43,589 nt of DNA. Origin: an uncultured bacterium. Its GTDB lineage: Bacteria; CAYUVA01. The stretch's first letter is position 1; each line of letters begins with the position of its first letter. The notes under the pieces are model-generated. The model searched no databases. It was not told the origin of the DNA and saw only the letters and a list, made by a program, of their open reading frames with translations. The DNA lies in the NCBI GenBank assembly GCA_964448115.1, contig CAYUVA010000040.1:1-43589 (forward strand), given 5' to 3'. The position numbers and the translations under genes were made by a program. Below are positions 1-43,589 of this stretch, piece by piece.

Positions 1-4
1 TGGA

Positions 5-153
5 GTGAGGCGTGAGGCTTGGTTATTGAACCACAAAGGCACCAAGGCACGAAGAAATTAAAGAAATAATCACGCAAAGACGCAAAGACGCAAAGACACC
101 AAGGCACAAAGAGGAAAGTGATACCGTGATACCGTGATAAGGTGATACCGTGA
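5..153. repeat. Cluster of short tandem 7-8 bp intergenic repeats downstream of rtcB
   Basis: GTGAGGC x2 (5-18); CACAAAGG-CACCAAGG-CACGAAGA (32-55); CGCAAAGA x3 + CACCAAGG + CACAAAGA (73-112); GTGATACC x2, GTGATAAG, GTGATACC (118-149). Confidence 0.85.
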
Positions 154-172
154 AGAGAGGATGGTTAAACAA

Positions 173-267
173 GGTTAACTGATTCAGCGCTGAAACAGTT
201 ACCAGGTATCAGGTTAGGCGCGGGGGAGAGAATTTAGGTTAACTGGATCACCGGTGATCCAATAACC
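173..267. repeat. Two related 31-nt palindromic hairpins
   Basis: 173-203 GGTTAACTG-ATTCAGCGCTGAAA-CAGTTACC and 237-267 GGTTAACTG-GATCACCGGTGATC-CAATAACC. 244-261 TGGATCACCGGTGATCCA is a perfect palindrome. Confidence 0.7.
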
Positions 268-292
268 ACCCTCCCTTAGCATAAGCTCAAGC

Positions 293-1741
293 CTATCCCT
301 TAAGTACCACCAGTGGCTTCATTCGAGCTACTTTTCTTGAGAGACCAGCCTGGTGCACGACCTCAATTACATCCTCGATATCCTTATAAGCCTCCGGCAT
401 CTCCTCAGCAAGGGCGGCGAAGCCTGGTGCTCGTGCAATGACGCCCCGCTGCTCCATCATCGCCTTTAGGTCTTTACCCCTGGCGGCAGCCTTAGCCTTG
501 ACCCGGCTGAGCACCCTTCCAGCTCCATGACAGGTGCTGCCGAAGGTCTCTTGCATAGCTTTCTCTGTGCCCACAAGAATATATGAGGCTCTGCCCATGT
601 CGCCGGGTATAAGTACCGGCTGCCCAATGTGCCTGTATTTGACGGGGACTTCGCTATGTCCGGGTCCAAAGGCGCGGGTAGCTCCTTTTCTATGCACAGC
701 GACCTTGACATTCTTTCCATCTATTTTATGAGTCTCGATCTTGACTATGTTATGTGCCACATCGTAGATCAGGACCATGTTTATCTGGTTGGGGGTCATG
801 TTGAGCAGCTTGGGGAACTGGTCCTTGATTATAGCCATGAGCATCTGTCGATTAGCCCAGGCATAATTTGCAGCGCATCTCATCGCACCCATATATCGTT
901 TACCCTCGTCAGATTCGACTGGCGCACAGGCAAGCTGTTTATCTCGCAAGGTTATGTTGTACTTGGCGGCAGCTTTGTTCATCAGCGCTAGATAATCAGT
1001 ACAGACCTGGTGTCCGAAGCCGCGACTACCTGAATGCACCATCACCGTGATCTGTCCCTTGAATAGCCCGAAGACTTGTGCAGCCTTCTCATCGAAGATC
1101 TCGTCAACCACCTGTACCTCGACGAAGTGATTACCGCTGCCTAGAGTGCCAACCTGCTCGACTCCGCGCTTAAACGCTCGATTGCTAACCTGGTTCGGAT
1201 CGGCGTCTGGCAGGCAACCGCCTGACTCACAGTGTTCGAGGTCGAGCTGCTCGCCATATCCACGATTTACTATATATGCAGCCCCGTGGATGAGCACCTG
1301 GCGAACCTCCTTATTGCTCAGCCTCAGATAGCCGGTTGATCCAACGCCGAGGGGTACATTGGCGAAAAGCCCATCTGCTAGCGTGGTCAGCTTAGCCTTG
1401 ATCGAATCCCAAGTGAGGTCGGTGCGCATCATTCTTACGCCGCAATTTATGTCAAAGCCGACCCCGCCGGGGGTTACCACACCCTCCTTGACATCAGTTG
1501 CGACCACTCCGCCGATGGGCAAGCCGTAGCCATAGTGCGCATCGGGCATGGCAAGCGCAGCCACCTGGATGCCGGGGAGGCTCGCCGAGTTGACCACCTG
1601 CTTTATGGTCTCATCCTCTCTTATCGCTTTCATCAGCCTTTCCGAGGCATAAACGATTCCATCGACCCTCATGCCAAGCGATTTCTCGCGGGGAATGCGA
1701 AACTTGTAGTCGCTCAATTTTTCTATCCTGAATGCACTCAT
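293..1741 (-). CDS. rtcB: RNA-splicing/repair ligase RtcB (long, ~480 aa type)
   Basis: RtcB motifs MPDAHYGYGLPIGGV, GFDINCGVR, GTLGSGNHFVEVQ, HSGSRG, YDVAHN, HRKGATRAF, STCHGAGR, EEMPEAYK. Confidence 0.97.
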   Translation of the reverse strand: MSAFRIEKLSDYKFRIPREKSLGMRVDGIVYASERLMKAIREDETIKQVVNSASLPGIQVAALAMPDAHYGYGLPIGGVVATDVKEGVVTPGGVGFDINCGVRMMRTDLTWDSIKAKLTTLADGLFANVPLGVGSTGYLRLSNKEVRQVLIHGAAYIVNRGYGEQLDLEHCESGGCLPDADPNQVSNRAFKRGVEQVGTLGSGNHFVEVQVVDEIFDEKAAQVFGLFKGQITVMVHSGSRGFGHQVCTDYLALMNKAAAKYNITLRDKQLACAPVESDEGKRYMGAMRCAANYAWANRQMLMAIIKDQFPKLLNMTPNQINMVLIYDVAHNIVKIETHKIDGKNVKVAVHRKGATRAFGPGHSEVPVKYRHIGQPVLIPGDMGRASYILVGTEKAMQETFGSTCHGAGRVLSRVKAKAAARGKDLKAMMEQRGVIARAPGFAALAEEMPEAYKDIEDVIEVVHQAGLSRKVARMKPLVVLKG

Positions 1742-1782
1742 TTATTTCAATCCTTTATTCTCAAACCTAAAGCATTTTTTGT

Positions 1783-3636
1783 CTATTCGATCGTCAAGTA
1801 GGGCCAGGGTAGGCTTTGGTTTCCCTGCTGGTCAGTTGCAATGACCTCAAGCAGAAACTGTCCGTAAGAGTTCTCTGCAAGCTCCCTAATATAGGTCTCC
1901 ATAGTATATATGCCATCGCCAGCGACGACATCTCCGAACATCCCGTCATCGCGTAGCAAGACCCCAGTCGGCGAACCGGCAAAATACAACTCAACGCTCG
2001 CAATGTCGGATAGCCCCTGCGCATCGGTTACGCCAATCCAGAGGGTCAAAAGTCCTTCACCGCCGGCTATGAGCTGCGTATCCCAATAGCCGCCAAACAG
2101 GATAACAGGGCGATCCGAAGACCTTGCCGAACAATTGCTAGATATATGCTGTCGATAGATGCTCTGCCAGTTCGGAGTATAGCAGGCATAAGAGATACCA
2201 TCAGCGGATGAATATTGGTTACCGCGCAGTATGTTCAAATATGGCCATAGCAGGCTCTCGTTGCCAGCATAGTCCCTCGCCACCAGCTCGAATGTATACC
2301 GGTTGGGTGCGATATCGCCGCCAACCTGGGCAACCACCAGTGAATAAACCCCATCGCCAGCCATCATATCGCCGCTCGTGCCATCGTCGTAAAGATAAAC
2401 GCCGGTAGGGTGCTTGAACCAGAGAAGCTCTACATTACCGATCCCGATATTGTCCAGAACATAAGCCAAGAGCACAAAATGCCCCCCGATCCCTGACCCA
2501 ATGGAGGTGTCCATATAGCCAGCGAGCCTTATTTCAGGCAGAATTGCATCCTGTATGCTCGACTCTCGGTTGGAGTAACCGCTCTCCCAGTAGCAGGCAT
2601 CGCGCGCCTTGACACGATAATAATAGCGCACGCTGTCATCGAGACCGCTGAAGGTGTGGCAGGTCCCTTCGATCCAGCCGCTGATCGAGGCTATCTCATT
2701 AAAGTTGATGTCGAGCGCACATTGCGCAAGGTACTGCCAGGCGCCGGAGCTAGACTCATCGGACCAGCAGACCTGGTTGGAGGTGCCTGCCGTGTATTCA
2801 GGCTCATCGAACAGGTAGGGCGCATTAGGGGGAGCTGTTGCCGTGCAGGTAACCGATGGCGTTGCGGTCGGGGTCGCTGCGCCTGTAGGCGTATCGGTTG
2901 GCGTGGAGGTGATTTGGGTTGGAGTAGCGGTATTGTTGGTGCCTGTGGGGGTAGATGTCGGCGCGGTAGGTGTTATGGTAGGCGTTGCGGTAGGGGTGCT
3001 CGGCGTTTGAGTAGCTGTTGCCGTGGGGGTAGGTCCCTGCACATTTGGTCCCTCAATCTCCACGCGAATAGTCCAGTCTCCAGAAACGCCGAAGTCATCG
3101 CAATAATGCCATTCCCAAGCCTTTTTGGTGTTCACCCACATGACATTGTTATGATAGGTTATTCCATCTCGGTCAGCGCCTAGAGCAGGCGGATAATCAA
3201 AGCGATGCTCAAGAACAATTACGAACCTGCCCTCGTTTATGGTGATGTTGTAGGACTGCATGTCAACATCGTTCCAGTTGTGCGAATAGAGGGTGTATGC
3301 CTCGGTTACGGCAAGGAGCGTTCCCGGCTCCGGCAGGTTGCTTCCTGCCTCGTAAATGCGAAAGTTGAATTCATTGCTGGTCTCGTAGGCTGAGCCGAGA
3401 AACACGCGGACCGTCTTTATATTTATCGGGTACTCGTAGCCTTGTGCCTCATATATCTGTCCGAAGTACTCATTTGCCACTGTGCCAGGATAAACAGTAA
3501 CCTCGCCGCCCTCGAAGGAGTCGTGTTGCAGCCACCTGGATCCGCAAAATGCCTGAACTGCGCTGAGCACAGATATAAGCAGAAGGACAGATGGCACTAT
3601 GAACAATCGAGTCAATCTTTCATTCATGAATCTCAT
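1783..3636 (-). CDS. Secreted modular protein: N-terminal beta domain, Pro/Thr linker, FN3-like domain, two tandem copies of the shared C-terminal GYxD/DDG-GD-GDG/WPYL domain
   Basis: Hydrophobic signal peptide; ~70 aa PT-rich linker; FN3-like W...L...YYYRVKARD segment; repeated C-terminal domain ending WPYLTIE. The true start could be the second Met (3627). Confidence 0.85.
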   Translation of the reverse strand: MRFMNERLTRLFIVPSVLLLISVLSAVQAFCGSRWLQHDSFEGGEVTVYPGTVANEYFGQIYEAQGYEYPINIKTVRVFLGSAYETSNEFNFRIYEAGSNLPEPGTLLAVTEAYTLYSHNWNDVDMQSYNITINEGRFVIVLEHRFDYPPALGADRDGITYHNNVMWVNTKKAWEWHYCDDFGVSGDWTIRVEIEGPNVQGPTPTATATQTPSTPTATPTITPTAPTSTPTGTNNTATPTQITSTPTDTPTGAATPTATPSVTCTATAPPNAPYLFDEPEYTAGTSNQVCWSDESSSGAWQYLAQCALDINFNEIASISGWIEGTCHTFSGLDDSVRYYYRVKARDACYWESGYSNRESSIQDAILPEIRLAGYMDTSIGSGIGGHFVLLAYVLDNIGIGNVELLWFKHPTGVYLYDDGTSGDMMAGDGVYSLVVAQVGGDIAPNRYTFELVARDYAGNESLLWPYLNILRGNQYSSADGISYACYTPNWQSIYRQHISSNCSARSSDRPVILFGGYWDTQLIAGGEGLLTLWIGVTDAQGLSDIASVELYFAGSPTGVLLRDDGMFGDVVAGDGIYTMETYIRELAENSYGQFLLEVIATDQQGNQSLPWPYLTIE

Positions 3637-3801
3637 ACGATAATAAGTATATCAAAGATGGCAGGTGATTTGCTAAAAGTAATATGCGAATTAATCATTT
3701 GCTTCCATTTGATCGATTCAATATTCCCAAAAAATGTGGATATTATTTTACGATGACATAAAGATTATCTTTAAATTTATATTTTATTATATCCAGTCAG
3801 G

Positions 3802-4158
3802 CTATTGTAATTCAATCTCCCCCTCTCCTACCGGCTCCCATGAAGTATGCAGGTACGCCTTGGGCGGAGAATCTAAAAAGGAGATGTAGATAGGCTTTTC
3901 ATTGCGCAGCATATCGAGAACATCGTAATACATGCTCACCGGGAGGTGCATCTTGATCTCCTCGATTTCATCCTTTCGGTTGCGGATAATGCTGTCAACC
4001 TTAGGCTCTACGCTGGGATCATCGAAACATAGACTTGCGATCTTCTTCTTATCTTCATTGTAAAGAAAGATGATCACTCGATGCTGCACGGCAGTTGTTG
4101 GTCCTCCCTGAAAGGAGATATTGTACTTACTGATCTCATGGGTCTTTAATCTTTTCAT
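3802..4158 (-). CDS. Hypothetical protein (118 aa, C-terminal DMLRNEKP...EPVGEGE)
   Basis: The ORF track gives 3802..4290, but GGAGG lies ~10 nt upstream of the ATG at 4158 (MKRLKT...), which is the more likely start. Confidence 0.7.
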   Translation of the reverse strand: MKRLKTHEISKYNISFQGGPTTAVQHRVIIFLYNEDKKKIASLCFDDPSVEPKVDSIIRNRKDEIEEIKMHLPVSMYYDVLDMLRNEKPIYISFLDSPPKAYLHTSWEPVGEGEIELQ

Positions 4159-4377
4159 TGAATATGATCCTCCGGCTAAAATGCAGATGTAATAATATTC
4201 TGTCTCACCTTCAGCATAAAAGATACCAGTATTTTTTCTTTCAAACAAGGTCATGTATGCAAGAAATTTTTGGTTGAAGGAGAAATGCAAATTTCCTAGG
4301 AACCATAACAGCTATCGCGCTGTTACATATTTTAGATTACAGGATAAAGTTGATCATAAACCTAAGATAATGGGACG

Positions 4378-6099
4378 ATGAAGACTAGCGAGAGGTTCGG
4401 AGAGTACCTGGTGCGCAAAGGCTTAGTCTCTCAGGACGAGCTGGACAAGGCGCTACGCATACATAAGGATCGAAACAAGCGTCTCGGTGAGACCCTAGTT
4501 GAACTGGGCATCCTGCATGAAAAAAGTTACCTGGAGATCCTCGGTGAGTATATTGGGATTCCGTTTATAACACTCAAGGATTTCCCACAGGATATACAGC
4601 CCCCGGTAGAGCTATCTCCCGAATTCATGCGCCAATACCGCATTTTTCCTCTGGAGCTTTCCAATGGAGACCTGAAGCTAGCAATGGTTGATCCCCTGGA
4701 TCTATATACAATCGATGATATCGAGACCGCTACTGGACTAACCGTCAAGCCGGTTCTCTGCCTGGAAAAGGAGCTGATGAGTGCCATAGAAAACTACGCC
4801 AGCGGCGGGGCATCACAGGTTGACAAGATAGTCGATGATATGACCGAAGAGGAGCTTTCTATATATACCCAGGATGTCATGGAAGACGAGGAGATGCTCA
4901 GGGATATGGCATCCGAGGCGCCGGTGATCAAGCTGGTAAACCTTATGATCCAGGAAGCTGTAGAAAGAGATGCCAGCGATATACACATCGAGCCGTTCGA
5001 GAATGCACTGAAGGTTCGATATCGAATCGATGGTATCCTGCATGATGTGGAGGCTCCGCCAAAGAAGATACAGGCTGCGGTCATCTCCCGCATCAAGTTG
5101 ATGGCACAGATGAACATCGCTGAACGGCGCCTACCCCAAGACGGTCGCATTATGACCCGGGCGGCTGGAAAGAAGATCGATATGAGAGTCTCAACCGTAC
5201 CAACGCTGCACGGAGAGAGCGTTGTAATGAGGATCCTTGACCAGTCAAGCTCGCTTCTAACCCTGCAACAGCTCGGGTTTGAGCCGGACCACCTGCAAAA
5301 GTTCCAGAACATAATAGTAATGCCTCATGGCATATTTCTGGTAACCGGTCCAACCGGCAGCGGTAAAACTACCACCCTTTATGCTGCGCTGGACAAGATA
5401 AATTCGCCAGAGAAGAAGATTATCACCATCGAGGAGCCGGTGGAATACCAATTGATGGGGGTCAATCAGATCCAGGTGCGAAACAAGATCGGTCTCACCT
5501 TTGCCAAGGGCTTACGCCATATAGTCCGTCAGGATCCCGATATCATCATGGTCGGCGAGATCCGTGACCTGGAGACAGCAGATATCGCCGTTCATGCAGC
5601 ACTAACCGGACACCTCGTCTTCTCTACGCTTCACACCAATGATGCCTGCGGCGCCATCACTCGACTTATGGATATGGGGATAGAGAATTACCTGGTTTCA
5701 TCCGTGCTGGTCGGCGTATTGGCTCAACGGCTGGTCAGGGTCCTTTGTCCACACTGTAAGGAGGCTATAAAACCGAGCCAAGAGGTGCTTTCGGAGCTGG
5801 AGCTGCACAATGATGAAAACGAAAAGATAGACCGTATCTACCAGGCGGTCGGCTGTGAGAAATGTAACCATACCGGATACAAAGGCAGGAAGGGCATTTT
5901 CGAGCTGCTGGTTCTGAACGATGAGATACATAAACTAATCATGGACAAGGCACCGGCTAACATCATAAAACGAAGAGCAAGAGAGCAGGGAATGCGCACC
6001 CTGCGCCAAGATGGATGGGCTAAGGTGAGACAAGGCATTACCACCATCGAGGAGGTCTTCAGGGTTACCCAAGAGGAAGAGACCATCGCCAAGATTTAA
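4378..6099 (+). CDS. gspE: Type II secretion ATPase GspE with N-terminal MshEN-like domain
   Basis: ASDIHIEP, ERRLPQDGR, Walker A GPTGSGKT, RQDPDIIMVGEIRD, TGHLVFSTLHTND, Cys4 CPHC/CEKC. Confidence 0.96.
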   Translation: MKTSERFGEYLVRKGLVSQDELDKALRIHKDRNKRLGETLVELGILHEKSYLEILGEYIGIPFITLKDFPQDIQPPVELSPEFMRQYRIFPLELSNGDLKLAMVDPLDLYTIDDIETATGLTVKPVLCLEKELMSAIENYASGGASQVDKIVDDMTEEELSIYTQDVMEDEEMLRDMASEAPVIKLVNLMIQEAVERDASDIHIEPFENALKVRYRIDGILHDVEAPPKKIQAAVISRIKLMAQMNIAERRLPQDGRIMTRAAGKKIDMRVSTVPTLHGESVVMRILDQSSSLLTLQQLGFEPDHLQKFQNIIVMPHGIFLVTGPTGSGKTTTLYAALDKINSPEKKIITIEEPVEYQLMGVNQIQVRNKIGLTFAKGLRHIVRQDPDIIMVGEIRDLETADIAVHAALTGHLVFSTLHTNDACGAITRLMDMGIENYLVSSVLVGVLAQRLVRVLCPHCKEAIKPSQEVLSELELHNDENEKIDRIYQAVGCEKCNHTGYKGRKGIFELLVLNDEIHKLIMDKAPANIIKRRAREQGMRTLRQDGWAKVRQGITTIEEVFRVTQEEETIAKI

Positions 6100-6127
6100 T
6101 GGAACTTACTGGCTCTAAGAGGTAATT

Positions 6128-7348
6128 ATGGCAGTATTCGAGTACCAGGCGAGCGACCCATCAGGAAATGTCATCAAGGGCGAGATGGAAGCAAAAGACC
6201 GCGCCGCGGTGATCAAGCGTCTGCAAAGCCAGCGCTTCTATCCCCTGAGAGTAAATCAGAAGGTGGAGAAAAAGGGGCTATCCACCGAGATCTCGCTCAA
6301 GGACATATTCTCCAGGATTACCAGCAAAGATGTGATGAACTTTACCCACCAGCTCGCCGCTTTAACCGATGCTGGCTTACCCCTTGACCGCAGCCTCCGC
6401 ATATTGGCTAACCTGGCTGAGAAGCCCCGATTAAAGGCGGTGCTGGAGGATATAGTCAGGAATGTCGAGGGTGGAAGCACCTTTGCTGATGCCCTGGCTC
6501 GCCATCCCAAGCTGTTCAATCGCCTTTATATAAATATGGTTCGCTCTGGCGAGGCTGGCGGAGTTCTGGAGAAGATCCTGGTTCGTCTTGCAGAGTTCAT
6601 GGAGAGCACCCAGGAGCTGAAATCCGAGGTGGTTTCCGCTCTGATTTACCCGGTCATCCTTGTCTTTGTAGGTGGCGCTGCAGTAGCGATGCTTATCACC
6701 TATGTTGTTCCTAAGTTTGCCAGGATCTTCGAGGATATGCACGCTGCCATTCCGCTCCCTACGCTTATACTTCTTGATTTGGCTAATTTCCTCAAGATGT
6801 ATTACTGGGCAATAATCTTGGGCATACTATTCTTTGCTGTCCTATTTCGCTATTACCTGCGCACCGAGAGCGGAAGGTATAACTTTGATGTATTGTCCTT
6901 GAAGCTCCCAATTATCAAGGATCTTATAACCAAGATGGAGGTCTCTCGTTTCTCCAGAACCCTGGGAACTTTATACCGAAACGGTGTGCCGTTGCTACAG
7001 GCTTTGTCCATAACAAAGGAAATCCTGGGCAACGAGGTTATAAAAAAATCGATAACAGAGGTCTATAGCGGCATCAAGGAAGGCTCCGGCATCGCGGAAC
7101 CGCTGGGCAATAGCGGTGTCTTTCCACCACTGTCCATCCACATGCTCGAAGTCGGCGAGGAGACCGGCAACCTCGAGGATATGCTGCTTAAGATCGCTGA
7201 TACCTACGAGAACGAGGTCAAGGTGGCGGTCAACAGGGCAGCACGACTACTGGAACCTATGATGATTATTATCATGGGAGTTGTGGTCGGATTTATAGTC
7301 GTATCCATGCTTTATGCCATATTCTCGGTGAACGATATACCTATGTAA
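6128..7348 (+). CDS. gspF: Type II secretion inner-membrane platform protein GspF
   Basis: AGLPL, GEAGGVL, ALIYP, VVPKF, GEETGNL, LLEP motifs; three hydrophobic segments; follows gspE. Confidence 0.95.
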   Translation: MAVFEYQASDPSGNVIKGEMEAKDRAAVIKRLQSQRFYPLRVNQKVEKKGLSTEISLKDIFSRITSKDVMNFTHQLAALTDAGLPLDRSLRILANLAEKPRLKAVLEDIVRNVEGGSTFADALARHPKLFNRLYINMVRSGEAGGVLEKILVRLAEFMESTQELKSEVVSALIYPVILVFVGGAAVAMLITYVVPKFARIFEDMHAAIPLPTLILLDLANFLKMYYWAIILGILFFAVLFRYYLRTESGRYNFDVLSLKLPIIKDLITKMEVSRFSRTLGTLYRNGVPLLQALSITKEILGNEVIKKSITEVYSGIKEGSGIAEPLGNSGVFPPLSIHMLEVGEETGNLEDMLLKIADTYENEVKVAVNRAARLLEPMMIIIMGVVVGFIVVSMLYAIFSVNDIPM

Positions 7349-7375
7349 GAACTTATTGAGTCATAAGGAGAATAG

Positions 7376-7786
7376 ATGATGTTGCTTCTAAAAATAATCA
7401 AACGTATAGGCGAAAGAAGAACAAATAACGATAGCGGTTTTACACTCATCGAACTGATCGTGGTCATGGTCATCCTGGGGCTGCTGGCAAGCATCGTTAT
7501 CCCCAAGTTCACCGGACGCACCGAGGAGGCGAGGAGAAAAACCGCTCGCACCCAGATATCGCAGTTGCAGACCGCCTGCGAGCTGTATCGGGTTGATAAC
7601 GGGCGCTATCCCAACTCGCTCGAGGAGCTTACTGCTGTCAACTCCGAGACTGGCGAAAGATACATGGACAAGATCCCCAAGGATCCTTGGGGCGAGGACT
7701 ATGTTTACGAGGTTACCGATGGCGGCAAATCACTGCGCATTACCTCCAGCGGTGGTGAGGGAGAGCCGATTAGCAACCTAGACTGA
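7376..7786 (+). CDS. gspG: Major pseudopilin GspG
   Basis: Class III signal G|FTLIELIVVMVILGLLASIVIP; YRVDNGRYP and IPKDPWGEDYVY motifs; AAGGAG RBS. Confidence 0.92.
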   Translation: MMLLLKIIKRIGERRTNNDSGFTLIELIVVMVILGLLASIVIPKFTGRTEEARRKTARTQISQLQTACELYRVDNGRYPNSLEELTAVNSETGERYMDKIPKDPWGEDYVYEVTDGGKSLRITSSGGEGEPISNLD

Positions 7787-7846
7787 GCAAACAAGATCAG
7801 GATAAACCTTCCAGAAATAGCGTTCACAATTTTATCGCCCAGTAAC

Positions 7847-8467
7847 ATGAGATCACCAGGGTTCATACAGGCTATAAGGAAAAGCGAGAATGGCTTCACC
7901 CTCATCGAGGTGATCCTGGTCATGGCTCTGCTGGGTATCAGCCTAAGCATCGTGCTCCCACGATTCATCGGCACTTTAGACAATATACGACTAAAGACCT
8001 CTACTAAGCGGGTCGCATCCTGCCTGCGCTATGCTAGAAGCAGGGCTATAGCGCTCAAGACCACGACCTCCATATCCTTCGGGCTTGAGGATGGTAGCAT
8101 CAAGGTCAAGGCGGATAATCCCCCAGTAAAAGTCCCCAGCGCAAAAGAAGATGATGACAATAATAAAAAGGATCTCCCCTTCATCGCGGAGAAGAGCCGG
8201 AGCAAAGGGGGATCGGTTGAGCTTTACGACTCCAAGCTGCCTGGCGAGGTGGAGATGCAAGCCTGGAGCGAGGAGCTTTCCGATGTTCTTCTCGAAGGAA
8301 CCGTTACCATCGAGTTTTATCCCAAGGGGAATAGCTCTGGGGGAACATTATTTCTGCTTTTGCAAAACGGTCACTACTTCGTGATCGAGGTCGATGCTGT
8401 TACCGGCAGGGTGTTGGTTACTGAGGAGTTTGCTGACTATATCCCTCGATACACAGAATATTATTAA
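7847..8467 (+). CDS. gspH: Minor pseudopilin GspH/FimT-like
   Basis: G|FTLIEVILVM prepilin motif; LRYARSRAI, IEFYPKG..SGG, VDAVTGRV; position after gspG. Confidence 0.85.
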   Translation: MRSPGFIQAIRKSENGFTLIEVILVMALLGISLSIVLPRFIGTLDNIRLKTSTKRVASCLRYARSRAIALKTTTSISFGLEDGSIKVKADNPPVKVPSAKEDDDNNKKDLPFIAEKSRSKGGSVELYDSKLPGEVEMQAWSEELSDVLLEGTVTIEFYPKGNSSGGTLFLLLQNGHYFVIEVDAVTGRVLVTEEFADYIPRYTEYY

Positions 8468-8477
8468 AAGTATTGAA

Positions 8478-8921
8478 ATGAGAGCAAAACAAACAGGTTT
8501 CACCCTTATCGAGGTTATCATCGCCATGTCGATCCTTGCCATCTCGATTACCTCTCTTATGGAGCTATTCACCATAAGCCTCAAGGGGGTTAGGGTAAGC
8601 CGGGAGACGACTTTTGCCTCCATACTTGCCAAGAGCAAGATGAGCGAGCTAATGCTGCAAAGAGAGGTCAAGCCGGGCGGTGAATCAGGCACCTTCGAGC
8701 AATTCGGGGGAATCTATGATTATGAGACCATGATAGAGGAGTATGAGCTTCCAAACCTGGTCAAGGAGGGCGCACTAGACTTCGATAGCGTATCTGATGC
8801 TCCGGTGGAAGAGGAGGATTTATATAAAACTTACAAGATTACCGTTGTGGTGAGCTGGGGAGGACGCAAGGTTACGCTCACAACCATAAGGGTGCAGTAC
8901 GAGAACCCGGAGGCGATGTGA
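8478..8921 (+). CDS. gspI: Minor pseudopilin GspI
   Basis: MRAKQTG|FTLIEVIIAM; C-terminal YKITVVVSW. Start reassigned to the ATG at 8478 (the track start at 8394 overlaps gspH). Confidence 0.82.
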   Translation: MRAKQTGFTLIEVIIAMSILAISITSLMELFTISLKGVRVSRETTFASILAKSKMSELMLQREVKPGGESGTFEQFGGIYDYETMIEEYELPNLVKEGALDFDSVSDAPVEEEDLYKTYKITVVVSWGGRKVTLTTIRVQYENPEAM

Positions 8922-9823
8922 TGAGCACTTGGCTGAAAAGAAGAAATCATAATATGAATGGCTTCACCTTGATCGAGTTGATCATCGCCTTTTCTATCGT
9001 CGCGCTTATATCGCTTGTTATCTTAAGCGGTCTTCAGGTGGGGAGCCGGGCATGGGAGGTCGGCGAGTCGCGCATCGAGCTGTCTCAGCGGGTGCGCATC
9101 ATCACCGAGATCGTCTCCACCGAGCTTCAGTCAGCCTTTCCCTACTACTTCAAGGACGAGGATTACAAGAAAAAGCTACAATTCTGCCTTGCCGAGGATC
9201 GGATCGATTTCGTGTCCAGCGCAGAAAGCCTGCTTGTCAAGGAGTGGGGCATGAGCATGGGCTTGAGGGAGGTCTCCATCTATGTTGAGGACTCGACCAC
9301 CTCTGACTATCAAGGATTGGTCATGAGGGAAGCGCCGCTGGGGAGCGAGCACCCTTTCGATCCCGATCGCGGACGAATATTCGAGCTTGACAGGTGGGTT
9401 ACAGAGGTATTCTTCGAGCTTATACCGATCTATAACAGCGAAACCGGCGAGATATTTAAGGCTGGTGATGTTGAATGGTGTTATCCAGAGGAGGAAGAGC
9501 TGATCGATCGCTCCTTTGTTTTCGACTTCGGATTGCCAGAGCAAGATGCGCGCAAGCTTCAGAAGATGTGGGGAGAGAAGCTACCTATGGCTGTAGAAAT
9601 GACCTTGACCTTTATCGATGAGACACAGAGCGATCCCGTGAAAATAACACTTCCACCGTTTTATTTTCCATTCTGGAATACAAGAGTTCTCGAATACCCT
9701 AAAGAAAAGGGTGAGGGAGAACAAGTAACCACTACCACCACTACCCAACCACAGGCTCCTTCCCGCCCCACTCGCGGGCGCCAAGGGGGGAGAAGCAAAG
9801 GGAAACTTCCTTTCAATAGATAG
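8921..9823 (+). CDS. gspJ: Minor pseudopilin GspJ-like
   Basis: G|FTLIELIIAF prepilin motif; LPMAVEMTL near the C-terminus; TGATG overlap with the gspI stop. Confidence 0.8.
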   Translation: MSTWLKRRNHNMNGFTLIELIIAFSIVALISLVILSGLQVGSRAWEVGESRIELSQRVRIITEIVSTELQSAFPYYFKDEDYKKKLQFCLAEDRIDFVSSAESLLVKEWGMSMGLREVSIYVEDSTTSDYQGLVMREAPLGSEHPFDPDRGRIFELDRWVTEVFFELIPIYNSETGEIFKAGDVEWCYPEEEELIDRSFVFDFGLPEQDARKLQKMWGEKLPMAVEMTLTFIDETQSDPVKITLPPFYFPFWNTRVLEYPKEKGEGEQVTTTTTTQPQAPSRPTRGRQGGRSKGKLPFNR

Positions 9824-9824
9824 G

Positions 9825-11006
9825 ATGATACAAAGAGATAAGAAATTAGTTCGCATATATTTTGCGCTTAAAAGCGTTGTCTCCTCGCACCGCGGGGTCG
9901 CTCTTCTAATGACCCTCTGGGTAGTGGTTCTTCTGGGGCTCGTCGCCTCGGAGTTCGCCTATACTATGCGAATGGAGCTGCGCATCACCTCGAACTACAA
10001 GGAGGAAGCCGAGGCATACTACCTGGCAATGGCTGGAGTGAACGCTGCTTTGGCAGAGATAATGGCAGTCTCCAAGGCGGTATATAAGGACAGCAGTGGA
10101 AAGGTCGCTTTTTTGGGACAGAGACAAGGGGTCATCGGAATGGGGGAGGATGCGGGAGCTGTATTGCCACCAGCGCCGAATCGGGAGAATATTTCACTCG
10201 GCAATGGAGCATTTGATTATGTAATTGAGGACGAGGATGGAAAGCTGGATCTCAACTGGCTCACCGAGGAGAGAAATATAGGGCATTTCAAAAAACTGCT
10301 CCGCGAATCAGGGATAACCGACATGGATACAATTAACACGATTACCGATTCAGCCTTGGATTGGCGTGATGATGAGAAGGGGCACAGGCTTAATGGCGCC
10401 GAGGATGAATGGTACATGAAAAACTACCAGGAGCAGGGCTTTACCGAGCCTTATCTCTGCAAGGACGGTCCTTTTGACACTGTTGAGGAGCTTCTGATGG
10501 TGCGGGGCATGACTCCGGAGATACTTTATGGCGGAAGGATGCCCGAGAAGCTGGCAGCCAAGCGCTCACTGTGGGAAAAGAAGCGCCAGGGAGAAGAAGC
10601 GCCTTCATACAAGGGGATCTATCCCTACCTGACGGTTTACAATACGAGCGGAAGGATAAATCTCTATACCTGTGATGACTTCATAATCAAGGTGCTTACC
10701 GCAACTGAGGATGACTACAACAGGCTGATCGAGCTTCGTAATAGCGGAGCGCTAAAGCGTAATATAGGTGGAATTTTCACTTCTATATCACAAGATTTCA
10801 CTATATTTGCGACCGGGTATCTAAGCGGTGGGCTTCCCCGTCGCACAATAAAAGCTGTTGTAACAAACAGGTTAGATCGCAGGAATAACAAGGATGCGGT
10901 CAAGTTCAGATACTGGCAAGACAATGCCAAGGAACCCAAGCAAGGAAAGGGTACTGATAATGTATATAAGCCAGACGAGTTTAGCCATACAACTACAGGA
11001 CGATGA
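9825..11006 (+). CDS. gspK: Minor pseudopilin GspK
   Basis: RG|VALLMTLW (no Glu at +5, typical of GspK); DEDGKLDLN, LDWRD, GAEDEWY, GPFDTVEELLMVRGM, GRINL. Confidence 0.9.
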   Translation: MIQRDKKLVRIYFALKSVVSSHRGVALLMTLWVVVLLGLVASEFAYTMRMELRITSNYKEEAEAYYLAMAGVNAALAEIMAVSKAVYKDSSGKVAFLGQRQGVIGMGEDAGAVLPPAPNRENISLGNGAFDYVIEDEDGKLDLNWLTEERNIGHFKKLLRESGITDMDTINTITDSALDWRDDEKGHRLNGAEDEWYMKNYQEQGFTEPYLCKDGPFDTVEELLMVRGMTPEILYGGRMPEKLAAKRSLWEKKRQGEEAPSYKGIYPYLTVYNTSGRINLYTCDDFIIKVLTATEDDYNRLIELRNSGALKRNIGGIFTSISQDFTIFATGYLSGGLPRRTIKAVVTNRLDRRNNKDAVKFRYWQDNAKEPKQGKGTDNVYKPDEFSHTTTGR

Positions 11007-12864
11007 GCTTCAGCTTCTTCTTTTAGGTAAGGGGCTAAAGGAGATGCAGGTTCTCGGGGCAAGGCGCCTTGAGTTAACCATGCCAAAGGAACCCTCATCC
11101 CAGGAGTACGAAGATACCTTGCGTTTGCACATACGGGAATTTGTAAGCAGCGCTAAAAAGAAGCCTGACCAGGTTGTATTGGGGCTTTCCAGGCGCTATG
11201 TACATTACAGGATCATCGAGATCCCAAAGGTGGCAGACGAGGAGATCGCCAATGTGCTTGAATTCGAGGCGCCAAGGCACTTCCCTTTCCCGGCAGAGGA
11301 AGCATACTACAGCCACCTGAAGCTCGATTCGAGGACAGCTAATATGCTGCGCATCCTCCTGGTTGCGGTAAAAAGAGGCTATCTAGACCCGTTGCTCAGA
11401 GCCTTGAAACAGTTAAACCTCTATCCTGGAATAGTAGATTTCTCCTCCCTGTCGCTGGTGAATGCATATTATCACCTGTACAACCAAAAGCATGATAAAT
11501 CAGTAGCTTTAGTCAACATTGACCGAGGCATTACTGATATAGCCATACTGGGCGGTCATGAGTTTGTATTCAGCAGAGCCATTCCTACTGACCAGTTGTG
11601 GCATAAACAATCGACCTCCAAGCCTGCCACAGGTGAGTTCTCTATCGATCCGGATGCTCTGGTTCAGGAGCTGAATACCATCTTCAGGGCAGCTAGATTG
11701 GATAAAGAGGAGTCAGTTGATGAGATAGTCCTGACCGGCATGTTCGCGGATGACAAAACCACCAAGGACAAGATTTTCGAGGCTATACGAATAAATACGG
11801 TCGGCAGAGCGACCAGCGAATTAGTAAAAGTGGAATCATCCGAGTACACAAGGCAGGTCGATGATTATGGATTCATTCCCGTTGGTTTGGCTTTAAGAGG
11901 CTTCCGACAACATCTGCTTAATATCAATCTCCTACCTCCCTCGCTAAGGATCACAAAGAAAAACTACAGCCTGATAGCTACCATCCTCCTATCCTCGCTT
12001 TTGGTTGCCTTGGCTGTTCTTCTCATAGTCGGTGCATTCTATAAACAAGGTCTTATATTAGGGTATTACGAAAAGGAGATCGCTAGGATCCTACCCAAGG
12101 TTAGGGAAGTTCAAGAACTAAGCGGACGATCAAGGGCACTGAATCAGGCAATTGACACCTTTGCCGGATTGCAGCAGAGCATAACCCCCCGCCTGGACAT
12201 CCTGGCTGCCTTGAGCGATATCATCCCCAAGCCGGTGTGGCTTAACGAGCTGCGGGTTGATGGGAACAAGCTGACCATCGTCGGCGAGGCTCAAGCACCG
12301 GAGACGCTGGTGGAGAAGCTCGAGGAACATCCATTGTTTCAGAAGGTGAAGATGGGAAGGGTGGAGAGAAGCAGGTTTACTATAGAGATGGAGGTTATCA
12401 ACGCTCGATATATTCCTTCACCTGAGACCTCCAAGCTGAAGAAGCCTCCCCAAAGCAAGATGTTATCTGATATTCCCCCGCCTGAACAGAAGGGATCTCC
12501 TAATGTGGATAGCTCAAGCGAGGATCAGGCTCCTGTCTCCCAACCGGAAGCATCGACCAGCCCAGTAGAGGCATCGCAGGTCCCGATGAGACCGCCCGAA
12601 GCACCATCGACTAGACCGATCGATGCCCAACAAGAACAAGCCAGCGAGGAACCTTATCCCGACTCTGAGGTTAGATCCAAACAAGAAGCTAGGGAAACTG
12701 GACAAAAAGATGCCACCAATCAAGAGGAGGCAAAGAGACAACAGGACCTGATAAACATATTGCGATCCTTTGCTGATAGGAAAAATCAGCAAAAGCAAGG
12801 GGAACAGGGTACCGAGGAAGGACCGAAGATATACGGCTTCGATGAGCAAGAACAGAGCGAATAG
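10960..12864 (+). CDS. GspL-like (PilM actin-like + TM + PilN-like) assembly platform protein with long low-complexity tail
   Basis: FEAPRHFPF, LLVAVK, IVLTG, VGLALRG, INLLP, then a TM helix, then VWLNELRV...GEA. Start set at the ATG at 10960 after an AGGAAAGG RBS-like sequence. Confidence 0.8.
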   Translation: MYISQTSLAIQLQDDELQLLLLGKGLKEMQVLGARRLELTMPKEPSSQEYEDTLRLHIREFVSSAKKKPDQVVLGLSRRYVHYRIIEIPKVADEEIANVLEFEAPRHFPFPAEEAYYSHLKLDSRTANMLRILLVAVKRGYLDPLLRALKQLNLYPGIVDFSSLSLVNAYYHLYNQKHDKSVALVNIDRGITDIAILGGHEFVFSRAIPTDQLWHKQSTSKPATGEFSIDPDALVQELNTIFRAARLDKEESVDEIVLTGMFADDKTTKDKIFEAIRINTVGRATSELVKVESSEYTRQVDDYGFIPVGLALRGFRQHLLNINLLPPSLRITKKNYSLIATILLSSLLVALAVLLIVGAFYKQGLILGYYEKEIARILPKVREVQELSGRSRALNQAIDTFAGLQQSITPRLDILAALSDIIPKPVWLNELRVDGNKLTIVGEAQAPETLVEKLEEHPLFQKVKMGRVERSRFTIEMEVINARYIPSPETSKLKKPPQSKMLSDIPPPEQKGSPNVDSSSEDQAPVSQPEASTSPVEASQVPMRPPEAPSTRPIDAQQEQASEEPYPDSEVRSKQEARETGQKDATNQEEAKRQQDLINILRSFADRKNQQKQGEQGTEEGPKIYGFDEQEQSE

Positions 12865-12876
12865 CTACGAAATGAT

Positions 12877-13491
12877 ATGAAGGAGTTGTTTGAAAAGCTA
12901 TCCGATAGGGATAAACGGATCATACTGATTGGAGCTGTTGCTGTTGGTCTCTATGTTCTCTATCAATTCGTAATCGTGGGGTTGCTTGATCTTTATCACC
13001 AGAGAGAGGCTCGCATAATGTCCCAAAGAAAGCTGCTAGATAAATACATACAGGCAGCTAACCGAGAGCAAGACCTTCACACCCGGGTAACAAAGCAGCA
13101 ATCGTTGAAAAAACAGATAGAAAGCCTGCTGCTTCCCAGCGATACACCGGCGCTGGCGGTTGCAGATCTGCAAAAGATCCTTCGTGAGATAGCCAAAAAA
13201 CAGCACCTTGATATCAAGAGTATCACGCCTAAAAATAGCAGGGATATAGGGGATCTCTTTACCGCCATTACCGTCGCTTTTCCACTTACCGGTACCATGA
13301 GTCAAATAAAAGAGTTCATTTATAAGATTGAGAATAACTCGTATTACATGGAGATTCCTAGCTTGAGGATACGAAGCGGAAACCCAAGAGAGAAATACAA
13401 GGATGTGGTTGTAGATCTTGAGGTTACCGCTTTTGTGGCAAATAAAACTAAAACAGAAAAAGAGGATAGAAACAAGGAGGGATCGAAATGA
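12877..13491 (+). CDS. GspM/PilO-like inner-membrane protein
   Basis: KLSDRDKRIILIG, then a TM helix, a coiled coil and a ferredoxin-like segment (GTMSQIKEFIYKIE); position after gspL. Confidence 0.8.
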   Translation: MKELFEKLSDRDKRIILIGAVAVGLYVLYQFVIVGLLDLYHQREARIMSQRKLLDKYIQAANREQDLHTRVTKQQSLKKQIESLLLPSDTPALAVADLQKILREIAKKQHLDIKSITPKNSRDIGDLFTAITVAFPLTGTMSQIKEFIYKIENNSYYMEIPSLRIRSGNPREKYKDVVVDLEVTAFVANKTKTEKEDRNKEGSK

Positions 13492-13543
13492 TCCCTTTTG
13501 GTAGCCTGGATAATTCCCCGATGACCATGGCAAGGATAACACC

Positions 13544-14380
13544 ATGTTAAATAAATATCTGCTCATAAACATCATCGTGTTGAGCATGGTTTGCTTTATA
13601 GGTTACAAGCTCTACTCTATCATGTCATTACCGGTCAACTTCGGCGATCTGGTCATGCCCTTGCAACAGCAAAAAGACCAGGCAAAGAGGGATTTACCCG
13701 TTCTCAAGGATAGACCACCTGTATTTACCCGTTATGCGAGCGTCAGCGATAAGAATCTATTTCGCCCCCAGCGCGAGGAATACAAGCCGCCGACCCCGAC
13801 CCCGGCTCCCACCGAGGCGCCGCAGAAAAGGAAGATTGAGCTTAAAGGATTGGAGTTGTACGGCGTGGTTATTGCCGGTCCCAGTAAGAGAGCGCTCATC
13901 TCAGAGCAGAGCATAGAAAAGGGTAAACCGCTGCCCTATAAGGAACAGGATAAGCTAGCTGGCTTCACCATCTCTCGTATTTTCAATGACAAGGTGATCC
14001 TCACCATGGAGGGGCAGGAGGATGTTACCTTGCTGCTCAGGGATAGGTCCAAGAGACGCTCCTACTCGTCGAAAGCACAACAGCCGCCTACGACTGCTCA
14101 CCCTCCGAGGCGATCCTTCCCGTCCAATATTAGGACCCGTGAGGATATGGCGGAATCTGCTCTCCCATTTTTGCTTCGCCAGGCTCACCAGCAGGCGATG
14201 GAACAAGGGAAGGAACAGGAACCGGCTGAGCCACCTCCGCTGCCACCGTTCCTTATGGGCTTGACACAACAGGCTGAGGAATACGAAGAAGCACGAGAAG
14301 GACCGGAAGATGAGAGCGAGGAGGAGTATAAAAAGAGAATGGAAGAGCTGCGTGATAAATATAAAAGGAGAAGAAGATAG
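13544..14380 (+). CDS. GspC-like protein (TM + HR domain, no PDZ, acidic/helical tail)
   Basis: N-terminal TM; KNLFRP; HR-like LELYGVVI...ALI...GFTISRIFNDKVIL; directly upstream of the secretin. Confidence 0.7.
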   Translation: MLNKYLLINIIVLSMVCFIGYKLYSIMSLPVNFGDLVMPLQQQKDQAKRDLPVLKDRPPVFTRYASVSDKNLFRPQREEYKPPTPTPAPTEAPQKRKIELKGLELYGVVIAGPSKRALISEQSIEKGKPLPYKEQDKLAGFTISRIFNDKVILTMEGQEDVTLLLRDRSKRRSYSSKAQQPPTTAHPPRRSFPSNIRTREDMAESALPFLLRQAHQQAMEQGKEQEPAEPPPLPPFLMGLTQQAEEYEEAREGPEDESEEEYKKRMEELRDKYKRRRR

Positions 14381-14461
14381 GGTGATAGGTTACCTGGAAA
14401 ATAAAACAATAAAAATAGAACAATTCATTCCCCACCAAGGAAAATCCCAGGAGATATATCG

Positions 14462-17170
14462 ATGAGGATGCATCAAGCCAAGAGCTTATCGATCGCCATT
14501 TTAATTATGCTTGTAATCATCGGTTGTACATCAGGGCACCGCTATGTAAAGGTCGCTGGTCATCAAGAGGCAGCAGATAATACGATAAAAAGCACACAAT
14601 ACAGGCTTCCCCAAGCTGTGGAATCTCAAAATGGAGAAGACCCGGCTTTACCCCAGGAGGTAACCGTAGCCGCTGCAACCTTTGGAAAGGACTACCAGAG
14701 CGTACAGGATATGTTTCGAGACAGAGCGGATTATACCACCCCGGTCGATGATGCGGATCTTAATGAAACACAGACATCCAAATCGACCGAAATAAGCCCA
14801 GATGAGACAGATCGTGTTACTCCTTCAGATGCAAAAGAAAAAACAGAGGCAGATGATGAACCCTCCAAGGAACCAGCCGAGTCAAAGCAGCCACCAAAGG
14901 CGATGCAACCAACGGTGAAATCCAGGAAACGAGAACCTAATGTCCCCAAGGGGAGCAAAGGGATCAAGTTTTCCAACATCCCGGTGAAGGATGTGATAGA
15001 GAAATTCAACGAGATTTTGGGTGAAGATTACCAGCTTTCCGATGAGGTGGATGCGCAAAGGCTCATAGAATGGGAGTATAAATCGAACAGGGAACTCGTT
15101 TTAGAGGACTATAAGAAGCTCTTCGAGAGGTTCCTTGAGGATAATAACTACCAGGTGCGCAGCGAGGAGGGGATAGGTAAAATATATTATGCATTTGCCC
15201 TCAATTTCGAGAATGCGGATCTTAGCCTTGTAATTCAGACACTTAGCGAGCTAATCGGCTTGGACTATATCCTGCATCCCGGCGTCGGTGCCGGCAAGAG
15301 GATAAACATGCAGACCTGGAACAAGAAGATCCTGACCAAGAAAGAGCTTACCGACCTTCTCTATACGTTGCTGGAGCTTAATAATGCCACCATGATAAAG
15401 TCCGGTGAATACTGGAAGATCATCCCCATGAGCGAGGTAAAGTCCCGCCCCTTGGATGTGCGCATCCCCCAACAGATCCTTGACGAATACGAGTTACAGC
15501 AAAAGCTGAGAGACTCTGAGCAACTGCCAGATAGCGATCAGATGGTAATGCAGGTTATTCCTTTGCAATATATATCGACTGCGCAGGCTACCCAGTTCAT
15601 TCGCCCATTGCTATCAAATAACTCTTCGGTGATATCGAGCAACGACACCAACCTGTTAATCATCATCGAGGTCGCCTCCAACCTGAACAAGATCCTTAAA
15701 GTGCTGGAGCTTCTAGATGTTGATCTTGGAGTAACCGACTTTGTGCTCATTCCCATCCAATATGCTGATGCATCTGATATCGCCAATGTGCTCAACCAGA
15801 TCTTCAGGGCACGAACCACGACGGTAACCATCCCTTCACGCACTACTTCAAGGACATCGAGGTATCGAAGCAGAAGGGCGCCTGCTACAACGACCACCAC
15901 GAGCGGCTCCGAGGTGATCATCATTCCGGATAAGCGTTCCAACTCGTTGATCATATTCGCCTCCAAGCGGGATATCGAATTTGCCAAGCAGATCATCTCC
16001 ATGCTCGATGTCGATATTTACGCCACGCGCAAGACATATATCTACTATTGCGAGAACGCCAAGGCAGAGGATTTGGCAAAGATCTTAAGCCAGGTCTATG
16101 GAAAAGGAGGTAGGGGAGAGGGACAAAAATCACCTGTCTTTCGTGGAAGGCAACCACAACCAGGAGCTAAACAAGGAGAGGCTGCTGGCGAAGAGGTGGA
16201 GGGCGAGATCACCATCGTTCCCGATGAAAGGACAAACTCACTGATAATTGTCGCCAGTCCCACAGATTACGACATCCTGCTTGGTACGCTTAAGAAGCTG
16301 GACATTCAATCCAAGCAAGTATTGCTCGACATACTATATGCGGAGATCAAGCTGGACAAATCCAACCAGTTCGGAGTTCGCTGGGAATTATTAAGCCAGG
16401 GCAAACTGACCGTTGGCAACACTACCTATTACTTTGATGATGTGATGAACCAGGACTTCAGCGCGGTGCCCAAGTACGGCGAGGTCGGCTCCGGCTTCAC
16501 GCTCAACCTGTTCGAGGCTTCCCGCTTCAGGGCTATCCTCAATACCATCTCGGCTGATAACAAGCTAAAGGTGCTTAGCAATCCATATCTTCTAGCCTCC
16601 AATAACACCGAGTCAAAGATAGAGATAGGAGACCAAGTGCCTATAATAGTGGGCGAGACTACTACCGGCTCCATAACCGTCCAACCAGGAACGAACCAAC
16701 CTAGCCAAACCTTTACCCAGAACGTGCAGTACAGGGATACTGGGATTATCCTGACCATCACGCCGCATATCAACGAGAACCGCTTCGTAACCCTGGAGAT
16801 ACAGCAGGAGATCTCCGAGGTAACCCAGGAGCAGTTCGGCGGCACCAGAAATCCTGCGATCCAAAAGCGTAATATCAATACTACCGTGGTGGTAAAGGAT
16901 GCCATGAGCCTTATCCTAGGAGGGCTTATCAGAACCAAGAAAAGCACCAGTAAATCAGGACTGCCCCTATTATCGGATATCCCGCTGCTCGGTCCCCTTT
17001 TCAGCAGCCTGACAAGGCGCAACGAGACCGTTGAGCTTCTGATGGTCATAACACCACGAGTCATCGGGGATCCGCAGGAGGCGATCATGGCTACCGATAT
17101 GATCTGGGACAATGCGATAAGTATAAAGAGATACTACAAGGATAACAGGGATAGATTCCTTCAACATTAA
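14462..17170 (+). CDS. gspD: Type II secretion secretin GspD, probable lipoprotein
   Basis: LNFENADL N0 domain; PDKRSNSLII and PDERTNSLII N-domains; LDIQSKQV, IGDQVPI, QYRDTGIILTITPHIN, LILGGLI, SGLPLLSDIPLLGPLF, ELLMVITPRVI; lipobox IIG|C. Confidence 0.95.
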   Translation: MRMHQAKSLSIAILIMLVIIGCTSGHRYVKVAGHQEAADNTIKSTQYRLPQAVESQNGEDPALPQEVTVAAATFGKDYQSVQDMFRDRADYTTPVDDADLNETQTSKSTEISPDETDRVTPSDAKEKTEADDEPSKEPAESKQPPKAMQPTVKSRKREPNVPKGSKGIKFSNIPVKDVIEKFNEILGEDYQLSDEVDAQRLIEWEYKSNRELVLEDYKKLFERFLEDNNYQVRSEEGIGKIYYAFALNFENADLSLVIQTLSELIGLDYILHPGVGAGKRINMQTWNKKILTKKELTDLLYTLLELNNATMIKSGEYWKIIPMSEVKSRPLDVRIPQQILDEYELQQKLRDSEQLPDSDQMVMQVIPLQYISTAQATQFIRPLLSNNSSVISSNDTNLLIIIEVASNLNKILKVLELLDVDLGVTDFVLIPIQYADASDIANVLNQIFRARTTTVTIPSRTTSRTSRYRSRRAPATTTTTSGSEVIIIPDKRSNSLIIFASKRDIEFAKQIISMLDVDIYATRKTYIYYCENAKAEDLAKILSQVYGKGGRGEGQKSPVFRGRQPQPGAKQGEAAGEEVEGEITIVPDERTNSLIIVASPTDYDILLGTLKKLDIQSKQVLLDILYAEIKLDKSNQFGVRWELLSQGKLTVGNTTYYFDDVMNQDFSAVPKYGEVGSGFTLNLFEASRFRAILNTISADNKLKVLSNPYLLASNNTESKIEIGDQVPIIVGETTTGSITVQPGTNQPSQTFTQNVQYRDTGIILTITPHINENRFVTLEIQQEISEVTQEQFGGTRNPAIQKRNINTTVVVKDAMSLILGGLIRTKKSTSKSGLPLLSDIPLLGPLFSSLTRRNETVELLMVITPRVIGDPQEAIMATDMIWDNAISIKRYYKDNRDRFLQH

Positions 17171-17194
17171 AAAACCAAAGGGAGGCGTGATCCC

Positions 17195-18739
17195 ATGAGA
17201 ATAAAGAGACTGGAAATAGCACTTTTACTGATACCTGCAATAGCGATGCTGCTTATAGTCAAGGCTTGCGATAAGCCGGACCCAACCAGCCCGGCATCGC
17301 AGAATAGGCTGCAACTTACGGTTACCGATGAGGAGATCCCGGCTGACAACAGCACAACCACAACCATCAAGGCTATGGTATATACACCATCGGGAAATCC
17401 TGCCGACGGCTGGCCTATAGCCTTCTCCACAAATCTAGGCACCTTTACCTCCGCATCCAGCTCAACATCAAAGGGGAGCGCAGAGGCGATGCTCAAGGCT
17501 GGTTATGATCCCGGCATAGCTACCATAACAGTAAAAACAGAGGACCTAGAGAATTCATGCCAGGTTGTCATTTATTCCCTGGATACAGACACGATAGATC
17601 TTCACGCCTCGCCTTCGAGGCTTCCGGTAACAGATGATTATGCTCAAGGCTCGACCATAACTGCTACATTATTTGATAGCCACGGGTATCTAATCAAGAA
17701 CCAGAAGGTTTACTTCCAGACCACATGGGGTGTCTTAAGCGCCGGAAATGCTGTAACCGACGACAAAGGGCAAGCATCGGCTATTCTGATAAGCCCATTA
17801 GTGGGAACCGCTACCGTAAGAGCCTGGGCTGAGGTCCCCGGGGGAAAGATAGAAGCCCAGATCAGAGTCGAGTTCACCGACGAGTTCGAGATGTTTCTAT
17901 CTGCCACAAAGGACTTGATCCTCTCCGATGGCGTTGATTACTCCACCATCACCGCCTGGGTTAGAAGGTTAGGAACAAATGATCCGATCCCTGATGGCAT
18001 TATTATCAATTTCATGGTGCAAAGCGGACCTGGCGAGCTGAGCGAGAGCGAGGTTAGATCCGCAGGGGGAAGCGCTTCAACCATGCTTACAGCGGAATAC
18101 TTCGGAGACACGGTAGTTACTGCCTGGGCTGGAAGCCATCCATCTGGGCGAAAGAGCATCACCATCAAGTCAACCCAGGTCGCTGAGGTCTATTTCTTGG
18201 GCAACGGAACTATCTATGCACAGGGATACAGCCATGGTCCCTACGAGACCGAGTTTGCCCTTAGAGTCAAGGACTATAACGGCATGGGGCTGCCGGGGAT
18301 CTGGGTCGATTTCGAGGTGGTAAACCTGGCGCCGGATGCTGTTTTTACCATAAATAATAGCTCTTGCCAGTGGAGCTGCCAGCACATAACCGACTGGGAT
18401 GGATTTATCTGGGGCTATTGTCGATCAGGGAACCAACAGGGATCCATCTCAATAACCGCGCATACCATGGAAGAGGGGATAAAGACCAGCTTCATGATAA
18501 ATATCCTCGGCGAGAATACCCCCACCAACACGCCAGAGCCTTCTGCTACATTCACCCCGACCCCAACAGGATTCTTCCAGACGCCTACTCCGACCAACAC
18601 TCCTTCACCATATTACACGAGCACACGAACACCTACACCAGTAGAGACCGCGACCAACACCCCGACCAGCCCGGCAACCCCGACACCGACCGGTGAAGCA
18701 ACCGCAACCCCGACCCCAACCTGGTGGTTCCCTTCTTAA
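17195..18739 (+). CDS. Invasin/intimin-type Ig-like (Big_1-like) repeat surface protein, possible lipoprotein, Pro/Thr tail
   Basis: GGGAGG RBS; hydrophobic N-terminus ending KA|C; 3-4 repeats such as IPADNSTTTTIKAMV...TNLGTF, STITATL...TWGVL...TDDKGQASA, SDGVDYSTITAWV; C-terminal PT repeats ending WWFPS. Confidence 0.75.
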   Translation: MRIKRLEIALLLIPAIAMLLIVKACDKPDPTSPASQNRLQLTVTDEEIPADNSTTTTIKAMVYTPSGNPADGWPIAFSTNLGTFTSASSSTSKGSAEAMLKAGYDPGIATITVKTEDLENSCQVVIYSLDTDTIDLHASPSRLPVTDDYAQGSTITATLFDSHGYLIKNQKVYFQTTWGVLSAGNAVTDDKGQASAILISPLVGTATVRAWAEVPGGKIEAQIRVEFTDEFEMFLSATKDLILSDGVDYSTITAWVRRLGTNDPIPDGIIINFMVQSGPGELSESEVRSAGGSASTMLTAEYFGDTVVTAWAGSHPSGRKSITIKSTQVAEVYFLGNGTIYAQGYSHGPYETEFALRVKDYNGMGLPGIWVDFEVVNLAPDAVFTINNSSCQWSCQHITDWDGFIWGYCRSGNQQGSISITAHTMEEGIKTSFMINILGENTPTNTPEPSATFTPTPTGFFQTPTPTNTPSPYYTSTRTPTPVETATNTPTSPATPTPTGEATATPTPTWWFPS

Positions 18740-18829
18740 AGGTGAGTTTGAATTAAGTTATTATCAATCGAAACTCGAAAATAAATTTTTTCTTAAGAAG
18801 ATAGAAAATTAGTCAATCTAAAGAGTCGA

Positions 18830-19627
18830 ATGGCTGCAAAAAAGACCATATTCATAGCCGATGTCCACCTAAGGGGGATAAATGACCCTCGCCAGGATCT
18901 GCTGGTAGCGTTCTTGAGCCAAGAGATGCCAACCTTGTCTCATCTTGTGATCGTTGGAGACCTTTTCGACTACTGGTACGGATACAGGACGGTTGTTTAC
19001 TGGGAGTATCTGCCCATACTTAATTGCCTATTAAGGCTGCGTGAAGCAGGGATTAAGATTACTTATTTTGTAGGCAATCATGACTTCCGATTAGGCGCCT
19101 TTTTTTCTGAATATCTAAGGTGTGATATTTACCTTAAGCCCTCATTCATTGAAATCGAGGGAAAGCGCGTTTTTATTACTCATGGCGATGAGATCAACAA
19201 GCGTTACGATTGGGGTTATGCGGTGCTTTATGCATTATTGCGCAACCGAATGGTGCAAGGGGTACTCTCCCTGATCCCACCAGACTGGGGATGGAAACTC
19301 GCCATGCATGGTGCGACAGCGAGTCGAAATTTCACCAAGGATAAGCCAAAGCCGAGTAAAGAAACCCTTTTGAGTTACCTTAAAGATAAGATAGATGAAG
19401 GAGCCGATGTCGTTATCGCTGCCCATAGCCATCAGCCTTTGATCCTCAGCGAAGGGGATTATACCCTGTTCAACCTCGGCGATTTCATTAAGAACTTCGT
19501 TTATCTAAAGCACCAAGATGGCCAATTCGTCCTTCGGCAAGTCAACAAGGAGCTTCTCAGCCAGTATTGTCCAGGCTTGGTGGAAACACTAGTTAGCCTC
19601 TCGGAATTGGATTTAATTGATCGTTGA
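18830..19627 (+). CDS. lpxH: UDP-2,3-diacylglucosamine diphosphatase-like metallophosphoesterase
   Basis: FIADVHL, VGDLFDYW, VGNHDF, THGD, AHSH, NLGDF. Confidence 0.8.
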   Translation: MAAKKTIFIADVHLRGINDPRQDLLVAFLSQEMPTLSHLVIVGDLFDYWYGYRTVVYWEYLPILNCLLRLREAGIKITYFVGNHDFRLGAFFSEYLRCDIYLKPSFIEIEGKRVFITHGDEINKRYDWGYAVLYALLRNRMVQGVLSLIPPDWGWKLAMHGATASRNFTKDKPKPSKETLLSYLKDKIDEGADVVIAAHSHQPLILSEGDYTLFNLGDFIKNFVYLKHQDGQFVLRQVNKELLSQYCPGLVETLVSLSELDLIDR

Positions 19628-19746
19628 TTTAAGTTCTTCAAGTATCTATAATACCCTCTTGAATGTTTGCCATTAGAGTTGTTTGACAACAAGGGATGAT
19701 TTAACTACAGTAATTATAAGGAAAAACAGGAAAAGAGCCGTAATAG

Positions 19747-22572
19747 ATGAGGGTAGAGCCGATGACTTCATCAAGAGGGTTACTCAGCATAACTATATTA
19801 CTTTTTTGCCTTTTCATGGTGGTCTTGCCGGGGCTGGCAACGCCACAATTCAGCGAATACCAAAGGGTTGTCAATGGTGGCGAGGTAATCGATAGAGCAC
19901 TCAACTGCGAGCGGTACCTGTTGCCGGGAAACGAGGTGGTTACTATCCTTACTGCCGGAGTAACCAATTACCTGGGAGATGATGGGAACTACCATCCAAT
20001 CGACACCACGATACTCAGCAACAATAGCCCCGATAGGGATGCGTACCCATATATCAACCTGAGCAACTATTTCGCTACCAGGTTTCCAGCCTCGATGAGC
20101 GAGAGATACCCCATTCGTATTGAGAGCGAGGCAGCGCGATTCACCTTAGTTCCTGAAACTATCACAGCCGGAGACAGGGAGCTATTTAATATCAGCGATA
20201 AGAGATTCAGTCTCCGCGTCTTTAGCCCAATCGACAACAGGATAAGGTATTCAAGCGCTGATAGGGGATTGACCCTGGAATTTGTCATGAAGCCAGGCGC
20301 TATTAAAGTGATTGTTAGCCTTGATCTCGATGTTCTTGGCGATTCGATAATGCAGCAAGTCAAAGAAAAAGGTATCGATATCCAGTGGTATGCTGAATTC
20401 CATACACCGATGGATTACAGCAGCGGCTTGGATACGGTGGATAATACGGCATATTACCCGGTGCGTATTCAGGATAAACTCAAGGGACATGGCATCCTGT
20501 TCACCCCCCAGAAGTTCGACTATAACGGCTTTGAGGGGGTAGTTCCCTTAAGAAGACTGCAAATTAAGGAACCACGGCTAATACTGCGCTCCACCATACC
20601 GGCTAGCATGATCAAAGGGAAAGATTCCAAATTGGGTAATACTCTGGAGAATGTCTATACCATGTACACCGATGCTGGTGGTGATACGGGTTACATACAG
20701 AATATCGGTGGTGCCACGCCGACCTGGATCATGAGCACCTATGCTGATGTAAAATGTGGCAACAATGATAACTATCGAGGATTTATAAAATGGAACACAG
20801 CTCCTGTGCCCGATGACTGGGCTAGCGAGCCTGGTATGTGCGACAACATGGAGATCACCCTATATGTTGCCTATCTATACAACTCAAATCCTCACAAGCA
20901 TTACCTACAGTCTATGTGGTGCAATCCACCTGGTTTGGGCGGAGATTGGTGGTACGACTGTCTTGAGGATGATGGCTTGAATCCACGAGTGGGCACTATG
21001 ACCGCCTCTGGCGTTGGCTCATTCTTGAGCAAGGATCTGGCTCAACCGATCTCATGCGACATGATGGAGGGAAGGTTATATAGCGATTGGTATGCTCTCG
21101 GATTGAAGACCTACGAGGGTCAAGGCGGGACGCATGTCTTCTACGCAGGTAATGGTAACGAGACCCCGGCAGCGGAGCCGCCCAAGCTGGTGGTAATGCA
21201 TTATACGCCCACGAATACGCCGGTTCCGACCGAATCGTGGACGCCTACAGAGACCCCGACCTACACGCCAACTGCAACCGATACTCAGACGCCGACCATC
21301 ACGCAGACACCGACCATCACGCAGACACCGACCTCCTCACCGACACCGACCGGAACTCCGACCCACACGCCAACCCATACCCCAACATATTCCCCGACCA
21401 GCACTGCCACCGGTACCCCGACAGCAACCTTCACCCCGGCAGGGGTACCGCAGATAGATCCCTTGCCGGCATGTCATGCTGGCACTAGCGTTTACATCTC
21501 ATGGAGCGATGAATCGCAAAGCGGCGCCGACAAATACGAGGCGCAGACCGATGATGATCCTGCCTTTGGTAGCATAGACGGGTACAGCGGTGTCATCAGG
21601 CGCACCTGGCATCGCTTCCATGACTTGAGGGATCAATATACTTACTACTTCAGGGTAAGATCGATAAATGACGAGGAGAAATCGACTGGTAAGAGCCCCA
21701 GCGCCTGGTCAACGCCCGCCTTTACGGTCATGGATAACGCCCCGCCCTATAGCGAGGTTGACTGCCAGGCTCTGGAGCCGCTTTACCAGGTGCGGGATTT
21801 CCCAATCTATTGGTTCGCTACCGATGATACATGCGGAGTGCAGGGTGTAGAGCTTTACTACAACAATGAGGGGACTGGCTGGTACAAGTATGGTGGTCTG
21901 TTCACTGTAAATCCGATCATGTTCTACAGCGTTTATAACGGGGAATATCAGTTCTATACAGTTAGTCTCGATGTGGTTGACAACCGGGAGGATTATCCGG
22001 TTGCGCCAGATTGTTCATGTTATGTCCAGGCTGATACCCCCACCGCCTCGCCGACTGCCACGCCCACCTTCACGCCGACAAATAGCCCCATCTACTCGCC
22101 GACCAATACCCCGACGCCCAGCTTCACGCCGACATTGACAGTAACCCCTACAGGAATGAACACCTTTACGCCAACATTCACTCCCACAGTACATAAAACC
22201 GCAACGCCGACGGCGACAGCTAGTCCGACTATGAATCCAGCCAACCGTCCAGCTATTTGGCTCGGCGGTTACTGGGATACAAACCTGCTCGGTACTATCG
22301 GTGGAATACTTAAGATCCAAGCTTTCGTAACCGATCCCCAGGGCGCTATGGATATTGACAAGGTTGAGATATTCTTCGATGGCGCTGGAACTGATATAGA
22401 GCTAAACGATAATGGCGTCAACGGAGACTTCATGCCTGGCGACAGCCTTTATGGCTTGCAGATAACAATTCCTCCTGGAACGCCGGCTTTGAGCGCCAGA
22501 TTGGACATTTACGCCTTTGATCTCGATGGAAATCCATCGCTTATGTGGCCCATGCTAAATGTAGAGGAATAA
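19747..22572 (+). CDS. Large secreted modular protein with two PT linkers, an FN3-like domain and the shared C-terminal GYWD/WPxL domain
   Basis: Signal peptide; PT-rich stretches; FN3-like WSDES...YYFRVR; C-terminus [12 protein letters not shown]...LNDNGVNGD...WPMLNVEE. Confidence 0.85.
21283..21333 (+). repeat. 18-bp in-frame tandem repeat (TQTPTI x~3) within a PT linker
   Basis: ACTCAGACGCCGACCATC ACGCAGACACCGACCATC ACGCAGACACCGACC. Confidence 0.85.
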
Positions 22573-22750
22573 AGCCGATCGTATGTGCTACCAGGAGATG
22601 CATTGATCTTGAGCCTTGTAGAGGATGATAAAATGAGATCAATTAAGGTATGCTCTTTGCATATTAAACAGGAGTAGAAAAAGATAGTTGACATAAGATA
22701 AAACAAAAATAATCTATTCATAAAAACTATAAAGAAAGCGCTTTATTGAC

Positions 22751-23545
22751 ATGAAGGTCGGTTATCTCCAGTATGCTCCCCAGTTTGGGGAGATTAAAAA
22801 CAATCTTAAGAAGGTTAAGGATCTACTTTATCCACACAAGGACGCCTTTATCGTTCTTCCGGAGCTTTTCGCCACCGGGTACCAGTTCAGGGACAAGAAG
22901 GAAGCTAAATCATTAGCCGAGTCTATCTCCGGCGGCTTGACCATCCGCTTCTTGGTCGAGATGGCTAAGCGAAGAAACTGTTATTATGTTGGCTCGCTAC
23001 CGGAAATCGAGAAGGATAAGCTGTTCATCTCTGCTGTTTTAGTCGGTCCGAAAGGTTTAATAGGCAAGTATCGCAAATCACACTTGTTCATGAGAGAAAA
23101 GGATATCTTCACCCCTGGAGATAGCGGTTTTTCAGTATTTGAAGCTAACGGCTTAAAGGTAGGTATGTTGATCTGCTTTGATTGGATCTTCCCGGAGGCG
23201 ACAAGGACTTTGGCTTTAGCTGGAGCGCATCTCATCGCCCACCCCTCCAATCTAATATTGCCGTACTGCCAGGATGCCATGATTACCAGAAGTATCGAGA
23301 ATCGGATATATACGATAACTGCCAACCGCACTGGCAAAGAGACTAGGATAGAAGGACAGGAGCTTGCCTTCACCGGAAGAAGCCAGGTAACCTCGCCTAA
23401 TGGTAGCCTGCTAGCAGCCTCCAAGAAGGATGCCGAGGAGGTTATCCTGGTAAAGATAGATCCCCAGGAAGCTGCCAACAAGCAGATTACAGGCAACAAC
23501 AATATAATAGAGGATCGTCGAGCTGACCTTTACAAGCTCAAATAA
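22751..23545 (+). CDS. Carbon-nitrogen hydrolase (nitrilase superfamily)
   Basis: Glu-Lys-Cys triad motifs VLPELF, YRKSHLF, ICFDW; ANRTG.E, FTGRSQ. Confidence 0.93.
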   Translation: MKVGYLQYAPQFGEIKNNLKKVKDLLYPHKDAFIVLPELFATGYQFRDKKEAKSLAESISGGLTIRFLVEMAKRRNCYYVGSLPEIEKDKLFISAVLVGPKGLIGKYRKSHLFMREKDIFTPGDSGFSVFEANGLKVGMLICFDWIFPEATRTLALAGAHLIAHPSNLILPYCQDAMITRSIENRIYTITANRTGKETRIEGQELAFTGRSQVTSPNGSLLAASKKDAEEVILVKIDPQEAANKQITGNNNIIEDRRADLYKLK

Positions 23546-23546
23546 G

Positions 23547-23635
23547 TATGTGGTTTATTGGTGTATTAGCAAGAATTCCAAGTTAAAGAACAACAACCAA
23601 ACCCCATACACTAAATACTAAATGCTAATGACTAA
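23547..23635. repeat. Intergenic imperfect inverted repeat plus heptamer repeats
   Basis: GTATGTGGTTTATTGGT pairs imperfectly with ACCAAAACCCCATAC, followed by ACACTAA ATACTAA ATGCTAA TGACTAA. Confidence 0.55.
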
Positions 23636-23648
23636 AGATCCTTGAACC

Positions 23649-24983
23649 ATGTATGAGCCTTCATATTACCTGAGAAAGCTGCGCCAGTTCCTGAGCAAGG
23701 ATGTCTGGCGTCTTGAGGTCGGTGGTATCCCGCACTTTCTGATCACCAGGCTGAGGCTATTTATCATTGCCTGGAACAAGTTCAACGAGGATCGCTGTAC
23801 CTTGCGAGCCTCGGCATTGACCTATCTTACCTTGCTCCAGGTCGTTCCTATTGTTGCGGTATCATTTTCACTATTCAAGGCATTCGGTGGACTGGAGAAG
23901 ATCGAGTCCAAGATAAAGCCATTAATCCTCGACAATCTGACCCCAGGAAGCGGTGAGATTGTCGTTCGCTACATCGAGCAGTTCAGCGAGAACATACATG
24001 CCGGTGCTATAGGCATAGTCGGTTTTTGCTTCTTGATCCTCTTTGCGATCTTCATGTTGGGCAACATAGAGAACTCACTGAATGAGCTTTGGGGGGTAAC
24101 TAAAAGCAGGTCTTTCTTCAAGAAGATAGCCATATACTGGACGATCATGACCATCTCACCGCTGTTCATAGCAGGAAGCCTGACCTTGACCACCTATCTT
24201 CAATCCCCGGCGGTTGTGCAGAAGATCTTAGAGCTACCTTATGTTCGGGAGCTTTTGTTTTTTATTATACCTTTAGTTCTTACCTGGGCAGCCTTTACAC
24301 TGATCTACTACTTCATGCCCAATACCAGCGTAAGCATTGTGGCTGCATTGGAAGGGGGCATCATAGCGGGCACACTCTGGGAGGCTGCTAAGTGGGGCTA
24401 TACGCTCTATAATGCCAAGGTCGTAACCTATAGCAAGATATATGGCTCATTAGGGGCGATACCTATCTTCTTGATATGGATATTTCTTACCTGGGTCATT
24501 GTGCTATTAGGTGCGGAGGTGAGTGTTGCCGAGCAGAACCTCAAGGTTATCTCTCGCGAGATGCTCTTACCTAATCCAAGCCACGCATTACGGGAATTTG
24601 TTACCCTTCGAGTCGCCATGGAGATAGGGGAGAACTTCCTTTCTGGCAAGCAACCTGCTAGCATCCCCGAGATCGCTGAGAAACTTGGCATCACCCCGAA
24701 GCTGGTGGAGGAATCGATTGAGCTGCTGGAGGGAAAGCAGCTTGTTCAAAGGATTGATAGCGTCGCAGCCAAACGCTTTTCGCCTGCCAGACCGCTGGAG
24801 GATATTAAAATAAGAGATATCCTCGACATTGTTCGTTACCATGGCAATACCGTGTTCGAGCTGCACGAGGGAATTGAGAACCAGGCGGTAAAGGATCTAT
24901 TTCGAAGGCTAGAGGACACCAGGATTGAAGCGCTGAACGACTTGACCCTGCGTGATCTCATATTAATGACCAACCAAGATTGA
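23649..24983 (+). CDS. YihY/BrkB family inner-membrane protein with C-terminal Rrf2-like winged helix
   Basis: RASALTYLTLL, IENSLNELWGV, YYFMPN, IYGSLGAIPIFLIWIFLTWVIVLLGAE; HTH-like SIPEIAEKLGIT...PARPLEDI. Confidence 0.9.
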   Translation: MYEPSYYLRKLRQFLSKDVWRLEVGGIPHFLITRLRLFIIAWNKFNEDRCTLRASALTYLTLLQVVPIVAVSFSLFKAFGGLEKIESKIKPLILDNLTPGSGEIVVRYIEQFSENIHAGAIGIVGFCFLILFAIFMLGNIENSLNELWGVTKSRSFFKKIAIYWTIMTISPLFIAGSLTLTTYLQSPAVVQKILELPYVRELLFFIIPLVLTWAAFTLIYYFMPNTSVSIVAALEGGIIAGTLWEAAKWGYTLYNAKVVTYSKIYGSLGAIPIFLIWIFLTWVIVLLGAEVSVAEQNLKVISREMLLPNPSHALREFVTLRVAMEIGENFLSGKQPASIPEIAEKLGITPKLVEESIELLEGKQLVQRIDSVAAKRFSPARPLEDIKIRDILDIVRYHGNTVFELHEGIENQAVKDLFRRLEDTRIEALNDLTLRDLILMTNQD

Positions 24984-25077
24984 GCAAGAGACGACAGGAT
25001 TCTCAAACCCTGTAGTTGAGTATTTCATTCACCGCTTTTGGCATGCATGGTAAGTCTTTTGAACATGGATAGCTAAC

Positions 25078-26829
25078 TTGATATTATCCCTTTTCGGGAT
25101 GAGACCATCTGAAAGCCTAAAACAAGGCGCAGTTATTATCTCGATATCTGTGATTCTCCTGGCGGTATCGGTTAACTCTAATGCTCTTGTTGCAGGCAAG
25201 AGGATCGATGGGAAGACAAAAGCTATCATTGAAAGCGGTGGAGAAGTCTATCTTTGGTGCAAACCAATAAGGGGTGATGGCTATATGAGCCTTACTCGCC
25301 GATATTGTGCTAGCGAAGATCGTTGGCGTGAGATTTATCGAATAAATAGCCGTAAAACCCTTAAAACTGATCGCTGGACATTGATACCATATCGCCTCCT
25401 TTCTATAAAATGGCGGAAAAAGTGCATTCAGGCATTATTTCCCGATGATAAGTTCAAGGGGAGCTATTGGATGCATAAGATAACCTATGGTTTCGAGATT
25501 CAAAAAGGAGGTATTGAGGAAATATCGAAGATCTTCACTGGCAGTGAAGATAAAGGCCGTGCCATACTTCGATATACAGGCATCTCTTATGGCGATATGA
25601 GAATGGGGGGCTATATCAAGATACCAGCGGAAATGCTCCGTGATGAGCTTCAAGATTCTATATTCGATGATTCCCCGCCCCCGACGATGACTCCTCATCC
25701 CTTGCAATCCGAGCTTGAATACGGACAGGATGAGCATGGAAAGTACGCCATCTATCGCCTGAAGAAGGGTGAAGCGCTTTACTCCAGCGTTGTGATCCGT
25801 TTCACTGGCAGAGTCTATGCCGAAGAGGTAAACGATCTGGCAGCCAAGATAGCTAAAAGAAATAAAATAAAGGATGTAACCGGTATCCCAGTCGGCTTCC
25901 CGGTAAAGATCCCCTTCGATTATCTGTTGCCTGAGTTTTTTCCCCCTGGCGCTCCCCAGAGGGAGGCGTTCGAGAAACACAGATCGGAAGTGGAGCAGTT
26001 CAAACTATCTGAATCCGCCCATAACCTTGAGGGTGTCTATGTTATAATAGACCCAGGACACGGCGGAGTTGACACCGGGGCATTGCGGGGAAGAATAACC
26101 GAGCATGAGTACTGTTATGATATTGCATGCCGCTTAAAGGCTGCACTAGAGCGTAACACCAAGGCGACCGTTATAATGACCATGCGCGATAAGGGGCATG
26201 GATATACCCCTCGCGACCTGAGATATCTACCTAGGGACCGCAATGAGCTGGTATTGACCAGACCCAACTACCAGCCGACCGATGCCAGGATCTCCACCCA
26301 CCTCCGCTGGATGATCGCAAATTACCATTGCCAAAGGCTGGAGAAAAAGACCTCCATCGATAAGATCGTATTCTTAAGCATCCATGCCGATTCGCTGCAT
26401 CCAGGGGTGAGGGGAACCATGTTCTATGTACCAGACGCAAAGATGATACCACTGAAATTTACTGCTAGAAGAAGTATCTTTTCTAATTTCACAGAAAGCA
26501 GGGAACAACGAAGGTTTCGTACTACCAGGTGGAGATCCAATTACTCCGAGGGATTGAGCAGGAACCTGGCTGAGACATCACTTGGTGTTATAAAAACTAA
26601 AGGAATTCCAGTACATCAAGAACAGCCGATTAGGGATAAGATCTATCGAGGGAGAGCATTCGTCCCCGCGGTACTCAGGTACAATCGAATACCGACCAAG
26701 ATGCTGATCGAGGTTTTGAATATGAATAATAGTCAAGATCTTGAACTTTTACAGGATGCGGGCTTCAGGCAACGATTCGCAGAGGCGATCGCGGAATCTC
26801 TAACCATCTACTACGGAAACAGAAGATGA
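25078..26829 (+). CDS. N-acetylmuramoyl-L-alanine amidase (Amidase_3) with long N-terminal region
   Basis: IIDPGHGGVDTGA, TEHE, FLSIHADS, AVLR, MLIEV; N-terminal hydrophobic segment. Exact start codon uncertain. Confidence 0.9.
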   Translation: MILSLFGMRPSESLKQGAVIISISVILLAVSVNSNALVAGKRIDGKTKAIIESGGEVYLWCKPIRGDGYMSLTRRYCASEDRWREIYRINSRKTLKTDRWTLIPYRLLSIKWRKKCIQALFPDDKFKGSYWMHKITYGFEIQKGGIEEISKIFTGSEDKGRAILRYTGISYGDMRMGGYIKIPAEMLRDELQDSIFDDSPPPTMTPHPLQSELEYGQDEHGKYAIYRLKKGEALYSSVVIRFTGRVYAEEVNDLAAKIAKRNKIKDVTGIPVGFPVKIPFDYLLPEFFPPGAPQREAFEKHRSEVEQFKLSESAHNLEGVYVIIDPGHGGVDTGALRGRITEHEYCYDIACRLKAALERNTKATVIMTMRDKGHGYTPRDLRYLPRDRNELVLTRPNYQPTDARISTHLRWMIANYHCQRLEKKTSIDKIVFLSIHADSLHPGVRGTMFYVPDAKMIPLKFTARRSIFSNFTESREQRRFRTTRWRSNYSEGLSRNLAETSLGVIKTKGIPVHQEQPIRDKIYRGRAFVPAVLRYNRIPTKMLIEVLNMNNSQDLELLQDAGFRQRFAEAIAESLTIYYGNRR

Positions 26830-27713
26830 TTAGCCAGATAATGAGGGTTTTAAGGTATTTATTTCTAGTTATTGTATTGGGATTTCTGATGACCTGGCTG
26901 GTAGTTAACCCGTTTAGAGCCGATGCGATGGTGAAAGAAGCAATTATTCTAAGTAATGATGGCAGGCTGCTAGAATCGATAATGCTCCTGAAAAAGGCAA
27001 CCAAGGTCGATCCCTTTAACGGCAAGGCTTTTGAGCTTTGCGGAGCTCTATACTCCCGTATCCATGAGTCAAAGATATCACTTGAGTCCTCATTCGTTAC
27101 GCTTGCCAATACATTTTTCAATGCGCAGATCCAAGTATCTACCCCCCCGGACAGTCTTATTGATAGCCTAACAAGATCGAACGAATACCTTGTCAAAAGC
27201 CTGCGATTAAGAAGAAACTACGATGTTTACAGGATACTTGCTCGCAACCATCTTGTGATAGACCAACCAATGAAAGCAAAAAAATACGCTGATCATTATC
27301 TTTACTATTATCCAAAGGATCCCAAGAAGGATTATAACCTTATACGATGCTCTTATTCACGGGCAGGAAATGAGCTTTATCGAATGGGCAGGAAAGATCA
27401 TGCGCTTACCATATTCCAGCAGGGAGCAAAGCTGCCGGGATGGGACGCAGAATGCGAGCTGGCAATAGCCTCCCATCACCTTGCTATTGGGCAAATGGAT
27501 AATGCTAGACTAGCATTAGCAAAGGCGGAAAAAGCGCATAACATCAAGGATCACCCCGATACCTATGCATACACGCTTTACTTAAAGGCAATGCTTGCAA
27601 GGGCATCAGAAGATCTGAGTGGCTATGAAAAAAATATCATTAAGGCAGCAAATGTTGCCAGGGACAACATTGTTTTCCAATATCTTCATAGCCAACTGCA
27701 AGATCTCAACTAG
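26826..27713 (+). CDS. Membrane-anchored TPR-like helical repeat protein
   Basis: N-terminal TM helix; TPR-like segments (KKATKVDPFNGKAF, AGNELYRMGRKDHAL); ATGA overlap with the amidase stop. Confidence 0.65.
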   Translation: MISQIMRVLRYLFLVIVLGFLMTWLVVNPFRADAMVKEAIILSNDGRLLESIMLLKKATKVDPFNGKAFELCGALYSRIHESKISLESSFVTLANTFFNAQIQVSTPPDSLIDSLTRSNEYLVKSLRLRRNYDVYRILARNHLVIDQPMKAKKYADHYLYYYPKDPKKDYNLIRCSYSRAGNELYRMGRKDHALTIFQQGAKLPGWDAECELAIASHHLAIGQMDNARLALAKAEKAHNIKDHPDTYAYTLYLKAMLARASEDLSGYEKNIIKAANVARDNIVFQYLHSQLQDLN

Positions 27714-27722
27714 GTTGAGGAT

Positions 27723-27750
27723 TTGCCTTTTTTCAAAAATGTACTATATT
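27723..27750 (+). promoter_or_regulatory. Putative sigma70 promoter of the DUF151 gene
   Basis: TTGCCT-16 nt-TATATT in an AT-rich intergenic region. Confidence 0.35.
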
Positions 27751-27800
27751 TAATATAGAAACCTACTTGAGTTAGGCTGGAAAACAAGGACAATTAGGAT

Positions 27801-28286
27801 ATGAGAAAACAGATGATCGTTTACAATCTGACCCTTGACCCGATAACCAATATGCCGGTGATCATCCTGAAGGACAGGGATGGCGATACCAGGCTGCCGA
27901 TATGGGTTGGAATAAACGAGGCTAATGCTATCCTGCTGAAGCTAGAAAATATCCCCTCCCCAAGACCGATGACACACGACTTGCTTAAGAATGTTATCTA
28001 TAACTTAAAGGCTACTGTCGAGAAGATTGTCGTAAACGACCTGGTGGATAACACATTCTACGCCGAGATTTACCTTACCATCAACGGAAAACAAACCAAG
28101 ATCGATGCGCGACCCAGCGATGCCATCGCACTGGCTTTGAGAGCTGATGCACCTATCTTCGTGGAGGACGAGGTAGTCCGTAAATCGCAGGTGATGGCTG
28201 ATGAAGGGGAATGGCCAGACCAAGAGAAGCTGAAAAACTGGCTGGATAAGCTAAAGCCCGAAGATTTCGGCAAATACGAGATGTAA
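27801..28286 (+). CDS. Bifunctional nuclease family (DUF151) protein
   Basis: LPIWVG..EA.AI, PRPMTHDL, FYAEI, IDARPSDAIALALR. Confidence 0.95.
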   Translation: MRKQMIVYNLTLDPITNMPVIILKDRDGDTRLPIWVGINEANAILLKLENIPSPRPMTHDLLKNVIYNLKATVEKIVVNDLVDNTFYAEIYLTINGKQTKIDARPSDAIALALRADAPIFVEDEVVRKSQVMADEGEWPDQEKLKNWLDKLKPEDFGKYEM

Positions 28287-28428
28287 CCGGTTGGCATGCA
28301 TAATAGCTAGGCGTAACATCAATCAGGTTAAGGTCAAACTACCCAAAGGAGATGCCTGTAGTATTGTCCATCCAAGCACAAGAGCCCTATGCCGCCAATC
28401 CTGTTAAGATCTGGATTGTTCACGCTGT

Positions 28429-31239
28429 TTATTCTCCAACCATCAATGATGGCCAGATATCGATATCATAATCTACAGGTGCTCTTATAGTCAGCGGTAA
28501 GCTCATAGCAGGAATACCGCCCGGTAAGTATAATGAGAATGTGTAAATTCCATCTTCGGCTGCCCAATCGCCACCTGATCCATCGTCTAATAGCCTGATC
28601 CCACTATCCACACCTAAGTAGTAAACTGCAAGATCTTGGAGGGCATAATTTGGTATGGCGATCATGGTCAGTTTTCCACCCTCTTGGCTGCTCAGGCGAC
28701 TATCCCAATAACCGGCTAGTTGTATCCTGGCATCAGGTGTTGCTGGAATATCGAAATCATCGAGGTTCACATAGAAACTATCACCGGCTGGTATCATCAC
28801 ATCGTCGGCTGCGAAGCTATCCACAGGCTTACCACTGATGAACAGGGTTATATTTATATCGACCCACATAGTGGCATTCACTGAGCGATAGTTGCTGAAG
28901 ACCATATAAGCCGTATCAGTTTTGGACTGCGCTGGGAGGTTTACCATGCCGCTAAAGGAACGCTGGTCATTGGCGAAGAATTGCGCATTGAATGTTAAAC
29001 CCCGCTCGAAGCGCTCATAGCTACCCGCGCTAGTTACAAAGCCATCGAGATGCCCAGAATCTAGTTTATATGCGAATTGGTCGAGTTTCTTCCCCCCATA
29101 AATAGTCTCGTATTCGATGAAGTATCGAATCATTGCCTGGTAAGTAGGATCCTCGTAATTTGCGCTCGTATATTTGAAGCTGGGAAGCTCGCCGGGAAGC
29201 ACGAATAGCCATGTATATTGAATGTCGGGCACACTCCCTTCGATCACCTTTTCCAAGGCGCTACTCCCAACCGAATCGCTGGTGCTTCGAGCATCAGCCC
29301 AGATATCACGGTTATTGCCAACATGTATATAAGCGATCCCATCGGAGCCGGTGTAACCCTTGGTAGCCGGAATGGGGCACATACCATGTTCAGGCGGTCC
29401 CTCATTGCAGGGCACCCAGATGCTAACATCTGCACCATCTACTGGCTCTCCATTAGCATCCACCACCTCTGCCCTAAGCAGCGCGGTCTGACTATAGCGC
29501 TGGGTTACATTGGTCCAAAGGTTATCTCCTCTAGGCGCCCAAACCCCAGCTATATTCTTGCCACCACCCCAATCTTGATCATAACATACGCCATAATTGT
29601 CGATGCGAGCAATAGTTCCATCCCAGTCGATCTGGAAGGCATGCCAGTAGTCATCGAAAAACTCGTCCCAGACATGATCCCAGGTCGCGTTTATAGCTCC
29701 GGCTGCCGGTACCAGGCATGTCCGGAGTGCAGCTCCGCACAGATCCTGTAATTCACCACAGTTTCCGTTATGCTCGTATAGTACCTGGTTAGGCTGCACA
29801 GGACGGTTGCTCCTAGCCCTGAAAGGTAGAACCTTGGCGCCCCACTGTCCGATCCTGGCTAGGGCAGTATCACCCCATGCCTCGCCGGGCCACCAGTTCT
29901 CCTGGGTCCAATTCCACAAGGCATCGATACCATCAAAGACCTCGTTCAACTGCGGATAGCTCATAAGCTGAATATCATCCGATTTGATGCCCCTGGTATC
30001 CACAAAATCGAAGCCTAGCGGGAGATCCAATCCTGACCAGCTATGGTTGAGATCGCAGGCACCATGGAACTGTAAGATATTGGAACCATAAATATTACTC
30101 TCGAACCATCCCTTGTTGATCTCCATATTTACATAAAATGAGTACGGCTGAGCCGATGGAATGATAACCTTGTCGTAGGTCTGAAGGTTGAATGCCTCGG
30201 ATCCCATGTCAGAGGAACTATAGATATCCACGGTCCAATCCGGGTGCTCAGCGAGCATATTTTCAATGGTGGGCGAGCCAAAGGGATCCCGATCCTTGAA
30301 TATGGCTATGCGTATATTTGTGTCCTCGCCACGGTTGCGGTCGAACTCATTCTCGGTAATCGGTATCTCTCCATTGCCATACATGATGAGATTCTCCAGA
30401 AGCTCTGGATATCCCGCTTCGGCGAGAGCCTCCACAGGGATCATGGTGAAGATATAGCATCCCATATTTCGTGGACCGAACATGAGACATGGCTCGCCGC
30501 TATCGTTATGGGTAATTGCAAAGATCGGAGGATGATTGACATCGTAGCCGGTAAAGTAGCCATAGGTCTTGGGCGTAAAGGTGCCGAAGGAGTCATCTGT
30601 GATGCGGTTGGGGTAGTTCAGGATCGGCATCTCCGTATAGTCGTAATCCAGGCTCGGATTGTAGTAGAAGTACTCACGCCAAAAGTAACCGGCTGTCCAG
30701 TTGGATGGATTATATGCATCGTCCATCTTGGGTGTCTCATCGGTGAATTTAACATGCACCACCCACCAGTAATAGATGTCCGGGTCCAGCTCGAACTCGG
30801 TGCGCATCCCCTCCACGTTCGACCAGTAGCGTAAGGTTGACCAGTACTCATCATCGGTAGCAGGATCGCCATAATCTATGATATCAACATAATCGAGGTT
30901 CTGATCTATCTCGTAAAGCAGTTGGCAATTGATTACTAATAAATTATCAAAGTCGTTTATCTTGTACATCCAGGGTATGACATGCGCCACCAGAAAGCAA
31001 AGTTCATCGCAGATATTCTCTCCCCGGTGGTCAATGATTACTTGTGCCAGTATATCCTGATCTTCACCCATTCGTCTAAGGTTATCTGCAAGATCATTCT
31101 TGAGCCATGATGGGCATATATCTAGCGCAGCCTTACCTGTATCGCTTAAATATCCTGGAACCCCGCCAGCAGCGAGAGCGTTGATTGGAACCAATATTAT
31201 TAGAGCGCATAAGATGGTTATCTTTATAGATTTGTTCAT
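28429..31239 (-). CDS. Secreted transglutaminase-like (Cys-His-Asp) protein with the shared C-terminal GYWD/WPxL domain
   Basis: Signal peptide ending ALA; GGAGG RBS; GNCGELQDL, DHVWDEFF, WHAFQIDW; VVDANGEPVDGADV beta-sandwich; C-terminus IQLAGYWDS...LLDDGSGGD...DGIY...IWPSLMVGE. Confidence 0.82.
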   Translation of the reverse strand: MNKSIKITILCALIILVPINALAAGGVPGYLSDTGKAALDICPSWLKNDLADNLRRMGEDQDILAQVIIDHRGENICDELCFLVAHVIPWMYKINDFDNLLVINCQLLYEIDQNLDYVDIIDYGDPATDDEYWSTLRYWSNVEGMRTEFELDPDIYYWWVVHVKFTDETPKMDDAYNPSNWTAGYFWREYFYYNPSLDYDYTEMPILNYPNRITDDSFGTFTPKTYGYFTGYDVNHPPIFAITHNDSGEPCLMFGPRNMGCYIFTMIPVEALAEAGYPELLENLIMYGNGEIPITENEFDRNRGEDTNIRIAIFKDRDPFGSPTIENMLAEHPDWTVDIYSSSDMGSEAFNLQTYDKVIIPSAQPYSFYVNMEINKGWFESNIYGSNILQFHGACDLNHSWSGLDLPLGFDFVDTRGIKSDDIQLMSYPQLNEVFDGIDALWNWTQENWWPGEAWGDTALARIGQWGAKVLPFRARSNRPVQPNQVLYEHNGNCGELQDLCGAALRTCLVPAAGAINATWDHVWDEFFDDYWHAFQIDWDGTIARIDNYGVCYDQDWGGGKNIAGVWAPRGDNLWTNVTQRYSQTALLRAEVVDANGEPVDGADVSIWVPCNEGPPEHGMCPIPATKGYTGSDGIAYIHVGNNRDIWADARSTSDSVGSSALEKVIEGSVPDIQYTWLFVLPGELPSFKYTSANYEDPTYQAMIRYFIEYETIYGGKKLDQFAYKLDSGHLDGFVTSAGSYERFERGLTFNAQFFANDQRSFSGMVNLPAQSKTDTAYMVFSNYRSVNATMWVDINITLFISGKPVDSFAADDVMIPAGDSFYVNLDDFDIPATPDARIQLAGYWDSRLSSQEGGKLTMIAIPNYALQDLAVYYLGVDSGIRLLDDGSGGDWAAEDGIYTFSLYLPGGIPAMSLPLTIRAPVDYDIDIWPSLMVGE

Positions 31240-31294
31240 CTTTGATAGCCTCCGTGATTTGATGCTATTGCCATTTACATCCCCTTTTTTGTCA

Positions 31295-31323
31295 ATTATA
31301 TAGCAAATAGTATGCTGTGTCTA
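31295..31323 (-). promoter_or_regulatory. Putative sigma70 promoter of the transglutaminase-like gene
   Basis: Minus strand TAGACA-17 nt-TATAAT, 56 nt upstream of the ATG. Confidence 0.55.
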
Positions 31324-31356
31324 TAAGCACCTGACATGGAAATCTGAAGTAAATTA

Positions 31357-31428
31357 ACCACCGTGGCACAGTCGAAACACCTCGCACTTCACACCATTTT
31401 CTCTTTGCATTCTTTGTGTCTTTGTGTG
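31357..31428. repeat. Intergenic short tandem repeats of the same families as at 5-112
   Basis: Minus strand reads CACACAAAGA CACAAAGA ATGCAAAGA and TGGTGTGAAGTGCGAGGTG. Confidence 0.65.
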
Positions 31429-31461
31429 AGGCTCTTTCCTTTACTGATGTCCCAAGCCTAC

Positions 31462-33573
31462 TTACGACTGGGGTTGGTATTGTAACTGATATAATCGCCA
31501 ATATGCTCCCTGTTTTTTTAAGAGCTCGTTATGGCTGCCCATTTCGACAATAGCGCCATCTTTTATGACGATTATCTTATCGACCCGCTGGATTGTGGAG
31601 AGACGATGGGCGATGATGATGCTGGTTCTCCCTTTCATCAGTTTTGCCAGCGCGTCCTGGATGAGCAGCTCGGTCTCGGTGTCGATATTGGCGGTCGCCT
31701 CGTCAAGTACCAGGATCTTCGGGTCAAAAGCCAACGCTCGTGCAAAGGCAAGTAGCTGCCTTTGTCCCATTGAAAGCGTGCTTCCACGCTCGGTTACTGG
31801 TTCATCGTATTTTGCTGGCAGGCGCTGGATGAACTTGTCAGCATTGACATATCGGGAGACCTGCTCGATGCGATCCAATCCTATGCTCTCATCGCCAAGG
31901 CTGATATTATTTTTTATATCGCCTGAGAATAAAAACACATCCTGCATTACAATGGCGATGTTGCGCCTGAGCATATAGCGATCCAGGCTATTGATATCCC
32001 TTCCGTCAATAAGGATGCTCCCTTTTTGCACATCGTAGAACCTGCCCAGTAGATTTATGATCGTGGACTTGCCGGCACCGGTTGCCCCGACCAGCGCCAC
32101 GCTTTCACCTGGTTTGGCGTGGAAGGAGATCCCCTTGAGTACCCATTCATCCTGGTTGTAAGCGAACCAGACATCCTTGAATTCGACCTCACCTTTGAGC
32201 TGATCAATGGTCTTGAGATCACCTTCCCCTTCAGATTCGACCTTACGGTCAAGGATCTCGAAAATGCGCTCCGAGGCAGCCATCGCAGCCTGAAGGAGGT
32301 TGTACTGCTCGCTCAGCTCGCGGATGGGGCGGAAGAACATCTGGATATAGGATAGAAAGGCGGTCAGCTCGCCAATGGTCAGCGAATTCTGAATAACCTT
32401 GCCACCGCCAAAGTAGATGATAAGCGCAATGCCAAACGAGTCGATTACCTGAACCATTGGCCAGAACGATGATTCGGTAACTAGTTGCTTTATATTGGCT
32501 CTGAAGTAGTCTTGATTTATATCAGAGAACAGCTTACTGTTCTGCCTTTCTCGTCTGAAAAGCTGAGTTACCCTGATCCCGGAGATGTGCTCGGAAAGGG
32601 TTGCGTTTATCCGAGCCAGCTTTACGCGCACCATGCGATAGGTCTTTCTTAGGGCAGTGCGCATGAACACGGTTAGCAATATAAGCAGCGGGATAACAGA
32701 GAAGCCGATCAGTGCCAGACGCCAGTTCATCACCAGCATCACGATAACGATGCCGATGATGAAGAAAAACTGCTTGAAGAAGTTGATGATCACCGAGGAG
32801 AAGGTCTCAGAGAGGGCGTTTATATCGTTGGTTGTCCTGGTTACCAGCCTGCCGGTGGGGGTTTTGTCAAAGAACGATAGTGGCATACGCTGGATGTGAT
32901 TGAAGGTTTGGCGGCGGATATCGTACATGCTCTTTTGTCCAACAAAGGTCAGAAGGTAAACCTGGAAATAGCCAAAGACGAAATTGATCGCCATGAAAAT
33001 AAGGTAAAGCAAGCCAAACATGAGCACCATCTTGAGATCGTATCGCCGGATCTTCAGCAATTGCAGCGGTGTCAGCTTTTTTAGCTCGCCCTGTGATACG
33101 AGCATAGCTCCACCTTCGCCACCGAGGTAAGCCACATTTCCCTTGATAATGGACTCGATCTCAGCGAATTGACTATCCTCATATCGTGCAGGGTCGATAT
33201 GGTAGTATCTCTCCTTTTCAAGAACCTCAGCCTTTTCCAGCAGAACGATCTCCCCGGCATCAAGGTATTTAGAGTCTATGATGTAGATACCCTCGGCAAA
33301 TCGATCCAGATGTCCAAGATTATGTATCTTCAGGTCAGTTGTATCACCCTGGTACCTAATCAGCCTTGTATTGGGGATGATGTAGCTGTCGATGACTATC
33401 TTGGTTAAAAAAGGTAGGGACAAGTCTAGTGTGGCAACGAACATTAGAAGCGCAATGGATGTGATCGCATACCAGCGATATGGCTTCATATAAGCCAGGA
33501 TGCGCTTGAAAAGCCTGATATCATAAATCTTGCCCAGGCTCTCTTCCTCGTGATATCTGCCTTGTCCGTGCAT
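31462..33573 (-). CDS. ABC exporter half-transporter (TMD+NBD), MdlB/YheH-like subunit
   Basis: Six TM segments; Walker A GATGAGKS; signature LSMGQ; Walker B ILVLDE; AHRLST. Confidence 0.93.
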   Translation of the reverse strand: MHGQGRYHEEESLGKIYDIRLFKRILAYMKPYRWYAITSIALLMFVATLDLSLPFLTKIVIDSYIIPNTRLIRYQGDTTDLKIHNLGHLDRFAEGIYIIDSKYLDAGEIVLLEKAEVLEKERYYHIDPARYEDSQFAEIESIIKGNVAYLGGEGGAMLVSQGELKKLTPLQLLKIRRYDLKMVLMFGLLYLIFMAINFVFGYFQVYLLTFVGQKSMYDIRRQTFNHIQRMPLSFFDKTPTGRLVTRTTNDINALSETFSSVIINFFKQFFFIIGIVIVMLVMNWRLALIGFSVIPLLILLTVFMRTALRKTYRMVRVKLARINATLSEHISGIRVTQLFRRERQNSKLFSDINQDYFRANIKQLVTESSFWPMVQVIDSFGIALIIYFGGGKVIQNSLTIGELTAFLSYIQMFFRPIRELSEQYNLLQAAMAASERIFEILDRKVESEGEGDLKTIDQLKGEVEFKDVWFAYNQDEWVLKGISFHAKPGESVALVGATGAGKSTIINLLGRFYDVQKGSILIDGRDINSLDRYMLRRNIAIVMQDVFLFSGDIKNNISLGDESIGLDRIEQVSRYVNADKFIQRLPAKYDEPVTERGSTLSMGQRQLLAFARALAFDPKILVLDEATANIDTETELLIQDALAKLMKGRTSIIIAHRLSTIQRVDKIIVIKDGAIVEMGSHNELLKKQGAYWRLYQLQYQPQS

Positions 33574-33587
33574 CGAATTACGCTTGG

Positions 33588-35342
33588 TTAATGCTCCGTG
33601 TTATTGTCGGTTGCCTGCCACTGGTATAGCCGATAGTAATATCCCTTGAGCGCAAGAAGCTCCTGGTGTGTTCCCTGTTCGGTTATAACTCCATCATCAA
33701 TGACATAAATTCGGTCTGCATCGACCACTGCCGCAGCCCGGTGGGTAATGATTATGGATGTTCGTTGGCGCATGAATGACTTGAGCTGCTTCAATATTTT
33801 CTCTTCGGTCCTGGTATCGACCGCGCTCAGGGCATCATCGAGTATTAGGATCTTGGGGTCGATGGCAACTGCCCTGGCAATGGATACCCTCTGTTTCTGC
33901 CCGCCGGAGAGGGTTACACCCCGCTCGCCGACCATGGTCTCATAGTGGTCAGGGAAGCTCTGAATATCGCCATCGATATTCGCCATGCGCGCAGCCTCCA
34001 TCACATCATCGATGGATAGCATTGGCACCCCATATCTTATGTTATCAGCGATCGACATCGAGTACAGGAATGGGTCCTGGGGCACGAAGCCAATATTCTT
34101 GCGCAATATGTGCAATGGAATACGATTGATATCCACGCCATCGATGAATATCGTGTTTTGGGGAACCGTGAATATCCGTGGTAAAAGATGAGCCAATGTC
34201 GATTTCCCAGCCCCGGTTCTGCCGATGATGCCGATGGTCTCCCCTTGTTTGATCCTCATACTGATATCGCGCAGCACTGGTTCCAATCCAGGAAGATACC
34301 TGAAGGTCAGGTTGCGGATCTCTATGTCGCCCTTGATATCCTCGACTGGCAGCACATGCGGGGCATCCTTTATCTCAGGCTCGGTAGCAAGGATCTTGTT
34401 GATCCTCTCCATCGATGCCTTTCCCCGCTCATACAAGTTAACCACCCAGCCTATTGCTATCATCGGCCAGATGAGAAGGTCGAGGTATGCAGTGAATGCC
34501 ACGAAATCGCCGATGCTCATCTGCCCTAGGATGACCTTCCTGCCACCATAAAAGAGTAAAAGCGCTTGTGAGATGCCGATTATAGAGCCGATCATGGGCA
34601 TAAGTATCCCCCAGACTCGAATCAGGCGGATGTTTTTCTCCAAATAGTCCTTGTTGAACTTGCTAAAGCGCTTCTCCTCATTGTCCTCCTGGGCATAGCC
34701 CTTAACAACTCGTATCCCCGTGTAGGTCTCTTGCACCTTGTCGGTAAGCTGGGAGAATGATTCCTGCACGGCGCGAAAGCGGGTGTGCAGCATCTTGGAG
34801 AACCTGAATACTACGAACGAAAGCACCGGCAGTGGGATCATTGTAACCAGGGTGAGGGAGGGGCTGATGGTGAGCATTAGTATAATGGAAGCCAGCGATA
34901 GAAGGGTCGCATCCGTGGCAGCGACCAGCGCTATGCCCGTTGCCATGCGTACCGCCTCGATATCATTGGTGGCATGTGCCATCAGGTCCCCGGTCTTGGT
35001 GCGGTTGAAGTAGCTGAAGGAGAGGGTCTGGATATGATCGAAGAATTTCTGACGCAGATCGCGCTCTATGCGCCGCGAAGCCCCGATTATCAAGGTTCGC
35101 CACGCGAAACGGGTCAGGGCGATGCCGACCGATAGCAGGACTATGTATGCGCCATATTTGAGCAGAACTTCGGAAGCCTTCAAGCCGGTAGCGAGGTCAT
35201 CCACCACCCATTTGAAGACCTTGGGGATTACCAGTTGGAGACCATCGACACAGACAAGGCTGATCAAGCCGATGATATAGAACCACTTGTACCGTTTTAT
35301 TGAGTCGGCGATGTTATCGAAGACTTTAGGTATAATTCTCAT
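33588..35342 (-). CDS. ABC exporter half-transporter (TMD+NBD), MdlA/YheI-like subunit
   Basis: TGDLMAHATNDI; Walker A GRTGAGKS; GERGVTLSGGQKQR; Walker B ILILDD; THR. The ATG at 35342 is preferred over the track start at 35366. Confidence 0.93.
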   Translation of the reverse strand: MRIIPKVFDNIADSIKRYKWFYIIGLISLVCVDGLQLVIPKVFKWVVDDLATGLKASEVLLKYGAYIVLLSVGIALTRFAWRTLIIGASRRIERDLRQKFFDHIQTLSFSYFNRTKTGDLMAHATNDIEAVRMATGIALVAATDATLLSLASIILMLTISPSLTLVTMIPLPVLSFVVFRFSKMLHTRFRAVQESFSQLTDKVQETYTGIRVVKGYAQEDNEEKRFSKFNKDYLEKNIRLIRVWGILMPMIGSIIGISQALLLFYGGRKVILGQMSIGDFVAFTAYLDLLIWPMIAIGWVVNLYERGKASMERINKILATEPEIKDAPHVLPVEDIKGDIEIRNLTFRYLPGLEPVLRDISMRIKQGETIGIIGRTGAGKSTLAHLLPRIFTVPQNTIFIDGVDINRIPLHILRKNIGFVPQDPFLYSMSIADNIRYGVPMLSIDDVMEAARMANIDGDIQSFPDHYETMVGERGVTLSGGQKQRVSIARAVAIDPKILILDDALSAVDTRTEEKILKQLKSFMRQRTSIIITHRAAAVVDADRIYVIDDGVITEQGTHQELLALKGYYYRLYQWQATDNNTEH

Positions 35343-35378
35343 CGAGACACACCAAGATATTGGCAAATTAGCCGATAA

Positions 35379-35407
35379 AATTTAGGAAAAATGCCCACCA
35401 ATGTCAA
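35379..35407 (-). promoter_or_regulatory. Putative sigma70 promoter of the ABC exporter pair
   Basis: Minus strand TTGACA-17 nt-TAAATT. Confidence 0.5.
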
Positions 35408-35465
35408 AAGGTGCTTTGCAGGTACACTCTACGAAAGCTTGACAGGGTATAGGATGGAAGTCCTG

Positions 35466-37001
35466 TTACAATATCGTTCTTTTTAGGTATAAATAGACAT
35501 CCCTAGACAGGGTTAGGGGATCGCGTAAAATCCTCTGCTTGATTGGCTCCCTCCCCTCCAGATCGAGATATTGCCTCAAGATGGTCGCCCTCAGCGGCTT
35601 ATCGTAGATTAAATGCTCCCGTAGGGCATTCATCGCGCTTTGAGTTACCTTGTCGATAAGAAAATACATTTCGGGATATACCCTTTGGATAAAATAATGC
35701 ACCTGCTGCGCCCAGCGGCGATGCAGCTTTATTATGCCGGCAAGATCATTGCTTGAATATGAAAGGTGTATCAACTCAGGATATATTTCGAGCAGCCTGG
35801 AATCCTCGTAATACAAGAAGGCATAGACGAGCTGGAGCATATCAACCAGGTTTATCCTGTCCATTGGCTTCAAATAGAAGAAATCAGCAAAGGGATTTCT
35901 CATGTAATAGACATCATTCGGTTCCCTCTGGGTAATCCCGCCTACCGACACCATCCTGTACAGGCAGGGGATGCACGATCCGCAGTGCTCGGAGACTATC
36001 TTGCGCGAGGTCATGCAGGAGTGCGTAACTGATATAACATCCTCAGCACGATTGGCAAATAATACCTTGACTACATCCTGTTTGGTTTGATCCGCGAAGA
36101 GATTCGCTATTCTTAATGGCTTATTAAAAACAGAGGATATGAGTCGCTCCAACATCGAAAGGAAATAAGGATGCGCGGTCTTGGTGGAGTAGCTCCCGAT
36201 GCGCCCCGATGTAAGCGGTAGGTTGTAGGCTATAATTCCATTTTCGTTTATGTAGATTTCAAGGCAACCTAAAGCAGCGCTAGCGATCGCAGCAAATCCC
36301 AGGAATAGCAAGGATCTGCTGCGCTGGCTCGGCTCTGCTTTTCTGGTTACCCCTTTCAGGTTGCAGCGAAGAAAAATGATGGGCAGGATGGTGTCCCTTT
36401 CAAATAAGCGCGAGATACCGTTAATCACCCGCTCGCTGGAGGCTTTTTCATTGGTATAATGGCGCAAGAACAACGGCTTTCTGCCATCCTTGAGCAGCTT
36501 GACCGCCCCGGCTGCTGAATCGAGTCCACCGGAAAGCAAGGCTACACAATCACACCCCTGTATTCGATTGTTTATCTCTCCTCGTTTTTTCAATATAGGA
36601 GTGTCATCCCTTGCTAGCGTGTAGAAATTTAATTCTACTATATCTCCGCATAGAAACGATAGCAGCTTCTCGAAATCCGCCTTGCATGCATCCCAGTATC
36701 CAGGCTCTCGAAGTGCAAGATGAAGTCTAATGCTTCGCTGCCAGGAAAGCAGGTCCCCCCCGCGCTGGCAGCAGAGATCAGCCATGTATATGCCGCTTAT
36801 AATGTCGAGGAAATCGCGCTCCCTGGCAGACAAGCCGCCAACTTTAAGCGCATTCAACTTGTTGTATGGTATGTAGCAATTATGTGGATGATCAAGGCTG
36901 CGCAGGACATATTGGCGTTTTATCTTTCCTGGAGATGAAATTAACTTCAGGTCTTTTTCGGATAGGTTCAGCGCTACGCTATAGACACCAGGCTTGCTCA
37001 T
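35466..37001 (-). CDS. QueC-family ATP pyrophosphatase of the QatC type
   Basis: PP-loop ALLSGGLDS; EPSQRSRSLLFL; NENG..AYNLPLT..RIGSYSTKTAHP; N.F...TK; Zn site THSC...HCGSCIPCLYR; N-terminal D...I...IY.AD...R....WQR.I.L domain, absent from tRNA-pathway QueC. Confidence 0.85.
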   Translation of the reverse strand: MSKPGVYSVALNLSEKDLKLISSPGKIKRQYVLRSLDHPHNCYIPYNKLNALKVGGLSARERDFLDIISGIYMADLCCQRGGDLLSWQRSIRLHLALREPGYWDACKADFEKLLSFLCGDIVELNFYTLARDDTPILKKRGEINNRIQGCDCVALLSGGLDSAAGAVKLLKDGRKPLFLRHYTNEKASSERVINGISRLFERDTILPIIFLRCNLKGVTRKAEPSQRSRSLLFLGFAAIASAALGCLEIYINENGIIAYNLPLTSGRIGSYSTKTAHPYFLSMLERLISSVFNKPLRIANLFADQTKQDVVKVLFANRAEDVISVTHSCMTSRKIVSEHCGSCIPCLYRMVSVGGITQREPNDVYYMRNPFADFFYLKPMDRINLVDMLQLVYAFLYYEDSRLLEIYPELIHLSYSSNDLAGIIKLHRRWAQQVHYFIQRVYPEMYFLIDKVTQSAMNALREHLIYDKPLRATILRQYLDLEGREPIKQRILRDPLTLSRDVYLYLKRTIL

Positions 37002-37669
37002 AAGCCGAGGGCATGTTTTTTAAAGCTCTCTGCGAACTTGCCGAGCAGGTTCTTAGCTTTTTTTCGACTCATCGCTTCACCGCTTTTCGCCTTGAAAAGC
37101 CTTTCGATCCTCATCCCAGATAGCGCCTTATCTGCGGTCTGTTTGCAATACTCGTGGAGACGCTCCGTGTCCTGCTGATGGCTGGGCATGGATGAAAAGG
37201 CGCTTTTACCAAAGTTCCTCGATAGCTCGCCAGAGATGATGTGACTAAACCATTGGAAATAATAATCTGCCAAGAAGTCATGGATGTTAGCGCTTATTCG
37301 CTTAGCCGGCTCGGTTTCTCCTGGCTCACCTGAAAGCGGTGTCTGTTTCAAGCTATTTACTAGCTTTGTCCAAGACCTTTCCAGCAAAACTTCCTTTATA
37401 CGGTCAATTCTCCCCTTGGCTTCATGGCTAAGATCATCGATGATATTGGGGGATAGTTCTAGCTTACCAACATAGTAATCGTTCAGCCGTGAAGCAATGA
37501 TCTCCATTATTTCAGCCTCGCGTTCGCCGTTGAAAAGCTCCGGATAAACATCGCCGACTGTGGAGATTATCTCAGCTACAAGCTTTTCGGGGAATTGGCT
37601 CCCTTGCTGGATCTCCTCTCGGATTCGTCGCCATGGTCTTGGCAGATTAACTGTGGTGGATGTTCCCAT
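36998..37669 (-). CDS. Helical protein with N-terminal MGTS; putative QatB-like partner/substrate of the QueC-like enzyme
   Basis: 223 aa, begins MGTSTT; its stop overlaps the QueC-like start (ATGA). The QatB assignment rests on the N-terminus and gene position only. Confidence 0.55.
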   Translation of the reverse strand: MGTSTTVNLPRPWRRIREEIQQGSQFPEKLVAEIISTVGDVYPELFNGEREAEIMEIIASRLNDYYVGKLELSPNIIDDLSHEAKGRIDRIKEVLLERSWTKLVNSLKQTPLSGEPGETEPAKRISANIHDFLADYYFQWFSHIISGELSRNFGKSAFSSMPSHQQDTERLHEYCKQTADKALSGMRIERLFKAKSGEAMSRKKAKNLLGKFAESFKKHALGL

Positions 37670-37705
37670 TTATTAGGCTTTCATCTGTGTTTATAGGAAC
37701 CATGC

Positions 37706-40357
37706 TTAATCGGTTGCCACCAGGTATGGCCAGAGGTCGGACTTGTTGAGCAATAAATCGGTGGCGAGCATCTCCAATGGATAAATGCCTGGAGGTGCGC
37801 CCGGATCCACTTGGATTATCAGCCAGAACAAACCGTCGCCGGGTACCGTATCGCCGGATGTGCCATCATCCTTCAAGTGAACCCCGGTGGGGATTCCTTG
37901 GTAATAAAGCTCGATGCTCTGGATATCGCTGGCGCCGTTAATGTCTTCAGCGTAAGCCACCACGGATAAAGTTCCCCCGTTTGCGGTGGTGATCATGCTA
38001 TCCCAGTAGCCGGCGACCCTAATATAAGGTCTCCCTTCGGGGGTAAGCTGAAAGTCCCTGGTCTTGGTTTGTCCGTCGAACAGGAAGGTAACTGTCTGTG
38101 GGGTCGCGGGATGATACCCGGCAGCCACTGCCTCGACTAGCCAAATACCCGGCTTGGTGGGAAGCTGATAATAGCCATTGGGACCGGTTTTGGTCTCCAC
38201 AATGCGCAGGGGATCCGTCTTGGCAGCTATCACAGAAGCGCGGCTGATACCCTGCCCGGTTAAGGCATCGGTTACCCGACCTTCTAGTGTACAAGTGCCT
38301 TTTTCCAGAACTATCTCCAGGTACTTGATGAATCCGGCGTGAAGGGTTTCTCTACTACCCTCATAGGGGAAATATCCCCTGGCTATTGCCTCCTCGTTGT
38401 CGATGAAAATGAGATGGTCTCCAGCGATGGAATCGAAGTTATACCAGCCATACTGTCCGCTCTGCATTGCAAGCGTGTACTGTTTTTCGATGTTCACCAC
38501 ATATACGCCGATCCCGACCAGGCTTGTATTGTCATCGCCGATTACCCTGCCAGCAATGCCGCTGTTGGCAGTGTAAACCTTGAAGTCATGATATTTTACC
38601 TCATCTGCATCGATGTCGAACTGGTACATCACATCAGCCGGCACCCAGTTGTTTTGCTCTATAAGATCTCCAGGCAATCCAGCCACCCACTCCTCGGCGA
38701 ACAACCCCAACGAGTAGTTTCCATCAGCATCGGAACTGGTGATATTGAAGTAATCCTCCCGATAGCCAAAGAGCGTGATCCCAGGCAATGGCTGATCATC
38801 CAGGTAAACCGTGCCCTTGAGGAAAGACTCGATATTCTTAAGATCGAAATCCACGGTCTGTGTCTCGCCATCGCTGACCTCAACCTCGACCCTCTGGGGA
38901 ATTACATAGGGGAACTCCTCCATGTATCCGGGCACAGGGCTGATATTCAGAATCCCAGGCTCAACGAGGATATGATAATAGCCATCTGAAGCGGAGCTGG
39001 TGGAGTATTCCATACCCATCTGGTGCTCGGCATGGACTATGATCCCCTGTATAGGCTCTCCTTCGAGGGTAACAGTCCCTTGTATTGCTGAGTTGTACTT
39101 TTGGAGGCTAAAATCAATACCGGTCAGCACGCAAGTATCCTGCAGGTCAACAAAGTAGGGATCCGGAGCCAAATATCCGAGTTGATAGAGCTTTTCCTCA
39201 TCGAGTTGAATAATGTAACTCTCCCCGAGCAAACCGATGCAATAGCAACCGTTTAGATCTGATATCCCCTCTGAATAACCGGCGCTCTGTTTAATCCCCG
39301 GCGAGGCTGAGACGGTTATGCCGATGACCGGTTCATTGCTCTCGGCATCGGTTATTCTACCCAGTACAGTGCATTGGAATTGGCGTACTTCCAGGTCGGT
39401 GGAAGTTGTCTGTCCCGGTTCGACATTCACCTCAAGGAAATCCTGCATTGCCACCATTCCATAAGATGCAAGCGAGTCCAAGCTGACCTCTACTCCCCAA
39501 TAACCAGGTGTTGCATTGAGTCGGGCGCGATTGTTGGTGCCGCTCAGTCCGAATGACAAAACCGGTTGCTCACCTTGTTGCGCCATGAAGTTCACCCCGA
39601 CAAAGCTGCCGTTCTTGCCAGTTTGCCTTATGACTATCGTCATCTGCGAGTCTGCCTGAAGAAGATCCAACACAACATCGCCAATTGTCTCTCCATCGAA
39701 GATATCAACACTTTGCATGCTGCTATAGAAGTCGCTGTAATAATCATCGAAGCCAATACCGATGATATAATAGGAGCCGGCGGCTGGCGGATACATGGAG
39801 AGATTACCTGCCTGGTCGCCCACGGAGACGCGCAATGGTTCGTCTAAGCTGGCTGGCATTAGCATAGCGAATCCCCCTGGCACCCCGCTATTCTCGTGTT
39901 GCACCTGGCAGTCTATTCTCATGCCCATATCAGCAGGCTCGACAACTAATACACCCATAGCCTCGTTCTGACAGGAGTCGGTTACATTGAAAAGCATCTG
40001 CCCCAAAAAATTGGGTGGATGAAGCATTTTCATCTCCAGGGTTATATTCCCATCAGCAGCCAGGTCGATATCGTAGGGTATATTAGTGTTGGACAGGCGA
40101 GGAGCCTGCCCATCAGTTACATAATGCGCGCTGTACATTCGGTCGTAAGCATCGATCGCACCGTTTTTATTGACATCGATGTATGCCTGGAATAGCAGTT
40201 CCTCGCCAGGGGTGCAGTCGGCAGTTATGTAAACATAGCCAATAAAGTCCTCATCGATAGTATCCGGTGAGATGATAACCTCTGTTAGTGCCATTCCTTG
40301 CGAAAACAATATCATTATGCCCATCATTACTAACGGATGAATTCCTCTGCTTCTCAT
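37706..40357 (-). CDS. Secreted protein with multiple carboxypeptidase-regulatory-like beta-sandwich repeats and the shared C-terminal GYWD/WPYL domain
   Basis: AAAGGAG RBS; signal peptide; DVNKNGAID Ca-loop-like motif; repeats such as GRITDAESNEPVIGITV, GTVTLEGEPIQGIIV, GRVTDALTGQGISRASV; C-terminus RPYIRVAGYWDS...LKDDGTSGD...GDG...LWPYLVATD. Confidence 0.85.
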   Translation of the reverse strand: MRSRGIHPLVMMGIMILFSQGMALTEVIISPDTIDEDFIGYVYITADCTPGEELLFQAYIDVNKNGAIDAYDRMYSAHYVTDGQAPRLSNTNIPYDIDLAADGNITLEMKMLHPPNFLGQMLFNVTDSCQNEAMGVLVVEPADMGMRIDCQVQHENSGVPGGFAMLMPASLDEPLRVSVGDQAGNLSMYPPAAGSYYIIGIGFDDYYSDFYSSMQSVDIFDGETIGDVVLDLLQADSQMTIVIRQTGKNGSFVGVNFMAQQGEQPVLSFGLSGTNNRARLNATPGYWGVEVSLDSLASYGMVAMQDFLEVNVEPGQTTSTDLEVRQFQCTVLGRITDAESNEPVIGITVSASPGIKQSAGYSEGISDLNGCYCIGLLGESYIIQLDEEKLYQLGYLAPDPYFVDLQDTCVLTGIDFSLQKYNSAIQGTVTLEGEPIQGIIVHAEHQMGMEYSTSSASDGYYHILVEPGILNISPVPGYMEEFPYVIPQRVEVEVSDGETQTVDFDLKNIESFLKGTVYLDDQPLPGITLFGYREDYFNITSSDADGNYSLGLFAEEWVAGLPGDLIEQNNWVPADVMYQFDIDADEVKYHDFKVYTANSGIAGRVIGDDNTSLVGIGVYVVNIEKQYTLAMQSGQYGWYNFDSIAGDHLIFIDNEEAIARGYFPYEGSRETLHAGFIKYLEIVLEKGTCTLEGRVTDALTGQGISRASVIAAKTDPLRIVETKTGPNGYYQLPTKPGIWLVEAVAAGYHPATPQTVTFLFDGQTKTRDFQLTPEGRPYIRVAGYWDSMITTANGGTLSVVAYAEDINGASDIQSIELYYQGIPTGVHLKDDGTSGDTVPGDGLFWLIIQVDPGAPPGIYPLEMLATDLLLNKSDLWPYLVATD

Positions 40358-40470
40358 GCTTATATCTCCTTTAATATGATTGTTCCCATAGCTTGCTAGT
40401 CAACTATTTTGTTATACGGGAATTACATAAAAATATTAAATAAAAACAAAGGGGTCCTCGCTTGAAAGAC

Positions 40471-40827
40471 CTATTTATTTTCTTGTAGATCATCGCATTT
40501 CTCCTCAATACAGGTGAAGTTTACTGGTATTGAGAATGCAAATCCATTGCCGGTGCCCTGGAAGGAGCCGACCACATCTTGTACTTTCTTAACGATCTCC
40601 TTAACCTTGTTCATATCCGGAAGCACGGTAAAAATTGTCTTATTACGCGGGCGAGCGCCGGACATCATGTCCCTGAAGGCTGCAAAGATGGGGATGTTCT
40701 CAGAGATGATCCTGCCCATGCCCACGCTGTCGATTATCGTGGCGCCAGTAACCCCTAGCTCCAAGAATAATGTAAGGACATCGTCCAGGTATTCTTCTCT
40801 GTTGAGTATTATGACTAGTAGTTCCAT
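40471..40827 (-). CDS. PII-like signal transduction protein
   Basis: 118 aa; LLVIILN, GVTGATIIDSVGMGR, KTIFTV, GNGFAFSIPV. PII fold pattern without the GlnB/GlnK T-loop signature. Confidence 0.75.
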   Translation of the reverse strand: MELLVIILNREEYLDDVLTLFLELGVTGATIIDSVGMGRIISENIPIFAAFRDMMSGARPRNKTIFTVLPDMNKVKEIVKKVQDVVGSFQGTGNGFAFSIPVNFTCIEEKCDDLQENK

Positions 40828-40953
40828 ACTGTTAAAAAGGAAGCTAGCACAAGCATTTAAGAACTGTCAATATGGAAAGAAGCAAGCATGTAAGCGTATA
40901 ATAGCTTTCTAGAAATATATTCGATATGATGCTAGTAACCTGAAAGAAGTTTT

Positions 40954-42237
40954 ATGTATCCCTTACCAAAGTTAGACAGCATCAAAGGTAACTTCCAAGT
41001 ACCAGGCGATAAATCGATCTCCATAAGAAGCCTGCTTATAGGTTCTTGCGCTGATGGCACAAGCATAATTCGTAATCTAAATCCTTGTCTCGATGTCCAT
41101 AGCACAATCTCCTGCCTTGAACATCTTGGTATAAGCATAAATAGCACCGCTGATATAACTATCGTTCAAGGACTAGGCTCAGATGGACTGGCTCCACGAG
41201 GAAATACTTTGAATGCGGGTAACAGTGCGACCCTGATGCGATTGTTAGCAGGAATACTTGCGTCTAGAAATATCCAGGTAACCCTTACTGGTGATCAGTC
41301 ACTTCTGCAACGCCCAATGGAGCGAATAATCGAGCCATTAAGTTATATGGGAGCATCTATTGATTCAAATAATGGCTATCCACCGCTTGTATTCAAGAAG
41401 GGAAATAAAGATAGGCTAAAGGGGATTGAATATGAACTAAAGGTGGCTAGCGCGCAGGTCAAATCGTGTCTTATCCTGGCAGGTTTAGCCGGGCAAGGGG
41501 AGACTATCTTGACTGGCAAGATAAACACTCGAAATCACACCGAACTGATGTTGAAGGATATGAATATAGATATTGATATCCAACCTGAGCGCATCATGGT
41601 GCCGGGTGGACAAATCCCGCAGGCAGCCGAGATACATGTTCCAGGGGATGTATCTTCAGCGATGTATCTTGTAGCTATGAGTCTGCTGCTTCCAGAATCG
41701 AAGATCACCATCGAGAATGTCGGGATAAATCCGACTAGAATCCGAGCGCTGGAGATACTAACTGAAGCTGGCTCCCAAATAAAGATCCTGCATAAAGGAT
41801 ATCATGGCTTAGAGCCTTGTGGTGATATTGTCGCAGAATCATCTCGAATATCTCCCTTTGATATAAGGTCCGAACAGATTCCTTTAGTCATCGATGAGAT
41901 TCCAATTTTGGCTTTGTTGGCAGCTTTCACGAGGGGAACTAGCAGATTTATTGGATGCCATGAGCTGCGTGGAAAGGAAAGCGACCGACTTGCATCAATC
42001 GCCTATAATCTTGGGATGATGGGAAGCGCTGTTAAGGTTATTGGAGATGACCTTATTGTTACCGGTGATCCAAGTGCTCTGCATGGTGGTAATTTCAAGT
42101 CCTATGGGGATCATCGCATCGCGCTGACATTCTCGATAGCGGGAATGATCTTGGGCGATTCCAGTATCGATGATATAAATGTAGCCAACATTTCTTATCC
42201 TGACTTTGTGGAATTTGTAAATTCACATCTTCCATGA
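40954..42237 (+). CDS. aroA: 3-phosphoshikimate 1-carboxyvinyltransferase (EPSP synthase, class II-like)
   Basis: PGDKSIS, GNSAT..R, RPMERI, SAQVKS, RNHTE, PGDVSSA, NPTR, IDEIP, ELRGKESDR, DHRIA. Confidence 0.96.
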   Translation: MYPLPKLDSIKGNFQVPGDKSISIRSLLIGSCADGTSIIRNLNPCLDVHSTISCLEHLGISINSTADITIVQGLGSDGLAPRGNTLNAGNSATLMRLLAGILASRNIQVTLTGDQSLLQRPMERIIEPLSYMGASIDSNNGYPPLVFKKGNKDRLKGIEYELKVASAQVKSCLILAGLAGQGETILTGKINTRNHTELMLKDMNIDIDIQPERIMVPGGQIPQAAEIHVPGDVSSAMYLVAMSLLLPESKITIENVGINPTRIRALEILTEAGSQIKILHKGYHGLEPCGDIVAESSRISPFDIRSEQIPLVIDEIPILALLAAFTRGTSRFIGCHELRGKESDRLASIAYNLGMMGSAVKVIGDDLIVTGDPSALHGGNFKSYGDHRIALTFSIAGMILGDSSIDDINVANISYPDFVEFVNSHLP

Positions 42238-42267
42238 TTCATTCTTCAGAAAAAATTGTTTTTTTTC

Positions 42268-42296
42268 TTGCATTTCTAATAAAAGGGTGTTATATT
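42268..42296 (+). promoter_or_regulatory. Putative sigma70 promoter (extended -10)
   Basis: TTGCAT-17 nt-TATATT with TGn immediately before the -10; AGGAAGG RBS before the ATG at 42337. Confidence 0.55.
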
Positions 42297-42336
42297 AGAA
42301 ATGTACTCATATATAAGCGCTTATAGGAAGGTTGCG

Positions 42337-43589
42337 ATGACAAGAATTAAGTTCTTTTTTCCAATTATTCTCATCCTAACAACCTGCTCCATTGCAGCAG
42401 CGGGTAGAATATCGGGACATGTATATTATTATGGTACCCGAACAGGACAATTGATCGTTGTGGCAATGGAACCTGGAACTGATAATGTTGTGGAATACGA
42501 TTTAAGAGAGAATCCTTCGTATCCTGAGCCTTATACCCTTTACACCCTGTGGACATCTTATGATGTTAAAGCCTTTATGGATGTCAATGGGAACCAACAG
42601 CCAGATGCTGGGGATGCTATAGGTGAATATCCCAATAATCCGGTAGAGGTCAATTATGGTATCGTTACTGGGATCGATTTTACAATATACGATTGGGATC
42701 CAACAGCAACTCCAACCGAAGTACCGACAGCTACGGACCTTCCGACCACCACTCCCACTAGAACACCGACCAGAACCCCCTCCAACACGCCGACACCATC
42801 GAATACACCATCTAAAACGCCAACAATGACCCCGACACTTACAGGGACGCAGACCCCGACAGCGACCTCCACCCCCACGGCAACCTATTTCCCGGACACA
42901 ACCATCTATGTTGACATAAACGCTACTTATCCCGGTGCTGGCACTCATGATAACCCATACAAGTACATCAACCAGGCTCTTTATGTTGCCTCTGATTACC
43001 ATACTATCCTTATCGCCGAGGGAACCTACAATGAACAACTCTTTATCAGGGGCAGCAAGTTCAGCGGTGATACGACCAGTATAATCATTAGAGGTGGATA
43101 TCGGAATAACGGGCAGCCGGGATGGCAATACGACTTCAGGACTTATGAGACCATCATTGACGGACAAAATACGCTCGGACCACTTGTCGATATCAATATT
43201 ACTTGCACTATCGAGGAGATCACCTTCAAGAATGCCTCCGGCACCAATGGTGGAGCGATATACATCAACGGTGATAGCTTTATTCCTATCCCTAAAATCA
43301 GATATTGCAAATTTATTGATAACAATGCCACTTATGGCGGTGGCATATATGTAGGTGGCCTTTATGTGGAGATGGAAGGTTGCTTGTTCCAGGGCAATTA
43401 TTCCAGCAGCCATGGTGGAGCGATGTATGCTACTGACTGCTATTTTTATCCAACTAATTGCATAATCGCCAGAAACCAGGCTGGCGGATACGGTGGTGCA
43501 GCATATATCACGGATACAGGACATATCGGCTTCAGACACTGTACAGTAGCGGATAATAGGGGACAGAGTAATTATGGCGGGGTATATAG
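42337..43589 (+). CDS. Secreted protein with PT linker and right-handed beta-helix (DUF1565/pectin-lyase-like, GGA[IM] repeats); truncated at the window end
   Basis: Not in the ORF track (no stop in the window). Manual translation gives MTRIKFFFPIILILTTCSIAAA..., FMDVNGNQQPD, a PT linker, IYVD...GTHDNPYKYINQAL...IAEGTY, and repeats GGAIY, FIDNNATYGGGIY, FQGN...GGAMY, GGAAY. Confidence 0.88.
   Translation, partial: MTRIKFFFPIILILTTCSIAAAGRISGHVYYYGTRTGQLIVVAMEPGTDNVVEYDLRENPSYPEPYTLYTLWTSYDVKAFMDVNGNQQPDAGDAIGEYPNNPVEVNYGIVTGIDFTIYDWDPTATPTEVPTATDLPTTTPTRTPTRTPSNTPTPSNTPSKTPTMTPTLTGTQTPTATSTPTATYFPDTTIYVDINATYPGAGTHDNPYKYINQALYVASDYHTILIAEGTYNEQLFIRGSKFSGDTTSIIIRGGYRNNGQPGWQYDFRTYETIIDGQNTLGPLVDINITCTIEEITFKNASGTNGGAIYINGDSFIPIPKIRYCKFIDNNATYGGGIYVGGLYVEMEGCLFQGNYSSSHGGAMYATDCYFYPTNCIIARNQAGGYGGAAYITDTGHIGFRHCTVADNRGQSNYGGVY

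Follow-up and report, generated by a model that had tools for sequence, protein, structure and literature searches.

A C-terminal Ig-like domain on the large exported proteins of an uncultured bacterium and its predicted self-pairing

The window analyzed here, a 43,589-nucleotide stretch of DNA from an uncultured bacterium, carries four genes for exported proteins (P0001 to P0004) that close with copies of one and the same domain (Table 1). A profile built from the five copies located by a sequence-only reading matched every one of them (E 7e-49 to 8e-38), and the copies are 31–43% identical to the first. Alignment confirmed that the motifs P-x-I-x-x-[AG]-G-Y-[WM]-D-[TS] and W-P-x-L are common to the copies, with WPxL lying 3–4 residues from the C-terminal end in all four hosts. 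The copy in the 936-aa protein is the most divergent, as had been noticed before, with P--VDYDID in place of the D-x-x-G-N-x-S stretch. All four hosts begin with a signal peptide, read from the sequence as a basic and then hydrophobic N-terminus. That they differ in cargo was borne out by a Pfam search, which gave a weak match to a transglutaminase-like core in P0003 (20.4 bits, below the cut-off of 23) and no family in P0001 or P0002; in the same search of the four proteins, the domain itself belonged to no Pfam family.

Table 1. Genes, domain copies and neighboring operon in the window.
Feature	Position	Strand	Remarks
Gene, 617-aa exported P0001	1783..3636	-	Signal peptide, head, PT-rich linker, FN3-like region, domain tandem
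Terminal copy, P0001	1786..2115	-	Profile E 6.7e-46; ends WPYLTIE, then stop
38-residue inter-copy linker, P0001	2116..2229	-	Trp-bearing helix (..TPNWQSIYRQHI..)
Inner (first) copy, P0001	2230..2541	-	Profile E 2.0e-42; NF041940 34.8 bits at 2332-2394
T2SS operon (context only)	4378..18739	+	Pfam: GspE, F, G, pseudopilins, K, M
T2SS operon, further genes	within 4378..18739	+	L-like, 278-aa C-like, lipoprotein-type GspD, 514-aa Big_1 lipoprotein (17195 gene)
Gene, 941-aa exported P0002	19747..22572	+	Two PT-rich linkers; domain 22243-22569, profile E 2.8e-48
Gene, 936-aa exported P0003	28429..31239	-	Domain 28432-28734, profile E 7.8e-38, most divergent copy
Gene, 883-aa exported P0004	37706..40357	-	CarboxypepD_reg repeats; domain 37712-38032, profile E 7.4e-49

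The description of four dispersed proteins holds for the window and understates the genome. Run against the 3.98-Mb genome at E ≤ 1e-5, the five-copy profile found 190 domain copies in 155 ORFs, far beyond chance, and these carriers account for 11% of the genome's bases. In 137 of the 155 carriers no more than 10 residues separate the domain from the stop, and in 128 only 0–3 do; the domain is N-terminal or internal in 18, and 34 carriers hold two or three copies. Among the 144 carriers with an intact 5' end, 119 have a signal-peptide-like N-terminus compared to 329 of 1111 control ORFs, the calls being made with a crude heuristic that flags 30% of control ORFs too. A later TM segment (beyond residue 60) was absent in 142 of the 144. 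In outline, these counts uphold the claim that the domain is C-terminal on signal-peptide proteins. Lipobox-like signal peptides were seen in only 6 carriers. The share of exported ORFs that end in the domain climbs with protein size: 115 of the 279 signal-peptide-like, TM-less ORFs of at least 400 aa do so, and 46 of the 55 (84%) of at least 1000 aa.

The cargo of the carriers includes subtilases, FG-GAP proteins, propellers, a phosphatase, a lipase and a caspase-like peptidase, and a Pro/Thr/Ser-rich linker lies directly upstream of the domain in 81 of the 155. Most of the 33 tandem proteins have linkers of 22–53 aa with W-x3-[LY]-type motifs. The length of the tail after WP is fixed, 5–6 residues following it in 109 of 127 copies. 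Across the genome, the behavior of the domain is that of a lineage-specific tag placed at the end of exported proteins. The earlier proposal of a terminal sorting or docking tag stands to the extent that the domain is C-terminal, sits on exported proteins and recurs in a second phylum; the non-terminal and multi-copy carriers do not suit a strict export signal.

The second phylum is that of genome G022, where the family was found in 11 of 14 genomes, again at the C-terminus. A cargo-less protein, consisting of a signal peptide, a W-helix and the domain, scores higher than any other copy in this genome, where it is encoded at C4:99820-100404, and also in 10 of the 11 domain-bearing genomes of the other phylum. 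In the other phylum its gene neighbors are housekeeping genes (KhpA, FabF, Mfd and an HD-GYP protein); nothing in the neighborhood was common to that phylum and this genome, and no machinery candidate emerged from it. A conserved version that carries no cargo makes little sense as a pure export signal.

The P0004 copy was used for structure modeling, both as a monomer and as two copies. The monomer model is an Ig/FN3-like sandwich of ~105 residues (pLDDT 95.1, pTM 0.84). A Foldseek search of the PDB found no close solved relative (best E 9e-3), and a sequence profile search of the PDB reached E 0.11 at best. VIA-align returned nothing at Z ≥ 8; its best match, at Z 7.7, was the FN3 domain of chitinase A1 (rmsd 2.4 over 80 residues), and the neighbors at Z ~7 are FN3-like domains and carbohydrate-binding modules of glycosidases. 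Returns from the ESM Atlas were unnamed or generic Big_7, Big_13 and DUF4625 clusters only. The tandem unit was modeled as one compact body (pTM 0.88 over 255 residues) with a helix at its residues 128–137, in the linker (pLDDT 56–78), and a structure search with this model returned extended Ig tandems only, at TM ≤ 0.27. The same core occurs elsewhere as internal stalk repeats in giant proteins of other organisms. These foreign repeats span only profile positions ~17–98 or 50–98, and both ends that form the interface predicted below are missing from them.

The acidic loop was at first taken for the functional core of the domain, and this view did not survive the larger sample: the loop is kept in 77 of 135 terminal copies and missing in 58. 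Its appearance as an invariant functional site was a selection artefact of the alignments. Conservation peaks at both ends of the chain, not at the loop, the top conserved residues being W102, P103, Y10 and G9.

When two copies were modeled together, the score was 0.57, compared to 0.00 for the best of three controls. In the calibration of the tool, 20 of 30 proteins solved as one-chain pairs and 1 of 23 solved single attained the mark used for pairing, and up to ~19 in 100 monomeric proteins may attain it. Three runs share at least 96% of their contacts, with a partner pLDDT of at least 83. The predicted interface comprises residues 4–13, 15–18, 20, 23, 26–28, 80–87 and 102–109 of the P0004 copy, and lies on the N-terminal strand, which is conserved, and on the WPYL tail. 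Across 183 copies from this genome, the 35 interface positions carry 1.78 bits versus 1.27 for the other 74 (permutation P 0.003), a test that is not independent of the pairing model because the model used the same alignment, made by us. The higher conservation of the interface holds in the 79 loop-less copies too; these positions could also simply be the core of the fold. In this model, the tail is predicted to pair with itself. Because the domain is predicted to self-pair, its probable role is that of an assembly or docking tag peculiar to the lineage.

The interpretation we favor, and to which we give slightly less than an even chance, is that an Ig/FN3-like module carried by most large Sec-exported, non-membrane proteins acts as a homotypic pairing module. 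After export, one tail would bind another tail through the N-terminal strand (P-x-I-x-x-AGYWDT), the G-x-P-x-G loop and the free W-P-Y-L-x-[VI]-x-[ED] end. Carriers would be dimerized in this way, or docked onto other tail-bearing proteins, the candidates being either the small set of lipoproteins that bear the tail or the minimal protein without cargo, which is conserved. The pairing would thereby keep the exoproteome assembled in complexes, either on the cell surface or within a matrix. In tandem proteins, the same pair would form within one chain. The fixed tail length after WP, the compact tandem, the cargo-less version and the non-terminal carriers all fit a pairing module, such freedom of position being usual for domains that bind. 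We infer docking or retention as the purpose of the tail; the small number of lipobox-like carriers weighs against docking, as does the fact that the anchor partners are candidates alone.

The window also contains a T2SS operon, and the domain had been linked to it by proximity. The genome encodes six secretins, and 8 carrier genes lie within 20 kb of them versus 7.8 expected at random (P = 0.53), so we dismiss proximity as evidence. With one carrier per 25.7 kb in the genome, a 43.6-kb window that holds four departs only mildly from expectation (P ~0.02). The domain was absent from the 65 loci whose GspE is most closely related (≤53% identity; Nitrospirota, Planctomycetota, Omnitrophota and others) and from four whole genomes of that set, and the 17195-type Big_1 lipoprotein had no homologue in the 65 loci. 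A check on the co-occurrence of the domain with this GspD subtype and the 17195 gene had also been suggested. The operon with GspD and the Big_1 lipoprotein is present in 12 of 12 domain-bearing genomes examined, the Big_1 gene following GspD in 11 of 11 such genomes of the other phylum, but it is also present in 2 of 3 domain-less genomes of that phylum (G055 and G056). In the metagenome locus L176, GspD and Big_1 lie in the same order, and its 5.2 kb contain no domain copy. Since domain-less genomes have the operon too, it tracks the clade and not the domain, and the co-occurrence is confounded by ancestry. The proposed T2SS link thus finds no support in these data.

These results bear on the possibility that the tail is an export or sorting signal read, as a T9SS CTD is, by an outer-membrane translocon, which would be one of the six secretin systems, a T2SS, or else an unknown machine. 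Such a signal would account for an extreme C-terminal position kept in two phyla and for a tail on 46 of the 55 largest exported proteins, and the operon in every domain-bearing genome examined would suit it as well. Both lineages are without T9SS CTDs and SprA, which among the genomes sampled were found in 18 of 41 and in 4 of 4 CTD-rich ones, respectively. The T2SS is the default route for folded periplasmic proteins, and since searches for sortase and rhombosortase came up empty and exosortase gave a sub-threshold match only, it would be the default route here. The mutual exclusion of domain and T9SS is, however, consistent but not significant, because CTDs are missing in 23 of the 41 sampled genomes; T9SS tails are absent too in three domain-less genomes of the G022 phylum. 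We consider an export signal unlikely, as carriers are not enriched near secretins, the operon persists where the domain is lacking, the genomes with the closest GspE have no copy, and neither the non-terminal and multi-copy carriers nor the conserved cargo-less version is what a signal of this kind would predict.

Two further explanations take the fold as their starting point. A ligand-binding module similar to SLH or CBM modules, directed at a polymer from the environment or at the glycan of the bacterium's own envelope and possibly acting through Ca2+ in the loop, agrees with a beta-sandwich placed after PT-rich linkers, as in many CBMs, with the match of the D-D-G-x-x-G-D-x-x-A-G-D-G loop to NF041940, and with the carbohydrate-binding modules among the structural neighbors; tandem copies would raise avidity. 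We regard it as quite improbable, since more than two-fifths of the terminal copies (58 of 135) lack the loop, structural matches below Z 8 are generic, the cargo is too varied for one substrate, and the most conserved residues are at the chain ends. Alternatively, the tail could be a mere Ig-like end-cap that confers stability, spacing or protease resistance and was spread by domain shuffling, with no shared role in sorting or assembly. The generic fold, with its low best scores, and the recurrence of the same core in stalk repeats elsewhere would be natural for such a cap. A neutral cap, however, is not expected on 84% of the largest exported proteins, nor is it expected to end a fixed 3–4 residues after WPYL, to be terminal in a second phylum or to persist as a cargo-less orthologue, and we give this explanation little credence.

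In bacteria without a T9SS, sortase or exosortase, the surface organization of large exoproteomes is poorly understood, and we know of no recognizable tag on T2SS cargo in general. Here a single domain marks a tenth or so of a candidate-phylum genome and most of its largest exported proteins (11% and 84%), and it recurs in a second phylum. If the self-pairing is true, the domain would be a simple, portable protein-assembly module, and its two short terminal motifs would provide a testable handle on surface organization in uncultured lineages. If the self-pairing is wrong, the family, whose size, position, fold and phyletic range are established, is still a clean marker of the exported proteome in these lineages, and a full-length family model that complements the 37-position NF041940 would be justified.

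NF041940, the choice-of-anchor X model, has a curated cut-off of 25 bits, and the likeness to it noted earlier is real but partial: P0001 scores 49.7 bits from its two copies, and the other three stay below the cut-off (P0002 21.1, P0003 23.5, P0004 22.8). The loop L-x-D-D-G-x-x-G-D-x-x-A-G-D-G-x-Y fits the first 20–25 positions of the model, whereas the model spans only a loop of the domain; it detected 59 sites in the genome at E ≤ 1e-3, most of them above the cut-off, compared to the 190 copies detected by the dedicated profile. In other genomes, choice-of-anchor X is low-copy (1–4 matches) and internal. At least one of these proteins, G028:C21, terminates in a TIGR04183 tail, and the tails of two others look T9SS-like by eye. 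By definition, 'choice-of-anchor' domains are not themselves the anchor (10.1101/2023.03.06.531300). In this genome, no recognized anchor (LPXTG, PEP-CTERM or T9SS tail) was found after the domain, which mostly runs up to the stop. In the collection of papers searched, none named choice-of-anchor X or NF041940.

The T9SS CTD (Por_Secre_tail, TIGR04183 and PF18962; Bacteroidota and related phyla) is likewise a terminal beta-sandwich of ~70–100 residues, a paralogue repeated on tens to hundreds of signal-peptide proteins with unrelated cargo, and the same arrangement is found here. Copy numbers are also comparable, with up to >100 matches per sampled genome versus ~155 proteins here. TIGR04183 and PF18962 gave no match at E ≤ 1 on the four window proteins, and CTD matches in the whole genome numbered 0. 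SprA (TIGR04189) likewise had 0 matches in this genome (94% complete) and 0 in G022. T9SS CTDs are single, strictly terminal and cleaved, in contrast to the carriers here with two or three copies or with non-terminal ones.

To our knowledge, GlyGly-CTERM is the only well-studied link of a C-terminal tag to the T2SS. This tag, paired with rhombosortase, belongs to T2SS-dependent surface proteins such as VesB of Vibrio cholerae (PMC6219818). The likeness lies in a C-terminal tag common to several exported proteins; the GlyGly-CTERM tag, however, starts with a short Gly/Ser motif and continues into a hydrophobic helix and basic residues, in contrast to a folded 105-residue domain on carriers that nearly all lack a TM segment. 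Rhombosortase (TIGR03902) and sortase (PF04203) had 0 matches in the genome, the sortase search being positive in 3 Gram-positive control genomes, and exosortase (TIGR02602, EpsH) had one match only, which scored 22.9 bits where the cut-off is 105.55. Secreted proteases of Gram-negative bacteria also have beta-sandwich ends, such as PPC (PF04151) and PKD-type domains, and the Pfam search did not match PPC to the tail. PPC occurs only on peptidases and is removed on maturation, in contrast to the cargo of every kind seen here.

Dockerins of cellulosomes resemble the tail as small, mostly C-terminal modules, sometimes N-terminal or internal, that are joined by flexible linkers to many enzymes and serve in assembly, and both have Asp-rich loops. 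Comparison with CTD and dockerin HMMs had been recommended, and neither kind matches the tail: the sole match to Dockerin_1 (PF00404), at 13.4 bits (cut-off 22.9), covers residues 58–74 of P0004, outside it. Dockerins have a small, helical, Ca-binding fold and attach to a separate cohesin, whereas the tail is a beta-sandwich with predicted self-pairing, for which no cohesin-like scaffold was identified. A bolder form of the pairing interpretation, which we hold to be doubtful, is a homotypic docking code in which >150 exported proteins would sit on tail-bearing anchors, these being the lipoproteins among the carriers or the minimal cargo-less protein. It would replace T9SS-type attachment in two T9SS-less candidate phyla, may be coupled to export via the lipoprotein-secretin T2SS, and would amount to a cellulosome-like exoproteome that works without a separate cohesin.

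All four ORFs of 617, 941, 936 and 883 aa in the window start basic and then hydrophobic, and a related stretch of ~105 residues closes each of them, with two copies in the 617-aa protein. Alignment of the five copies, which are 31–43% identical to the first one, confirmed the coordinates and motifs of the sequence-only reading, which had proposed a shared sorting or docking tag. The start motif P-x-I-x-x-[AG]-G-Y-[WM]-D-[TS] is common to all five, and W-P-x-L stands 3–4 residues before the stop. No Pfam family was found on the tail of these proteins. The likeness to choice-of-anchor X, pointed out in the same reading, proved right, as NCBIfam NF041940 (choice-of-anchor X, 37 positions) matches the central acidic loop of the tail, at 49.7 bits in the two-copy protein and 21–23.5 bits in the other three (cut-off 25). 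An ORF with a weak DUF1565 beta-helix match runs off the contig end and may be the head of a fifth window carrier.

A profile built from the five window copies was run against all six-frame ORFs of the genome (86 contigs, 3.98 Mb, 94% complete; the window is all of contig C40). The proposed C-terminal tag on secreted proteins held up at this scale: 155 ORFs carried 190 copies at E ≤ 1e-5 (159 ORFs with a broader 45-sequence profile), the last copy lying within 10 residues of the stop in 137 carriers and 0–3 residues from it in 128. One copy was present in 121 carriers, two in 33 and three in 1. By a crude signal-peptide heuristic considering ATG starts only, 119 of the 144 carriers with an intact 5' end scored as exported, compared with 329 of 1111 control ORFs; of the 25 misses, many have a hydrophobic N-terminus behind a probable non-ATG start. 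No later TM segment was seen in 142 of the 144. The domain-ending share of signal-peptide-like, TM-less ORFs grew with protein length, from 115/279 at 400 aa or more through 94/161 (at least 600 aa) and 70/103 (at least 800 aa) to 46/55 (at least 1000 aa). Carriers make up 11.0% of genome bases, with one carrier gene per 25.7 kb. The copies are old and diverse, with identity to the nearest paralogue at a median of 44% and a maximum of 71%.

The cargo was scanned in the four window proteins and 41 further carriers out of the 155. Enzymes among it include subtilases, a purple acid phosphatase, a GDSL lipase, a caspase-like peptidase and GH31; other families are FG-GAP and PQQ-type propellers, beta-helices, a prenyltransferase-like toroid, and FN3 and PKD modules. 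Many scanned carriers have cargo without a family. Directly upstream of the domain, 81 of 155 carriers have a Pro/Thr/Ser-rich linker. Long linkers of Pro and Thr are widespread, and the table lists three window proteins with them.

Coordinates of the window features and of the loci discussed in other contigs and genomes
Feature	Contig	Position	Strand	Remark
Protein with long Pro/Thr linker	C40 (window)	1783-3636		
T2SS operon	C40 (window)	4378-18739	+	
GspD	C40 (window)	14462-17170	+	Lipobox (..LVIIGC), then low-complexity ~245-residue extension ahead of N0
514-aa lipoprotein after GspD	C40 (window)	17195-18739	+	Three Big_1 domains, PT-rich tail; long Pro/Thr linker
Protein with long Pro/Thr linker	C40 (window)	19747-22572		
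Modelled copy (883-aa protein)	C40 (window)	37706-38035		
ORF open at contig end	C40 (window)	42301-43587	+	Weak DUF1565 match
Minimal protein (L067/L189)	G000:C4	99820-100404		Best-scoring copy of the genome
GH31 enzyme (L049)	G000:C4	101031-103145		Domain N-terminal, behind signal peptide
FGE-sulfatase-domain protein (L052)	G000:C31	17701-19035		Domain N-terminal, behind signal peptide
NF041940 match	G028:C21	46256-46318		In one 1011-aa frame with the next entry
TIGR04183 tail	G028:C21	45746-45988		
T9SS-tail match	G053:C274	962-1201		Low contig coordinates
T9SS-tail match	G053:C433	5043-5285		Low contig coordinates

The source genome is the sole member of its phylum in the compared set, and the 40 other sampled genomes are related to it at the domain level only. 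Full-length copies were present in one of these 40 (G022, of another phylum, with 24 matches), and six others gave weak partial matches to the loop. Within the phylum of G022, 11 of 14 genomes had 4–50 matches, and G055, G056 and G057 had none; of 20 ORFs examined in G022 itself, 15 have their end no more than 5 residues past the domain. A set of 1.84 billion representative proteins yielded 1920 matches at E ≤ 1e-3, 742 at E ≤ 1e-10 and 156 at E ≤ 1e-30. Among the 124 best representatives encoded outside the source genome, the last copy ended within 10 residues of the terminus in 90, and the remainder mostly had PKD/Big-type domains after the copy or many partial internal repeats. The family is a large, ancient and lineage-restricted terminal Ig-like module on exported proteins.

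The AlphaFold2 monomer, computed with a 45-row alignment of diverse copies, is a seven-strand sandwich (pLDDT 95.1, pTM 0.84), and the modelled fold is a generic Ig/FN3. Foldseek against the PDB gave a best match of E 9e-3, and VIA-align gave no structure at Z ≥ 8, the best (Z 7.7, rmsd 2.4 over 80 residues) being the FN3 domain of chitinase A1. A profile search of the PDB found no solved chain related by sequence (best E 0.11). The end of the domain is stereotyped, with W-P-Y-L-x-[VI]-x-[ED] followed by the stop; exactly 5–6 residues lie beyond WP in 109 of 127 copies, and 92 of 137 finish on E, D, Q or N. The acidic loop was considered as an invariant site and rejected as a selection artefact of best-scorer alignments: D-x-G...D...D is kept in 77 of 135 terminal, 14 of 28 inner tandem and 13 of 20 internal copies, the others having a short loop, and copies with and without the loop fall into different similarity groups. 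Tandem copies are joined by 22–53 residues with a recurring Trp-bearing helix. The tandem unit was modelled as one compact body (255 residues, pLDDT 90.6, pTM 0.88), in which this helix had lower confidence than the rest.

Three runs of a two-copy model scored 0.57, 0.47 and 0.58 (median 0.57), with 0.00 for the best of three unrelated-protein controls; in the calibration of the tool, this mark is reached by 20 of 30 solved one-chain pairs and 1 of 23 solved single chains. The runs share at least 96% of contacts, with partner pLDDT of at least 83. The predicted interface is symmetric (residues 4–13, 15–18, 20, 23, 26–28, 80–87 and 102–109) and would be formed by the N-terminal strand, the G-x-P-x-G loop and the WPYL tail. 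Across 183 genome copies, conservation was 1.78 bits at the 35 interface positions compared with 1.27 at the other 74 (permutation P 0.003), a comparison that is not independent of the model because the model was built on our own alignment. The interface takes 12 of the 25 most conserved positions, the top residues are W102, P103, Y10 and G9, and the excess is also seen in 79 loop-less copies. The pairing scores express the confidence of a model, and conservation at these positions can also reflect the fold core. Internal repeats of the same core in giant proteins elsewhere cover profile positions ~17–98 or 50–98, with both ends missing. We predict from these models that tails pair homotypically through their family-specific ends.

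A minimal protein of ~170–260 aa consists of a signal peptide, the Trp-helix and one domain, without cargo. Its copy is also the best-scoring one in 10 of the 11 domain-bearing genomes of G022's phylum, where its neighbours are housekeeping genes (KhpA, FabF, Mfd). Among 5.8 billion proteins it has only 12 relatives at E ≤ 1e-5, the sole label being 'hypothetical protein'. This protein may serve as a core partner, a cap or an anchor adaptor.

The window operon encodes a complete T2SS, with GspE, F, G, three pseudopilins, K, a PilM/PilN-type L, M, a 278-aa C-like protein and GspD. With six secretin genes (two on C1, one each on C6, C14 and C15, and the window GspD), the ~4-Mb genome devotes unusually much to outer-membrane channels of T2SS, T4P or related kinds. 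Proximity had been the ground for linking the tail to the T2SS, and this link found no support. Carrier genes within 20 kb of secretins numbered 8, where random placement gives 7.8 ± 2.6 (P 0.53); four carriers within a 43.6-kb window has P ~0.02. The closest GspE relatives reach 53% identity at most and come from Nitrospirota, Planctomycetota, Omnitrophota and Desulfobacterota; neither their 65 loci (1.06 Mb) nor four of the whole genomes had a domain copy. In G022, an orthologue of the lipoprotein GspD (40% identity) is likewise succeeded by a Big_1 lipoprotein, at 38% identity, and this pair is kept in 13 genomes of its phylum and one metagenome contig. The suggested co-occurrence of domain and pair was seen in all 11 domain-bearing genomes of that phylum, but the pair is also in G055 and G056. 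Since these two have no domain, the operon is a clade trait wider than the domain family. By elimination, a T2SS remains the default outer-membrane route for carriers; none of these results shows the tail to be its signal.

We tentatively favor the tail as a pairing or docking module, a reading we hold at somewhat short of even confidence. Pairing of tails would dimerize carriers or dock them on tail-bearing partners, and carriers so joined may organize the exoproteome at the surface or in a matrix. Four facts agree more readily with pairing or docking than with an export signal alone: the domain occurs in tandem, an orthologue without cargo exists, N-terminal or internal positions are tolerated (for example before the GH31 barrel and the FGE-sulfatase domain), and the free C-terminal end is fixed. 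We regard a tail that serves for export or sorting as unlikely. A ligand-binding module appears more doubtful still, and a plain structural cap is, in our judgment, equally improbable.

Among known sorting systems, the T9SS tail (TIGR04183) matches 18 of 41 sampled genomes, with up to >100 matches each, and has none in the source genome or G022. SprA is present in all 4 CTD-rich genomes searched; the two domain-bearing genomes tested gave no match. T9SS tails are absent from 12 of 14 genomes of G022's phylum; the two with matches are 69% and 78% complete bins. G053, the 69%-complete bin (520 contigs), is the only genome of that phylum with several T9SS tails, and those listed among its 10 matches all lie at low contig coordinates. 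The matches in the two bins are possibly contamination. Model searches of the source genome found no sortase and no rhombosortase, and a single sub-threshold exosortase match (22.9 bits).

NF041940 sites number 59 in the source genome, 8 in G022 and 1–4 in eleven other genomes, where the motif is internal. In one of these (G028) it shares a frame with a T9SS tail, and two more of ten NF041940 ORFs end in T9SS-like tails as read by eye. Among the papers searched, none names 'choice-of-anchor X' or NF041940. One study (10.1101/2023.03.06.531300) describes choice-of-anchor domains as parts of surface proteins distinct from the anchor. The G028-type proteins show this pattern, a domain and then a separate anchor, whereas nothing follows the domain in the source genome. 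The domain, which at full length has no Pfam family, belongs with paralogous C-terminal tags on exported proteins, a known kind. Its novelty lies in a concrete, testable lead on mechanism, the predicted self-pairing through two short terminal motifs.
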